Shown here one piece after another: positions 1 to 64,000 of a DNA stretch of 64,000 nt; position 1 is the first letter of the stretch; every line of letters starts with the position of its first letter. Under the pieces are notes generated by a model. That model made no database searches and had not been told where the DNA came from. It was given only the letters and a program-made list of their open reading frames with translations. This DNA is from a bacterium (GTDB taxonomy: Bacteria; UBA8248). Position numbers and translations under genes: made by a program. The stretch lies in NCBI GenBank assembly GCA_965221165.1, contig CBDCRP010000003.1, positions 448,001-512,000 on the forward strand, written 5' to 3'.

Positions 1-13
1 CCAAACCTGAAAA

Positions 14-970
14 ATGAAAAACTCTCGCGTTGTGGTTACGGGTGGAGCGGGCTTCATCGGCTCCCATTTGTGCGACAAATTGATTGCTCTGGGCAACGAC
101 GTCGTATGCGTCGACAACTTTCTTACCGGAAACCGGCCGAATATCGAACATCTGCTCAAAAACGAACATCCAAATTTTACGCTCATCGCACATAATGTGA
201 GCGAGCATATTCACGTCGAAGGAAATGTGGACGCCGTTTTCCATCTCGCGAGTCCAGCCAGCCCGAATGACTATTTGAAATTCCCCATACAGACGCTCAA
301 GGTCGGCTCCCTCGGCACGCATAATGCCCTGGGCCTTGCGAAGGAGAAAAAAGCGCGATTTCTCCTCGCCTCCACTTCGGAAGTATATGGAGATCCCCAA
401 ATTCACCCGCAGCACGAAGAATACTGGGGCCATGTGAATCCCATCGGGCCGCGCGGGGTATATGATGAGGCCAAAAGATTCTCCGAGGCGATGACCATGG
501 CCTACCGCCGGACCCATGGCCTCAACGTGCACATCGCCCGTATTTTCAATACCTACGGCCCGAGAATGCGAATCGCGGACGGACGCGCGATACCCGCTTT
601 TATCTCGCAAGCCATTGGAAATGAACCCATCAGCGTCTTCGGCGACGGCAAGCAGACAAGAAGTTTTTGTTTTATCACCGATCTCACCGATGGCTTCATC
701 AAACTGATGGACAGCGAAATTCATGACCCCGTCAACCTCGGGAATCCTTCCGAGATGACGATTCTCGACCTGGCGAGGAAAATCATCGAGCTCACGAACG
801 CGGACTCGGAAATCCACCACAAGCCGCTGCCGGTCGATGACCCTAAAATTCGGCAACCCGACATCCAGAAAGCGAAAAAACACCTCGGCTGGGAGCCGGC
901 GGTCCCCCTGGAGACAGGGCTCCTGGCCACCATAGACGACTTCAGGGAACGACTGAAAATAACGCCCTGA
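14..970 (+). CDS. UDP-glucuronate decarboxylase (UDP-xylose synthase)-like NAD-dependent epimerase/dehydratase
   Basis: GGAGFIGSH Rossmann motif, [24 protein letters not shown] catalytic Yxxx[11 protein letters not shown]. Confidence 0.9.
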
Positions 971-1138
971 AATCCTTTCATTCGGCTCTGCACGTCCAGT
1001 GTTTTCATGAAACGCCGATCATCCTTACCACTCGATGGAGCGCCTTGAAATAGGGCCCCCGGATCGGCTAGATTGAGGGGCACTGAGCAGATTCACCTTT
1101 TCCATCGCCCGTACCGCCCCACGACTCAGAGGTATCCT

Positions 1139-1744
1139 TTGGAACCATCGGCAAAGGAGTTCCTGGCCGAACGCGCCGTGAGATACGAATCGCTTGCCGC
1201 GAGCGACTACCCCCGGCAGGTAGACGATATCTGCAACGTCATCGTCGAATGTCTGGCATCGGAAAAGAAAATCATCGCCTTCGGCAACGGGGGGAGCGCC
1301 GCGCTCGCCATGCACTTTACGGGCGAGCTCGTCGGTCGCTTCCTGGCCGAACGCGCTCCCCTGCCCGCCATTTGCCTCACTGGCGACGCGAGCGCCCTCA
1401 CCGCCATCGGGAACGACTACGCGTATGAAGAAATTTTTGCGCGGCAAATTCAGGCGCACGGGCGAGCGGGAGATGTCGCCCTGGGCCTGAGCACGAGCGG
1501 CAATTCCGCCAACGTCGTCTCCGCCCTCGAGCGGGCCGACGCCCTCGGCCTCCTGGGGGTTGCGATGACCGGAAGTGGCGGCGGAGAGGCTTCACGAGCC
1601 TCGAAATTTGCGGCCAAAGTGCCGTCGGACGACACCGGTTTCATACAAGAGGCCCATGAAGCCGCTCTCCATTATATTTGCCACCGCATTGACGGGGTTT
1701 TCGCCAAGGACACGAAAGAGCAAAAAATCGCCCTCAACCGATGA
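1139..1744 (+). CDS. gmhA: Phosphoheptose (sedoheptulose-7-phosphate) isomerase, SIS domain
   Basis: GNGGSAA..H..ELVGRF, TAIGNDY, LSTSGNS, IQEAH motifs. TTG start at 1139 chosen after an AGAGGT RBS; the ORF is open from 1073. Confidence 0.85.
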   Translation: MEPSAKEFLAERAVRYESLAASDYPRQVDDICNVIVECLASEKKIIAFGNGGSAALAMHFTGELVGRFLAERAPLPAICLTGDASALTAIGNDYAYEEIFARQIQAHGRAGDVALGLSTSGNSANVVSALERADALGLLGVAMTGSGGGEASRASKFAAKVPSDDTGFIQEAHEAALHYICHRIDGVFAKDTKEQKIALNR

Positions 1745-1772
1745 ATAAAAAAACAGCGACGGGACACGAGAC

Positions 1773-2567
1773 GTGGAAATTGGAATTTTAGGCAGCGGGA
1801 GCAGAGGAAACGCCGCTTTGGTTCGCTCAAACGGCGCTGCGTTTCTCGTCGATGCGGGCCTCAGCGCGCGGCAAATCACAAAACGCCTCGAAACCTACGG
1901 CCTCCGCCCGCAGGATTTGATGGCCATCGTGCTCACGCATGAACATATCGATCACGTCAGAAGCGCGGGCACCCTGGCGAGAAGATGGAATCTGCCCCTC
2001 TGGACGAACAAGGGCACATACAAGGCGAGCCGGGAGACGATAGGCGAGACGCCTGCGTGGACGGAAATCGAAGTGGGACTCCCCTTTCACATCGGCGGCA
2101 TTCGGGTCGAACCCTTCAGCACGCCCCATGACGCGGCCGACCCGTTCGGGATGATACTGAGCGCCGAGGATGGCCGCCGCGTCGGCTTCGCCACCGACAT
2201 GGGGTTTGTTACGAAATTGGCGCGCCGGCGGCTCCAGGGGCTTCAAGGACTCGTCCTGGAATTCAACCACGACGTGGAAATGCTCATCAACGGCCCCTAT
2301 CCCTGGCCGATCAAGCAGAGAATCCGGGGCAAACTCGGGCACCTCAGCAACGAGGATGCGGCGCAGTTGCTCAAGAATATCGCCACGGACGACTTCGAAT
2401 GGCTCATCTGCGCCCATATTTCACAAGAGAACAATGAAAACGGGCTTCTTCTGGAGACGGCCCAAAAAGCGTTGAACGGCCATGGACGGAGAAATCTCCT
2501 GAGCGCCACCCAGGATGAACCCACTCCCCTCATGGGCGCCGGAGGCAGAACGGAGGACATCTCGTGA
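1773..2567 (+). CDS. MBL-fold metallo-hydrolase (YycJ/WalJ-like)
   Basis: LGSGSRGN, LVDAG, THEHIDH, PHDA, LEFNHD, GHLSN motifs. Confidence 0.85.
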   Translation: MEIGILGSGSRGNAALVRSNGAAFLVDAGLSARQITKRLETYGLRPQDLMAIVLTHEHIDHVRSAGTLARRWNLPLWTNKGTYKASRETIGETPAWTEIEVGLPFHIGGIRVEPFSTPHDAADPFGMILSAEDGRRVGFATDMGFVTKLARRRLQGLQGLVLEFNHDVEMLINGPYPWPIKQRIRGKLGHLSNEDAAQLLKNIATDDFEWLICAHISQENNENGLLLETAQKALNGHGRRNLLSATQDEPTPLMGAGGRTEDIS

Positions 2568-3871
2568 TTCCGAGATACACACGCCCTGAAATGGCGAAAA
2601 TATGGCAAGAGCGCGAAAAACTTCAGCGTATGCTCGATGTGGAGATAGCCGTTTGCGAAGAAATGACCGCGCGCGGCGAAATCCCGGAGGATGCGCTCGA
2701 GGAGATCAAATCGAAAGCGGCGTTCGAGCCGGAGCGGATCAAGGAGATCGAGCGCGTCACCAAACACGACGTCATCGCGTTTCTCACCAACGTGGCGGAG
2801 CACGTAGGCCCATCCTCGCGCTATATCCACCTCGGCATGACGAGCAGCGACGTCCTCGATACCGGCCTCGCGCTTCAGCTCATGTCCGCGGCCGACATCA
2901 TTCTCGATGACATTCAGAAACTCAAAAAGACTCTTAAACAACGTGCTTTGGAGCAAAAACGCACCGTCATGCCGGGCAGAACGCACGGGATGCACGCCGA
3001 GCCCACTACCCTGGGCCTCAAAATAGCCACCTGGTACACCGAGTTCGAACGCGCGCATGAGCGCATGCAGAGCGCGCGGGAAGCCATCCGCGTCGGCCAG
3101 ATCTCGGGCGCCGTGGGCGCGTGCCCCCACATCCCGCCGGATACGGAGGAGGCCATTTGCGAGCGCCTCGGCCTCAGGGTCGAGCGCGTGAGCAGCCAGA
3201 TCATCCAGCGCGACCGCCATGCGGAGTACCAGCTTGCTCTCGCCCTCGTGGCGGCGAGCATCTCCCGTGTGGCGACGGAAGTCCGCCACCTGCAAAGAAA
3301 CGAGGTGGGCGAAGCGGAAGAATTCTTCAGCAAGGGGCAAAAGGGCAGTTCCGCCATGCCCCACAAGAGAAACCCCGTGGTCTCGGAGCAGCTTTGCGGT
3401 CTCGCCCGCGTGGTGCAGGGAAACGCCACCGCAGCCCTCCAGAATGTCCCCCTGTGGCATGAACGCGACATCTCCCACTCATCCGTGGAGCGCGTGATAC
3501 TGCCGGACAGCACGATTCTCGTGGATTATATGCTCACAAAACTCAACGATTTGATGAAAAACTGGATGATCTATCCCGATAAGATGCAGGAAAACCTCAC
3601 GCGCTCGAAGGGCTTGCTCCTCAGTGAGCACGTCATGCTCGCCCTGATTCGCAAAACGGGCATTACCCGCGAGGAAGCCTATGCGCGCGTGCAGGCCCCC
3701 GCCATGGAGGTATGGGCCGAGGGCGGTGATTTTCAGGCCAAACTGGCGGCGGACCCGCAAGTGGGCGGCGTGCTGGGCGAGGCCGAACTCGCCCACTGCT
3801 TCGATATGGACGCCCACCTGAAAAATCTGGACCGGATTTTCGAACGAGTCTTCGGTCCTGATGATGAATGA
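2564..3871 (+). CDS. purB: Adenylosuccinate lyase
   Basis: MIPRYTRPEM start, TKHDVIAF, GRTHGMHAEPTT, GSSAMPHKRNP signature; pur cluster context. Confidence 0.97.
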   Translation: MIPRYTRPEMAKIWQEREKLQRMLDVEIAVCEEMTARGEIPEDALEEIKSKAAFEPERIKEIERVTKHDVIAFLTNVAEHVGPSSRYIHLGMTSSDVLDTGLALQLMSAADIILDDIQKLKKTLKQRALEQKRTVMPGRTHGMHAEPTTLGLKIATWYTEFERAHERMQSAREAIRVGQISGAVGACPHIPPDTEEAICERLGLRVERVSSQIIQRDRHAEYQLALALVAASISRVATEVRHLQRNEVGEAEEFFSKGQKGSSAMPHKRNPVVSEQLCGLARVVQGNATAALQNVPLWHERDISHSSVERVILPDSTILVDYMLTKLNDLMKNWMIYPDKMQENLTRSKGLLLSEHVMLALIRKTGITREEAYARVQAPAMEVWAEGGDFQAKLAADPQVGGVLGEAELAHCFDMDAHLKNLDRIFERVFGPDDE

Positions 3872-4024
3872 AACTCGGAATGCGGGGTGACAAACACAAG
3901 CTCGTTTATGTTAGGATAGCCAAGTCCTGACCGCCCGGAATGGTCATTTTCTAACCCGCTCAAATGATGGAACAACCCCTAAGACGAATGCTCGAATTTG
4001 CGATCCTCGAATGGAGAATTGTTC

Positions 4025-4738
4025 ATGGAACGCGGCAAACAGGTTTACGAAGGCAAGGCCAAGATCATCTACGAGACGAACGACCCCGACTACTATATCC
4101 AGTTCTTCAAAGATGACGCATCCGCTTTCAATGCAAAGAAACTGGGCACCATTGAATCCAAAGGCATTTTCAACAACTCCATCTCCTCTCACCTGCTGCA
4201 AGAGGTAGAGCGTCAGGGCGTACCCACGCATTTCGTCGAAAAACTCTCAGAGCGCGAGATGCTGGTGAAAAAACTCGACATCATACTGGTCGAAGTAGTT
4301 CTGAGAAACATCATCGCGGGGAATCTGGCCAAGAGAATGGGCGTGGAGGAAGGCGCGCGCCTTCCCAACACGATAGTCGACCTGCATCTGAAAAACGATG
4401 ACCTCGATGACCCGCTCATCAACGAGGACACCGCCGTGGCCTTTGGCCTGGCGACGCGCGAAGAACTCGCCCAGATGCGCGAATACGCCTTTCGGGTGAA
4501 CGACATCCTCACCTCGTTTTTCTCCGAGCGCAACATAGACCTCGTGGACTTCAAGCTCGAATTCGGACGCTGCGAGGCCGAGGGCGGCAAGCTCTTGCTG
4601 GGCGATGAAATCACGCCGGACGGTTGCCGGTTCTGGGAGAAGGGAACGGGCCGCAAGCTGGACAAGGACCGCTTCCGCAGAGATTTGGGCAACGTGGAAG
4701 ACGCATACGCCGAAGTCGAGAAGCTCGTCATAGAATAA
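4025..4738 (+). CDS. purC: Phosphoribosylaminoimidazole-succinocarboxamide synthase
   Basis: YEGKAK, FKDDASAFN, LVDFKLEFG, DEITPDGCRFW, DKDRFR; ATG at 4025 after GGAG. Confidence 0.96.
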   Translation: MERGKQVYEGKAKIIYETNDPDYYIQFFKDDASAFNAKKLGTIESKGIFNNSISSHLLQEVERQGVPTHFVEKLSEREMLVKKLDIILVEVVLRNIIAGNLAKRMGVEEGARLPNTIVDLHLKNDDLDDPLINEDTAVAFGLATREELAQMREYAFRVNDILTSFFSERNIDLVDFKLEFGRCEAEGGKLLLGDEITPDGCRFWEKGTGRKLDKDRFRRDLGNVEDAYAEVEKLVIE

Positions 4739-4757
4739 CCCGCGCCCGGAGGTAGCG

Positions 4758-5021
4758 ATGCCGAAAGCCCTGGTTTATGTGACGTTCAAAGCCGGCGTGC
4801 TCGACCCCCAGGGGGAAGCCGTTCGGGGAGCGCTCTCCTCTCTCGGATTCAAGGGCGTGAACGACGTGCGCGTGGGAAAATTCATCGAGCTCGAACTCGA
4901 AGAGTCCGACGACATCCACGCCGACCTCGAAAGAATGTGCCAGGACCTGCTCGCCAACCCCGTCATCGAAGATTACCGCATCGAAATGGCGAGTGAATCC
5001 ATGAATGGCGAGAGCAGGTAA
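4758..5021 (+). CDS. purS: FGAM synthase subunit PurS
   Basis: VLDPQG, VRVGK, LLANPVIEDY; lies between purC and purQ. Confidence 0.95.
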   Translation: MPKALVYVTFKAGVLDPQGEAVRGALSSLGFKGVNDVRVGKFIELELEESDDIHADLERMCQDLLANPVIEDYRIEMASESMNGESR

Positions 5022-5716
5022 TGCATTTCGCCGTCATCGTCTTCCCGGGTTCCAATTGCGACCATGACTGCTACCACGCCGTCAAGGACGTCCTCAAACA
5101 GCCGGTGCGGTTCGTGTGGCACAAGGAAACCTCTTTAGGAGAGGCGGAGGTGGTGATACTCCCCGGAGGTTTCAGCTACGGGGACTACCTGAGAGCCGGC
5201 GCCATATCCCGCTTCTCCCCCATCATGCAGGCCGTTTCCGCACACGCCAAGCAGGGGCGTCCCCTACTCGGCATATGCAACGGCTTTCAGTGCCTGGCCG
5301 AATCGGGTCTCCTGCCCGGGGCCTTGAGGCGAAACGAGTCGCTTCGCTTCGTTTGTGACGATGTCCGGCTCAAGTGCGAAACATCGAGAACCCCCTTTAC
5401 CTGCGAGATTCAGCCGGACGAAATCCTTAAAATGACCATCGCGCACGGAGAGGGGAACTACTTCTGCGAACCCGAAACGCTCGCCGAACTCGAAGATAAC
5501 GACCAGATCGTTTTTCGCTACGCCGACATAGAGGGCCGCGTGCGCCCGGAAGCGAATCCCAACGGCTCTACGGCCAACATCGCGGGCATATGTAATCGCC
5601 AAGGAAACGTGGTGGCTCTCATGCCGCATCCCGAACGCAGTTGCGACCCCCTGTTGGGCGGGGAGGACGGATTGCGGGTGTTCACGTCCGTCATGCAGAT
5701 GGCGGTCTCGTCATGA
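5021..5716 (+). CDS. purQ: FGAM synthase glutaminase subunit PurQ
   Basis: [31 protein letters not shown]. Confidence 0.97.
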
Positions 5717-7950
5717 TCACGACGGACGTTCTCGCCACGCCGGAGATGGCTCTCGACCACGGTCTTTCGCCGGCCGAATGGGAAAAAATTACGGAAACCC
5801 TGGGGCGCAAACCCAACGTCACGGAACTCGGCGTATTCTCCGCCATGTGGAATGAGCACTGCTCATATAAAAGCAGCCGGGTTCATCTGCAAAAATTTCC
5901 CACACAAGGCCCCCATGTCCTGCAAGGACCCGGAGAAAACGCGGGCGTCGTCGACTTGGGCGAGGGCATGGCCGTCGCGTTCAAGATGGAAAGCCACAAT
6001 CACCCCTCTTTCATCGAACCCTACCAGGGTGCGGCCACGGGGGTGGGCGGCATTTTGCGGGATATCTTCACGATGGGCGCACGGCCCGTCGCGCTGCTCG
6101 ACAGCCTGCGTTTCGGGGCGCCGGAACATCCCCGCACGCCCTATCTCGTCGGGGGCGTCGTAGGCGGCATCGCGGGTTATGGAAACTGCATCGGCGTTCC
6201 CACGGTAGGCGGAGAAACGAAATTTCATCCCTGCTACAACGGGAACATTCTGGTGAACGTCATGTGCGCGGGCATCATGCGCTCGGACGCCATATTCCGG
6301 GGCACGGCTTCGGGCGTCGGAAACCCGGTGATCTATGTCGGCGCACCCACCGGGCGAGACGGCATTCATGGCGCGTCCATGGCATCGGCGGGATTCGACG
6401 ATTCCGCCCTTGGGAAAAGGCCCACCGTTCAGGTGGGCGATCCGTTCCGGGAAAAACTCCTGCTCGAGGCGTGCCTGGAACTGATGAAGCGCGGCGCCGT
6501 GGTCGGCATTCAGGATATGGGCGCCGCCGGCCTCACCTCCTCTTCCGTCGAGATGGCGGGCCGGGCCGGCACGGGCCTACTCCTCCGCCTCGATGCTGTT
6601 CCTTGCCGGGAAGAGGCGATGTCGCCCTATGAGATGATGCTTTCTGAAAGCCAGGAGAGAATGCTCCTGGTAGCGGAAAAAGGAAGGGAATCCGAGGTGC
6701 GGGAGATTTTCGAGCGGTGGGACTTACCGATGTCGGTCGTGGGGGAAGTGACCGGGGACGGCAGGCTTCGCGTGGCGTTCGGAGAGGATGAAGTCGCCGA
6801 CCTGCCCGTATCATCGCTGACGGATGATGCGCCGGCCTATGACCGCCCGAGAAAACCCGAGCGCGGCCTCCCGCCGGAGGATCCGCTCCATGAACTGCCG
6901 GAGCCTGAGGATCTCGGGCCCACCCTGCTCAAGATGCTGGCCCACCCCAACCACGGGGACAAAAAACCGATATGGCGGCAGTATGACTACAAGGTTCGCA
7001 CGAATACGGTAACCTCTCCGGGTGGAGACGCCGCCATCATTCGTCTCAAGGGCACGAACAAGGCGCTGGCCCTCACGACGGATGGAAACGCGCGATACGG
7101 CATGCTCGATCCCTACAAAGGGGGGATGCTCGCCGTGGCGGAAGCCGCGCGAAACATCTGCTGCGTGGGCGCAAGACCCCTCGCGATCACCAATTGCCTC
7201 AACTTCGGCAATCCCGAGCGACCCGCCGTGATGTCCCAATTCTCTTTGTCGATTGAAGGCATGACGCAAGCGTGCCGCTCCCTGGACCTGCCCGTGGTGA
7301 GCGGAAACGTGAGCTTTTACAACGAAACGCACCAGGTCGATATCTACCCCACCCCGATAATCGGCATGGTGGGTCTGCTCGATGACGTCCATAAAAGAGC
7401 GGGGCACGGGTTCGCCTCGGAGGGCGACGCCATCGCCCTGATTCATCCCAAAGACGAAGCGCCGTTGCCAAAAGCATGCGCGCATGAATACGTTTGGGTG
7501 GAAACGGGCAAGGAGGGAGGCGACGCGCCGGCGATATCGCCGGATGGGGAAAAAGCCGTGCAAACAGCGTGCAGACGCGGCATCGAAGCGGGTCTGGTGC
7601 GCTCCGCCCACGATCTTTCCGAAGGCGGATTGGGAATCGCTTTGGCCGAATCCGCCATCGCATCGCCGAAAAGCAGCCTTGGGGCCGTAATACGGCTCCC
7701 CGAACAAGAGGGCAGGTTCGATGGTTTGGTATACGGCGAGGCGGCATCGCGCATCCTGGTGAGCGTCTCTCCCCAAGCGGAAAGTGCTCTGCGCGAGGCC
7801 GCGCAAGGCTGCGGAGCGGAACTAACGCGCATCGGTCGCGTTCAGGAGGGTGCTTTCCTCGTCAAAACACCCGATAATGCTCCCCTTATCGATCTGGCCA
7901 TGCCGAATCTCGTGGCGGCATGGTCGGGCGCTCTCTCCGAGGTGTTGTGA
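5713..7950 (+). CDS. purL: FGAM synthase subunit PurL
   Basis: [49 protein letters not shown]; ATG at 5713 overlaps the purQ stop. Confidence 0.97.
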
Positions 7951-7951
7951 G

Positions 7952-9400
7952 ATGTCTCACTGGATAGATGACCACCCGAAAGAAGAATGCGGCGTATTCG
8001 GGATATACGGCCACCCCGAGGCGGCCAACATGGCGTATCTCGGTCTCTACTCCCTTCAGCACAGAGGACAGGAAAGCGCGGGCATCGTGGCCTCCGACGG
8101 GGACAGGGTGCACAGCGAGGTCGGCATGGGGCTCGTGGCCGATGTTTTCACCGAAGAGCGCATCTCCAAACTCCAGGGCAGCATCGCCATCGGGCACAAC
8201 CGCTATTCCACCTCAGGGCAATCCGACATCAAAAACGCCCAACCGTTTTTGGTGAACTATGCCAAGGGGACGCTCGCCCTGGGCCACAACGGGAACCTCG
8301 TGAACGGCGGCGCCCTGCGTGAGGAACTGGAATCCAACGGCTCCATATTCCGCAGCACGACGGACAGCGAGGTCATCTTACACCTCATCGCCCGCTCCGC
8401 GGAAAAAACCACCGAGGGCGCCATCGTAGAAGCCCTCCGGCGACTGGAGGGCGCCTTTACGCTCACGATGATGACCGAAGACATGCTGATTGGGATTCGA
8501 GACCCCCTGGGCTTTCGCCCTCTGGTTTTAGGAAAACTCCCCGCTGGAGAAGCCGGGAGCGATTCCTGGGTTCTCACGAGCGAGACGTGCGCGCTCGACC
8601 TGATTGACGCCGAATATATCCGCGAAGTGGAACCCGGCGAGATGGTCATAATCGATCAGGACGGATTAAGAAGCATCACCTATTCTCCACCTGCCGATAT
8701 TCGGCAATGTATTTTTGAGTTCATCTATTTCGCCCGTCCGGACAGCCTCATTTTCGGGAAAACCGCCTACGCCGTCAGAAAAAAACTGGGGGCTCGCCTC
8801 GCCGAGGAAGACAACGTGGAGGCGGACATCGTCACCCCCGTTCCGGACTCCGGCCTCTCCGCCGCACTCGGGTACGCGGACGCCTCGGGCCTGCCTCTGG
8901 AGTGGGGCCTGATACGCAACCACTACGTGGGCCGCACGTTCATCGAACCGGAACAGTCCATTCGGCATTTCGGCGTCAAGCTGAAACTGAATCCCATGAA
9001 AGAGTTCCTGGCCGACAAACGGGTCGTCGTGGTCGATGATTCCCTCGTCCGGGGCACGACGAGCAAAAAAATCGTCGAGCTCATCCGGCGGGCGGGCGCA
9101 AAAGAAGTGCACATGCGCATCAGTTCCCCTCCCATTACCCACCCGTGTTTTTTCGGCATCGATATGCCTACCCTCGCGGAACTCAAGGCATCTTCGAACA
9201 GCGTCGAGGAAATCAGGCAATTCCTGGGCGCGGATACTCTTCGCTATTTATCCCTGGAGGGCCTGCTCGGTTGCGCTCACCCGGATGAAGAGGCGTTTTG
9301 CACGGCTTGTTTTTCGGGCAACTATCCGATTTCCATCGAGCAGAACGATTACCAGCTCTCTCTTTTCCGGGATTCCCGCACATCCGAGCACCGCGCATGA
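7952..9400 (+). CDS. purF: Amidophosphoribosyltransferase
   Basis: Propeptide followed by ECGVFG, LQHRGQES, FEFIYFARPDS, VVVDDSLVRGTT, FCTACF. Confidence 0.97.
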   Translation: MSHWIDDHPKEECGVFGIYGHPEAANMAYLGLYSLQHRGQESAGIVASDGDRVHSEVGMGLVADVFTEERISKLQGSIAIGHNRYSTSGQSDIKNAQPFLVNYAKGTLALGHNGNLVNGGALREELESNGSIFRSTTDSEVILHLIARSAEKTTEGAIVEALRRLEGAFTLTMMTEDMLIGIRDPLGFRPLVLGKLPAGEAGSDSWVLTSETCALDLIDAEYIREVEPGEMVIIDQDGLRSITYSPPADIRQCIFEFIYFARPDSLIFGKTAYAVRKKLGARLAEEDNVEADIVTPVPDSGLSAALGYADASGLPLEWGLIRNHYVGRTFIEPEQSIRHFGVKLKLNPMKEFLADKRVVVVDDSLVRGTTSKKIVELIRRAGAKEVHMRISSPPITHPCFFGIDMPTLAELKASSNSVEEIRQFLGADTLRYLSLEGLLGCAHPDEEAFCTACFSGNYPISIEQNDYQLSLFRDSRTSEHRA

Positions 9401-9405
9401 TTCAT

Positions 9406-9435
9406 TTGACCAGGCACATCGGGGATTGTTATTCT
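9406..9435 (+). promoter_or_regulatory. Candidate sigma-70 promoter for the lytic transglycosylase gene
   Basis: TTGACC-N18-TATTCT about 70 bp upstream of the ORF; motif match only. Confidence 0.3.
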
Positions 9436-9504
9436 TTATAAGGCTCAACGTTTGTTCCGTAGAAATGTTCCGAGAGAATAACCTGAAATTGGAGAGAAAG
9501 TATC

Positions 9505-11253
9505 TTGTTTATAAATCGAAGATGTTTTCTCTTCGCGTTCATATTCGCGGCAGGCTGCAGCACAACGCCTGTCGTTCAGAATGAAATTCTGCCGACGAAA
9601 TTCCCGGGCGACGCCTCCACCGAGACGCGCGCCCACGCCGCCCCCCGAAAAACAGTTCTACTCTCTCCCCCGGCTCCGAAACGCACACTACCCGAACCAC
9701 CCGAAGCCGGCCGGAAAGAATCGCCGGGCGCCCCGGCGTCCATACGCCCAAAAGACGACGGCGCGGATAAAATCGCCAAGCGGACAGATCCCGCGGACGC
9801 AAAGGATGAGAAGGCGGACAAAGACTCCGAGCCCTCTCCTCACGACATCAGCCTGCCGATGCCCGAGATCGAAGAAAGCTTCCCGGCTCCACCGACACCG
9901 GAAACCAAGAAGCCCAAGGCTTTTTTGTATGACGTACCCGTCGTTCGCAACGCCATCGTGGACAGGTGGATTGAGTATTTTACGGGTCCCGGACGCGCCA
10001 ATTTCTCCATCTGGCTGAGCAGAGGCGGGCGCTATATCACCTTGTTCCGCGAAATTCTAAAAGAACACGGCCTGCCACAGGACCTGGCGTATCTTTCCCT
10101 GATCGAAAGCGGCTTCAACCCCAAGGCGCGCTCGAGAGCCGGCGCGGTCGGCCCCTGGCAGTTCATGCCGGGCACGGCGAGACTCATGGGCCTGAAAATC
10201 AATTATTATCTCGATGAGCGCCGCCACCCGATGAAATCCACCCGCGCGGCTTCAACCTATTTAACGAAACTCCACAAGGAATTCGGCGACTGGAATCTGG
10301 CGCTCGCCGCATACAACGCGGGCGAGCACCGCATCGCCAGGGCCATGCGCAGATCGAGGAAAAAAGATTACTGGTCGCTCGCCAGAACGAGATACATACC
10401 CAACGAAACCCGCAATTATGTAGCCAAATACCTCGCCGGGATGATAATCGCCAAAAACCCGGAAGTTTTCGGCTTCGTGGGCATCGATTATGAAATCCCC
10501 TGGAATTATAAAGCCGTCAAACTCCCTCACGGAACCAGCCTGAGAGCGATTTCCAGACTATCGAGCGTCTCTCTGCGCACGTTGAGGCAAATTAATGCGG
10601 AGCTGAGGACTTCCGTCACGCCCCCGGGCAATGGATATCTTCTTTTTCTGCCGAATGGACAGGCCGACAAGCTCGTCATGCAAATGGCGAAACTGACCGA
10701 AAATTATCTCTCATCTCCCGGCTTTTACCATATACGGCCGGGCGACACTTTCGGCGAGATCGCGCAAAGATTCGGGATTCGCCTGAACAGGCTGTTGGAG
10801 ATGAACACCCATCTCCATCCCAGAAAACTTCGGGTGGGCGCCAAAATCCTTTTGCCCAAACCGATAAACGGCCCGAATGCGGCGCAGGCGAAAAGCAACG
10901 GCGAGATGCCGGAACTGCATGTCGTGCGGCGAGGGGAAAGCTTTTGGCTAATCGCCCGAAAATACAACACCTCCACCCGGAAATTGATGCGTCTCAATGC
11001 CCGGCTCAATCCGAAGCGCCTGCGCATCGGCATGCAAATTCGCCTCCCGTCGAAAAAGCGCCTCGCAGAAGCCGAGAAAATCAAGAAAAAAGAAAATCGA
11101 GACGGGCCATTGCACCACCTCGTCGGCCCGGGAGAGAACATCTGGCTCATCGCCAAGCGATACGGAGTTTCAACAAAATCTCTTCTGGCCTGGAACCAAC
11201 TGAGCGCATCGGCCAAGATTTTTCCCGGAAACAAGCTCATCGTTCGCCGCTAG
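9505..11253 (+). CDS. mltD: Lipoprotein lytic murein transglycosylase with three LysM domains (MltD-like)
   Basis: Lipobox-like AAGC, SLT motifs IESGF, GPWQFM, AAYNAG, ETRNYV; three LysM repeats (HIRPGDT, HVVRRGES, HLVGPGEN). Confidence 0.85.
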   Translation: MFINRRCFLFAFIFAAGCSTTPVVQNEILPTKFPGDASTETRAHAAPRKTVLLSPPAPKRTLPEPPEAGRKESPGAPASIRPKDDGADKIAKRTDPADAKDEKADKDSEPSPHDISLPMPEIEESFPAPPTPETKKPKAFLYDVPVVRNAIVDRWIEYFTGPGRANFSIWLSRGGRYITLFREILKEHGLPQDLAYLSLIESGFNPKARSRAGAVGPWQFMPGTARLMGLKINYYLDERRHPMKSTRAASTYLTKLHKEFGDWNLALAAYNAGEHRIARAMRRSRKKDYWSLARTRYIPNETRNYVAKYLAGMIIAKNPEVFGFVGIDYEIPWNYKAVKLPHGTSLRAISRLSSVSLRTLRQINAELRTSVTPPGNGYLLFLPNGQADKLVMQMAKLTENYLSSPGFYHIRPGDTFGEIAQRFGIRLNRLLEMNTHLHPRKLRVGAKILLPKPINGPNAAQAKSNGEMPELHVVRRGESFWLIARKYNTSTRKLMRLNARLNPKRLRIGMQIRLPSKKRLAEAEKIKKKENRDGPLHHLVGPGENIWLIAKRYGVSTKSLLAWNQLSASAKIFPGNKLIVRR

Positions 11254-11266
11254 AATCAAAGGATTC

Positions 11267-11296
11267 TTGACACCTGCTTTCATGCTCTCCTAAGAT
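11267..11296 (+). promoter_or_regulatory. Candidate sigma-70 promoter upstream of bamD
   Basis: TTGACA-N18-TAAGAT. Confidence 0.45.
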
Positions 11297-11351
11297 TTAG
11301 GTTGAACACGGGGATGCACGGCGATATTTCCTTTTTCGAATAGAGAATAAT

Positions 11352-12128
11352 ATGCCCAACCGCGCCAGAGACCACGTCGTACTCGTTTTTTTCTGTTTGG
11401 CTTGTTTGCTCCTCGTCCTGAGCGCTTGCGCCGTCTCGCGTCCCAAGCAGCAGACCTCGCCCGGTGAATTGCTGGTCATCGGCGAGGAGGACCTGCGAGC
11501 CGAGCGCTTCGAGGCGGCGCGCCTTGCATTCAAGCGCCTGCTGGATGAGTACCCCGACAGCAAACACCGGCGAACTGCACTCTTGCGCCTCGCGGATTCA
11601 TACTACCATGGGGAAGAGTACATCGAATCGAAGTTGCAATACTCCGAATACGTGCGCTTTTATCCTGTGAGCGCCGGAACCCCGAAAGCGTATTATTTCC
11701 TCGCCATGAGCGATTATCGGCGAAACCTGGAAATCGATCAGGATGCAACCGTTGCGAGGGATGCGCTCAGGAATTTTCAAACCCTCATACGTCGTTTCCC
11801 TGGTTCGGAGTACACCGCCGATGCGAAACGGAAGATATTGGAGTTGAGAGAACACCTCGCCAAAAACGCCCTATTCATCGCAAATTTTTACTTCCGAACA
11901 CACCTGCGCGTCTCCGCGATTCCGCGCTATAAAGAAATTATTCAAGATTTCAAAGATGTCTCCCACGTTCGCGCCGAAGCCATGTACAAGTTGGGGGAAA
12001 GCTACAGGATAGAGCAGAGTTTCAAGAAAGCGGGAGAGGCCTATCGTTCACTTCTGGAGTCGTATCCCGATAATCGGTTTGCCCCACCGGCATACGACAG
12101 GCTCCTCGCGCTCACGGGCAAGAAATGA
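11352..12128 (+). CDS. bamD: Outer membrane protein assembly factor BamD
   Basis: Lipobox LSAC, TPR-like repeats, DQ..A..A...F..L..RFP.S.Y..DA pattern. Confidence 0.85.
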   Translation: MPNRARDHVVLVFFCLACLLLVLSACAVSRPKQQTSPGELLVIGEEDLRAERFEAARLAFKRLLDEYPDSKHRRTALLRLADSYYHGEEYIESKLQYSEYVRFYPVSAGTPKAYYFLAMSDYRRNLEIDQDATVARDALRNFQTLIRRFPGSEYTADAKRKILELREHLAKNALFIANFYFRTHLRVSAIPRYKEIIQDFKDVSHVRAEAMYKLGESYRIEQSFKKAGEAYRSLLESYPDNRFAPPAYDRLLALTGKK

Positions 12129-12179
12129 TTTCCCGAACCATTTCTCCAAACGATCCGGCCGCATGCGGGTAAACTTTAG

Positions 12180-13169
12180 ATGACTGAGCCGAACGAAGGC
12201 GGGTCCGAAGACAGAAATGTACCTGCCGGGCACGGCGATGTTCCCGAGACGAAAGAAACGGATTCCTCTCCTGTAAACGAAACAGACGATGCGCCCGCAT
12301 TTTCCGATTCGTCGGGCGGTTCTGACGAGCGCGCATCCGATTCCGCCTCCATGGATACATTATCCCTCTATATGAGGGGCATCGGCGCCCACCCCATTCT
12401 CACACGCGAAGAAGAGCACGCGCTCGCCCTTTCGGCGAAAGACGGGGATGAGAAGGCGTTCAACAAACTCGTTCGCTCGAATTTAAGGTACGTCGTCAGC
12501 GTGGCAAAGCGATACAAAAGCCTCGGTCTTTCACTGGAGGATTTGATAAATGAGGGCAACATCGGGCTGATCAACGCAATCAAGCGCTTCGAACCGGAAC
12601 GCGGCGTGAAACTCATCACCTACGCCGTATGGTGGATTCGCCAAAGCATCATGCACGCGCTGGCCGATCAGAGGAGCACCGTCCGCCTTCCCGTTAAACA
12701 GGCCGGCCTTCTGCATAAAATCTCCATCACGTACGAAAAACTCCGCCAGGAGTTCAAGCGTGAACCAACCACTTCCGAACTGTCCGAACGATTGGAAATG
12801 AAAGTAGCGGACATCGAGAAACTCGTCCGCGCCAACCGGAACTATCTTTCCCTCGACGCCACAATCTCCCCCGACGATGACACCAGCTATCTCGATTTGC
12901 TCGAAGAGCAAAGCGCCGTATCCGTGGAAGAAAACGTGGTGCAGCACTCTCTCGAAGAGGAGGTGGAGGACCTGCTCGCGGAACTCGACCCCCGGGAGCG
13001 CGACATCATTCGCATGCGCTATGGCTTTGATGGAGAAGCCATGACGCTCGAGGAAATCGGACACAAACTCGGCCTATCGCGCGAAAGGATCAGGCAGATA
13101 GAAAAAAAAGTGATCAACCGCTTTCGCGCCCATGCCAACAACCAGACGCTGCATGATTTTTTGAGTTGA
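12180..13169 (+). CDS. RNA polymerase sigma-70 family factor (RpoD/RpoS-like, lacking region 1.1)
   Basis: LVRSNLRYVVSVAKRY, DLINEGNIGL, TYAVWWIRQ, TLEEIG..LGLSRERIRQIE. Confidence 0.92.
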   Translation: MTEPNEGGSEDRNVPAGHGDVPETKETDSSPVNETDDAPAFSDSSGGSDERASDSASMDTLSLYMRGIGAHPILTREEEHALALSAKDGDEKAFNKLVRSNLRYVVSVAKRYKSLGLSLEDLINEGNIGLINAIKRFEPERGVKLITYAVWWIRQSIMHALADQRSTVRLPVKQAGLLHKISITYEKLRQEFKREPTTSELSERLEMKVADIEKLVRANRNYLSLDATISPDDDTSYLDLLEEQSAVSVEENVVQHSLEEEVEDLLAELDPRERDIIRMRYGFDGEAMTLEEIGHKLGLSRERIRQIEKKVINRFRAHANNQTLHDFLS

Positions 13170-13780
13170 CCATGTCCAAAGCGAAACCAGAAGACCCGGG
13201 CCCTCCTCCCGCAGGCTGGCGCGAGGCCACCTCGCGCCTCATCGCGAGCGGAACCGGAAAAAAATTTACGCTCGCCAACAGCCTCACTTTCGCCCGCATC
13301 CTTATGGTTCCATTGCTCGTCATGTTTCTACTCGAGGGCTCGCCCCCCGCACAATACTTCGCGGCCGGCTTGTTCATCATGGCCGCCTTCACGGACTGGC
13401 TCGACGGCCACCTGGCCAGAACACGCGACCAGATTACCCCATTGGGCGAGATTCTCGACCCCGTGGCCGACAAACTGCTCATACTCGCCGCCTTGATACC
13501 CCTGGTCTCGCTGGACAGAGTGGACGCCTGGGTCGTGGGAATACTTTTGGGCCGGGAGCTTTTGGTGACGGCCATTCGGGCAGTGGCCATGCGTCAAGGC
13601 CTGGTGGTGCCTGCAGGCTTTCTCGGCAAAATCAAGATGGGCCTGGAAGTCGCGGCCATTTTTTTCCTCATCCTGGGCTTGTTCCCGCCCCTGGGCACCA
13701 TTTTGATTTGGGCCGCCATGATAGCGGCGGTGATCTCGGCGGTTGACTATTTCCGGCAAATCATCCAGGCCGTCTCTTGA
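13166..13780 (+). CDS. pgsA: CDP-diacylglycerol--glycerol-3-phosphate 3-phosphatidyltransferase
   Basis: ANSLTFARI, TDWLDGHLAR..Q.T.LG..LDPVADK CDP-alcohol motif, GKIK. Confidence 0.92.
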   Translation: MTMSKAKPEDPGPPPAGWREATSRLIASGTGKKFTLANSLTFARILMVPLLVMFLLEGSPPAQYFAAGLFIMAAFTDWLDGHLARTRDQITPLGEILDPVADKLLILAALIPLVSLDRVDAWVVGILLGRELLVTAIRAVAMRQGLVVPAGFLGKIKMGLEVAAIFFLILGLFPPLGTILIWAAMIAAVISAVDYFRQIIQAVS

Positions 13781-14385
13781 TTCCCGCACTCTTGCTCGTC
13801 ATCCTGGTCGGCGGGTTTCTGGGCGCCGTTCCCTTCGGCGTGGTGATCACCCGATTGCTCGGCGCCGATGACCCGCGAAAATCAGGAAGCGGCAACATCG
13901 GCGCAACGAACGTCTTGCGGACGAGCGGATGGAAAAGCGGAATACTCACCCTGCTGCTGGATGTTCTCAAAGGCGTCGCGGCCATTCTTTTCGCTCGCTA
14001 TGTGGCCTCGCGCATCGCCTCTCCGGACCTGGAACCCGTCGCCGCTCTCGCGGCGGTGCTCGGTCACATGTATTCGCCGTTCACGGGGTTTCGCGGGGGC
14101 AAAGGCGTGGCCACCGGACTGGGAGTTTTCGCCCTCTTGACGCCGGGACCAACGGTTCTCGCCGCGCTCGTCTTCATCCTCGTCGTGGCCGCGACGCGAT
14201 ACGTCTCTCTCGGCTCCATCCTCGCCGCGGCGACGGTGCCGCTCGCAGGCTTTTGGATGAACTACCCCGAAGCGGTATACACCGTATCCGGCCTGATCTC
14301 CTTGTTCGTGATCTGGAAACATCAGGACAACATCGGACGATTGATGCGCGGGGAGGAGAATCGCATCGGAGGGAAAAAAGAGTGA
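13777..14385 (+). CDS. plsY: Glycerol-3-phosphate 1-O-acyltransferase PlsY
   Basis: GSGNIGATNVLR, DVLKG, FRGGKGVAT, KH..NI.RL..GEE. Confidence 0.95.
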   Translation: MIPALLLVILVGGFLGAVPFGVVITRLLGADDPRKSGSGNIGATNVLRTSGWKSGILTLLLDVLKGVAAILFARYVASRIASPDLEPVAALAAVLGHMYSPFTGFRGGKGVATGLGVFALLTPGPTVLAALVFILVVAATRYVSLGSILAAATVPLAGFWMNYPEAVYTVSGLISLFVIWKHQDNIGRLMRGEENRIGGKKE

Positions 14386-14455
14386 GGCTTCCTTGAAGAC
14401 GACGGGACATCCGATAACCGCGAATCATCAGCGTTCTTGAATTATTGGAGAAAAA

Positions 14456-14821
14456 ATGCTCACGGGTTGTTCCCCGGTTTTTCTTCTCGTCATCCTGGGC
14501 GTGGGAATCGGGAGCTGGATGTTTGGAGAGCACACCGCCGCCCGAATCACGGGGCTTCTGGCGATAACCGTCTTTCTCGCCTACTTCGCCCTCTTGAACT
14601 GGACGGCGCAAAACCGCCAAAAACAAGAAACCGGCGCCGCGCAGGAGAAGGATTTGTATCAGGAAATCACCGGCCCGCACGACGAGGGGACGCGCAGGGA
14701 GCGATTCACCGAAGACGACAAGGCGGAATGGCAAACCTATCTCAAAACAGAGGGGAAGATTCTCTGGTTCGGCGTGGCGGGACTTCTTCTGGCGCTGCTT
14801 TACATGACGCTGAAAAACTGA
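14456..14821 (+). CDS. Hypothetical small membrane protein
   Basis: Three hydrophobic segments around a charged loop; co-oriented and fills the gap after plsY. Confidence 0.55.
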   Translation: MLTGCSPVFLLVILGVGIGSWMFGEHTAARITGLLAITVFLAYFALLNWTAQNRQKQETGAAQEKDLYQEITGPHDEGTRRERFTEDDKAEWQTYLKTEGKILWFGVAGLLLALLYMTLKN

Positions 14822-14853
14822 ATTCCCGATCCACGTGAATACATCATGAAATT

Positions 14854-15960
14854 CTATCCGAAAAACCGGATCACGCTATCCGCCACGATATCGAGGTCGG
14901 CATCCGGCAATTCGGGATAGACGGGAAGCGACAAAACCCGGGCCGCCACGGCCTCGCTCTCCGGAAAGTCTCCTTTTTGATACCCATCGAAGCAGGGATG
15001 CAGATGCAGGGGAGTGGGATAATACACGGCGCAACCAATGCCGTTTCGCAATAAATGTTCTTTCAAAGCGTCCCGCTCGGGCGTGCGAACCACGTATTGG
15101 TGAAACACATGTCCCTCGCCCGGAATCGAGGGAGGTGTGAGGCGCTCCCCGATGATGCCGCCGGCCTCGAATCTTTCCTGGTATTTCCGCGCGTTTTGGC
15201 GCCTCTTTGCGTTCCACTCCTCCAAGCGCTTTAGTTTGAGGGACAAAACCGCCGCCTGCATCGTGTCCATCCTGAAATTTCCGCCTACCTCGGAATACCC
15301 GGAATTATCGAGCGAGCCGTGAACCCTGAGCCTGCGCACCCGCTCGGCCCGCGCGCCGTCTTTGGCCAGGACCATGCCGGCGTCGCCGAGCGCGCTCAGG
15401 TTTTTCGTGGGATAAAACGAGAGACAGCCCACATCCCCCATCGCCCCGGCCACGCCCAGATTCATCCGCGCGCCGACGGCCTGGGCGGCGTCTTCCACCA
15501 CGAAGAGCCGGTGGCGTTCGGCTATTTCGAGAATCTGCGCCATCTCGGCGCAGCGGCCGTACATATGAACGGGAATGATGCCTCTCGTAGCCGGCGTAAC
15601 GGCCTCTTCCACCCGCTCGGGCGCGAGATTGAAGCTATCGGGGTCGATATCCACGAAGGCGGGTCTGGCGCCCAGGCGATGGATGACGCCCGCAGTGGCG
15701 AAAAACGTGAACGCAGACGTTATGATTTCATCACCCGGCCGCACGTCGTTCGCCATGAGCGCCAACAGCAGGGCGTCCGTGCCCGAGGAGACGGCGACGG
15801 CGTGCCCGGCGCCGCAATAGGCCGCCATCCCGGACTCGAATGCGCCGATCTCCTCACCCATGACGAACCTTTGGTGGCCCATCACGTTTTCGATTGCCGC
15901 CGAAATCTCGGCTTTCAGCGGCCCGTTTTGTGCTTTCAAATCATAAAGAGGTATGCGCAT
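14854..15960 (-). CDS. DegT/DnrJ/EryC1/StrS family PLP-dependent aminotransferase
   Basis: SSGTDAL, PVHMYG, EDAAQA, SFYPTKNL (PLP lysine), LSLPVYP. Confidence 0.93.
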   Translation of the reverse strand: MRIPLYDLKAQNGPLKAEISAAIENVMGHQRFVMGEEIGAFESGMAAYCGAGHAVAVSSGTDALLLALMANDVRPGDEIITSAFTFFATAGVIHRLGARPAFVDIDPDSFNLAPERVEEAVTPATRGIIPVHMYGRCAEMAQILEIAERHRLFVVEDAAQAVGARMNLGVAGAMGDVGCLSFYPTKNLSALGDAGMVLAKDGARAERVRRLRVHGSLDNSGYSEVGGNFRMDTMQAAVLSLKLKRLEEWNAKRRQNARKYQERFEAGGIIGERLTPPSIPGEGHVFHQYVVRTPERDALKEHLLRNGIGCAVYYPTPLHLHPCFDGYQKGDFPESEAVAARVLSLPVYPELPDADLDIVADSVIRFFG

Positions 15961-16254
15961 AAAGACTTTCCGGCCTTATCGGGCTTCCTATGGGGAAAAT
16001 TCAAATCGGTGCCGGAGCAAAAGCAAATTTACAATATAACCTATTGTATTTATTTATTTTATATTTTCAATCCCTCTCATTTTCCCGCGCCGGCTCACGC
16101 TCGCAACACGGGAATATACGGGGCCTATTCATACCCCAGCAACCCGCTTTTCGCAAGGCTCGGTTACCTGAGCGCGCACCGCTTGGCCGCAGGGGCCGCC
16201 TCGTCATTCCGGCCTCACGCCCGGCCGGGAAAGGAAGGTTTGCCGAGGAGGTTC

Positions 16255-16329
16255 TAGGGGCGATCCTTCCTCGGGACCGCCCCACGCATACATGCGGCCC
16301 ATGTATTGGGGGCGCGGGACGCATATATG
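16255..16329. repeat. GTAG-type REP/REPIN-like palindrome pair
   Basis: CTAGGGGCGATCC..GGACCGCCCC ... GGGACGCATATATGCGTCCCCTAC. The internal 34 nt CCCACGCATACATGCGGCCCATGTATTGGGGGCG recurs inverted at about 58331-58364. Confidence 0.7.
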
Positions 16330-16570
16330 CGTCCCCTACGCGCGATACCCCCCTCCTCGGTCGGGATTGATCCCCCGTATTCTCCCTGACGATATATGGT
16401 GCGGGCGGACACGCAGGTCTGTGGAGCGGCCCCGAGGAGGGAGGCCTGCGTCTTCATTCTTGTGGCGCAAAAGCGGGCGGACACAAAGGTCTGTGGGGCA
16501 GTCCCGAGGAGGGACTGCCACTACGGAACAATCCACGACACTCCCGTGAGCGAAGAGAAAGGGTTCATCC

Positions 16571-16876
16571 GCGCATCTGCCCGCATTTGCCGTCATGGCG
16601 GGGGCCTGAGCGCGTGGCAAGATGGAGCGCACCGGGCGGTGTGATGGTGAATAAGTGAAAATATCTGGAAAAAAGGTGAAAAATAGCGAAAAAAGGTGAA
16701 AATATCTGAAAATTTAAATCGTTGATAAATAAGGGGTTTTCTGTCTTTTTCACCCCTGGGAGGCTAAGGGGGGGGGCTTTCGGGCCATGCGGTTTTTTTC
16801 AAACGTTTTCAGGAAAATCACACCTTCGAGAGAGGCATGCCATGTTCTTATATGCTTCGAGAAACCGCCAGGAACG
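16571..16876 (+). repeat. Dispersed ~300-bp A-tract/G9 element, copy A
   Basis: Collinear conserved blocks shared with the reverse complement of 57872-58208. Confidence 0.8.
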
Positions 16877-16891
16877 AGCGAGGGGGTGTGA

Positions 16892-16978
16892 TGGTGCCGG
16901 AGGCCGGACTCGAACCGGCAAGGGGTTGCCCCCGGTGGATTTTGAGTCCACTGCGTCTACCAATTCCGCCACTCCGGC
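16892..16978 (-). tRNA. tRNA-Leu(CAA)
   Basis: GCCGGAG acceptor stem, GGAATTGGTAGAC D-arm, GTGGA-CTCAAAA-TCCAC anticodon arm, long variable arm, GGTTCGAGTCC T-arm, encoded CCA; 87 nt. Confidence 0.97.
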
Positions 16979-16991
16979 AGAAAGAGCGTGT

Positions 16992-17021
16992 AACTTAGCC
17001 TCTCCTCATACCTTCTGGCAA
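16992..17021 (-). promoter_or_regulatory. Candidate sigma-70 promoter for tRNA-Leu
   Basis: TTGCCA-N18-TAAGTT ending 13 nt before the tRNA 5' end. Confidence 0.35.
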
Positions 17022-17053
17022 GATGCGTCTCGTATTTTTCCCATACGCGAGAT

Positions 17054-17332
17054 TCATCCATCATATTCCGCCCAGTTCGACGCAGAAACCTCCTGCGCTT
17101 CGACTCGCCAGGAGACGGAATCCTCGCACTCGGGGCACAAAACGATAAAGCGCCCCTCTGGTTCTTCTTCCATCTCGTCGCGGAACACCTTGAGGCAGTT
17201 GCGGCAATGCACACGGCCGCAGGCGGTACACGCATTGGGATGCGCATGCCGGAATCGCAAGCCGCATGCGGGGCATTCATGGGTTTCCACATCTTCCCCT
17301 TCATCTGCATCGCCGCGCAAACACGCTTTCAT
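17054..17332 (-). CDS. Small Cys8 double zinc-finger protein (FYVE-like spacing)
   Basis: Four CxxC pairs: CPAC, CTAC, CRNC, CPEC. Confidence 0.65.
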   Translation of the reverse strand: MKACLRGDADEGEDVETHECPACGLRFRHAHPNACTACGRVHCRNCLKVFRDEMEEEPEGRFIVLCPECEDSVSWRVEAQEVSASNWAEYDG

Positions 17333-17418
17333 GGCGGCGTTTTCTGATATTTGCTACATTTCGGTTGAACCCGAAACCATCAAACTCGCCTCGTCTTTTT
17401 TGGAAGGATGAATATATC

Positions 17419-18192
17419 ATGATAATCGACACGGACCGCCTGGATGATTACGACATCATCGATTTGAGCCACCCCTGGGGGCATGGCGCCCCGCTTTGGC
17501 CCTACTTTCCGGATCTCAAGATCGAAAGATTTCACTATCACGCCAAAAGCCAGGTGCTGAGCCAGCAAATCACCACCTTCATGCACTGCACCACCCACAC
17601 CGACGCTCCGGCGCACGTCATCGAGGGCATGCCGTTCATGGATCAGGTGCCGCTGGAAAGCTATTTCGGCAACGCCGTCTGCGTCGATATCCCCAAGGAA
17701 GAATGGGAAGTCATTACGCCCGAGGACCTCGAAAACGCAAAACCGGAGATTCGGCCAGGCGACATCGTCATCGTGCATACCGGGTGGCACCATTATTACG
17801 GCGACAACACCAAATATTTCATCTACTCCCCCGGCCTTTACCAAGAGGCGGGCGAATGGTTCGTGGAACGCGGCGTGAAGGGAGTGGGCGTAGACCAGCA
17901 GGCGCTCGATCATCCGCTGGGGACGAAAATAGCCTGGGGACCTCAGCCCATCTGCCCGTTCACCCTCGATGAATACGAAAACCGCTTCGGGCGCCCCACG
18001 AGCGAGGCTTTCCCCGATTGGGAGCCCTGCCACCGGGCGCTTCTGGGGAATGGAATCGTCGGTTTCGAGAACGTGGGTGGAGACATCGACAAGGTCGTGG
18101 GCAAACGATTCGCGCTGGCCGCATTTCCCTGGCGCTGGACGGGCGGCGACGGCTGTATCGTGAGGATGGTCGCGTTTTTACCGAAAAACTAG
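17419..18192 (+). CDS. Cyclase family protein (kynurenine formamidase-like metallohydrolase)
   Basis: IIDLSHP, HCTTHTDAPAH (HxGTHxDxPxH variant), GDIVIVHTGW, H..LLG, GDGC..R; ATG at 17419. Confidence 0.88.
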   Translation: MIIDTDRLDDYDIIDLSHPWGHGAPLWPYFPDLKIERFHYHAKSQVLSQQITTFMHCTTHTDAPAHVIEGMPFMDQVPLESYFGNAVCVDIPKEEWEVITPEDLENAKPEIRPGDIVIVHTGWHHYYGDNTKYFIYSPGLYQEAGEWFVERGVKGVGVDQQALDHPLGTKIAWGPQPICPFTLDEYENRFGRPTSEAFPDWEPCHRALLGNGIVGFENVGGDIDKVVGKRFALAAFPWRWTGGDGCIVRMVAFLPKN

Positions 18193-18521
18193 CCCGCAGC
18201 TACCGGTTCGGGTTTTTTCTTGTTGGTCTGCTTCGAGGTTGATTCACTCTTGGCCGCCGTCTCTTTCTTTTCAGAGGATTTACTATCTGATTTCGAATCG
18301 GAAGCGGTGCTCTGAGAGTCCGCCTCTTTGCTCTTGCCGTTCGAGGCGTAATCCGTTACATACCAGCCGTCGCCTTTCAGGTGGAAGGCGGAGCGGGAGA
18401 TTTTGCGCCTGAGTCTGAGCGCGCCGCAACTCGGGCATTTCCGGAGAGCGCTGGCCCCCATTTTCTGAATAACTTCGTGCTCATCTCCACATGCGCTGCA
18501 TTCATATTCGTAAATCGGCAC
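18189..18521 (-). CDS. FmdB family zinc-ribbon protein
   Basis: MPIYEYECSACG, CPSCG, FHLKGDGWYVTDY, Ser/Lys-rich tail. Confidence 0.9.
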   Translation of the reverse strand: MPIYEYECSACGDEHEVIQKMGASALRKCPSCGALRLRRKISRSAFHLKGDGWYVTDYASNGKSKEADSQSTASDSKSDSKSSEKKETAAKSESTSKQTNKKKPEPVAAG

Positions 18522-18540
18522 TTCGAATTTCTCCTCGTCG

Positions 18541-19454
18541 TTAAATAAACGTCAGCCAATCGAGCTTGCTCTCATCGCGCCCGTTCACGATCTCAAAGAA
18601 TGCGGATTGAATTCTCTTGGTCACCGGGCCGGGTTCTCCCGCGCCGATGGTCCTGTCGTCCACCTCCCGAATGGGGGTCACCTCGGCCGCCGTGCCGGTG
18701 AAGAAGGCCTCGTCCGCCACATAGACTTCATCTCGGGCGAAGGGAGCGACCTGCACTTCTACGCCCTGCTCATCAGCGAGCTGCACGATAGTGTCGCGCG
18801 TAATTCCCGCCAGCACGCCATGCAGCGGCGGTGTTTTGAGCACGCCGTCTCGAACGATAAAAATGTTCTCGCCCGAACCTTGGGTCACTAAACCCTCCGG
18901 GTCCAGCATGAGCGCCTCATCATATCCCGAACCCACGGCTTCGAGCTTCGCCATCTGGCTGACGGCGTAGTTGCCCGTGGTTTTCGCCTTGGTCATATAG
19001 CTGTTCGGGTGATGAGACGTAAAGGATGAAACCTTGACGCGAATACCTTTCGCCAACCCCTCCTCGCCCAGATACGCCCCCCAGCTCCAGACGCTACCAT
19101 CGCATGAGTGGGCGCCCCTTTGGGGTTCACCCCCATGGACCCGTAACCGAGCCAGATGAGCGGGCGGATGTAGCAAGCCTTCATATCGTTGGAGCGAATC
19201 GTCTCCAGCACCGCCTCGGTGAAGTCATCCTGCGTGACGGGCACGTCCAGACCCACAATCTGCGCGGAATCATAGAGCCTCCGCATGTGTTCTTCCAGGC
19301 GGAAAACGGCGGAGCCACGCTCGGTCTGATAGCAGCGAATCCCCTCGAATACCCCCAATCCGTAGTGCAGCGAATGCGTAAGGACATGAATTTTAGCTTC
19401 ATCCCAGGGAACGAATTTCCCGTCCATCCATATTTTTTCTGTTGCGCCTTCCAA
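18541..19454 (-). pseudogene. ilvE: Branched-chain amino acid aminotransferase interrupted by a 1-nt frameshift (real lesion or sequence error)
   Basis: N-half (IWMDG, SLHYGLGVFEGIR, YIRP) and C-half (WGAYLG, AKTTGNY, GSGENIF, GITR, TGTAAEVTP) are in different frames; the switch is near 19092. Confidence 0.85.
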
Positions 19455-19582
19455 AAAAACATCCTCCAGCACTGTGGGATTGTGAGACCCGGAGTTTCGG
19501 ACAACCGCGCAAGTATAGTGATTCGATACGGATGGGCGCAAGCCTCCGAGACAAATAAATCATGCGCAATTTCCGGTCAAAA

Positions 19583-20566
19583 TCAGCCTTCGTACACCTC
19601 GGGGTTGAGCAGGGTCGCGGGATTCACCCGCTCTCCTCTCAATGCGGCCAGCACGTTCTCGCCGGCCAGCCGGTTCACACGCTCGCGCGCCTCGTGGCTC
19701 GCGCCGGCGAAGTGCGGCGTCACCACGGCATTCGGAAGTCCGAAAAGCGGATTGTCCGAATCCGGGGGTTCCTCCTCGAAAACATCGAGGCCCGCCGAGG
19801 CGATTTCGCCTTCCCTGAGCGCGTGGGCCAGTGCCGTCTCATCGATAATCGCCCCACGCGCGCAGTTCACGAGCACCGCCGATTTTTTCATCATCTGAAA
19901 CCTTTTGGCATCGAACATATGGCGCGTCTCGGGCGTCAGACTGCAATGAAGCGATATGAAATCAGACTGGCTAGTCAACTTATCCAAATCCACCGGTTCC
20001 ACACCCGCTTCTCGTATTGCCTCATCACCCACGAACGCGTCATACGCCATGATGCGACCCTGAAAACCGGACAGGAGCCGGGCCAGTTCCCGCCCGATGT
20101 TCCCGAAACCGACGATGCCGAACGTCGCCCCGCTCATCTCGTTGGCAATCCAGATGCCCTCGCGCCATCCCCCTTTTCTCAGCTTTTCCATCCCCTGGGG
20201 AATACGTCGGCTCGCGGCCAGCATCAGGCCCAGACCCGCTTCCGCCACGGCGACGGCATTCGCACCCGGGCAGTTCGTGACCGGAATTTTTCGCCTCGTC
20301 GCCGCGGGAATATCGATATTCTCCACCCCAACGCCAATCTTGGCGATAAGCTTCAGGCGAGTCGCGGCCTCGATTACCCGTTCGGTAATTTGCTCTCTTG
20401 AGGTCACCAGCAGGGCGTCCCATCCATGGGCATCACGCACCAATTCGTCTTCCGACCATTTTTGATGACCGCCGTCGCGGAACTCACCATGCGGCTCCAG
20501 CATGCTTCGCAACGATTCGATGGGCGCGCGCGGCTCCGGCACGAAAATAACGACGTTCTGGCTCAA
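19583..20566 (-). CDS. D-2-hydroxyacid dehydrogenase (SerA-like, no ACT domain)
   Basis: GIVGFGNIG, DFISLH, VNCARG, LDVFEEEP, TPHFAG. Confidence 0.9.
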   Translation of the reverse strand: MSQNVVIFVPEPRAPIESLRSMLEPHGEFRDGGHQKWSEDELVRDAHGWDALLVTSREQITERVIEAATRLKLIAKIGVGVENIDIPAATRRKIPVTNCPGANAVAVAEAGLGLMLAASRRIPQGMEKLRKGGWREGIWIANEMSGATFGIVGFGNIGRELARLLSGFQGRIMAYDAFVGDEAIREAGVEPVDLDKLTSQSDFISLHCSLTPETRHMFDAKRFQMMKKSAVLVNCARGAIIDETALAHALREGEIASAGLDVFEEEPPDSDNPLFGLPNAVVTPHFAGASHEARERVNRLAGENVLAALRGERVNPATLLNPEVYEG

Positions 20567-20601
20567 AAACCACCCTCCATTCAGACCACCTCGCCAATCA
20601 G

Positions 20602-21411
20602 CTAGGTGCCGACAATCAATGTGGATGTTCGATCTCTGAGAAAGGAAAAAGCCGATAGATATGTCAATATACCCGTTCGATAATTTTCAGACGGCACGTT
20701 TTCAATACGGATAAAAGAGCGCCCGAATTCCCCCACCGCTTCGACCTCGTGGATGTTCCGATTGACCGTGGGATCACACACAATCCGTAGTTTCGTCCTG
20801 CGCGGCCCGATGCCCGCGAAGCTTACGGCGGCGGATACGTTCACGTTCGCTGGAAACGCTTTGCACGCTTCCAAGGGATTACCCTCAAAAATCACCGTCG
20901 GCTCATCAATGGCGTCGAGATCAATACCCTGGGTTTCGATATAGGGGGCCCCTTTGAGGCTCTCGGGTGGTTTTCGCGTCGTCATGGTGACGGATTCCAT
21001 GCTGCCGGCCGAGGCCCCCTTGAGACCGTCCAAACCAATAATGGCGCCCGAGGGAACGAAAATGCGGGAACCTCCCCGCTTCGCCTCTTCGATCAAATCA
21101 TCCCGATCGAGAAGAGCGCCCACGGAATTGACGATCACGTCTTTTCCTCGCGCGAAACTCTCATGGCAAATCGCCTCCACGGTATTTCCTCCCGAGGCTT
21201 CCATTACGACGTCTGCTTCTTGCGCCACGCCCGCCAGATCCGTCATGCGCGGCGGATTCTCGAGACCTGCCAGAAAATCTTTTACCTTTTCGAGCGTACG
21301 AGTCGCGGCAACCGGCACATCGACGGGTATTCTCCCTTCATCCACCGCCTTGACCACGGCCTTGCCTATGACGCCCAGACCCACGACCCCGAGTTTCATG
21401 ACGCGCTCCAT
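20602..21411 (-). CDS. nadX: Aspartate dehydrogenase (NadX family)
   Basis: GLGVIG, SVGAL, PSGAIIGLD, TTRKPP, FPANVNVSA, NIHEV. Confidence 0.85.
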   Translation of the reverse strand: MERVMKLGVVGLGVIGKAVVKAVDEGRIPVDVPVAATRTLEKVKDFLAGLENPPRMTDLAGVAQEADVVMEASGGNTVEAICHESFARGKDVIVNSVGALLDRDDLIEEAKRGGSRIFVPSGAIIGLDGLKGASAGSMESVTMTTRKPPESLKGAPYIETQGIDLDAIDEPTVIFEGNPLEACKAFPANVNVSAAVSFAGIGPRRTKLRIVCDPTVNRNIHEVEAVGEFGRSFIRIENVPSENYRTGILTYLSAFSFLRDRTSTLIVGT

Positions 21412-21542
21412 GAGGAAACGGAAGTTATTTCAGTAACTTTACTCGATATACCTCAACCTAAATCGCCAAGGCTCGCAACGCGTTTCATCACGTTGTTGAA
21501 TCCGCATAACTTACAAAATCCATGATGGACTTCCAAAGGCGC

Positions 21543-22625
21543 TCAATCGGGCTCACCGATGCGGCTCCCCAAGCCGAGACGCCAATGATCCGCCAAAACG
21601 AGCGCCATCATCGCCTCGCCGATGGGCACCGCCCTCGTCGCCACGCAGGGGTCGTGCCGTCCCTCCACCTTCACGGTCGTTTTTTCGCCTGAGGTCGTCA
21701 CCGTGTCCTGTTCGAGCAAAATGGAGGAGGTCGGCTTTACGGCGAAGCGAACCACCACCGGCGCGCCCGTGGATATGCCGCCCAAAATTCCGCCCGCGTT
21801 GTTCGTCCTCACCCTCGGCTCTCCGTTTTGCATCTCGAACGGATCGTTGTTCTCGGAACCCCGCATTCCGGCGGCCCGAAAGCCGGAGCCGATTTCCACC
21901 CCTTTCACCGCGTTGATGCTCATCATCGCCGCCGCAAGATCGGAGTCGAGACGCCCATAAAGCGGCTCTCCCCAACCAGGGGGAACGCCATCGGCCTGAA
22001 TGGTGATGGCGCCGCCCACTGAATCGCCCTCCTTGCGGGCCTCGAGAATGGCCGCCTCCATCCGGGACGCCGTTTCCGCATCCGGGCAGCGAACGATGTT
22101 TCGCTCTATCTCGTCCGCATCGAAGCACGCGCCGTCCCAGCGAATCTCTCCTACCTGATCGACGTAGCCCAAAATCGAAATGCCGAGGCGGGCGAGGAGT
22201 TTCTTGGCTATCGCTCCCGCCGCAACGCGCGCGACCGTCTCCCGCGCACTGGAACGCCCCCCGCCCCGGTGGTCCCGAATCCCCCACTTCTGGATGTAGG
22301 TGAAATCCGCGTGTCCCGGGCGAAACAGGTTGCGCAAGGGTTCGTATTTACTCGAATCGGCGTCTTTGTTTCGGATGAGTATCGAGATGGGATGCCCGGT
22401 CGTCTCGCCCTCGAAGACGCCGGACAATATCTCCGCCCGGTCCTCTTCTTTTCTCTGGGTCGTCACCCGGCTCTGGCCCGGCCGCCTGCGATCCAAATCC
22501 CGCTGGAGGTCGGCTTCATCCAGCGGCAGACCCGCCGGACAGCCGTCCACCACGACGCCCAAGGCGGGGCCATGCGACTCCCCCCACGTTGTAAAACGAA
22601 ACAAACGGCCAAACGTGTTCGACAC
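21543..22625 (-). CDS. aroC: Chorismate synthase
   Basis: [27 protein letters not shown]. Confidence 0.97.
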
Positions 22626-22636
22626 GATTTCCCTCT

Positions 22637-23176
22637 CTACAATTCAGTCTTCGCCAGCTCCGCGAGTATTTCAGGCAGAACCGCCGCGACAACCTCCTCA
22701 GGAGCGCGCGAGTTCTCCACGATCAATTTCGCGAGTTCTTCATAGCGCGGAACGCGCTTTTTGAAAAGCAGACGCAACGCTTCTTCGGGATTCGCCTCGT
22801 TTTCGAGATAGGCGGGCCAGCCATCGGCCCGCACCCTCTCGATGATATCATTCTCCGGCACCTGGAGATAAACCACGCAGTGGGGAGCAAGCAGCAAATC
22901 GACACTATGCGCCATCGGGGTTCCACCGCCCAAGGCGAGAACTTGGCACTCCCGGCCCAATCGTTCGCGCAGCAACTGATTTTCGAGCGCACGGAAGGAT
23001 TCTTCTCCTCTCGTTCTAAAAACCTCGCGAAACCCCAGCCGCTCTCCTGTCTCCTCGAAATGTCTTTGTTCGATCAAATAGTCGAGATCATGAAAAGTAA
23101 ACCCCATTTTTCCGGCGAGTAAATGTCCGATGGTCGACTTACCACATCCCTTGAAACCGATGAGCACGACGCTCAA
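22637..23176 (-). CDS. aroK: Shikimate kinase
   Basis: [10 protein letters not shown]-loop, [16 protein letters not shown]; adjacent to aroC. Confidence 0.88.
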
Positions 23177-24162
23177 GAGGAACCCTCCATACGAGACTCC
23201 AGTTCCAGATACCGAGATACCTTATCATGCGCCTTTTCCAACATAACCCCGAATTCCTTTTCCAGGGGTTCATACCAGTCAACGCCCTCGAGCTTGCGGA
23301 ACCATGTGCGCTGCCGTTTCGCGTAGTTGCGGTGCAGCCTGGAAATTGCCAGAACCGCCTCATCCTCGGCCATCTGTCCCCTGCGAAACGCGAGGGCTTC
23401 CTGGAATCCAAGACCCTCGAAAACCCGGGCGCCGCTGAGATTCATCTCGGCCAGCATCGCCACCTCATCCAGCATCCCGTTCTCTAGCATCCGCCGCACC
23501 CTGTGCTCGATCAGCTCGGCGAGGACAGATGCCGGATACCTGAGACCAATATACAACGGAGACGTGAACCTGGGCCCTTTTTGCTCGGCCCGCAAGCGTG
23601 AAACTGGCCGCCCCGTCGTTTCATAGACCTCCAGGGCGCGAACCACCCGCCGCAGGTCGTTGGGGTGTAGTTTCGCGGCTGTTTCGGGGTCGACCGCAGC
23701 GAGGCGCTCGTACATGGCCACATGCCCCAGCTTTGAAGCCTCTGCCTCCAATCGACCCCTTATTTCGGGCTGCGCTTCAGGCCCATCGAAAAACCCTTCC
23801 ACCAAAGCGCGGATATATAAACCGCTCCCTCCTACTACGAGCGGGTATGCGCCTCTGCGATGAATATCCGCGATGCAAAGAATCGCCTCATCCGCATAGC
23901 GCACTGCGCTATACGTCTCCCCCAGTTCCGCGACATCCATCATATGGTGCGGCACGCCGCCACGCTCATCCAAACCGGGCTTAGCGGTGCCCACGCCGAT
24001 ACCTCGATAAATCTGCCTGGCGTCGGCGCTGACTATTTCTAGAGACACTCCCTCCTCCCGGAAGCGCCTGGCCAGCGCCACGCCAAAAGCCGTTTTGCCT
24101 GAACACGTGGTTCCCACAACAATGATGATGGGGCGTGGATTTCCAGATGGCTTGCGATTCAT
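23173..24162 (-). CDS. miaA: tRNA dimethylallyltransferase
   Basis: GTTCSGKT, SADARQIY, GTAKP, VGGSGLY, RRVVRALEV, YAKRQRTWFR. Confidence 0.95.
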   Translation of the reverse strand: MNRKPSGNPRPIIIVVGTTCSGKTAFGVALARRFREEGVSLEIVSADARQIYRGIGVGTAKPGLDERGGVPHHMMDVAELGETYSAVRYADEAILCIADIHRRGAYPLVVGGSGLYIRALVEGFFDGPEAQPEIRGRLEAEASKLGHVAMYERLAAVDPETAAKLHPNDLRRVVRALEVYETTGRPVSRLRAEQKGPRFTSPLYIGLRYPASVLAELIEHRVRRMLENGMLDEVAMLAEMNLSGARVFEGLGFQEALAFRRGQMAEDEAVLAISRLHRNYAKRQRTWFRKLEGVDWYEPLEKEFGVMLEKAHDKVSRYLELESRMEGSS

Positions 24163-24278
24163 GGGTTTGGAGCTTCAGGCGGAGGTGAGTTGCTTCGCCA
24201 AAAGATGAAAAATTCTTGGAAGCATCTCATTTCCAGGTCGGGCATGAGAGCGAGCAAAGGGGTCGACTCGCTTCAAAC

Positions 24279-24806
24279 TCAAAGCGCTTCGAGCGCGTCC
24301 TGAAACGCGGCCAAGTCGGCATCCGAAAACAGGACGAACTCTATACGGGTAAGCATACCTGTCGGCGTCTGCAGGTGCGCCATGCTGGCCTCGAGCATAC
24401 GGGAGGCGACCATCTTCACATTCAAGCCACCGACGCCTGTGCCGATGGCTGGAAACGCGATGCTGCTCAGCGAATTCTCCTCGGCCACCTCTAGGCTCGC
24501 CCGGGTGCAGGCTTCCAAGATATCGGGCGAGGTTCGCAGGTCCGTCCCCATACCAGCCGCATGAATCACGTGTCGGGCGGGGAGTTCGCCGCCATCCGTG
24601 ATTACGGCATCCCCGATCCGAATCGGCCCTTTGGATACCGCCTCGTCCTCTATCGCCTCCCCGCCCTTTCTCTTGATGGCGCCCGCCACGCCCGCACCCA
24701 TCCAGAGATGGTTGTTTGCCGCGTTCACTATGGCATCCACATCGGATTCGGTGATGTCGCCCTGCCGAAGAACCACGCATCCACGACCGACGCGCTTTTC
24801 ATTCAT
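24279..24806 (-). CDS. Macro domain protein (O-acetyl-ADP-ribose deacetylase-like)
   Basis: GDIT..VDAIVNAAN, GAGVAGAI, VIHA, AFPAIGTG. Confidence 0.92.
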   Translation of the reverse strand: MNEKRVGRGCVVLRQGDITESDVDAIVNAANNHLWMGAGVAGAIKRKGGEAIEDEAVSKGPIRIGDAVITDGGELPARHVIHAAGMGTDLRTSPDILEACTRASLEVAEENSLSSIAFPAIGTGVGGLNVKMVASRMLEASMAHLQTPTGMLTRIEFVLFSDADLAAFQDALEAL

Positions 24807-24866
24807 GAGAAAAAGTTCCGATTGGGCGGGATTGTCCCGGGGGACGCGCTACCTGAAAACGCTTTA

Positions 24867-25259
24867 TTAGAAGAGGGAATCATCCTCCGACGATTCCCCA
24901 TACGCATCTGAATCAGTCGGCGCGGAAGCGCCACTACCTGAGGGATCGGGCACTCCCCCATCATCCCCGAAAGAAGCGGGTCCGAAGTGATCGACCATCT
25001 GCCTTAATTCTTTCCCCGCCTTGAAGAAAGGCACCTTCTTGGGCGGAATCGCCACCGCCTCACCCGTTCTCGGGTTTCGGCCGTCACGACTGTTGCGCGA
25101 ACGAACGCGGAAACTCCCGAAACCACGCAACTCCACCTTATCGCCTTGCGACAAGGCGCCCATGATGCTCCCGAAAACGATATTCACAACGCGCTCGGTG
25201 TCTTTTTTCGTGAGATTGATTTTCTCAGCTATCTGCTCAACCAACTCGGCCTTAGTCAT
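24867..25259 (-). CDS. ihfB: Integration host factor beta/HU family protein with acidic C-terminal tail
   Basis: MTKAEL, VELRGFGSF, GRNPRTGE, PFFKAGKELR; conserved position after rpsA. Confidence 0.88.
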   Translation of the reverse strand: MTKAELVEQIAEKINLTKKDTERVVNIVFGSIMGALSQGDKVELRGFGSFRVRSRNSRDGRNPRTGEAVAIPPKKVPFFKAGKELRQMVDHFGPASFGDDGGVPDPSGSGASAPTDSDAYGESSEDDSLF

Positions 25260-25621
25260 GAGAATCATCATCCTCCCTAGGAGCGCGATGGATACATTCG
25301 CGTTTCGGGGAATTCAAGTTTCTGACTTTTAGATTTGGCTCTACTCCAAGTGTAGTCAGTGAATCAAACGAGAAAACATACGCGTCATGTTTCATAGCCG
25401 TTACTACTTCGCGCCACCCCCACGGTGCGGGCGATCTTCTAAATCCCCGCCTCGGATGCCAAACATTCATGGCATACCCGACAAAAAATGCGGGAACAGC
25501 ACATACAAAAGAGAGTAAATCCGCACCTCCTCGCCCACCGTTCAAACGACGAGGCGTCTCGCAATCCTGAATACCACACAATTTATCGGATGGGCTTCAT
25601 ACCATCCAGTCGTTATTCCGC

Positions 25622-27424
25622 TTACTCATCCGCCTCGGGCGCAGCCTCCGCAACAACTTCCGCCTCTTGTTCGTCCTCTACCTCTTCTACTACCTCGTCC
25701 GAGGGCGCGCTTTCTTCTTCGATCGGCTCTAGGGGCTGAGGCGCCCGGCTGATGAGTGGATCCTCACCGGTAGACTCCACATAAGCGCGGATGCTCAAAC
25801 CCAGCCTTCTTTGTTCCCGATCGATTTTGATGACGCGCATTTTAAACACGTCGCCCACATGCACCACATCCTCGGGCTCTTTCACCTTATCCGAATCCAA
25901 TTCGGAGATGTGGACCAGCCCCTCCAAATCTTCCTCAGGAGCCGCGAATACACCGAAGTTCGTAATTTTCGTGATTTTGGCCTCGATATCATCATCCTTC
26001 GCGTAGCGGTCATTGATGTCGTCCCAGGGATCCGGGGTGATTTGCTTCATCCCAAGAGAGAGACGCTCCTTCTCTACATCCACGCTCAAGACTACAGCCT
26101 CGATCTCCTGGCCCTTGCGCAGGATTTCAGAGGGGTGTTTGAAGCGCTGGGTCCAGGAAATGTCCGAAATATGGATGAGGCCGTCGATGCCCTCATCCAG
26201 GGCCACAAAGGCGCCGAATTCCGTCAAATTGCGGATGCTGCCCGTCACGCGCATCCCCACGGGGTATTTCTCCTCCACCGTAGTCCACGGGTTGGCCTCC
26301 ACCTGCTTCATACCTAGGGAGATTCTGCGGCCCTCTTTATCCAAATTCAAAACGACGGCTTCCACCACATCGCCCACCGCAACGAATTTCGAGGGATGGC
26401 GAACGCGCCTCGTCCAGGACATTTCAGATACATGCACCAAGCCTTCCACTCCCTGTTCGAGTTCAACGAAAGCGCCGTAGTCGGTGATGGAGACGACACG
26501 GCCCCGAACCTTGCCAGTCATGGGGTATTTGATTTCGACATTCTCCCAAGGGTCCGGGGTGATTTGCTTGTGCCCCAAGGAGACGCGCTCGCGCTCCTTG
26601 TCGTACTTGAGCACGATGACCTTGACACTGTCTCCGATGGAGAGAAGCTCGCTCGGGTGGCTCACCCGTCCCCAGGACATATCCGTGATATGAAGCAAGC
26701 CGTCTATTCCGCCGAGGTCGATGAACGCTCCGTAGTCGGTGATGTTCTTGACGATGCCTACCTTCTCCATGCCTTCCGTGAGGTTCGCGAGCGTCTCGCG
26801 CTTGAGTTCCGCTCTTTCATCCTCAAGCAGCACGCGCCTGGAGAGAACGATGTTCCCGCGCTTTCTGTTGAGCTTGATGATCTTCATGTCAAAAGATTTG
26901 CCAATAAACTGATCGAGGTTCCTCACCGGCCTCAAATCGACCTGGGAACCCGGCAAAAAGGCCTTGAGTCCGATGTCGACCGTAAGGCCCCCCTTGATGC
27001 GGGCGACGACCTCGCCCTGGATAATCTCGTCGTTGTCATGAGCTTTACTAATCTCGTCCCATATCTTGATTCGGTTGGCTTTCTCTTTCGAGAGCACGAT
27101 GAGACCATCGTCATCCTCACGCTCTTCGACAAAAACCTCCACCCTGTCTCCAGGCTTAAGATCCCGCCCGCGGCTCGGAAATTCAAAACGTGGCACCAAA
27201 CCCTCTGATTTATAACCTACATCCACGAGCACATATTCACCTTCCATCCCCACAACCGTTCCTTCGATGATTTCTCCATCCTGCACCAGCATAGTGGAGG
27301 CGTATAAATCATCCATTTGCTCAGGGGAAAGAGTGTCAGGATCCACTTCATCCGGGAGCAATTCGGCCACTTTCGATGAGAAGGCGGGCTGAGCCTCGGA
27401 TTCGTTAGAGGAAGTTTCGTTCAT
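25622..27424 (-). CDS. rpsA: 30S ribosomal protein S1
   Basis: Six S1 repeats (DVGYKSEG, AFLPGSQVD, DYGAFIDLGGIDGLLHITD, EGLVHVSEMSW, etc.). Confidence 0.97.
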   Translation of the reverse strand: MNETSSNESEAQPAFSSKVAELLPDEVDPDTLSPEQMDDLYASTMLVQDGEIIEGTVVGMEGEYVLVDVGYKSEGLVPRFEFPSRGRDLKPGDRVEVFVEEREDDDGLIVLSKEKANRIKIWDEISKAHDNDEIIQGEVVARIKGGLTVDIGLKAFLPGSQVDLRPVRNLDQFIGKSFDMKIIKLNRKRGNIVLSRRVLLEDERAELKRETLANLTEGMEKVGIVKNITDYGAFIDLGGIDGLLHITDMSWGRVSHPSELLSIGDSVKVIVLKYDKERERVSLGHKQITPDPWENVEIKYPMTGKVRGRVVSITDYGAFVELEQGVEGLVHVSEMSWTRRVRHPSKFVAVGDVVEAVVLNLDKEGRRISLGMKQVEANPWTTVEEKYPVGMRVTGSIRNLTEFGAFVALDEGIDGLIHISDISWTQRFKHPSEILRKGQEIEAVVLSVDVEKERLSLGMKQITPDPWDDINDRYAKDDDIEAKITKITNFGVFAAPEEDLEGLVHISELDSDKVKEPEDVVHVGDVFKMRVIKIDREQRRLGLSIRAYVESTGEDPLISRAPQPLEPIEEESAPSDEVVEEVEDEQEAEVVAEAAPEADE

Positions 27425-27523
27425 CTGTTTGCGTTACCTCGTTTTGAGAAAAGAAAATTGCCGTCACGGCTCAAGCGTCCATCGCTATCGCAGTCACTGG
27501 CATGAAATTGGTGGAAAAAAATC

Positions 27524-27552
27524 ATACTACACCCGAGAAAGGAGAGAATCAA
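27524..27552 (-). promoter_or_regulatory. Candidate sigma-70 promoter for rpsA
   Basis: TTGATT-N17-TAGTAT. Confidence 0.4.
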
Positions 27553-27560
27553 CTCGCAAC

Positions 27561-28298
27561 TCAAGCATCCTCAATGGCTTCCCCGTAAACCAAGCGGATT
27601 TTCTCTAACATGAGCTCAAGCACCTGATCAACGCCCATATCGCTTGTTTGGATATCCACGGCGTCCTCGGCCCTGCGCAGCGGTGCGCTCGCCCTGTGGC
27701 GATCTCTCTCGTCCCTGCGCTTCAAGTCTTCGCGCAGATGATCGGGGTGAAAGGAGACTCCCCTCGCCTTGAGTTCGGCGAAGCGCCGCTGGATACGCAC
27801 CTCGATGTCCGCGTCGAGAAAAAACTTAAGCCTGACTTCCGGGAAAACGACCGTGCCTATGTCGCGCCCATCAATGACAGCCCCGCGCTCTCGTCCAAAA
27901 TTCCTTTGAAAATCGAGCAGCACAGCCCGCACTTCAGGCATCGCCGACACTCGCGACGCCATATCGCTTATCTCTTCGTCGCGGAGAGCATCGGTAACGT
28001 CTTCTCCATCCAGAATGTTCTTCCAGCCACTCCCCTCTTTCCGGCACTCGAAACGCAAATCACGCGCGGAGGCGATGGCCCGGCCCTCGAAATCACTTTC
28101 TCGATTTTTCTTCAAAACCTGATAGCCTACCGCCCGGTAGAGCGCCCCACTCTCGAGGTAGTCGAAACCCAACCTCTCCGCGATCCCTTTGGCCGCCGTG
28201 CTCTTGCCCGAACCAGCCGGGCCATCGATGGGAATGACGATGCCGGCTGATTTTCGGCGCGATTTCTCTCTCAAGCCCACCCCTTTTTCCGCGCCCAT
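27561..28298 (-). CDS. cmk: Cytidylate kinase
   Basis: IDGPAGSGKST, SGALYRA, DGRDIGTVVFP, RDERD..R..APL; start uncertain. Confidence 0.95.
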   Translation of the reverse strand: MGAEKGVGLREKSRRKSAGIVIPIDGPAGSGKSTAAKGIAERLGFDYLESGALYRAVGYQVLKKNRESDFEGRAIASARDLRFECRKEGSGWKNILDGEDVTDALRDEEISDMASRVSAMPEVRAVLLDFQRNFGRERGAVIDGRDIGTVVFPEVRLKFFLDADIEVRIQRRFAELKARGVSFHPDHLREDLKRRDERDRHRASAPLRRAEDAVDIQTSDMGVDQVLELMLEKIRLVYGEAIEDA

Positions 28299-29131
28299 TC
28301 ATCCCGGCCGTCTTTGGCCCTCAAAAACGCGCGTTCGAGCGCCTTGGAATCCGAGTCTTCCAGCAAACGGCGAAGCCCCGCCAATTCTCTCTCGAACCTG
28401 TCAAGCGCGCCCAGCAGCGCCTCCTGGTTGTCCTCACAGATTTCGCGCCACATTTCCGCTCCTGAGGATGCGATTCGCGAAAAGTCCCGAAACCCGCTGG
28501 CCGCATGCCGGAGCGCCTCGCCCTCAAGGGCTGTGTTCATCATGGCGTAGGCCACCAGATGCGGGAGATGGCTGATGTCGGCCATCACTCGATCGTGGGT
28601 TTCAGGGTCGAGAATCTCGACGTTTGCGCCCACTCCCTCCCAAAGCGCGCGCAGGCGTTCGATGGTTCCGGGATCCGTTCTCGCCGTTGGCGTCAAGATG
28701 GTCTGGTATGCATCGAAGAGAGAGGAAAAACTCGCCTCCACGCCGGATTTCTCGCCTCCGGCGACGGGATGGCTCGCCAGGAATTTCACATCCCCTAAAT
28801 CCAGCGCCTCCACCGCCCGCACGTAGGGCGCCTTTACGCTGCCCACGTCGGTCAATAGGGCCCCGGGAGCCATCTCGGGCAAGATCGCCTCCGTCACCCG
28901 CACCGCCGCACGCACCGGGGTGCACACCACAACCAGATCCGAATCGCGCACCGCCTCCAGGTGGTTCGTCTCAATGCGATCCACAACGCCCAGTTCAAGC
29001 GCACGCTCGAGGTTGCCCAGGCTCCTGCCCGCGCCGACGAATCTCGAAACGAGACATCTCTCCCGGGAGGCTCTGGCCAGAGACCCGCCGATGAGTCCTA
29101 CGCCGATGATCGTCATCTGCTCGAAAAGCAC
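28271..29131 (-). CDS. tyrA: Prephenate/arogenate dehydrogenase
   Basis: GVGLIGGS, TDVGSVK, HPVAGGE.SG, HD..A.ISHLPH, GFRDFSRIASS. Confidence 0.93.
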   Translation of the reverse strand: MLFEQMTIIGVGLIGGSLARASRERCLVSRFVGAGRSLGNLERALELGVVDRIETNHLEAVRDSDLVVVCTPVRAAVRVTEAILPEMAPGALLTDVGSVKAPYVRAVEALDLGDVKFLASHPVAGGEKSGVEASFSSLFDAYQTILTPTARTDPGTIERLRALWEGVGANVEILDPETHDRVMADISHLPHLVAYAMMNTALEGEALRHAASGFRDFSRIASSGAEMWREICEDNQEALLGALDRFERELAGLRRLLEDSDSKALERAFLRAKDGRDEWARKKGWA

Positions 29132-29200
29132 CCTGACATCCTTTTCATTATTCTATAAAATACATTAAATAATATATGTATCTAGTTGTTATAATTATAT

Positions 29201-30283
29201 TTATAAAATTTTTGACAACGCAGATAGAACCTGCTCGTTCTCCTGCGGCGTGCCGATGGAAATTCGCAAATGGCGCGGAAAGCCGTATCCCGCCACGGGC
29301 CTGACGATGACGCCCTCCCTGAGCAATTCTTCGTATACCTGCATCGCTTCGCCCACCTCGACCATCATGAAATTCCCCTGCGTGGGCACGAAGGGGAGGC
29401 CCATAGCCGATAGTTCATACACGAAATACTCCCGGCCCTCGGCGTTCACCGCTACCGTCCGCTCGACGTGCTCGACATCTCCGAGAGCGGCTTGAGCGGC
29501 CACGAGGGCCAGGGAATTCACATTAAACGGCTCGCGGACGCTCTCCATCGCCTGCGCGACTTCCTCATCCGCCACGGCGTAGCCGACGCGCAGGCCAGCC
29601 AGGCCATAAACCTTCGAGAAGGTGCGCATGGCGACGAGATTCGAGAATTCGGCCAGCATCCGCGCGGCGTCGGGATAATCCTCCAAATGCGCATAGTGGC
29701 AGTAGGCCTCGTCCATCACCACGAGTGTGGTCTGCGGAATTTTTCCCAGAAATTCGCGGAGTTTCCTCTCGCCAACCGCCGTTCCCGTGGGGTTGTTGGG
29801 ATTCGCAAGGAAGACGATTTTCGTCTTTTCGCAAACCAGGTCCGCCATGGCGTCTAGGTCCTGGTGATAATCGCGCATCGGCGCGCGCCTGATCTCGCAA
29901 GAACTGAGTTGAGAGACGATGTGGTAGACGATAAAGGCGCCCTCGGAAAAAACGACGGGGTCGCCAGGGTCCAGGTACGCATGAGCCAGAATCTCCAACA
30001 CCTCGTTCGTTCCGTTGCCGAGGACGAAATTTCCAGGCTGCAACCCATGATGTTCGGCCAGCGCGTTTTTGAGATAAAAACCCCCGCCGTCGGGATAGCG
30101 GTGCAATTCCTCGATGGCGTGGTTCACGGCGTCCACCGCCTTGGGCGACGGCCCCAGAGGATTCTCGTTCGAGGCCACCTTGATGGAACCGGCGATGCCG
30201 AGTTCGCGTTCGAGCTCTTCGACCGGCTTTCCCGGCTGGTAGACGATGATGTCCGAAACGGGCTGCGCCCTTTGATATTTCAT
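29201..30283 (-). CDS. hisC: Histidinol-phosphate aminotransferase
   Basis: YQPGKP, ASNENPLG, ANPNNPTG, DEAY, RTFSKVYGLAGLRVGY. Confidence 0.95.
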   Translation of the reverse strand: MKYQRAQPVSDIIVYQPGKPVEELERELGIAGSIKVASNENPLGPSPKAVDAVNHAIEELHRYPDGGGFYLKNALAEHHGLQPGNFVLGNGTNEVLEILAHAYLDPGDPVVFSEGAFIVYHIVSQLSSCEIRRAPMRDYHQDLDAMADLVCEKTKIVFLANPNNPTGTAVGERKLREFLGKIPQTTLVVMDEAYCHYAHLEDYPDAARMLAEFSNLVAMRTFSKVYGLAGLRVGYAVADEEVAQAMESVREPFNVNSLALVAAQAALGDVEHVERTVAVNAEGREYFVYELSAMGLPFVPTQGNFMMVEVGEAMQVYEELLREGVIVRPVAGYGFPRHLRISIGTPQENEQVLSALSKIL

Positions 30284-30369
30284 CCCCTCTCCTCATGAGC
30301 AAAAGGCGCAAGATGCCTGTAGGTCTTCAAAATCACCCAAGTCCAACAATATCAATTTCTTGCGCGCTA

Positions 30370-31191
30370 TTATTCCAGCACGGGATAAGAACCCAGCACG
30401 CGAATAAAGTCCACCCGATTTTTCAGTCCCAGAATCCCTTGCGCAATTTCCGGATCCAACTCGTGGCCATCAATTTCCATATAGAAAACATATTCCCACG
30501 CTGCTTTTCTCGAAGGGCGGGATTCGATTTTCGTCATGTTCAGCTTTCGCTCGGCAATCGGCTCAAGCGCTTTATGGAGTGCGCCCGATTCGTTCGGCAG
30601 ACCGAAGAGCAGGCTCGTCTTCGAATACACCCCGCGTTCGGGCTTCTCGGTTCCGATGACGAAAAAGCGCGTCACGTTGATGCTCTCTGAATCCAGCTTT
30701 TCCTCCAAAATCTTCAGGCCATAGTGGTCGGCCGCCAGCCGGCTGCCCAAGGCCGCGAGCCGCGAGTCCCCCACCGCCATCTTCGCCGCCAGCGAGGTGC
30801 TCAACACCTCTTCCGTCTTGACGCCCGAGGCATTTTCCCGAAGCCAGCGCCGGCACTGAGCCACTGCGTGGGGATGGCTGAGAATGCGCTCAAGCTCCCG
30901 GATCGACCCTGCGTTCGTGAGCAGGTGGATGTCGATAGGCAGCCGGATTTCGCCCTCCACCAGCAAAGGGGATTCCAGCAGCCTGTCCAGAGTAATGTTG
31001 ACCGTACCCTCGATCGCATTCTCTATCGGCACTACGCCCCACCGGGAGCGACGACCTTCCACCTCATCGAAAACGGCATCGATACTCGGCTCGGGCGTGA
31101 GGGTGGCTCCATCACCAAAGCGCAGTATCGCAGCTTCGTGCGTGAAGGTAGCCTCCGGCCCCAGATAGCTGACTCTCGGCAGTTCGCTCAT
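30370..31191 (-). CDS. pheA: Prephenate dehydratase (PDT plus ACT domain, no chorismate mutase domain)
   Basis: YLGPEATFT, VPIENAIEG, SHPHAVAQC, NVTRF, NMTKIESRPS; the ORF is open from 31221. Confidence 0.92.
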   Translation of the reverse strand: MSELPRVSYLGPEATFTHEAAILRFGDGATLTPEPSIDAVFDEVEGRRSRWGVVPIENAIEGTVNITLDRLLESPLLVEGEIRLPIDIHLLTNAGSIRELERILSHPHAVAQCRRWLRENASGVKTEEVLSTSLAAKMAVGDSRLAALGSRLAADHYGLKILEEKLDSESINVTRFFVIGTEKPERGVYSKTSLLFGLPNESGALHKALEPIAERKLNMTKIESRPSRKAAWEYVFYMEIDGHELDPEIAQGILGLKNRVDFIRVLGSYPVLE

Positions 31192-31236
31192 AACCAACAC
31201 CCCGCTTTCCAGAATGTCCACTCCAAGAACCGGGCT

Positions 31237-31265
31237 ATCCTACCCCAAGGCCCACCGATTGTGAA
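31237..31265 (-). promoter_or_regulatory. Candidate sigma-70 promoter for pheA
   Basis: TTCACA-N17-TAGGAT. Confidence 0.35.
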
Positions 31266-31340
31266 CGCCCAAAAGCTCTGGCAAACTAACCCCGGCCTTC
31301 GAAAAACATTCAATGTTCATACGAAATCGTGAGGAAAAAC

Positions 31341-32474
31341 ATGAAGATTACAGATGTGGAAGCATACATGCTCACCGGCCCGCCGGAGGAGCGTGGCCAC
31401 TGGGTCAGCCATTACCCCGTTCACCAGGCGAACGAGCTACTGATTCGGCTCAAAACCGACGATGGGCTGGAGGGTTTCGGCCTGGGCAGCAGCCGCCTCC
31501 TCATCATGGGCGCGGCCGAGATGTTCAACGAAGGACTCAAGGAAATCATCATCGGCGAAGACGCCCTCGCTCCCGAGAGGCTCTATGAAAAGATTTTCTC
31601 CATCACCCACCAAAAGATCGCCTTTCTGAAGGAGTGGTCCCGAAACGGACTGCTCATCACCAGCGCGGCCATCGACCTCGCCATGTGGGATATTCTCGGA
31701 AAAGCCTCCGGGCAGCCCTTGTTTCGACTCTTCGGCGGATATCGGGAGGAAGTCCCCTGCTACGTCACCTGCGCCTATTACCGCGACGGAAAAGATTTGG
31801 GTGAGTTGCGCGAGGAGATGGAAATGCTCAAGGCTCAGGGGCACAGGGCGTTCAAGGCGAAAATCGGCGGCGCGTCGCTCGATGAGGATATGGCGCGGCT
31901 GCGGGTCATCCGCGAGGTCATCGGTGATGACGCCCAGCTCATGCTCGACGTGAACGGCGCCTGGGATCTGCCCACCGCCATCGAGGGAGCACGCCTGCTC
32001 CAGGAGATTCGTCCCCGGTGGCTCGAGGAACCCGTGCGCTGGTTCGACGACAGGCGGGAACTCAGGATTTTGGCCCGAAAAACAAACATCCCCCTCTCCG
32101 CCGGGGAGAGCGAGCAGACGGGGCACGGGGTCCGAGCGCTGCTGGAGGAGCAGGCGATAGACATCGTGCAGTTCGACTGCACGCGCATGGGCGGATTCAC
32201 CATGGGGAAAAAACTCGCGGCCCTGGCGGAACTCAACCACGTGGAAATCGCTCCGCACCACGACTGCTTCATCCACGCCCACATCGTGGCGGCCTCGCCG
32301 GCGGGCTGCATCGTGGAGTCCTTCACGGACCCCGAGCGCGATCCGCTCCAGGCCGAATTGTTCGAGAACCCGCCCCGCATCGAGAACGGGACGCTTCATT
32401 TGAACGATGCGCCGGGTCTCGGGCTTACGCTCTCGGAAGATGCGATAGAGAAGTTCGGGACAAGGATTGCGTGA
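31341..32474 (+). CDS. Mandelate racemase/muconate lactonizing enzyme family (enolase superfamily)
   Basis: MKITDVEA, IDLAMWDI.GK, FKAKIG, MLDVN, WLEEP, AGE, PGLG. Confidence 0.9.
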   Translation: MKITDVEAYMLTGPPEERGHWVSHYPVHQANELLIRLKTDDGLEGFGLGSSRLLIMGAAEMFNEGLKEIIIGEDALAPERLYEKIFSITHQKIAFLKEWSRNGLLITSAAIDLAMWDILGKASGQPLFRLFGGYREEVPCYVTCAYYRDGKDLGELREEMEMLKAQGHRAFKAKIGGASLDEDMARLRVIREVIGDDAQLMLDVNGAWDLPTAIEGARLLQEIRPRWLEEPVRWFDDRRELRILARKTNIPLSAGESEQTGHGVRALLEEQAIDIVQFDCTRMGGFTMGKKLAALAELNHVEIAPHHDCFIHAHIVAASPAGCIVESFTDPERDPLQAELFENPPRIENGTLHLNDAPGLGLTLSEDAIEKFGTRIA

Positions 32475-32546
32475 GGGGGGGGGAATCCCCCGGTGAACGA
32501 GAGTTTAACGCGACCTAAGAATAAGCAAGAAATACTCCCCCCTTGA

Positions 32547-32714
32547 GGGGGTTGTTGAAAAAGCCCCCCTGACAAGGGGGGTTGGGGGGTTCGGAGGGAA
32601 TAATGCTTCACCCGCTCCGCTCGCCATCCCTCGGCTTAAGAACTAACCCCCCTGTCCCCCCTTGTCAGGGGGGTAAAAGCGACACCCCCGGCGAGGGGTT
32701 TTTCAACAGGCCCT
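32547..32714. mobile_element. Non-autonomous TIR element (MITE-like), copy 1, inserted into a CTCCCCCCTTGAGGGGGAG palindrome
   Basis: Ends GGGGGTTGTTGAAAAA / TTTTTCAACAGGCCCT flanked by a repeated TGA; internal CCCCCCTGACAAGGGGGG / CCCCCCTTGTCAGGGGGG inverted pair. Confidence 0.7.
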
Positions 32715-32769
32715 TGAGGGGGAGTAGCAGAAGCCGAGCGTTTTGTGCGAAGGCTGATGCGTGGGGGGT

Positions 32770-32796
32770 CAATCACGACTGATGAAGGAGTGATTG
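32770..32796 (+). repeat. 27-bp GA-capped hairpin repeat
   Basis: CAATCAC-GACTGATGAAGGA-GTGATTG; same loop as the copies at 58.2-59.0 kb. Confidence 0.7.
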
Positions 32797-33009
32797 CAGG
32801 CGGATGAGGAAAAATCGGTCCGTAATTCCTCCTTCTTAGGTGGTTTCCTCCCCCGAAATAACTTGCAAGCAATTCTTCTCCTCTACCGGACCCCCAGATC
32901 CCATCGAGTTTCAAAGCGGTTGTTCACCTGCCAATTTTTCAATGCGACGGAGTCCCTGCATAAAGCAATAAGGGGTTCACGATGCCTGGAAAATTCAGCG
33001 TCTTTTAAT

Positions 33010-34332
33010 CTACCAAAACCGCCCAGCGGGTCGATCGAGCCCATAGTGTTCTCGCAACGTCTTGCCTTTATATTCTGTCCGGAACAGCCCGCGACGCTGA
33101 AGAATCGGAACCACCTCTTCAACAAAAGCATCCAGCATCGTGGGAAAAAGCGGCGGCATCACATTGAAACCATCGGCGGCGCCTTCGCGGAACCAGTCCT
33201 CAATCAGATCAGCGACCTGCTCGGGCGCGCCGGCAAAAGTAAAGTGGCCGCGAGCACCGGCAAAACGGGCAAGAAGCCGGCGCAAAGTAAGGCCTTCGTT
33301 ACGCACAAGATTGACGACCATCTCGGACCGACTACGCATGGTTTCGACACTGGAGGGTGGAGGGAAATCGTCCGGCGACAGCGGCCGGTCCAGCGGCAAA
33401 TGCGAGAAATCATGTCCGTCGAACCGTGAAGAGAGAGTACGGCGACCGATCTCCGGGTCATTATTCTCATTGAGATCCTGTTCCATTCGTTTTGCTTCGG
33501 TCTCGGTCGACGCAATCATCGGGCTCAGACCAGGCAGAATCAGGACCTGGTTTGCATCACGACCTGCTGCGACCGCTCGCTTCTTGATATCCGTGTAAAA
33601 CTTCTGCGCCGTCGCCTTTTCGAGGTGGGCCGTAAATACCGCCTCGGCGTGACGCGAAGCAAAATCACGTCCGGCATCCGACGATCCTGCCTGCACCAGC
33701 ACCGGTCGCCCCTGCGGACTGCGCGGAAGGGTCAGCGGCCCCGCGACGCTATAATACTTGCCGTTAAAGTCGATTGGACAAATTCGATCACTTTTGGCGT
33801 AGACGCCACCGTTACGATCATCAACCACGGCGTCATCGGCCCAACTGTCCCACAAATCTTTGACGACCTGGACAAATTCCTCGGCCATTATGTAGCGGTC
33901 CGCATGACTATCCTGACCCGCATCACCGAAATTGCGCGCGACCTTCGCCATCCAGGTGGTGACGATATTCCAACCGGCACGGCCATTGCTAATGTGATCA
34001 ATCGAGTTAAACTGCCGCGCAAGGTTAAAGGCCTCAGAATATGTGCTCGACCCCGTCGCGATCAGCCCGACCCGCTCGGTTGCGACGGCGAGCGCCGCTA
34101 ATAAAGTTATTGGTTCAAGCCAGATTCGCCCGGACCGCGGAGCATCCGGTGTCAACATCAGTGAATCAGCGAAAAAGATCGAATCAAAAAGCGCCGTCTC
34201 CGCACGTTGAGCTAAATCCACATAGTAGTTTACATCGGTAAGCGAGGCCGTCGAAGAATCGGGATGGTTCCAGGCTGCTTCGTGGTGGCCCCGAGATTGG
34301 ACGAACAAATTGAGGTGAAGTTGCCTAGTCAT
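33010..34332 (-). CDS. LLM-class flavin-dependent monooxygenase (NtaA/DszA/SnaA family)
   Basis: LHLNLF...GHHEAAW, FFAD, DHISNGRAGWNIVT, SPQGRPVLVQAGSS, VVPILQRRGLFR.EY...TLRE. Confidence 0.93.
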   Translation of the reverse strand: MTRQLHLNLFVQSRGHHEAAWNHPDSSTASLTDVNYYVDLAQRAETALFDSIFFADSLMLTPDAPRSGRIWLEPITLLAALAVATERVGLIATGSSTYSEAFNLARQFNSIDHISNGRAGWNIVTTWMAKVARNFGDAGQDSHADRYIMAEEFVQVVKDLWDSWADDAVVDDRNGGVYAKSDRICPIDFNGKYYSVAGPLTLPRSPQGRPVLVQAGSSDAGRDFASRHAEAVFTAHLEKATAQKFYTDIKKRAVAAGRDANQVLILPGLSPMIASTETEAKRMEQDLNENNDPEIGRRTLSSRFDGHDFSHLPLDRPLSPDDFPPPSSVETMRSRSEMVVNLVRNEGLTLRRLLARFAGARGHFTFAGAPEQVADLIEDWFREGAADGFNVMPPLFPTMLDAFVEEVVPILQRRGLFRTEYKGKTLREHYGLDRPAGRFW

Positions 34333-34783
34333 TGAAGATAACGGCTCTCATTAGGGGAAGGCAAGATCATTGAACATCATACCCAATTTACGAACAGGAG
34401 CACAAACTGAGCAAAATCCCATCAAGCCGGCTCTGAAAAGTCCGATTGAAAAATTCATTTATGTATCCTCGTTTTGCTGGATGATTTGTAATTCAAGATT
34501 CACCTAGTGCGTCTCGAAAGATATCTTCCATTTCCTTCTCCAACCAAGCTACAATTTTTTCTTTCCCAAAGCCCTCGTGCGCATAAATCTGTTCGACGAT
34601 GTTGATCATCTTTGGTTGCTTTATTGATGCTGACATAATAATCATTCATTCTTCCAAATCTCATCCGGTATTCGCCTTCCGCATCACGTGAGCGAGTTAC
34701 TATCAGATATGATGTATGACCGTCTTGAATCAAGCGGCCAACCCGCTCCGCCTATCCAACTAGTCAAACCACCAATCCAGAAG

Positions 34784-35674
34784 TCATAAATACTTCTTGA
34801 ACCAGTCGATGGCCTCGACCATGCCGATTTCGTGGTGTTCGGGGCTACAGAAGTAATACGACTCGTAATGCTGGGCGCCCGGGAGCTTGACGATCTTCTT
34901 CGGCTCTCCGCAAGCCTCATAGCAACTGATTTGCTCCTGCACCGGCACGAGAAAATCATTTTCCGAATAGATGAACATAACGGGACGCGGCGCGATTCTG
35001 TCCGCCACCCACTCGGGCTTGTAGCGCCAGCAGGCCTCGGCGCTTTGCAGGTCGTAGTCCTTCACGTAATCGTCGTGTTTCTGGTGATTCTCCTGGATGA
35101 CCTTGAGCGTGTGGGGGTCGCAGATCATGATCTCGGGCAGCGGCATCGTGGTCGGCTCGCCGGTGGCGACGCGCTTGCGGGCGGCCTCCATCACTCGTTT
35201 GTGAAAAGAGTCCCACTCGTGCGGCCTCCTCACAGAGCGCATCCAGCGCTCGCCCTCGTGCACCCCCACGGAGGAGACCACCACCTTCACGCGCTCGTCG
35301 AAGGCCGCCACCCAGATGGCGTTCGCCCCGCCGAAGCTCGTGCCGAAAATGCCGATTCGCTCCGTGTCCACGCCCTCGACCGTCTCCATGTAGGAGATGG
35401 CGTCGTAGGTGTCCTGCGCCTGCTCCAGGGGCCGCTGGCGGCCGCGCGCTCCCTCGCTCTTGCCGAAGCCGCGATGATCGGGCGCAAAGATGAAGTAGCC
35501 CTCCTCCCAGAGGCGTCTGGGAACGTCCATGCCGTAGACCTCCTTCATCCCGCTGTAGCCGTGCAGGCAGATGATGGCGGGACCGGGCGGATCGCCCTCT
35601 CGCCAGCCTTTCGGCGTATAGAGGTGGGAGGCGATTTTGAGGCCGTCGCTGTAGTAAACAATCTCTTCGTACAT
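34784..35674 (-). CDS. Alpha/beta fold hydrolase
   Basis: HGYSG, DHRGFGKSEG, GTSFGG nucleophile elbow, IAPRP, catalytic-position D and H. Confidence 0.9.
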   Translation of the reverse strand: MYEEIVYYSDGLKIASHLYTPKGWREGDPPGPAIICLHGYSGMKEVYGMDVPRRLWEEGYFIFAPDHRGFGKSEGARGRQRPLEQAQDTYDAISYMETVEGVDTERIGIFGTSFGGANAIWVAAFDERVKVVVSSVGVHEGERWMRSVRRPHEWDSFHKRVMEAARKRVATGEPTTMPLPEIMICDPHTLKVIQENHQKHDDYVKDYDLQSAEACWRYKPEWVADRIAPRPVMFIYSENDFLVPVQEQISCYEACGEPKKIVKLPGAQHYESYYFCSPEHHEIGMVEAIDWFKKYL

Positions 35675-35764
35675 GCAGGTTTCCCCTTTAGGCTATGCCG
35701 CGAAAATCGGATTTAACTTAAATTATCAATTCCTTACGGCGAATGCGCCACCGGACATTTCTCG

Positions 35765-36604
35765 CTATTCGACCTCGATGCCCCTCAACTCTCGCAACAA
35801 TTCACCAGAGTCGGGCGCGCGCATGAGCGCCTCGCCGACCAGGATGGCGTCGACCCCCTCATCCACCAGGGGGGCCACCTCCTCCCATCCGAAAATCCCG
35901 CTCTCAGAGACCAGAACGATATCTTCCCTCTGCTCGGGCGTTAGCCGAGCGAATACGCGGGATGTATGCTCCGTATCGACCTCGAAGGTCTTGAGGTTCC
36001 GGTTGTTCACGCCGAGCACGCGGGTTCCGGCTTCCAGGGCGCGCCCGAGTTCTTCCTCGGCATAGACCTCGACGAGCGCGTCCATGCCCAATTCTTCTGT
36101 GAGCGCGCGCAAATCCTCCATCTGCGCCGTTTCGAGGATGGCCGCGATGAGCAAGACGGCGTCCGACCCGCCGGCGCGGGCTTCCAATATCTGGTACTCG
36201 GTGAAAATAAACTCTTTTCTGAGGACGGGGAGAGCCACCGCGTCGCGCACCCCTTCGAGATGAGCCATCTCGCCCAGAAAGCGCCTCCGCTCGGTCAAAA
36301 CCGAAATAGCGGCCGCGCCACCAGCTTCATAAGCTTGGGCGATTTCGGCCGGCTGGAAGCTCTCGGCTATCTGCCCCTGGGAGGGGGAGGCTTGTTTCAC
36401 CTCGGCGATGACGCGCATCAGGCCGCCGTCCGCATCTTCGCCCGAATCGGGCCTCTTTAGCGCGCCCGCAAAATCCACAGTCGGCGGCGCGTCACGCGTC
36501 TGCGATTTGAGATCGGCTTCGGAACGTCTTCTCTTGTCCGAGGCGATGTCCTCTCGGACGCCTTCCACGAGCTTATCCAGAACCGTGTGTGTCGCAATCG
36601 TCAA
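35765..36604 (-). CDS. trpC: Indole-3-glycerol phosphate synthase
   Basis: IAEVKQASPS.G, ISVLTE, LRKEFI, GVNNRNL, VSESGI, LVGEALM. Confidence 0.96.
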   Translation of the reverse strand: MTIATHTVLDKLVEGVREDIASDKRRRSEADLKSQTRDAPPTVDFAGALKRPDSGEDADGGLMRVIAEVKQASPSQGQIAESFQPAEIAQAYEAGGAAAISVLTERRRFLGEMAHLEGVRDAVALPVLRKEFIFTEYQILEARAGGSDAVLLIAAILETAQMEDLRALTEELGMDALVEVYAEEELGRALEAGTRVLGVNNRNLKTFEVDTEHTSRVFARLTPEQREDIVLVSESGIFGWEEVAPLVDEGVDAILVGEALMRAPDSGELLRELRGIEVE

Positions 36605-36652
36605 AATTTCATACTCCCTGGAGAAATCGACAATCTATAGGCTAGCGAAGCC

Positions 36653-36976
36653 GGGCTTGATGAAAAAGTCCTGATTTCGCGATTTGGGATATGTAGCAGA
36701 CCTAGGAGGGAAGAGACTTCATTCCCCTCTTAAGGTTTTTCCCAATTTAGAAGAGGATTCACTCCCCCCTTGAGGGGGAGTCGGTGAGGTGAGGGGGATT
36801 TTGCCCGAAACCGAACCGGTGGGGAGAGTTTTTTCTGTGGCATGTCCCCCCACCGAATCGCTTGCGGGCTTTCGCCCTTAGCTCTTCGACTCCCCCTCAA
36901 GGGGGAGTGATGTCTCCTCTCTCCCAGGTCGGTTCCTTACGACGAATCACGAAATCCGGTCTTTTTCAACAACCCC
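36653..36976. mobile_element. Non-autonomous TIR element, copy 2 (long degenerate palindrome) between trpD and trpC
   Basis: Left arm GGGCTTGATGAAAAAGTCCTGATTTCGCGATT.. aligns over about 80 bp with the reverse complement of the right arm GGGGTTGTTGAAAAAGACCGGATTTCGTGATT..; encloses CTCCCCCCTTGAGGGGGAG / CTCCCCCTCAAGGGGGAG. Confidence 0.7.
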
Positions 36977-37045
36977 CTCAAAGGGGGAGTGGTTTGGCCC
37001 GACCCGCAAGGTCTTTATCAACAACCCAAGCCGCACCCGCCTCAC

Positions 37046-38056
37046 TCAGGAATTTGACACTTCCTCGAGACGCGCCAGAACCCCGGCCGCCTCGCCCGAA
37101 TCTATCGCCGCGGCCGCCTGCGCGACGCCTTCTCTCAGATCCCCCGCCCTGTCCGCGGCGATGAGCGCGGCGGCGGCGTTCAAGAGCACGATGTCGCGCT
37201 TTGGGCCTTTCTCACCGGCGAGGATGGCGCGTGTGATCTCCGCGTTCTCCTCGGGCTCGCCCCCCTTCACGGCGTCCGCGCCTGCGCGTTCCAGGCCCGC
37301 ATCCTCGGGCGTGACGTCATACGTCCTGATCTCGCTCCCGTCCCACTCCGAGACGCGCGAGGAACCGGTGAGCGTCAACTCGTCCATGCCGTCGGAACCA
37401 TGAACGACCAACGCCTTCTGACAGCCCACCTGCCGCAACACGTCCGCCACCAGCTCGGTGAGTTCGGGCGCGTACACGCCCACCAACTGGCTTTGGGCCC
37501 GGGCGGGGTTCGTGAGCGGCCCCATGACGTTGAAGATGCTCCGCATGGCGATCTCGCGCCTCGGACCGATGGCGTGCTTCATCGCGCCGTGGAGCATGGG
37601 CGCGAACAGAAAACCCACGCCCGCCTCGTCGATGCACTCGCCCACCTTCTCGGGCGTGGCCTCGATGTTGACTCCCAGGGCCTTCAATACGTCGGCTGCG
37701 CCCGATTTGCTCGACACCGCGCGGTTGCCGTGCTTCGCCACCGGCTGTCCCGCCGCCGCCACGACGAGGGCGGCGCTCGTGCTGATGTTGAAGGTGTGGG
37801 CGCCGTCGCCGCCCGTGCCCACCACGTCGACCACAAAGGGGTGTTTCGTCTTCACCCACGTCGCCTTGGCCCGCATGGAGCGGACGCTGCCCGCGATCTC
37901 TTCGGGCGTCTCACCCGCCATGCGAAGCGCCACCAGATAGGCGCCTATCTGGGCCTGTGTGGCCTCGCCCGTCATGATGAGGTCCATCACCTTCTCCGCC
38001 TCATCCGCGCTTAAGTGCCGGCCTTCCACGAGCTTTCCGATGGCTTCCTGAATCAT
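37046..38056 (-). CDS. trpD: Anthranilate phosphoribosyltransferase
   Basis: DVVGTGGDG..TFNIST, KHGNRAVSSKSGAAD, FNVMGPLTNP, DGMDE. Confidence 0.97.
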   Translation of the reverse strand: MIQEAIGKLVEGRHLSADEAEKVMDLIMTGEATQAQIGAYLVALRMAGETPEEIAGSVRSMRAKATWVKTKHPFVVDVVGTGGDGAHTFNISTSAALVVAAAGQPVAKHGNRAVSSKSGAADVLKALGVNIEATPEKVGECIDEAGVGFLFAPMLHGAMKHAIGPRREIAMRSIFNVMGPLTNPARAQSQLVGVYAPELTELVADVLRQVGCQKALVVHGSDGMDELTLTGSSRVSEWDGSEIRTYDVTPEDAGLERAGADAVKGGEPEENAEITRAILAGEKGPKRDIVLLNAAAALIAADRAGDLREGVAQAAAAIDSGEAAGVLARLEEVSNS

Positions 38057-38207
38057 GAACGCATATCCTCATAGAGTTGTAGGGTTTTCATTTGTTCCCT
38101 CTGCGTTACAGCCTCAGCGATAGACACGTATTCCCGAAACACGGGTGCCGGAAAGTACGAGAATATCGCCGATTCCGGGCTACCATACCGCGTCCGCGCT
38201 CATTCCC

Positions 38208-38792
38208 TCAAGGCCGCTCGATGGCGCCTTCGAGCGCATTTTTGAGCAGCGCCTTGCCTTCGGGCGAGAGTATGGATTCAGGATGAAACTGAACGCCCGC
38301 AACCGCCATACCCCGGATACGAAGCGCCATGATCTCACCTTCCTCCGTCTCCGCGCATACCTCGATTTCGGAAGGCATGTTCTCGCGCGCAAGCAGGAGG
38401 CTGTGGTATCGCGTCGCCGTCATCGGATTTGAAAGCCCCCGAAAGACGCCCCGCTCGTCGTGGCGAATCTCAGAAGTTTTTCCGTGCATGATCCGCTCGG
38501 CGCGAACGACCTCGCCTCCGAATACCGAGGCAATGGCCTGATGACCCAGGCATACGCCAAGTATGGGGTATTCACCGGCATATCTCTCCACGAGCGGCAT
38601 CGAGAGACCCGCGGATTCGGGCCGCCCCGGCCCAGGGGATATGACGATCAACTCGGGAGCGAGTTCGGCCACCTCATCGAGTTCGAACTGATCGTTTCGC
38701 CACACCGTCACATCCGCGCCCAGTTCGGCCAGATACTGAACGAGGTTGTAAGTGAACGAATCGTAATTATCGATCATCAATACGCGCGTCAT
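38208..38792 (-). CDS. trpG: Anthranilate synthase component II
   Basis: IDNYDSFTYNL, SPGPG, GVCLGHQ, RYHSL, QFHPES. Confidence 0.95.
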   Translation of the reverse strand: MTRVLMIDNYDSFTYNLVQYLAELGADVTVWRNDQFELDEVAELAPELIVISPGPGRPESAGLSMPLVERYAGEYPILGVCLGHQAIASVFGGEVVRAERIMHGKTSEIRHDERGVFRGLSNPMTATRYHSLLLARENMPSEIEVCAETEEGEIMALRIRGMAVAGVQFHPESILSPEGKALLKNALEGAIERP

Positions 38793-38807
38793 GTCGTATT
38801 CTCCGCC

Positions 38808-40343
38808 CTAGGGAAGTCCGCCCCGCGCCACGTCCAGAGCGCGGAGGGAGCCTCGGGCCTTGTTGATGGTTTCCTCGTATTCGAAATCGGGCTTTGAGTC
38901 CGCCACGACGCCCGCCCCCACCTGGAGGTAGAGCTTGCCTCCGCGCGCATAGAGCGTGCGAATCGCGATGCAGGTATCCATGCTTCCGCCAAAACCGAAA
39001 TACCCCACTGCGCCCGAATAGGGGCCCCGGCGCACCGCCTCCATCTCGTCGATGATCTCCATGGCGCGCACCTTGGGCGCGCCCGAGACGGTGCCCGCCG
39101 GAAAGGAGGCCCGCAGCACGTCGAACGCATCCTTGCCCTCGGCCAGTTTTCCCACCACGTTGCTCACGATGTGCATGACGTGGGAGTAGCGCTCCACCAC
39201 CATCTGTTCGGTGACCCGGACCGTGCCGCGCTCACACACGCGGCCGATGTCGTTGCGGCCCAGGTCGACGAGCATGATGTGCTCGGCCCGTTCCTTCTCA
39301 TCGGCGAGCAGTTCATCCGCCAGGGCCCGATCTTCCGCCTCATCGCGCCCGCGCCGACGCGTGCCGGCGATGGGGCGCACCTCGACCTTCTCCCCTTCGA
39401 GCCTTACGAGCACCTCGGGGGATGCGCCCACGAGCGTGACCTCGCCGAGTTCCAGGTAAAACATGTAGGGGGAGGGATTGACCGTTCGCAGCGCCCGGTA
39501 GATGGCGAAAGGGTGCACGTCCAGGGTGCTTTCGAGGCGCTGGGAGAGCACTACCTGAATCGCCTCGCCCGCGTGGATGAGCTCCACCGTATCGGCGACG
39601 ACCTTCTCGAACCCCTCGCGCGTGAAAGACGAGTAAAGGCCCGGCATGTTCTCGACGGGATGCCCGCTACCGCCGTCCAGAGGCGTTTCCTCCGGCTCGT
39701 AAGGCGGGGCGACGGAAGGGCCTCTGAGCTTTTCGATGAGCGCATCGACGCGCGCGCACGCATCCTCGTAGGCGGCCTCGGGGCCGTCATCCGTTATGTG
39801 CGCATGGGCGAGGACGTACATCTTCTGCGCCACGTTGTCGAAGATGATCAGGGACTTCGTGATCATGAAAAGCAGTTCGGGCAGTTCGAGATCGTCATGC
39901 GCATTCTCGGGCAGGCGTTCGATGAAGCGAACCGCGTCATATCCCATGTAACCGATGGCGCCTCCCCAGAACCTCGGCAGACCGGGAAGATCGACGGGTA
40001 TGTACGGCTGTATCAACTGCCTGAGCGCATCGATGGGATCATCGACGGTGAATTCTTCGCTCTCCCCATCCTCCGTGATGCGCACCCGCTTTCCCTTGCT
40101 CTCGAAGATGAGGGAAGGCTCGCTGCCCAAAAAGGTGTATCTCGCCCATTTTTCCCCGCCCTCAACGCTTTCGAGCAAAAACGAGTAGGGACCGTCGACG
40201 ATTTTTAGATAGGCCGACACCGGCGTATCGAGATCGGCGAGGATCTCCCGATAGACCGGAATGATGTTGCCCCGCTCGCAGAGAGCGAGGAAAGTTTCCT
40301 TGTCCGGCGCATGATTTTCTGGGTTCATTTTTCTTCGAGGCAT
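38808..40343 (-). CDS. trpE: Anthranilate synthase component I
   Basis: FLLESVEGG, NPSPYMF, PIAGTR, EHIMLVDLGRND, FPAGTVSGAPK; alternative start at 40328. Confidence 0.96.
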   Translation of the reverse strand: MPRRKMNPENHAPDKETFLALCERGNIIPVYREILADLDTPVSAYLKIVDGPYSFLLESVEGGEKWARYTFLGSEPSLIFESKGKRVRITEDGESEEFTVDDPIDALRQLIQPYIPVDLPGLPRFWGGAIGYMGYDAVRFIERLPENAHDDLELPELLFMITKSLIIFDNVAQKMYVLAHAHITDDGPEAAYEDACARVDALIEKLRGPSVAPPYEPEETPLDGGSGHPVENMPGLYSSFTREGFEKVVADTVELIHAGEAIQVVLSQRLESTLDVHPFAIYRALRTVNPSPYMFYLELGEVTLVGASPEVLVRLEGEKVEVRPIAGTRRRGRDEAEDRALADELLADEKERAEHIMLVDLGRNDIGRVCERGTVRVTEQMVVERYSHVMHIVSNVVGKLAEGKDAFDVLRASFPAGTVSGAPKVRAMEIIDEMEAVRRGPYSGAVGYFGFGGSMDTCIAIRTLYARGGKLYLQVGAGVVADSKPDFEYEETINKARGSLRALDVARGGLP

Positions 40344-40373
40344 CGTCTTTCAAGCGATGCCTCGCCTCCATAC

Positions 40374-40409
40374 AAAAAAAGCCACGGGACCAAACAGGCC
40401 GCCATGGCT
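40374..40409 (-). terminator. Attenuator terminator of the trp operon
   Basis: On the - strand, AGCCATGG-C-GGCC-TGTTT-GGTC-CCGTGGCT hairpin ending in a T7 run, between the leader peptide and trpE. Confidence 0.85.
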
Positions 40410-40445
40410 CGGGGATTCGCTTTTAAAAAACTCAGACAACAACCC

Positions 40446-40517
40446 TTATGGCGCACCTCCAGATTTGGCGGGGCATCGCCAGGGCCAAGCCTCCATGCAT
40501 GTTTCTCGCGTTCTCAT
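40446..40517 (-). CDS. trpL: trp operon leader peptide MRTRETCMEAWPWRCPAKSGGAP
   Basis: 23-codon ORF with Trp-Pro-Trp directly upstream of a terminator and trpE; absent from the ORF track because it is too short. Confidence 0.75.
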   Translation of the reverse strand: MRTRETCMEAWPWRCPAKSGGAP

Positions 40518-40583
40518 CCGCCGCCATCCCCATATATGAAATTCCGCTACTCCGTCGAAGATACCCAATTTTTTGAGAAATGG

Positions 40584-41390
40584 TCAAGCGTCGGTTTCCT
40601 CGGGCCCCGGAGCGGCTTCGGGCGGAAGCTTGTCGCCATAGTCCACGCAGACCAGGGAAAGCCCCTGTGGCGGCGCGTTGACGCCCGCCAGAGCTCTGTT
40701 CCTGCCCGCAAGCACCTCCCGCACGGAATCGGCCTCGCGCTCCCCGCGGCCCACCTCCACCAGGACGCCGACCAGATTTCTCACCATGTGGCGCAGAAAC
40801 CCCTCCGCCGTCGCCTCGATGAGCACTTCATCGCCCGCGCGCTCCACGCTCAGGCGATCGAGGCGACGCACGGTGTCCTCGGGCCTCCCCTTCTCCCGAC
40901 AAAAGCTGGCGAAATCATGCTCTCCCTCGAGTATTCCCGCCGCCTGGCGCATCGCTTCGACATCGAGGCGTTTTCGCACGTGCCAAGTGTATGGTTGGCG
41001 GATGGCGCTCGGTGAACGGCGATTGAGGATGCGGTAACGATAGGTCTTGCGAACGGCGTCGAACTGGGCATGGAAACCGCCGGGCGCCTCCCTGCAATCG
41101 AAAATCGAGACGTCACGGCCCATCACGGTGTTCAGGCCGATGCGCACCTTGTAGGGTTCAATTTGCGAGCGCGTATGAAAATGCGCCACCTGTCCCCATG
41201 CGTGGACGCCGGCATCGGTGCGGCCCGAACCGATGATGCGTATCGGCTCGCCGCACATCTTCGTGAGCGCATCTTCTATTTCGCTCTGTACGGTTCGCTG
41301 ACCGGGCTGGGTCTGCCAACCGTGAAAATTCGTGCCCTCGTATTCTATCCACAGGACGAGGCAACGGGTATTTTCGGCGTTCATCGGCAA
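40584..41390 (-). CDS. truA: tRNA pseudouridine(38-40) synthase
   Basis: YEGTNFHGWQ.Q, GRTDAGVHA.GQ, GEHDFASF, FLRHMVR, APPQGL. Confidence 0.96.
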   Translation of the reverse strand: MPMNAENTRCLVLWIEYEGTNFHGWQTQPGQRTVQSEIEDALTKMCGEPIRIIGSGRTDAGVHAWGQVAHFHTRSQIEPYKVRIGLNTVMGRDVSIFDCREAPGGFHAQFDAVRKTYRYRILNRRSPSAIRQPYTWHVRKRLDVEAMRQAAGILEGEHDFASFCREKGRPEDTVRRLDRLSVERAGDEVLIEATAEGFLRHMVRNLVGVLVEVGRGEREADSVREVLAGRNRALAGVNAPPQGLSLVCVDYGDKLPPEAAPGPEETDA

Positions 41391-41395
41391 AGCGG

Positions 41396-44245
41396 CTAGG
41401 TGAGCGTCCCGTTCAGCGCTCCACGCAGGGAAATGCCCGTGGCGGAGGTCTCGATTTCGGCGATTCGCTCGGGCGGGCCTTCGGCGAGTAGATAACCGCC
41501 CTCCTCCCCTCCCTCGGGACCCAAATCGATGATGTGATCCGCCGATTTGATGACGTCCACGTTGTGCTCGATGACGACGACGGTGTTTCCTTGATCGACC
41601 AGGCGATGCAGCACACCCAGCAGCTTTTCGATGTCGGCGAAGTGAAGCCCCGTGGTCGGCTCATCGAGAATGTACACCGTCCTGCCGGTGGCCCGTTTGG
41701 CGAGTTCCCTGGAGAGCTTGATGCGCTGGGCCTCTCCGCCGCTCAACGTCGTGGCCGGCTGGCCCAGATGCAGATAGCCCAGACCCACGTCCTGGAGCGT
41801 CTTCATCTTCCAGCGTATGGCGTTGATGTTCTCGAAAAACGCTAACGCCTCATCCACCGTCTTCTCGAGCACCTCGGCAATGTTCCGCCCTTTGTAGCGG
41901 ATGTCGAGCGTGTCGCGGTTGAAGCGCCTGCTCTGGCATTCCGAACACTGCACGAACAAATCGGGCAAAAAGTGCATTTCCAGACGAATGTAGCCATCTC
42001 CCTGGCAGGCCTCACAGCGTCCCCCTTTGACGTTGAAGCTGAAGCGCCCGGCGAGATAGCCGCGCTTTCGCGCCTCGGGCACCTGGGAGAAAAGATTCCG
42101 AATCGGGGAGAACACGCCCGTGTAGGTGGCCGGATTACTCCTAGGCGTTCGCCCGATGGGCGATTGATCGATGGCGATGACCTTGTCGATGAGTTCCACG
42201 CCCTCGATGGAATCGTGCGCGCCGGGCGTGGCGAGCGAGCGGTATATGCGCCGTGAAAGCGCACGATAGAGAATCTCGTCCACCAGCGTGCTCTTGCCGC
42301 TGCCGCTCACGCCCGTGACGCATATGAGCAAGCCAAGCGGAAAATCCACGTCCACGTTCTTGAGATTGTGTTGCCGCGCCCCCCGGATGGAGATGCAATC
42401 TCCGCTCGGCGCGCGGCGCTGCTCCGGGCGGGGAATATCGACTTCGCCAGAGAGGTATCGCCCCGTCAGCGAATCGGCGTTCGAGCAAATATCGTCAGGC
42501 GCGCCGCAGGCCACGAGGTATCCGCCATGCTCACCCGCGCCGGGACCCAAATCCACCACGTAGTCGGCCGATTCGATGGTCTCCCTGTCGTGTTCGACGA
42601 CGATGATCGTGTTGCCCATGTCGCGGAGGCGGCGCAGCGTATCCAGAAGGCGGCGGTTGTCGCGCTGGTGCAGGCCGATACTCGGCTCATCGAGCACATA
42701 TAAAACGCCGACCAGACTGGAGCCGATCTGGCTCGCCAGCCGGATTCTCTGGCCCTCGCCTCCCGCAAGCGTTCCCGAAGGTCTGTCTAGCGTGAGGTAG
42801 TTCAGCCCCACTTTTTCGAGAAATTCGAGCCGTTCGATGATTTCCTTCAAAATCCGCTCTGCCACGAGGTCGCTCCCACCCGCGCGGTTTTGTTCTTCAA
42901 AAAAAGCGCGCAGGTTCTTGATGCTCATGGCGGAGACCTCGGCGATGCTTTTTCCGCCATAGGTTACGGCGAGGCTCTCGGGCTTTAAGCGTCCACCCGC
43001 ACAGGCCTCACACGGCATGACGCTCATGTATTTTTCCAAATCCGCTCTCATGCCATCGCTCGCCGTCTTCTCCATACGCTCGGCGAGGGCCGGCACGACG
43101 CCCGGGAAAACGCGCTCGCGCCTGAGCGTGCGTCTGCCCGTCTTGTGGCGGATTTTCAGCTTCCCGCCTCTGCTCCCGTAGAACAGGATGTTCTTGTGTC
43201 TTTTGGAGAGTTTCGCGAAAGGCTTGTCCACCGGGATCTTTTCGGCCTCCATGAACGCGCGCAAGGCGGAAGCCAGAAAACTCTTACTCCCCGCAAGCGG
43301 GGCGATGGCCCCCTCATCCAGCGTGAGCTTCGGATCGGGAACGACTTTTGCCTCATCCATCCGGTGAACCACCCCCAGGCCGCCGCACTCCGTACACGCC
43401 CCGTAGGGGCTGTTGAAAGAGAACATGCGCGGTGCCATCTCGGGAATGTTCACACCGCACGTCGCACAGGTGCATTCCTCGCTGAAAAGATACTCGGTGC
43501 TGTTGTCCTCGAGAAGAATCACCAGCCCTTTGGCGAGCCCGAGGGCCGTCTCGATGGATTCCCCGAGACGTTTTTCTACGCCCGGGCGGAGGACGACATA
43601 GTCCACCACCACCTCGATGTTGTGCGTCATGTGGCGGTTGAGCGATATCTCATCGCCGAGCTGGAAAAACCGTCCGTCCACCCGCACCTTGAGATATCCC
43701 TTCCGCTCTAAGTCCTCGAACTCCCTTCGGTATATCCCCTTGCGGCCACGCACGATGGGAGCGAGAATCTCAAGCGCTTTCCCCGCGCCCAAGCCCATCG
43801 CCCGGCTTACCATCTGCTCCACGTTGAGCGCGTTCATGGATTGTCCGCACGAGGGGCAGTGCGGCAGGCCGAGGCGTGCGTAGAGAAGCCGCAGATGATC
43901 GTAGATCTCCGTCACCGTGCCGACGGTGGAGCGCGGGTTATTGCTTACCGTTTTCTGTTCGATGGCGATGGTGGGCGAGAGGCCCTCGATGGAATCGACG
44001 TCGGGCTTGCCGATCTGATCGATGAACTGGCGCGCGTAGGCGGAGAGGGATTCGATGTAGCGGCGCTGTCCCTCGCCGTAGAGGGTATCGAAGGCGAGAG
44101 AACTCTTGCCCGAGCCGCTCAGGCCCGTGATGACGATGAGCCTGTCGCGCGGCATGTCGAGGCTTAAGTCCTTGAGGTTGTGCTCGCGCGCACCCCGGAC
44201 CCGGATTTTCCTCTCTCGCCGTGTTCTTCCGTTCAGGGACGACAT
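41396..44245 (-). CDS. uvrA: Excinuclease ABC subunit A
   Basis: [22 protein letters not shown], zinc fingers, second [20 protein letters not shown]; ATG at 44245. Confidence 0.97.
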
Positions 44246-44310
44246 GAACTCTCCCGGCGCGCGCCGCCGCGCGGAGGCGGGGCCTCGCAAAGAGCGAGAC
44301 GATGAGCGGG

Positions 44311-45084
44311 CTAGTACCAGATGAGCCCGCCCGTCACGTTGATGTCCTGGGCGGTCATGTGAGCGGCCTCCTCAGAGGCCAGGAAAACGCACAAGGCGGC
44401 GTGATCTTCCGCGTCGACGAGCGTCTTGAGAGCCGCCGGCGCGGTGAAGGTCTGCTTCGCCTCCTCGAAGGTGGTGCCGAAACTCTGCGCCATGTTATCG
44501 ATGACGCTGTCGATCCTGGGGCCCGAGGTGGCTCCGGGGCAAATCGCGTTCACCGTGACGCCGTACTCGCCGAGTTCGAACGCGAGGGTGCGCGTCAAGC
44601 CGATGACCGCCATCTTGGACGCCGTGTAGGGCGTGCGGTTCGGCAGGGGGCGCTTGCCGCTCATCGAACTGATGTTGAGGATGCGCCCGTATTTGTTCTT
44701 CTTCATCGTGGGGATGACGTGCTTCGTCATCAGGAACGTGCCCGTGACGTTGACGCCGAAGCACTCCTCCCATTCCTCGCGCGTCACGTCCTCACACGCC
44801 TGCGTGGGGCCTGCGATACCGGAGTTGTTCACGAGGATGTCGATGGTCCCGAACTCGGCGAGCGTCTTCTCGACGAGGGCCTGAACCTCGGCCTCGTCCG
44901 TGAGGTCGGTGGGCGCGACGAGGGAGGCGCCGTCCGGCATCCCGGCGGCGGTGTCTTCTAAATTCGCGTGTGTGCGCGCGGCGAGCACGACCTTGGCCCC
45001 CTCGCGCGCGAACGTCAGCGCGATGACTTTTCCGATACCCTGCCCCGCCCCGGTGACGATGGCGACTTTATCCTTCAAACGCAT
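44311..45084 (-). CDS. SDR family oxidoreductase
   Basis: [26 protein letters not shown]. Confidence 0.93.
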
Positions 45085-45127
45085 ATTATGACTTCTCCCG
45101 TTGAGCCAGGTACGAATGTATGAATGT

Positions 45128-45550
45128 TCATTCCGCCGAGGGCAGTTCCGCTCCCGGGAACCAATAGCCCAACTCGAAAGCGGCGGTATCGGGCGCGTCG
45201 GAGCCGTGCGTGGAGTTGCGCTCGATGCTCTCGCCCAATTCCGCGCGAATCGTTCCCGGATCGGCCTCCGCGGGGTTCGTCGCGCCCATCACGTCGCGCC
45301 AGCGCCTGATGGCGTCCTCGCGCTCGAGGGCCAGCACCACCGTGCGGCCTGAGGACATGAACGTCGTGAGATCGCCGAAGAAGGGGCGTTCCCTGTGAAC
45401 CGCGTAAAAACCCTCGGCCTGCGCTTTCGACATGCGGACGAGCTTCATGCCCAGAACCTCGAAACCCTCCTCCTCGATGCGCGAGAGAATCCTGCCGCTG
45501 AGGCCGCGCTCGGTGGCGTCGGGTTTAATCATCGCGAACGTGCGTTCCAT
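45128..45550 (-). CDS. ndk: Nucleoside diphosphate kinase
   Basis: [27 protein letters not shown]. Confidence 0.97.
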
Positions 45551-45577
45551 ATGCTGTTTCCCTTTCCGTGTGTGGCG

Positions 45578-46474
45578 TTATGCCCCACCCAGCGCCTTGG
45601 CCATGGTCAGGCCCATCTCGGCCGGGCTTTCGGTGACGTGAATGCCGCATTCGTCCATGACCCGCATCTTCTCGGCCGCGGTGCCCTCCCCGCCGGAGAT
45701 AATCGCGCCCGCGTGGCCCATCCGCCGGCCCGGAGGAGCCGTCTGGCCCGCGATGAAGCCCACGAGCGGCTTCGTGACGTTCTCCTTCGCCCAGCGCGCC
45801 GCGTCCTGCTCGGCGGAGCCGCCGATCTCGCCGATCACGATGATGGCCTCGGTCTTCGGGTCGTCCTCGAACATGCGCAAGAGATCGATGTACATCGTGC
45901 CGATGACGGGGTCGCCCCCGATCCCCACGCAGGTGGTCTGGCCCAGACCCTGCTCCGTGAGCTGGGCGACGACCTCATATGTGAGCGTGCCGCTCTTCGA
46001 GATGACGCCGATGGTGCCTTCCTTGTGAATGTGGCCCGGCATGATGCCCATCTTACAGCCGCCGGGCGTGATGACGCCCGGGCAGTTGGGGCCGATGAGC
46101 ACGGCTTCGCCCTCTTCCATGTGGCGTTTCACATACACCATGTCGCGCACCGGAATGCCCTCGGTGATGCACACCACGAGCGGGAGCCCTGCGTCCACGG
46201 CCTCCACGATGGCGTCCGCCGCGAAGGGGGGCGGCACGAAGATGAGCGAGGCGTTCGCGCCCGTCTCGCGGACCGCCTCGGCCACCGTATTGAACACGGG
46301 CGCGCCGTCCGCCTCCTGGCCGCCCTTGCCGGGCGTCACGCCGGCCACCACCGCGCCGCCGCCGCCCGCGAACTCGCGGCTGTATTTTTGACATTGTCCC
46401 GCGTGAAAGCCTCCCTCGCGCCCGGTGATGCCCTGCACGAGGATGCGCGTCTCCTTGTCGATCAGAATACTCAA
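45578..46474 (-). CDS. sucD: Succinyl-CoA synthetase alpha subunit
   Basis: [34 protein letters not shown] phospho-His motif. Confidence 0.96.
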
Positions 46475-46485
46475 AACCAGACCCC

Positions 46486-47646
46486 CTAGCGTTTAAGGGC
46501 CGCGACCACCTTCTCGGCGGAATCGGCCATGGCATTGCCCACGGTGAAATCGAGACCCGAGCCTTCGAGTATCTCGCGGCCCTTCTCCACGTTCGTCCCC
46601 TCCATGCGGATGATGATGGGCACGTTCACGTTCACGGTCTTGACCGCCTCCACGACGCCTTCGGCGAGAATGTCGCAGCGCAGAATGCCGCCGAAGATGT
46701 TGATGAAAACGGCCTTCACGTCCGGATCGTCCATGAGGATGCGAAAGGCGTTCTCCACCATCTCCTTGCTCGCGCCGCCGCCCACGTCGAGGAAGTTCGC
46801 GGGGGACGCCCCGGCGAGTTTGATGATGTCCATCGTCGCCATGGCGAGGCCAGCGCCGTTCACCATGCAGGCGACCGAGCCGTCGAGCTTGATGTAGTTG
46901 AGGTTGAATTTCGAGGCCTCGACCTCGAGCGGATCTTCTTCGTCCTCATCGCGCATCGCGGCCACCTCCTCGTGGCGGTAGAGCGCGTTGTCGTCAAAAT
47001 TCACCTTGGCGTCGAGCGCGAGGATGCGGCCGTCCTTCGTCTGCACCAGGGGGTTGATCTCGAGGAGGGAAGCGTCCATTTCGTCATAAAACCGATAGAG
47101 ATTCGTGACGAATTTGACCCCCTCGCGAACGAGGTCGGCGGGTAAATCCAGTCCATAGACGACGCGCCGCGCAGTCGAGGGCCAAATGGATAATGCCGGG
47201 TCGACGGGAACCTTCAGGAGTTTTTCGGGCGTTTTCGCGGCCACCTCCTCGATGTCCATACCGCCCTCGGTGCTGGCCATAATGGTGGGGCGGCCCGTGG
47301 CGCGGTCGAGTACGATGCCGAGATAGAGTTCTCGCTCGATGTCGCTCGCCTCCTCTACCCAGACCTTCTTGACGAGACGACCTTCCGGCCCCGTCTGGTG
47401 CGTCACCAGCGTCATGCCGAGAATCTGCGAGGCCGCCTCTTTCGCCTCCGCAGGCGTCCCGGCCAGCTTGACGCCGCCGCCCTTGCCGCGCCCGCCGGCG
47501 TGAATCTGCGCCTTGACGACCACCGTGCCGCCCAGATCCGCAGCGATGCGCTCGGCCGCATCCGCCGTCTCGGCGACCCCGCCCCTCGGGACGGCCACGC
47601 CGTATTTCGCAAGTAATTCCTTGCCTTGGTACTCGTGGATGTTCAT
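46486..47646 (-). CDS. sucC: Succinyl-CoA synthetase beta subunit
   Basis: [44 protein letters not shown]. Confidence 0.96.
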
Positions 47647-47746
47647 CCAGCCCCTCCAGAATCAATGCGAAAATGAATTTTAATGCTGAACCCTCACGTG
47701 CAAATCCCGCGTCTCGAAAACCGATGCCGAAACGCACGAGCGGGCC

Positions 47747-48292
47747 TCACTTTGCAAACTTCTTAAAGCCTTCCGCGAAAATATCTTGCCCCCGGCTGTC
47801 CACGGCAACCACGACCGGAAATTTTTCGACCACCAGCCTGCGAATCGCCTCGGTCCCCAAATCCTCGTAAGCGATGAGTTCGACCTCCTTGACCCGCTTC
47901 GCCAGCAGGGCGGCCGTTCCGCCAATGGCCGCGAAATAGACGGCGCGATGACGGGCGATGGCCTCCACCACCGCCGGGCTCCTGCCCCCCTTGCCTATCA
48001 TTCCGGTGAGGCCGAGTTCCAGCATCCTGGGCGTGTAGGCGTCCATGCGACCGCTCGTCGTGGGTCCCGCCGAGCCGATGATGGCCCCCGGCTTGGGCGG
48101 CGTCGGCCCCACGTAGAAGAGCACCTGGCCCGCCACCTCGATAGGCAGGGTTTCTCCGCGCGCCGCCTCCTCAAGCATTCGTTTGTGGGCTGCATCCCGC
48201 GCCGTATAGAGGACGCCGCTCAACTCGCACATATCACCCATCGAGAGGGATTCCACCACCTCGGGGTCGAGCGGCAGGCCGATCGTCCGCAT
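47747..48292 (-). CDS. Fe-S fumarate hydratase/tartrate dehydratase beta subunit
   Basis: TARDAAHKR, GPTTSGRMD, IGKG, DLGTEAI, VDSRG. Confidence 0.92.
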   Translation of the reverse strand: MRTIGLPLDPEVVESLSMGDMCELSGVLYTARDAAHKRMLEEAARGETLPIEVAGQVLFYVGPTPPKPGAIIGSAGPTTSGRMDAYTPRMLELGLTGMIGKGGRSPAVVEAIARHRAVYFAAIGGTAALLAKRVKEVELIAYEDLGTEAIRRLVVEKFPVVVAVDSRGQDIFAEGFKKFAK

Positions 48293-48293
48293 C

Positions 48294-49154
48294 CTAGAGC
48301 ACCACCTCGGCGTGGCGATGCGCGTGGCATTCCACGTTCACGCAAATCGGCAGCGCTCCGATGTGGCAGGCGTAGGTTTCGACGTGCACGGCGATGCAGG
48401 TGGTGTCCCCGCCCATGCCCATCGGCCCTACGCCGGTCCTGTTCACCGCCTCGAGTATGTCACGTTCGAGTTCTGCGACGAGGGGATCGGGGTTGGGCGC
48501 GCCCAATTCGCGAAACAATGCCCACTTTGCCTGAAGCGCCGCCTTTTCAATCGAGCCGCCCAGACCGATGCCCAATAAAATGGGGGGACATGGGTTCCCC
48601 CCCGATTTGAAAACGTGGTCGACAATCGTCTGAATCACTCCCTCGCGGCCATCCGATGGCTTGAGCATGCGCGCCATGCTCATGTTTTCGGCACCCGTTC
48701 CCTTCGCGGCGAAATAGAGTTTTAGGCGATCACCCTCAACAACGCGGTAGTGGATGACCGCGGGCGTGTTGTCCTTGGTGTTCACGCGGCGGAGCGGGTC
48801 GTTGACCACCGAGCCGCGCAAATAACCGTCCCGATAGCCCTGGCGAATCCCCTCGTTGATGGCGTCCTCCAGAAGCCCGCCTTCTATGTGGACGTCCTGG
48901 CCTACCTCGGCGAAGACGATGGAAACGCCCGTGTCCTGGCAATAAGGCACGCGCTCGGCGGACGCCAGCGCCGCGTTCTCGGTAATCTGGTCGAGCACCA
49001 TGAGGCCGAGAGAGGAGGTTTCACCGGCTTTCGCCTCTTCGACCTTCCGCACGTAGGCGGGGTCGACATGGTAGTTCGACTCGATGGACATCTCGCGAAT
49101 CCTGGCCGTCACTTCGCCTGCGTCTATCGTTCGCATCGCACGTCCATCCCCCAA
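48294..49154 (-). CDS. Fe-S fumarate hydratase/tartrate dehydratase alpha subunit
   Basis: CQDTG, NT.DNTPA, KGTGAEN, NPCPP, CHI..LP..VN.ECHA.RH; alternative start at 49136. Confidence 0.92.
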   Translation of the reverse strand: MGDGRAMRTIDAGEVTARIREMSIESNYHVDPAYVRKVEEAKAGETSSLGLMVLDQITENAALASAERVPYCQDTGVSIVFAEVGQDVHIEGGLLEDAINEGIRQGYRDGYLRGSVVNDPLRRVNTKDNTPAVIHYRVVEGDRLKLYFAAKGTGAENMSMARMLKPSDGREGVIQTIVDHVFKSGGNPCPPILLGIGLGGSIEKAALQAKWALFRELGAPNPDPLVAELERDILEAVNRTGVGPMGMGGDTTCIAVHVETYACHIGALPICVNVECHAHRHAEVVL

Positions 49155-49178
49155 GTATTCTTCGGTGAAGCAGCGCGC

Positions 49179-50126
<948 letters not shown>

Positions 50127-50145
50127 TTAGATTACATGTTCTAGA

Positions 50146-51396
<1,251 letters not shown>

Positions 51397-51845
51397 TCAA
51401 TGCTCCCCTTAAGTTTCGTCATGCGAAAAAATACGTCGCCGAAAATACGAGAAAACGGAATAGCGGTTTCGTTCAAAGATAAAATTCGCCGAACGGCACC
51501 CGAAAGAATTTTTGGGGCAGAACGCTCGCCACTCATCAAAACGAACTTTACCGCCCTCTCCATATCACGTCCCCCGCTCCGATGCCAGCCGGGGGGAGAA
51601 GATTTTTCATCTCCCGGAGGCATCATAATCCGGCTGGAACCCAGGGGTGAATTCTGATAGGGTGGGGTTGATTTTCAGGTGGCGCGACGCCGGTCGGCAA
51701 ACCTGAACAATTCGATAAATTTAGATAAATTGACGATGTTTTTCGATAAATTTCCGAGGTATTACTGAGGCGCGCTACATCAAGGATGCTCTCATAAAAC
51801 TCGTTCAAAGTCAAGCAGTTATCCTCCCCCGACACGCGGTTTCCC

Positions 51846-52679
51846 ATGGCACATCACACAAGACGAAAACTCGGCCAACATTTCCTGCACGAGAAGAAGT
51901 ATCTCACGCAAATCATTGATTTAGCAGATATTACTCCCGGAGAGCATGTGCTTGAAATCGGCGTGGGCGAAGGCGCTCTCACGCGATACCTCCTCAATGC
52001 CGGCGCCATCGTCCACGGCATCGAGATAGACGAAGCCCTCATCCCTGCGCTCAAGAAGATGGAGGATGAGCACGAGAGATTTCATCTGATTCACGGCGAC
52101 GCGCTCACCCTCGACTACGCCGTTCTCCCGGAGAAGATGAAGCTGGTGGCGAATCTGCCCTACCAGGTCGCCTCGGCCATCACCTCGCAAGTTACTAAAA
52201 AGATTGACCAATTTCCTCTCATGGTTTTGATGGTGCAGCGCGAGGTGGGCGGGAGGCTGTGCTCCGAACCAGGTGGAAAAGACTATGGCTCACTCACCCT
52301 TTGGGTGGGGTATCGCTACGAGGTGAAGCTGTGCCAGGTGGTGCCACCGGGCGCGTTTCGCCCGCCGCCCAAGGTCGATTCCGCGATCATGCGCCTCACG
52401 GCGAGAGAGGAACCCCAGGTGGAGGTGGCGGATGAAAATCTCTATTTCCAGATTATTCAGGCGGGTTTCGCCCACCGCAGAAAAACGCTGTTCAATAATC
52501 TCAAATCATTGAATTTACTTGAGTTAAAAGATGTGAACAGATTCTCCTCAAACCCCGAGGCTTTGCGAAACCTTCTTGGAAGAGCAGACATCGACCCCGG
52601 CCGGCGCGCCGAAACCCTGGACGCTCAAGAATTCGCGAGAATTGCCCGAGCCATGGAATCTCTCATGGGTGGTGCGTAG
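51846..52679 (+). CDS. rsmA: 16S rRNA m6,2A1518/1519 dimethyltransferase
   Basis: LGQHFL, LEIGVG.G, VANLPY, F.P.PKVDS, RRKTL.N, RAETL. Confidence 0.95.
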   Translation: MAHHTRRKLGQHFLHEKKYLTQIIDLADITPGEHVLEIGVGEGALTRYLLNAGAIVHGIEIDEALIPALKKMEDEHERFHLIHGDALTLDYAVLPEKMKLVANLPYQVASAITSQVTKKIDQFPLMVLMVQREVGGRLCSEPGGKDYGSLTLWVGYRYEVKLCQVVPPGAFRPPPKVDSAIMRLTAREEPQVEVADENLYFQIIQAGFAHRRKTLFNNLKSLNLLELKDVNRFSSNPEALRNLLGRADIDPGRRAETLDAQEFARIARAMESLMGGA

Positions 52680-52682
52680 ACG

Positions 52683-53567
52683 TTGGCAACCAGAATCTTG
52701 ATTTACCGAATGGGAGCATTCGGGGACACTCTGCTATTGGCTTTATTATTCAAACATTTACGTGCTTACTATGAAAACGTTCACATCACGCTGGCAGCAA
52801 ACCCCAATTATGCAGCCTCACTACTCGACTCGGGGCTGATTCACGAAATTCTCGATGGGGGAGCAGCCCCTTTCCACCTCCTGTTTCACGACCAACCACT
52901 GGAAAACGACGCGTTATATCAACTCATCGAGCCCTACGATACGTGCATGTTCTACACTTCGGACATTTCAGGAGATCTCGCTAAACGGCTGAAATCAAGT
53001 GGGTCGGATAAATTTCAGATCTATCCGCCTTTTCCTCCTGCCTCAGAAGAAATTCACATTTGTGAGTGGATAATGCGTCCTTGGCCATCTTTGGGTCCTA
53101 CCAAGAATGAGAAAGTCACACTGAAATCTTCACAAAAAAATTTAATTTTAGCTGATAAAATATTGAATAAATATGGAATAAAGGATTATTTCTTCATCAT
53201 CCATCCGGGCGGCGGGGGGAAGAACAAATGGGTTCCCCTGAAGATTCTCACCGAAGTCGGGCGAATACATGCGGATGAAACGGGCCATCGATCCATCCTG
53301 GTGGAAGGGCCTGCGGATTCGGTGGCCTGCGGGGAATTTCAAAGGCTTTGGAACGATCCCATCCCGACCTTCAAGGAAGTCCCACCCAAAGTTCTAAGCG
53401 CTATTTTATCAAAATCTTCTGCGTATTTTGGAGGGGATTCCGGCGTTTCTCATCTCGCGTCTCTTTATGCGCCGGACGCCACGATACTTTATGGTCCTTA
53501 TTCCAACATGCGGGTTTGGCACCCCATAGGTTCTCACACGCACTGTGTTCCATGGGAAACAATATGA
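52683..53567 (+). CDS. Glycosyltransferase family 9 (heptosyltransferase-like)
   Basis: R.GAFGD, HPGGG...KW, GGDSGVSHLA, LYGP. Confidence 0.8.
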   Translation: MATRILIYRMGAFGDTLLLALLFKHLRAYYENVHITLAANPNYAASLLDSGLIHEILDGGAAPFHLLFHDQPLENDALYQLIEPYDTCMFYTSDISGDLAKRLKSSGSDKFQIYPPFPPASEEIHICEWIMRPWPSLGPTKNEKVTLKSSQKNLILADKILNKYGIKDYFFIIHPGGGGKNKWVPLKILTEVGRIHADETGHRSILVEGPADSVACGEFQRLWNDPIPTFKEVPPKVLSAILSKSSAYFGGDSGVSHLASLYAPDATILYGPYSNMRVWHPIGSHTHCVPWETI

Positions 53568-53636
53568 GGGGTTGAGTCTTTTTATTCTTTGAGTCTATTT
53601 TTGCCAAGACAGACGAAACCCCAACAAAAACAAACA

Positions 53637-54365
53637 TCAACCAATAAAGTTGGCCAGCCTGCCCCAGCGCGGTGAACCCGAATCTCCGTTCCAAGACCAA
53701 TAAATCATGAAAGCGGAGCCACGGAGTTTATCGTCCCAACACGGCGTAGACCATAACGAACAAGGAAAAGGCAATACAAAAGCATAACCCGCAAAACGGA
53801 CAGGTATATGATTCACACGCTCACCCATTTTCAAAAAACCCCAAAAACGGCTGTCTTGGCTGTTGTTTCGGTTATCCCCAAGCATAAACAGATGATTCAG
53901 CGGGACTTTCTGGGGACCCCATTTACTCTCAAAACCCACGGCGGCATCATTTGGCTTAAACCGCACGTATTTCTCATCCAGAGACGCACATTTTTCCGGC
54001 GTGTTCGGCGTGGCGCAATTGATGAACACTTTTTTTCCGCGAACCATCACCTCCTCGCCCGGCAAAGCTATGACGCGCTTGATGAAATCCCGCCGTTCAT
54101 CTTTAGGAAATCTGAACACGATAATGTCTCCGCGCCTAGGCTTACGGAACCAAAATATGAATTTATTGACCAGTATATGATCTCCGACAAGGAGAGTATT
54201 TTCCATCGACCCCGAGGGTATCTTGAATGCTTGCACCACGAAGGTGCGTACGAACATAGCTAGCAATAAAGCAATGATGATCGCTTCGCTGTATTCACGA
54301 AAAGTTGATTTTGATTTGCGCTTACTCTTCGCGCTCTTGCTCGTTGCTAAACTAGCATCCGACAC
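53637..54365 (-). CDS. lepB: Signal peptidase I
   Basis: IPSGSM..TL..GD, FIKRVI..PG, GDNRNNSQDSRFWG; follows lepA. Confidence 0.95.
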   Translation of the reverse strand: MSDASLATSKSAKSKRKSKSTFREYSEAIIIALLLAMFVRTFVVQAFKIPSGSMENTLLVGDHILVNKFIFWFRKPRRGDIIVFRFPKDERRDFIKRVIALPGEEVMVRGKKVFINCATPNTPEKCASLDEKYVRFKPNDAAVGFESKWGPQKVPLNHLFMLGDNRNNSQDSRFWGFLKMGERVNHIPVRFAGYAFVLPFPCSLWSTPCWDDKLRGSAFMIYWSWNGDSGSPRWGRLANFIG

Positions 54366-54367
54366 AT

Positions 54368-56170
54368 CTACTCCTTGCCCACATCCAAAACCGCCATAAA
54401 TGCCTCCTGAGGCACTTCCACCGTCCCTATATTCTTCATGCGTTTCTTGCCTTCCCGCTGCTTCTCCAGTAGTTTTCGTTTTCGCGTGATATCACCACCA
54501 TAGCATTTCGCCGTAACATCTTTTCTCAACGCCCGAATCGTCTCCCGCGCAATCACCCGGTTCCCAACCGCGGCCTGAATGATGACCTCGAACATTTGCT
54601 TTGGGATAATCTCTTTCATCTTTTGTACCAGCGCTCGACCATGATAATAGGCTTTCTCTTTATGAATGATCGTGGAAAATGGATCGATCGGCTGTCCGTT
54701 CAACAAGATATCCAGCTTTACCACTTCCGCCGAACGGAAATCCAGATGTTCATAATCGAAACTCGCGTATCCGCGGGAAACGGATTTTAATTTGTCATAA
54801 AAATCAAAAAGAATCTCGCTAAAGGGTAGTTCATAGACGATTTGCACTGTGTTTGTATCGATATATTCCATGGAGCGCTGTATACCACGCTTCTCCTGCG
54901 TTAATTTTAGAACGGCACCCACATATTCTGAGGGCACAAGAATAGTTCCCAAAATGAAAGGTTCCTCGATTGCCTCAATCCTTGATAGTTCGGGTAATTT
55001 TGCTGGGCTATCGATTTCCTCTACCGTTGCATCACTAAGCAAAACTCGAAAAATCACCGTCGGGGCCGTGATGATAAGCGTGAGATCATATTCGCGTTCG
55101 AGCCTTTCTCGAATGATTTCCATGTGCAGAAGACCCAAGAATCCACATCTAAAACCAAATCCCAAAGCGACCGAAGTCTCTGGCTCGTAGGTAAAAGCCG
55201 AATCGTTTAGCCTGAGCTTCTCAAGTGCAGTCCTTAAATCTTCATATTCGGCGCTGTCCGCCGCATATAAGCCGCTATATACCATCGCTTTCGGCTCTTG
55301 GAAGCCTTTAATGGCCTGACTCGCAGGTTTGTGGGCAAGCGTAACGGTGTCGCCCACCCGGGTATCGCTCACCTCGCGTATCGAAGCCGACAAGATTCCC
55401 ACTTCACCCGGCCCGAGTTCTTTCACTTTCACTTCATGAGGCGTAAATGTGCTTAAGCTTAAAACTTGGTATTCCTTTCCGGTCGCCATGAACCTGATGA
55501 TATCGCCCTTGCGGATGGTTCCCTCGAACATGCGGAACAAAGGAATAGCTCCCTGGTAGGAATCATACCAGGAATCTATCACGAGCCCTTGCGCGGAACC
55601 TTGTGGCTTTCCTCTTGGAGGTGGAACCCGGTCAACGATCGCTTCAAGCAGGGCTTCCACTCCTTCCCCTTGTTTCGCGCTCACCAGAAGGCATTCTTCC
55701 CTATCAATTCCGATGACATCTTCCACTTGCCTCATCACACGTTCAGGGTCCGCCGCCGGCAAGTCGATTTTGTTGATCACCGGGATAATGGCTAAATCCT
55801 GTCCCAACGCCAGATACGCATTCGCCATCGTTTGCGCCTGGATGCCTTGGGTGGCATCGACCAGCAACAAAGCGCCCTCACAAGCTTGCAGGCTTCTGGA
55901 AACTTCATAGCTGAAATCCACATGACCGGGTGTATCTATGAGATTAAATACATACTCGTCTCCCTGGAGCGATTTATACTGTAAACGAACCGTCGCCGCC
56001 TTGATGGTGATGCCCCTTTCCTGCTCCAAGTCCATAGAATCTAAGACCTGAGACGACATTTCACGCTTTGAAAGCGCCCCGGTCATTTCCAGAATGCGAT
56101 CCGCCAGGGTGGATTTTCCATGATCGATGTGCGCGATGATTGAAAAGTTCCTGATTCGCTCGATGTTCAC
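54368..56170 (-). CDS. lepA: Elongation factor 4
   Basis: [48 protein letters not shown]. Confidence 0.97.
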
Positions 56171-56388
56171 AGCTAGGAAAAATCTCTCTGGGAAGGGAAA
56201 TGGCGCAAATGCCGGAACTGCGTGATTCTAGCCGAAAATCTCATATCCGCTCTTCGATTCCCGAGCGTATGACAAAAACAATTCTCGATAAACCTGCTGA
56301 ATTCCCTCATTACCGAGCGAACACGCTATATCAAACTTGTCCAACCTTGGTCAAATTGATTGCCTCCGGAAATACACGATGTTAGCAT

Positions 56389-57864
56389 ATGCAAAGCGCG
56401 ATGTTTCAGCCGTTTATGCGTATTTCGGACTCAGCGAACAGGGTACACTCAACCATGTGCTACCGCAGCCGACATATTGGTGCCCACCTCTGTCTATTAT
56501 CCACTTTCTTGTTATTCGCAGCGCCCACCGCGGCCGCAACGGCTCATCCCTTTGGTAGTCACCTCATCATCAATGCGGTCAAGAAACTACAACCTTCCGT
56601 CGTGCATATTCGCGTAAAACCAAGAGGAAACGAGGGAAATCCGTTGCTTAACCTCTTCGGCAGAGGCCGCCGAAAGGATAATCCCCCCAAATTTGACCAG
56701 GGCGACGCGCCCTTCAGCGGCCACTACAACGTGGGCGCCGGAATTATTGTCTCAAAAGAAGGCCATATCCTGACGAACCACCACGTCATCAAGAATGCGC
56801 AAGAAATTATGGTCAAACTTCATCGAGGAGAGGAGTTCTCGGCCCGCCTGTTGGGTGTGGATAATAAAACCGACCTTGCGCTACTCAAAATAGAATCGCC
56901 CAAAAAACTCCAGGCGGCGCCTCTCGGCGATTCCGATAAAATTGATGTCGGCCAGTGGGTCTTGGCGATTGGCAGCCCTTTCGGCTTGGCGAATTCCGTA
57001 TCCGTAGGAATCATCAGCGCCAAGGGCCGGGACTTGAAAGAAGGCCCCTTCGATGAATATCTCCAAACCGACGCTTCGATAAACCCGGGCAACTCTGGCG
57101 GACCGCTCGCCAATACGGAAGGGATCGTCATCGGGATAAACACGGCGATATTCTCCAGCGGATCGCGCGCCTGGAGTTTAGGCATCGGTTTCGCCATTCC
57201 GATAAACCAGGCCAAAGCCGTTATCGATTCCCTTCGCCACAAAGGCTATCCCGTGCGAGGCCGGCTGGGTGTGTCTATAGCCGCAGTCCCCCGGCAAGAG
57301 GGGAAAAACCTGGGTCTTACCCGATTCGAGGGAGCCAAGCTCACCGAAGTCACACGCGGCGGCCCTGCCTATCGCGCCGGCCTGCGCAGAGGAGACGTGG
57401 TCGTTGAATTTGACGGAAAATCGATCAGTACATGGCAGAGCCTTCCCCGTATAGTAGCCCGCACGAAACCGGATTCCCTCGTGTTGGTAAAATATTACCG
57501 GGAAAAGCGTCTCGAGAGCGCCTATATACGCATAGGAAGCCGCTCGGAGGCGCTCCATTCGCAAAAGACGACCCTACATCCGCTCATGGGCATGAAGGTA
57601 GAGGCGCTTACCCCGCATCTCGCTCAGCGCTTCGGGTTGCCCTATGAGGAAAACAAACTGGTGGTCTCCTCGATTCTGCGGGGCGGCGTTGCCGAGCGGA
57701 GCGGAATCAGGCCGGGCGACGGCATCGAGGAGGTAAACCACCAGCCCGTGAAATCAATCGAGGAATTTCGCTCGGCAATCGACAAGTCCCGCCTCGAGGG
57801 CTCCGCCCTCCTCCTTTTGAAGAGAAAAGAAACAAACCTCTTCGTCGCCCTTCGCATCAAGTAA
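56389..57864 (+). CDS. degP: Do/DegP-like serine endoprotease with two PDZ domains
   Basis: TNHHV, DLAL, QTDASINPGNSGG catalytic triad; two PDZ domains; start uncertain. Confidence 0.9.
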   Translation: MQSAMFQPFMRISDSANRVHSTMCYRSRHIGAHLCLLSTFLLFAAPTAAATAHPFGSHLIINAVKKLQPSVVHIRVKPRGNEGNPLLNLFGRGRRKDNPPKFDQGDAPFSGHYNVGAGIIVSKEGHILTNHHVIKNAQEIMVKLHRGEEFSARLLGVDNKTDLALLKIESPKKLQAAPLGDSDKIDVGQWVLAIGSPFGLANSVSVGIISAKGRDLKEGPFDEYLQTDASINPGNSGGPLANTEGIVIGINTAIFSSGSRAWSLGIGFAIPINQAKAVIDSLRHKGYPVRGRLGVSIAAVPRQEGKNLGLTRFEGAKLTEVTRGGPAYRAGLRRGDVVVEFDGKSISTWQSLPRIVARTKPDSLVLVKYYREKRLESAYIRIGSRSEALHSQKTTLHPLMGMKVEALTPHLAQRFGLPYEENKLVVSSILRGGVAERSGIRPGDGIEEVNHQPVKSIEEFRSAIDKSRLEGSALLLLKRKETNLFVALRIK

Positions 57865-57871
57865 TATATCC

Positions 57872-58208
57872 CGTTCCTGAACTCCCTCGATACATATCAT
57901 GCTTCTCCCTAAGGTGTGACTTTTCCGTTCGCCTCCCGTGAATTCCCGCACGGAACTTGGTGGTTTTCGTGAAAACGGCCGAAAAAACGCTACGGCCCGC
58001 ACACCCCCCCCCTTAGCCCCGCCGGAGCGAAAAATCCATATAACGCCTTATTTATCAGCTATATAAATTTGCAGATATTTTCGCCTTTTTTCCCTGTTTT
58101 TCCCCTATTTTCACTTTTTTTCATTTATCCGGGGCGAATCGCCCGCCGGGCGGCATCTTGCCACACGCCCGGCCCCACGCCACTGCGCCAAATGCGGGCA
58201 GGCGCGCA
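57872..58208 (-). repeat. Dispersed ~300-bp A-tract/G9 element, copy B
   Basis: Reverse complement is collinear with 16571-16876, with an insertion of about 40 bp at roughly 57927-57965. Confidence 0.8.
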
Positions 58209-58256
58209 CCCCGGTTTTTGCTATCAAACCCGACCGATGAAGGGTTTGCGTCTTTT

Positions 58257-58460
58257 GTAGGGGCCGCCCCTCCTCGGGGCTGCCCCACCGTTCGCGAACC
58301 GCCCACACATATATGCGTCCCGCGCCCTGTCGCCCCCAATACATGGGCCGCATGTATGCGTGGGACGGCCCTGGGGAGGGGTTCCGTCCCCTACAGGTCA
58401 TTCGCGACCGAGGAGGAAGGGTTTGTGACTTTCGTAGGGGCGGACCTATGTGTCCGCCCG
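58257..58460. repeat. GTAG-type REP/REPIN-like cluster
   Basis: GTAGGGG...CCCCTAC pair (58257-58394) and GTAGGGGCGGACCTATGTGTCCGCCC (from 58434); modules shared with 16255-16500. Confidence 0.75.
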
Positions 58461-58599
58461 CCTTTTTTCTGTGATTCTCATTTCCGAGCGAAGAAATAGA
58501 GACGTCATTCCGGTGTCAAACCCGACCGAGGAGGGAGAACAAACCCGACCGATGAGGGGTTGTTGAAAAACCCCTCCCCGCTAAGAATTGACCACTGCC

Positions 58600-58763
58600 G
58601 TCATTCCGGTGTCAGTCCCGACTGAGGAAGGAGGGGCTGCGGAATCCAGTGCCGAGCGGAATGGCAATACTCCGGCTTTTCATCTCCTCGTCATTGGCGG
58701 GAATCAATCAGAAAATAAAAAACAAAGGCAAAACACATGGATTCCGGCATGCGCCGGAATGAC
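58600..58763. repeat. GTCATTCCG..GGAATCCA / TGGATTCCG..CGGAATGAC palindromic repeat
   Basis: Left half at 58600-58648, right half TGGATTCCGGCATGCGCCGGAATGAC at 58738-58763; partial copies at about 16203 and 58504. Confidence 0.7.
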
Positions 58764-58788
58764 GAACAAAGGCAAGAAGCAATCTCTC

Positions 58789-58925
58789 CCTCATCCCGAG
58801 TAGGCGCGCTCGCGCGCCGTATCGAGGGTTTGACCCTACCGAGGAGGGAGGGTCAAACGGGGCCCTTCGATACAAACGCTCCTTTCTCAGTCGCGTTTGA
58901 CCTTCGGCGGCTACTCAGGGTGAGG
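58789..58925. repeat. CCTCATCCCGAGTAG..TCGAGGG / CCCTTCGA..CTACTCAGGGTGAGG palindromic repeat
   Basis: Inverted arms with two GA-capped hairpins inserted. Confidence 0.7.
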
Positions 58926-59092
58926 TCGATACCGCGGCATGCAAGACGAGGGTTTGACGCGACCGATGAGGTCAGTTCCGACTGAGAAAGGAGGAACTGC
59001 ATTTGCGCTCGCTCCCAGGACCGGGTTTTTCAACAACCCCGAGGAGCGAGGGTTTGCCGACCAATGCGGCATGAATTCCGGGTCCCTGCTAT

Positions 59093-60235
59093 TCACGACC
59101 CCAGCCATCGCTCATGTTGCTGCAAAGCGTAGCGGTCCGTCATCCCGGCGACATAATCGCAGACCATCCGGTGCAGCCCGTCTATTTGCTCCATTTTGCG
59201 TACGTGTTCCGGGATTTTATGGGGATCGGCGATATACAAATGAAACAACCCGCTCAATGATTTCCGGGCGCTTTTCTCCAGGCTCACGACGCGCTCGTTC
59301 TTGTACATCCGCTCCATCAGGAAACGCTTGAGTTCGGTGTTTCTCTCATTCATCCCTTCACCGAAAACAACCACGTCGTGTCCACCTTCCCTGACGTCCG
59401 AAATGTTTTTCAGCTTGCGGCTCTCGATGCGCTCACATGCGGAGGTGATGATGTCCTGAACCTGCGAGTTGATAATTCGCCGAATCGTGTCGTGTTTGCT
59501 CTCTCGCGAGGAAGAGGCGGGAAAAGATCTTTTTGAGCTTTCATAGTGTTCACGCCAAAGGCGCGTATCCTGCAAGTCTTCAAAGTCGAACAGCCGGGAC
59601 GACAGCCCATCGTCCAAATCATGGTTGTTGTAGGCAATCTCATCCGCCACATCGACCACCTGCGCTTCGAGGCTGGGGGAGATCCTGTTCGTCAGACCCG
59701 AAGGCATCGGGCCCTCGTAGCGATGGAGATATTTTATGATTCCCTCGCGGGTCTCCCACGTCAGGTTCAAACCCGGGAACGAGGGGTAGCGCTTCTCCAA
59801 AACCTCGACTATGCGCAAGGCCTGCAAATTATGCTCGAACCCCCCATGCCCTTCCATGAGCTCATCCAGAACCTTCTCTCCGGCATGCCCGAAAGGGGGA
59901 TGCCCCAAATCGTGCGCCAGGGCAACGGCCTCGGCGAGTTCTTCATTCAGGCCGAGAGCGCGCGCGATGGAACGGGCGATCTGGCTCACCTCTATGGTGT
60001 GCGTCAAGCGCGTCCGGTAATGATCCCCCTCATGATTCACAAAAACCTGGGTCTTGTATTCAAGCCTCCTGAACGCCTGCGTGTGGATGATCCGGTCGCG
60101 GTCGCGCTGAAAGGCCGTCCGCATGTCGTGCTCGGGCTCCGGATGCTTCCGCCCGAGAGAATCGGCGCTATGGGCGGCATAAGGCGCCAGCAAGGCCTTT
60201 TCCCGCTCCTCGATGGAAACCCGCGTGTTGTTCAT
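59093..60235 (-). CDS. dgt: Deoxyguanosinetriphosphate triphosphohydrolase (HD domain)
   Basis: FQRDRDRIIH..AFRRL.YKTQVF, RTRLTH, AHDLGHPPFGHAGE, DEIAY..HD.DD, DYVAGMTD; ATG at 60235. Confidence 0.94.
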   Translation of the reverse strand: MNNTRVSIEEREKALLAPYAAHSADSLGRKHPEPEHDMRTAFQRDRDRIIHTQAFRRLEYKTQVFVNHEGDHYRTRLTHTIEVSQIARSIARALGLNEELAEAVALAHDLGHPPFGHAGEKVLDELMEGHGGFEHNLQALRIVEVLEKRYPSFPGLNLTWETREGIIKYLHRYEGPMPSGLTNRISPSLEAQVVDVADEIAYNNHDLDDGLSSRLFDFEDLQDTRLWREHYESSKRSFPASSSRESKHDTIRRIINSQVQDIITSACERIESRKLKNISDVREGGHDVVVFGEGMNERNTELKRFLMERMYKNERVVSLEKSARKSLSGLFHLYIADPHKIPEHVRKMEQIDGLHRMVCDYVAGMTDRYALQQHERWLGS

Positions 60236-60257
60236 ATATTCACCTGACCCTCGAGAA

Positions 60258-61193
60258 TTATTCCGTTTCACTCGCAGACGGGACGCCCGCGCGCCATGCG
60301 GCGAACAGGTAGGTCGTCGCCAGAGAAGCCCACGGATGCCACCCGTCCGCCCGTCTGCGCGCAGTCTCCTCATCCACGCGCTCTTTCCCGAAACAATATC
60401 GCGCCACGACCTTCTGCACTCCCAAATCACCGCCGGGAAACACTTCCACGCGGCCGAGTGCGCGAAACAGCATTTGCTCGGCCGTCCAGCGGCCCACGCC
60501 CCGTATCTCGGTCAGGCGCGCCACCGCCTCATCGATGGGGAGAACACGCAGTTCGCTCTCGTTCAATCGGCCCTTCAGAGCGGCGCGCGCCACACCAATC
60601 ACATATTCCGCTTTTCGCTCCGAGAACTGCATCGCGCGAAAGGTGGATACGCGCGCCCCGGCCAGGCGCTCCGGGTGCGGGAAAGCGTAATGCGTCTGCC
60701 CGTCGATGCGCAATTTTCTCCCCCACCGCTTCACCATGCGCCCCCGAATGGCGCCGGCGAACGTCAAATTCACCTGCTGCGCAGTAATAGCCGTAACAAG
60801 GGCCTCGAATACGCTCATGTACCGCACCGGCTTGAGGCCTCTGAATTTTTTCACCACCGGAGCCAGATCCGCGTCGCCCCTCGCCATCCTGTAAAATGGC
60901 CTCAAATCGAGGTCAAAGGCCAAAACGTGTTTCATGGCGTCTGTGCCCGCACTTTGGGCTGATTTCGTCATCCGCCCTTCCGTGGCTATCCGGAGGCGAA
61001 CCGCGCCCCGGCCCTCGCCTTCGTTTTCAGCTTCCAGGAAAACCAGATTGCCGTTCGCATCCTCCACGACCCTGCGGTACACCCCGTCCGCGTAGGAGTT
61101 GACGAACTCCTCATTGGAGACGCGAAAACGCAATAAACTCTCATGAAACAAAAAAGGTTCGGGCGGATGCAGGATTTTCGTCATGGACCCCAT
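60258..61193 (-). CDS. alkA: DNA-3-methyladenine glycosylase II (AlkA, HhH-GPD)
   Basis: FEALV.AI..QQV, FP.PE.LA, IRGVGRWTAE, FPGGDLG, W.PW.S.A. Confidence 0.88.
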   Translation of the reverse strand: MGSMTKILHPPEPFLFHESLLRFRVSNEEFVNSYADGVYRRVVEDANGNLVFLEAENEGEGRGAVRLRIATEGRMTKSAQSAGTDAMKHVLAFDLDLRPFYRMARGDADLAPVVKKFRGLKPVRYMSVFEALVTAITAQQVNLTFAGAIRGRMVKRWGRKLRIDGQTHYAFPHPERLAGARVSTFRAMQFSERKAEYVIGVARAALKGRLNESELRVLPIDEAVARLTEIRGVGRWTAEQMLFRALGRVEVFPGGDLGVQKVVARYCFGKERVDEETARRRADGWHPWASLATTYLFAAWRAGVPSASETE

Positions 61194-61195
61194 GA

Positions 61196-61972
61196 TTACT
61201 CCACCATCCGCCTGCTCACCAGAAAACAGGCGACGACCAGGAATAGAAGCGTAAAACCGAGCAGAAAAGAAAAATGCCAGATGAAATTCTCGACATGTCC
61301 GTAAATAAACAAGCCGCGCGAGATTCTCACCGCATGGGTAAGCGGGAGAGCGTCGGATAAGCGTTCCACCCACACCGGGAGCCCCTTGATGGGAAACAAG
61401 GTGCCCGCAAAGAAAAACATGGGCATGACGATGGCGGAGAAATAAAAATTGAAAAACGAAAAACTATGGGCCAGTGACGTCGCAATGAGCCCCAGGGCCG
61501 CGAACATCACCGCCTCGATAAACAGAACCGGAAGTATCGCCAGCGCCCACCATGAGCCGACCAGACCGAACAAACTCAAAATGACCAGCATCAACGTCGA
61601 GCCAATCAGCGCGCGGCTGGCGCACCAGAGAAGATCGCCCAGCACGATATCTCCCACCGTGAGCGGGGCCATCAGCATGGACTCATAGATATTCTGAATT
61701 CTCATTCTTGAATAAGCCCCGTATGTGGACTCATAGGTGGCGTTCCACATCGCGACGGAAACCATCAAGCCGGGACCGATGAACTGCGCATACGAGATGC
61801 CGTCCAGACTCGGCACCAGCCGGCCCAGGCCGTAGCCAAACGCCACCAGCCACAAAATGTGCTCTCCCAGGTTGCCCGCCCATTCCGCCAGGTAAAAAGA
61901 GCGGTAGTACACCAGATGGCGAACCCAGACGCGAAAGGCGCGATGACTCGGAGCTTGTGGGAGGAACATCAA
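61196..61972 (-). CDS. ABC-2 type exporter permease (NodJ-like)
   Basis: Six hydrophobic segments, Y..FI.PGL, PM.FF.GT.FP, PLTH.V. Confidence 0.88.
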   Translation of the reverse strand: MMFLPQAPSHRAFRVWVRHLVYYRSFYLAEWAGNLGEHILWLVAFGYGLGRLVPSLDGISYAQFIGPGLMVSVAMWNATYESTYGAYSRMRIQNIYESMLMAPLTVGDIVLGDLLWCASRALIGSTLMLVILSLFGLVGSWWALAILPVLFIEAVMFAALGLIATSLAHSFSFFNFYFSAIVMPMFFFAGTLFPIKGLPVWVERLSDALPLTHAVRISRGLFIYGHVENFIWHFSFLLGFTLLFLVVACFLVSRRMVE

Positions 61973-62898
61973 TCTCTAAGCTCCCGGCCCGTGAGCCTCA
62001 GAAACAAATCCTCCAGGGTGGCCGGCCGCCTCAGAAAATCCTTCCGCCCGCAAGAAATCAAATGCTCCATCACCCGCATCCCGTTGTCGCTGTACAGGTA
62101 CAATATATCGGCAACGACCTCGGCGGTTACGGGGAGGCCCTCTAATGAGCCGAGCAATTCTTCCGAGGCGCCTCCCCTGAGCTCGTATACCTCATCGCCC
62201 ACTTTTTCCTGAACCAGGGCTTGTGGTTCGCCTTCCACGAGAAATTTCCCCGTATCCATAATCCCGATGCGGTCGCACATCTGGGCCGCCTCCTCCATGT
62301 AATGCGTAGTGAGAAGGATGGTCAGGCCCTGCGCCTTGAGTTCCCGGAGCCTCTGCCAGACGAGGTGCCTCGCCTGCGGATCCAGGCCGGTGGTGGGTTC
62401 ATCCAGAATCAGGAACTTCGGCTCGTGAATCAGGGCGCGCGCGATGTGGAGGCGCCGCTTCATTCCGCCGGAGAGGGTCTTGATTTGTGAATTCCATTTT
62501 TCGCGGAGTTGCATGAAATCGAGCAGGTGCTCGATGCGGGATAACGACGCCTTCCTGGAGATGCTGAAAAACCCGGCATAGACCCAAAGATTTTCATATA
62601 CCGTCAGATCGCGGTCCAGGGTGTCTTCTTGCGATACGATGCCCATCTGCGCGCGAATGAGCCGGCTCTGGGTGATTACGTCTCTCCCCAGCACCCTCAG
62701 ACTGCCCGCATCGGGATGAACGGCCCCATGCAGCATCTTGATTGTCGTGGTTTTGCCGGCTCCGTTCGGGCCCAGAATCCCGAAACACTCCCCGGACTTC
62801 ACCTGAAGCGAGACGCCGTCGACGGCCTTGAGGGTTCCGAAGGATTTTTCGATGCCTTGAGCGTCTATCACGAATCCAGACAACGAAAACTCCATCAA
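61969..62898 (-). CDS. ABC exporter ATP-binding protein (NodI-like)
   Basis: [40 protein letters not shown]. Confidence 0.92.
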   Translation of the reverse strand: MMEFSLSGFVIDAQGIEKSFGTLKAVDGVSLQVKSGECFGILGPNGAGKTTTIKMLHGAVHPDAGSLRVLGRDVITQSRLIRAQMGIVSQEDTLDRDLTVYENLWVYAGFFSISRKASLSRIEHLLDFMQLREKWNSQIKTLSGGMKRRLHIARALIHEPKFLILDEPTTGLDPQARHLVWQRLRELKAQGLTILLTTHYMEEAAQMCDRIGIMDTGKFLVEGEPQALVQEKVGDEVYELRGGASEELLGSLEGLPVTAEVVADILYLYSDNGMRVMEHLISCGRKDFLRRPATLEDLFLRLTGRELRD

Positions 62899-62909
62899 TA
62901 TGACTGGGC

Positions 62910-63998
62910 CTACAAACCGCGAAGGCGCTCCGCCTCCGCCACTCTTTGCACCGCAATGATAAAGGCCGCCGTGCGCAAGGACACGTTTTTCCCCCTTGCC
63001 AGTTCATACACCTCCGTAGTGGCGCGCGCCATGATTTTCCCCAGCTCGCGATTCACCCGCTCCTCATCCCAGCCGAATTGCTGGATGTTCTGCACCCACT
63101 CGAAATAGGAGACCGTCACGCCGCCCGAGCTCGCCAGTACGTCGGGGATCAGCATGACGTTGCCGCCATCGGCCAGAATGTTCTCTCCCCCTTGGGTTAC
63201 GGGAGCGTTGGCCGCTTCCAGAATAATCCGGGCTTTTACGTTTGCCGCATTACCGGCATGAATGGCCCCGCCGAGAGCCGCCGGGAGCAAGACGTCCACG
63301 TCGAGCGCCAAAAGCTCTTCATTGGTGATCGCCTCGACTCCGCCGAGCCCCTCCAGCTCACCCGTCTCCTTGCGGTGCGCCACGGCCGCTTCGATGTCGA
63401 CCCCATCGCCATTGAAATGAGCGCCCCTGCTGTCCGAAATCGCCACCACCTTCACTCCGAGGTCCTTCATGAATCCGGCGGCGAAAGAGCCGACGTTCCC
63501 GAAACCCTGTATCGCCGCCGTCATGGATGCGGGGTCCCAGCCTTCCCTTTTGGCTATCTCTTCATACACCATCACGGCGCCGCGCCCCGTAGCGGCCTCC
63601 CTCCCCGGGGAGCCGCCCATGGCCAGAGGTTTTCCCGTAACACAGGCCGGCGTATACCCGTGCCGGCTGCTGTATTCATCAAAAATCCACGCCATCACCT
63701 GCGCGTTCGTGTTCACGTCGGGGGCGGGAATATCGCGGTATGGCCCCAGAATGTGGTCGATGCGCGCGATGAATTTTCTGGTCAGCCGCTCCAGCTCATA
63801 CACGCTGAGCTCTCTCACGTTGACGCTGATGCCGCCCTTCCCGCCGCCAAAGGGAATATCGACCAAAGCCGTCTTCCAGGCCATCAAGGCCGAGAGTCCG
63901 CGCACCTCGTCCATATCCACTTCGTGGTGGTAGCGGATTCCTCCCTTGAAAGGGCCTCGGGAGCCGTTGAACTGAATGCGGTAGCCTTGCCAAACGCC
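62910..63998 (-). CDS. gdhA: Glu/Leu/Phe/Val dehydrogenase (glutamate dehydrogenase), 5'-truncated by the window edge
   Basis: GPFKGGIRYH, PFGGGKGG, DIPAPDV, TGKP..GGS.GR..ATG.G, QGFGNVG, SYFEWVQN. Confidence 0.93.
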   Translation of the reverse strand, partial: GVWQGYRIQFNGSRGPFKGGIRYHHEVDMDEVRGLSALMAWKTALVDIPFGGGKGGISVNVRELSVYELERLTRKFIARIDHILGPYRDIPAPDVNTNAQVMAWIFDEYSSRHGYTPACVTGKPLAMGGSPGREAATGRGAVMVYEEIAKREGWDPASMTAAIQGFGNVGSFAAGFMKDLGVKVVAISDSRGAHFNGDGVDIEAAVAHRKETGELEGLGGVEAITNEELLALDVDVLLPAALGGAIHAGNAANVKARIILEAANAPVTQGGENILADGGNVMLIPDVLASSGGVTVSYFEWVQNIQQFGWDEERVNRELGKIMARATTEVYELARGKNVSLRTAAFIIAVQRVAEAERLRGL

Positions 63999-64000
63999 CA

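What the first reader, a model, noticed from the sequence alone, without database searches (positions are those of the whole stretch)
32770..58999. A ~27-bp hairpin family with covarying stems and a conserved tandem-GA/pentaloop cap (top candidate)
Seen copies: CAATCAC-GACTGATGAAGGA-GTGATTG (32770-32796), CAGTCCC-GACTGAGGAAGGA-GGGGCTG (58613-58639), GTTTGACCC-TACCGAGGAGGGA-GGGTCAAAC (58828-58858), CAAACGC-GACTGAGAAAGGA-GCGTTTG (- strand, 58873-58899), CAGTTCC-GACTGAGAAAGGA-GGAACTG (58973-58999), a shortened CAAACCC-GACCGATGAA-GGGTTTG (58225-58248), and degenerate ones at about 16345-16367 (-), 58406 and 58524. The stems differ in sequence yet stay complementary, mostly CA...TG and always closed by C-G. 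Inside the 13-nt loop, positions 4 and 10 also covary (T-A in four copies, C-G in the others). That implies stem, tandem sheared G.A/A.G, two base pairs, then a GA(G/T)(G/A)A pentaloop. Copies occur on both strands and interrupt arms or loops of other repeat families. Known: tandem GA mismatches stabilise DNA hairpins, and HUH transposases recognise imperfect ssDNA hairpins. Inference: a structure-defined micro-element or protein-binding site that spreads or is regenerated by an unknown mechanism, since plain copying would conserve the stem sequence rather than only its pairing. I do not recognise it as a described family.
Basis: partly seen in the sequence, partly recalled or inferred. Interest (0 to 1): 0.82.

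Follow-up and report, generated by a model that had tools for sequence, protein, structure and literature searches.

The report
Tiny REP-like mobile hairpin family
A 28-base DNA hairpin, with a fixed purine-rich cap and a stem that varies but always stays paired, is scattered through this uncultured Nitrospinota genome and its close relatives, and it behaves like a very small mobile element of the REP kind that lands right after short G-runs, often directly behind stop codons.

Summary
All named copies are present, and the core motif occurs 11 times in the window against 1.5 expected.

**Abundance.** G000 holds 141 hairpins, against 1 for a reversed-pattern control, and 222 cap units in all. 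There are about 45 stem variants.

**Structure.** Covariation is strong: 89.7% of cells pair against 71.2% in shuffles, with 0 of 500 shuffles reaching the observed value. It is also strand-specific: G·T outnumbers A·C 66 to 16.

**Distribution.** Dozens of copies occur in 18 of 22 genomes of one Nitrospinota genus. The 28 other genomes of the phylum have 0-1 each.

**What was added here.**
- The unit is T plus a 27-nt hairpin.
- Empty sites, both paralogous and truly orthologous, show that it arrives whole, 3' of a G-run. That G-run can be a stop codon plus G, the apex of another REP, or the cap of an older copy. About 4-6 nt are replaced.
- Repeated hits at one junction would explain the 22/24-nt arrays.
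- Copies next to stop codons are all in sense orientation: 39 to 0.

**Best reading.** This is a new REP-type single-strand hairpin element, probably moved by the genome's RAYT transposases, of which G000 has three copies. That last step is inferred, because the RAYT genes are flanked by canonical GTAG REPs rather than by this hairpin. No expression data were available.

The parts
32764..32798 (+). Full unit: unpaired tag GGGGGT, hairpin 32770-32796 (stem CAATCAC), then C. It follows a 62-nt repeat module that ends in a G-run.
   Evidence: Model hit 48.8 bits, E 4e-12. Fold.
58219..58250 (+). Short-cap copy: hairpin 58225-58248 with a 10-nt cap. G005 has a hairpin with the same CAAACCC stem and a 12-nt cap at the matching place.
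   Evidence: Weak model hit, 13.7 bits, E 0.12.
58393..58427 (+). Cap unit (58406-58418) with a 3' arm but no 5' arm. This is the 'decapitated' form.
   Evidence: Model hit 24.4 bits.
58511..58559 (+). Cap 58524-58536 with the 5' arm CAAACCC and no matching 3' arm. A second partial unit follows (cap-like 58547-58559).
   Evidence: Model hit 24.5 bits.
58607..58641 (+). Hairpin 58613-58639 (stem with one T·G wobble), sitting in the apical loop of a CGTC-tagged REP-type hairpin (GTCATTCCGG ... CGGAAT).
   Evidence: 8 such sites are filled and 53 have the plain short loop. Model hit 43.6 bits.
58824..58858 (+). Hairpin 58828-58858 with a 9-bp stem and a cap that begins with T.
   Evidence: Model hit 33.3 bits.
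58871..58905 (-). Hairpin 58873-58899 (stem CAAACGC). It is a fixed part of a repeat of about 170-255 bp seen in several genomes.
   Evidence: Model hit 48.9 bits.
58954..59001 (+). Nested pair. An older unit (5' arm TTGACGC 58954-58960, cap cut short at 58961-58971) is followed by T (58972) and the younger hairpin 58973-58999 (stem CAGTTCC).
   Evidence: Paralogue without the younger hairpin at C2:686900-686985. Model hit 44.4 bits.
16341..16375 (-). Decayed copy: 5' arm CAATCCC, cap with one change, 3' arm with three mismatches.
   Evidence: Model hit 24.4 bits.
58262..58288 (-). Context: a canonical GTAG/GTGG-tagged REP whose inner hairpin (stem CAGCCCC type, pentaloop GAGGA) resembles the family without the GACY/RGGA insert.
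   Evidence: Shortened model match 17.5 bits. The same REP type flanks RAYT genes.

Best explanation
The hairpins are a clade-restricted family of REP-type miniature mobile elements.

**The unit.** It is T plus a 27-nt hairpin, often followed by C. The hairpin is a 7-bp stem closed by C-G, a 2x2 purine internal loop (GA opposite GA), two pairs and a pentaloop.

**How it works (shown).**
- It functions as one single strand, the strand that carries the purine cap.
- It arrives as a whole unit immediately 3' of a short G-run preceded by purines. That G-run can be:
  - the G's that follow a native stop codon
  - the apex of other palindromic repeats (GTAG and CGTC REPs)
  - the GAGGG inside the cap of an earlier copy
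- About 4-6 target bases are replaced at the 3' side.

**How it works (inferred).**
- Each insertion leaves the G-run in place, so the same junction can be hit again. The older copy then loses its 5' arm, and this builds the 22/24-nt arrays of cap plus 3' arm plus linker.
- Stems drift by mutation, but only copies that still fold are propagated. Pairing is therefore kept while sequence is not.
- The most likely mover is a RAYT (REP-associated HUH Y1 transposase), of which G000 has three copies. I put that step at about 0.35.
For: **Abundance and range**
- 141 hairpins in G000 against 1 for a reversed-pattern control.
- 222 cap units in G000.
- 18 of 22 congeners have dozens of copies. The 28 other genomes of the phylum that were scanned have 0-1 each.

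**Structure**
- 89.7% of cells pair against 71.2 +/- 0.8 in shuffles (0 of 500 reach it). The covariation score is 0.546 against 0.07-0.14 for slid controls.

**One active strand**
- Cap pair 4-10 shows T·G 16 against C·A 1 in G000, and 15 against 3 in other genomes.
- Stem mismatches show G·T 24 against A·C 10 in G000, and 42 against 6 in other genomes.

**Location like REPs**
- 131 of 166 copies are intergenic. 55 lie between convergent genes, 62 between tandem genes and 14 between divergent genes.

**Sharp borders**
- Position -8 is T in 132 of 141 copies, and position -9 is G in 125 of 141. There is no conservation further out.

**Empty and filled sites**
- Six paralogous host families show it, for example ...GAGGG|GGAG|TAGCAG against ...GAGGG|T+hairpin|TAGCAG.
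- Occupancy of host sites: 8 filled, 18 closed by the plain palindrome and 14 holding a different hairpin; 8 filled against 53 plain; 3 filled against 8 plain.
- Three orthologous gene ends show a native stop codon and G-run in all six genomes, with the hairpin in only some. At one TAG the site holds two different hairpin variants, a GTAG REP, or nothing.

**Turnover**
- 0 of 8 syntenic gaps are shared with G007.
- 1 of 12 is shared with G005.

**Arrays**
- In 34 heterogeneous array units the base before the closing C pairs with the following arm in 85% of cases, against 51 +/- 8% in shuffles.
- 4-nt linkers such as ACGC, TCGC and TTCC equal the ends of known 5' arms.

**The REP habit at stop codons**
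- The hairpin starts 1-10 nt after the stop of a long ORF in 16 cases in G000 and 23 of 210 hairpins elsewhere. All 39 are in sense orientation and none in antisense.
- GTAG REP termini are reported to supply TAG stops (PMC3733652, passage read).

**RAYT**
- G000 has three genes that match NCBIfam 'REP-associated tyrosine transposase' at E 1e-19 (70 bits, below the cut-off of 80) and Pfam Y1_Tnp just over its cut-off.
- Homologues occur in 16 of 17 hairpin-rich genomes and in 2 of 6 hairpin-poor ones (Fisher p 0.008; kin are not independent).
- The E. coli RAYT needs a 2x2 mismatch in the middle of its REP hairpin for binding (PMC3479197, passages read). That is the same architecture as here.
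Against: **Against RAYT as the mover**
- RAYT genes are flanked by canonical GTAG REPs, not by this hairpin. In 20 RAYT loci (65 kb) there are 149 GT[AG]G hairpins but only 9 cap units, and those lie in 5 loci.
- The 5' tag is GRRGGT, not GT[AG]G. GTAG lies within 9 nt in 9 of 141 copies and GTGG in 25 of 141.
- G010 has 52 motif hits but no RAYT with this query.

**Against peel-and-paste transposition**
- That mechanism should not delete target bases, yet 4-6 nt are missing in the filled sites.
- IS200/IS605-type elements favour one replication strand, but none is seen here: 61 against 71.

**Weak or missing support**
- Support for the array model from 4-nt linkers is weak. 5 of 15 units are fully paired, against a shuffled mean of 1.9 and a maximum of 5.
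- The commonest linker, CC, does not fit every arm. The long 13-unit array on C1 has arm GAGGCTG.
- Some stem variety at one host site could come from change in place rather than separate insertions.
- Gene calls are my own crude heuristic.
- No strain-level filled and empty alleles were seen, and no expression data.
Confidence: 0.6

Rival explanations
1. The element is mainly an RNA element. Transcribed in the 3' end of mRNAs, the very stable capped hairpin would block exonucleases, bind a protein, or stall terminating ribosomes. Selection on that function would keep the fold. This is compatible with mobility, so it is a rival only as the main reason the fold is kept.
For: - All copies next to stop codons are in sense orientation: 39 to 0.
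- As RNA, the cap strand folds at -10.4 to -14.4 kcal/mol. The complement folds at -6.0 to -8.3.
- G·U-type wobbles are tolerated 66 to 16 over A·C.
- The copies are enriched downstream of genes.
- REPs are reported to affect mRNA stability, termination and translation (PMC6006769, passages read).
Against: - Away from stop codons there is no orientation bias: 31 against 31 in tandem-gene spacers, and 24 sense against 28 antisense at 100-400 nt.
- The sense-only rule at stops follows from the target itself, which is a stop codon plus G on the coding strand.
- Turnover between species at about 90% identity is almost complete.
- Copies sit inside other repeats and in arrays of decapitated units.
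- No Rfam match.
Confidence: 0.15
2. No dedicated enzyme is involved. The units would be copied by replication template switching at microhomology (a nascent end ...GAGGG jumps to another copy). Stems would be kept perfect by quasi-palindrome correction, and arrays would grow by slippage between the directly repeated caps.
For: - The 5' junction is always a short homology shared by donor and target (G-run or GAGGG).
- Target bases are replaced rather than duplicated.
- One orthologous site differs by exactly one 22-nt unit and another by one 24-nt unit.
- There is no replication-strand bias.
- No hairpin-flanked gene was found.
- Quasi-palindrome correction itself is recalled knowledge. No paper on it was read here.
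Against: - The strand asymmetry of wobbles (66 to 16) is not expected from a strand-neutral copying error.
- The 3' border is sharp without any homology there.
- A T·G wobble in one variant stays uncorrected at 98-100% identity across species.
- The cap is conserved across a whole clade.
Confidence: 0.15
3. The caps are double-strand binding sites for a DNA-binding protein (iteron- or nucleoid-type), and the stems are incidental.
For: Tandem arrays of up to 13 caps at 22-bp spacing.
Against: - Covariation inside the cap and in the stems, with G·T favoured on one strand only, has no meaning in duplex DNA.
- The arrays lie between ordinary metabolic genes.
Confidence: 0.03

Closest known systems
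REP / BIME / REPIN elements with RAYT (TnpA-REP, HUH Y1) transposases
   Same: - Short, high-copy extragenic hairpins with an unpaired 5' tag.
- A basal stem, an internal mismatch, a second stem and a small loop.
- Mostly between convergent and tandem genes.
- Clustered in mosaics with other repeats.
- Compensatory arm changes.
- RAYT genes in the same genome.
- The E. coli enzyme depends on a 2x2 mismatch in the hairpin (PMC3479197; PMC6006769; PMC3116915).
   Different: - The tag is GRRGGT, not GT[AG]G.
- The conserved part is the cap, while the stem is the variable part.
- The unit is only 28-29 nt.
- RAYT genes here are flanked by GTAG REPs, not by this hairpin.
- Target bases are replaced.
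- Stacked arrays of decapitated units occur.
GTAG- and CGTC-tagged REP superfamilies (Di Nocera et al. 2013, PMC3733652; abstract and sections 6, 7 and one passage of 15 read)
   Same: - Tagged palindromes that sit downstream of ORFs.
- They can supply or abut the TAG stop codon.
- They can be inserted in other palindromes.
[quoted passage not shown]
- Both superfamilies are present in this genome.
   Different: - This family fits neither tag.
- It carries a 13-nt structured cap instead of a 4-5-nt loop.
- It uses those two REP types as insertion sites.
IS200/IS605 insertion sequences and their miniature derivatives
   Same: - Single-strand hairpin recognition.
- Insertion 3' of a short specific sequence.
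- No target duplication.
   Different: - One hairpin instead of distinct left and right end hairpins.
- No replication-strand bias: 61 against 71.
- Loss of 4-6 target bases.
- No TnpB in G000.
Small dispersed repeats (SDR) of Nostoc (Elhai et al. 2008, Genome Res 18:1484)
   Same: As recalled, these are 21-27-nt hairpin-capable mobile repeats with no known mover, often nested in other repeats.
   Different: I could not compare them. The paper is not held and I saw only its citation in PMC3116915. No sequence relation is claimed.

Membership tests
REP / REPIN-RAYT system | Short imperfect palindrome (about 20-65 nt), many copies, extragenic | tested here: met
   27-nt hairpin. 141 copies in G000 against 1 control. 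131 of 166 are intergenic.
REP / REPIN-RAYT system | Unpaired GT[AG]G tetranucleotide 0-2 nt 5' of the hairpin foot (PMC6006769) | tested here: not met
   The consensus tag is GRRGGT. GTAG lies within 9 nt in 9 of 141 copies and GTGG in 25 of 141 in G000. In other genomes the counts are 19 and 21 of 210.
REP / REPIN-RAYT system | Basal stem of 7-20 bp, then either a loop or a second stem behind a small mismatch or bulge | tested here: met
   7-bp stem, 2x2 internal loop, 2 bp and a 5-nt loop, in the folds and in the covariation counts.
REP / REPIN-RAYT system | The RAYT gene is flanked by the repeat it mobilises (REPtron) | tested here: not met
   In 20 RAYT loci, cap units occur in 5 loci (9 units) against 149 GT[AG]G hairpins. 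One G000 RAYT lies about 180 bp from a five-unit array.
REP / REPIN-RAYT system | A RAYT is present in genomes that carry the repeat | tested here: inconclusive
   16 of 17 hairpin-rich genomes have a RAYT and 2 of 6 hairpin-poor ones do. The two groups are separate clades, so the counts are not independent.
REP / REPIN-RAYT system | Preference for spacers between convergent and co-directional genes | tested here: met
   55 convergent, 62 tandem and 14 divergent. Intergenic bases are 100,622, 277,405 and 110,091 respectively.
REP / REPIN-RAYT system | Cleavage and strand transfer of the single-stranded repeat by the RAYT | not testable with these tools
   This needs biochemistry.
IS200/IS605-type single-strand transposition | Insertion 3' of a fixed short target, without duplication and without loss | tested here: inconclusive
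   The 5' junction is fixed (G-run) and no duplication is seen, but 4-6 nt are missing in the filled sites.
IS200/IS605-type single-strand transposition | Orientation bias with respect to the replication fork | tested here: not met
   61 against 71 within regions of one GC-skew sign, p 0.43.
Described RNA families (Rfam 15) | A match at the family's gathering score | tested here: not met
   Only a tRNA passes in the window. In 57900-59300 the six sub-threshold matches have E 0.5-5.5.
Kink-turn / K-loop RNA motif | Tandem G·A pairs next to a 3-nt bulge or a terminal loop | tested here: not met
   The predicted fold puts the GA/GA loop symmetrically between two helices, with no bulge. This is a prediction only.

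The most novel reading that the evidence does not exclude
The hairpin could be a new class of self-targeting 'nano-transposon'. Its recognition element would be the structured cap, not the stem or a GTAG tag. It would be moved either by an enzyme not yet recognised or by a second specificity of RAYTs. The chemistry would replace a few target bases instead of duplicating them. Because the target is regenerated, each array would be a stacked, time-ordered record of successive insertions at one junction.
Probability: 0.25. Interest if true: 0.75.

Novelty: new variant of a known kind. Interest (0 to 1): 0.55.

Why it matters
**For mobile-element biology.** How REP-type repeats spread is still largely unproven. 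This family offers unusually clean handles on that question:
- a 28-nt unit with exact borders
- a short definable target
- true empty sites at orthologous gene ends
- stacked arrays

It also shows a case in which the cap is conserved and the stem is free. That points to recognition of an internal purine mismatch, as in the E. coli RAYT-REP complex. Three RAYT paralogues and several REP types in one genome would allow a direct test of which enzyme moves which hairpin.

**For annotation.** At least 16 G000 genes have a very stable hairpin 1-10 nt behind their stop codon. This could affect termination or mRNA decay.

**For assembly.** The repeats inflate intergenic spacers more than tenfold between sister species: 1,228 bp against 86-110 bp. 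That bears on the assembly of these uncultured symbionts.

Tried and rejected
**Candidate movers checked**
- Reverse transcriptase: one group II intron-type RT in G000. Found in only 10 of 23 congeners and absent from the hairpin-rich G005, G007 and G017. Rejected.
- IS110: two copies. One lies between two hairpins but is inserted in a different repeat. Rejected.
- TnpB: none in G000.
- Genes flanked by hairpins on both sides in G000: six, none transposase-like by eye.
- ORFs recurring next to hairpins in 95 loci of other genomes: only translations of the repeats themselves.

**A false negative, corrected.** The Pfam Y1_Tnp genome scan gave 0 hits in G000. That was a false negative. A protein query found three RAYT genes. 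The lack of correlation I first read is withdrawn.

**Searches with no result**
- Plasmid collection search with contig C1: no match.
- Viral contigs: 0 matches to the hairpin pattern.
- Sequencing runs: no RNA holder listed.
- Laying contigs of four runs showed only high depth over 58.0-59.3 kb. No usable joint lay at a hairpin among the 15 joints shown; 600 more were not shown.

**Cross-species spacer alignments.** Alignments of whole spacers with G007, G022 and G005 were uninformative because the spacers are replaced wholesale.

**Other notes**
- A fuzzy-regex search for empty sites timed out. A BLAST of the flanks replaced it.
- The iteron reading of the 13-unit array was dropped, because the neighbouring genes are ordinary metabolic genes.
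- The 36699 core match has no stem and is probably chance.
- The Elhai 2008 paper is not held. Supplementary files of the papers were not opened, and they may list REP families that I could not compare.

Full report
**Observation.** The 13-nt core with up to one mismatch occurs 11 times in the window. The mean over 100 dinucleotide-preserving shuffles is 1.49 and the maximum is 6. Rfam gives only a tRNA at gathering score, and nothing near threshold in 57900-59300.

The window is C3:448001-512000 of a 3.69-Mb, three-contig genome.
- Genome-wide there are 116 exact cores. 47 of them have a perfect 7-bp flanking stem and 20 have one mismatch.
- A looser skeleton fixes only the invariant cap letters and allows up to one stem mismatch. 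It finds 141 hairpins, against 1 for the same pattern read backwards.
- About 45 different 5' arms occur.
- A covariance model built on 150 units recovers five strong and three weaker copies in the window.

**Structure.** I chose 150 distinct 35-nt units from the window and from loci of other genomes. The choice used the cap and its closing C/G only, not stem pairing.
- On these units, 89.7% of cells form standard pairs, against 71.2 +/- 0.8% in shuffles (0 of 500 reach it).
- 8 of 9 pairs change on both sides.
- The covariation score is 0.546, against 0.07-0.14 when partners are slid by 1-3 columns.
- Caveat: the loci were fished with a pattern that fixes three of the seven stem pairs, and copies are related.

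Folding four window copies gives the same minimum-energy structure as DNA and as RNA: a 7-bp stem, a 2x2 GA/GA loop, two pairs and a pentaloop. The cap strand is more stable than its complement, most clearly as RNA (-10.4 to -14.4 against -6.0 to -8.3 kcal/mol).

The signal is strand-specific.
- At cap pair 4-10, T·G outnumbers C·A 16 to 1 in G000 and 15 to 3 elsewhere.
- Among stem mismatches, G·T outnumbers A·C 24 to 10 in G000 and 42 to 6 elsewhere.

Duplex DNA cannot explain this, so the element matters as one single strand, either DNA or RNA. One subfamily has T opposite T at cap pair 3-11 (5 of 141 in G000, 14 of 145 elsewhere), so that pair is not strict.

**Where it occurs.** Titles of the public contigs that match name Nitrospinota or Nitrospinaceae MAGs, or unlabelled MAGs. 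Among 51 genomes of the phylum, 18 of 22 genomes of the window's own genus have 24-107 motif hits. The other four congeners and 28 genomes of other genera have 0-1. The reversed pattern gives 0-2 per strand. Viral contigs have none.

Using my own crude gene calls:
- 131 of 166 copies are intergenic, in a genome that is 86-87% coding.
- 55 lie in convergent spacers, 62 in tandem spacers and 14 in divergent ones.
- In tandem spacers orientation is 31 to 31.
- There is no bias with respect to GC skew: 61 to 71.

**Borders and insertion sites.** Aligning all 141 copies shows conservation only from six bases upstream (G-R-R-G-G-T) to one base downstream (C in 90 of 141). T at -8 occurs in 132 of 141 and G at -9 in 125 of 141. 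66 of 141 copies have unique flanks on both sides, and these carry 28 different stems. The hairpin is therefore a unit of its own, although other copies ride inside larger repeats.

I searched the genome with the flanks of each hairpin and found paralogous sites that lack it. In six host families the pattern is the same. The host sequence runs up to a G-run. Then the filled copy has T plus the 27-nt hairpin, where the empty copy has 4-5 other bases. Then the host sequence resumes. The hosts are:
- an abundant palindrome ending ...TTGAGGG: 8 sites are filled, 18 closed by the plain palindrome, and 14 hold a different hairpin
- the apical loop of a CGTC-tagged REP-like hairpin: 8 filled against 53 plain
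- a GTAG REP: 3 filled against 8 plain
- the cap of an older copy of the family itself, which includes the nested pair at window 58954-59001

Neither arm is present in any empty site, so the arms are not derived from the target.

**Orthologous evidence.** Whole spacers cannot be aligned between species at about 90% identity. Of 8 syntenic gaps that hold a hairpin in G000 or G007, none is shared. Of 12 such gaps with G005, one is shared, and it differs by one extra 24-nt unit. The spacer 57865-59092 is 1,228 bp here, about 86-110 bp in four relatives, and intermediate in G005.

Gene ends do align.
- Behind one gene, TAG plus five G's is native in G000 and G005. G000 alone has T plus hairpin after it.
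- Behind a second gene, the same TAG is followed by a five-unit array in G000, by a hairpin with another stem in G020 and G013, by a GTAG REP that uses that TAG in G022, and by neither in G007 and G005.
- Behind a third gene, G013 keeps an older 5' arm. Its partner survives in G000 as an orphan 3' arm, downstream of a younger intact hairpin. G007 and G022 have exactly one 22-nt unit fewer.

**Stop codons.** In G000, 16 hairpins start 1-10 nt after the stop codon of a long ORF. All 16 are in sense orientation; within 60 nt the count is 22 to 2. In other genomes, 23 of 210 hairpins do the same, against 0 in the mirrored test. The stop is TAG in 18 of those 23.

The stop codon simply takes the place of the purines before the G-run, as in TAG-GT, TGA-GGGT or TAA-GGGGT. 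A target of the form 'purines plus GG' read on the coding strand explains both the orientation and the excess of TAG. Selection or an RNA-level effect may add to it. The same habit is described for GTAG REPs (PMC3733652).

**Arrays.** Caps also occur in direct arrays with periods of 22 or 24 nt: cap, 3' arm, then a linker such as CC, ACGC, TCGC, TCCC or TTCC. Only the first unit has a 5' arm.

If a new unit lands at the same G-run and replaces T plus the first bases of the old 5' arm, the last 2-4 bases of that arm remain as the linker. Three results bear on this:
- In 34 heterogeneous units, the base before the closing C pairs with the following arm in 85% of cases, against 51 +/- 8% after shuffling.
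- For 4-nt linkers the support is weak: 5 of 15 are fully paired, against a shuffled mean of 1.9 and a maximum of 5.
- The CC linker of the 13-unit array on C1 does not fit its arm, so slippage must also contribute.

**Who moves it.** No gene is bracketed by the hairpins. A group II intron RT, IS110 and TnpB were checked and dropped.

A Pfam genome scan missed RAYTs in G000. A RAYT from a congener then found three paralogues at C2:920-928 kb.
- They match NCBIfam REP-associated tyrosine transposase at E 1e-19 (70 bits, below the cut-off of 80, in two stretches).
- They match Pfam Y1_Tnp just above its cut-off.
- They and their relatives are flanked by canonical GTAG REPs.
- Cap units occur in only 5 of 20 RAYT loci.
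- RAYT homologues are found in 16 of 17 hairpin-rich and 2 of 6 hairpin-poor congeners. The two groups are separate clades.

The GTAG REPs share the stem type and the GAGGA pentaloop, and the covariance model hits them as shortened matches. One REP variant has a cap-like loop. They also use the same insertion sites.

In the solved E. coli complex, the RAYT binds a hairpin interrupted by a 2x2 mismatch, and correcting that mismatch abolishes binding (PMC3479197). The conserved GA/GA loop here is the obvious counterpart. I therefore read the family as a REP derivative, most likely moved in trans by a RAYT. I mark that step as inferred.

**Against this reading.**
- The tag differs from GT[AG]G.
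- Target bases are lost.
- There is no replication-strand bias.
- One hairpin-rich genome shows no RAYT with this query.

**Comparison and novelty.** The family works like a REP. It fails two defining tests of membership: the GT[AG]G tag, and RAYT genes flanked by the repeat. It is best filed as a new variant of that kind: cap-conserved, stem-free, 28 nt, self-targeting.

Searches for Nitrospinota together with repeat, REP, RAYT or REPIN terms found no description. A search on small dispersed repeats led to the REPIN and HUH papers. The Nostoc SDR paper is not held.

Earlier notes of this scan describe hairpin families with a constant loop and swappable arms in other genomes. I did not test them.

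No RNA run was available, so expression is open.

Noticed in passing
window 58599-58768: A repeat of about 170 bp bounded by inverted CGTCATTCCGG / CCGGAATGACG ends. These fit the CGTC-tagged REP type of Di Nocera et al. 53 plain copies of the end hairpin were counted in G000.
   Followed up: partly
window 58258-58291, 58436-58465 and 16493-16519: Canonical GTAG/GTGG-tagged REP hairpins. The one at 58436-58465 is followed by a T-run and looks like a terminator.
   Followed up: partly
window 57865-59092: The spacer between a DegP/HtrA-type protease gene and an HD-domain dGTPase-like gene is 1,228 bp of stacked repeats here. It is only about 86-110 bp in four sister species.
   Followed up: yes
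G000 C2:920028-928415 (outside the window): Three RAYT-like genes lie within 8.4 kb and are 78-86% identical to each other. The whole-genome Pfam scan missed them. They match NCBIfam REP_Tyr_transpos in two separate stretches. The G012 homologue visibly carries REP-derived sequence inside its ORF.
   Followed up: partly
G000 C3:1620094-1621471 and C3:1254614-1255986: Two IS110-family elements, 79% identical. The first is inserted inside another intergenic repeat family, which also occurs at window 58295-58380.
   Followed up: partly
G000 C3:1275954-1277927: Group II intron-type reverse transcriptase (RVT_1 plus a weak, below cut-off GIIM match). It is patchy among congeners, and several copies carry stop codons.
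   Followed up: partly
G000 contigs C2 and C3: GC skew on the given strand is negative over all of C2 and over C3 150-2,050 kb. The two contigs therefore look like the two replichores laid in opposite senses.
   Followed up: no
G000, whole genome (crude gene calls): TAG closes 1,082 of 3,333 called ORFs (32%), which is high for a 59% G+C genome. REP-type tags that abut or supply TAG may contribute.
   Followed up: no
L099:1060-1215 (G012): Three hairpins of a GATTG..AATGA cap subfamily lie inside a tandem repeat of about 64 bp, roughly 240 bp from a RAYT gene. This subfamily has T opposite T at cap pair 3-11.
   Followed up: no
window 32548-32714: A further repeat of about 165 bp is dispersed in many congeners at 75-99% identity. 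It lies next to the 62-nt module that precedes the 32770 hairpin.
   Followed up: no
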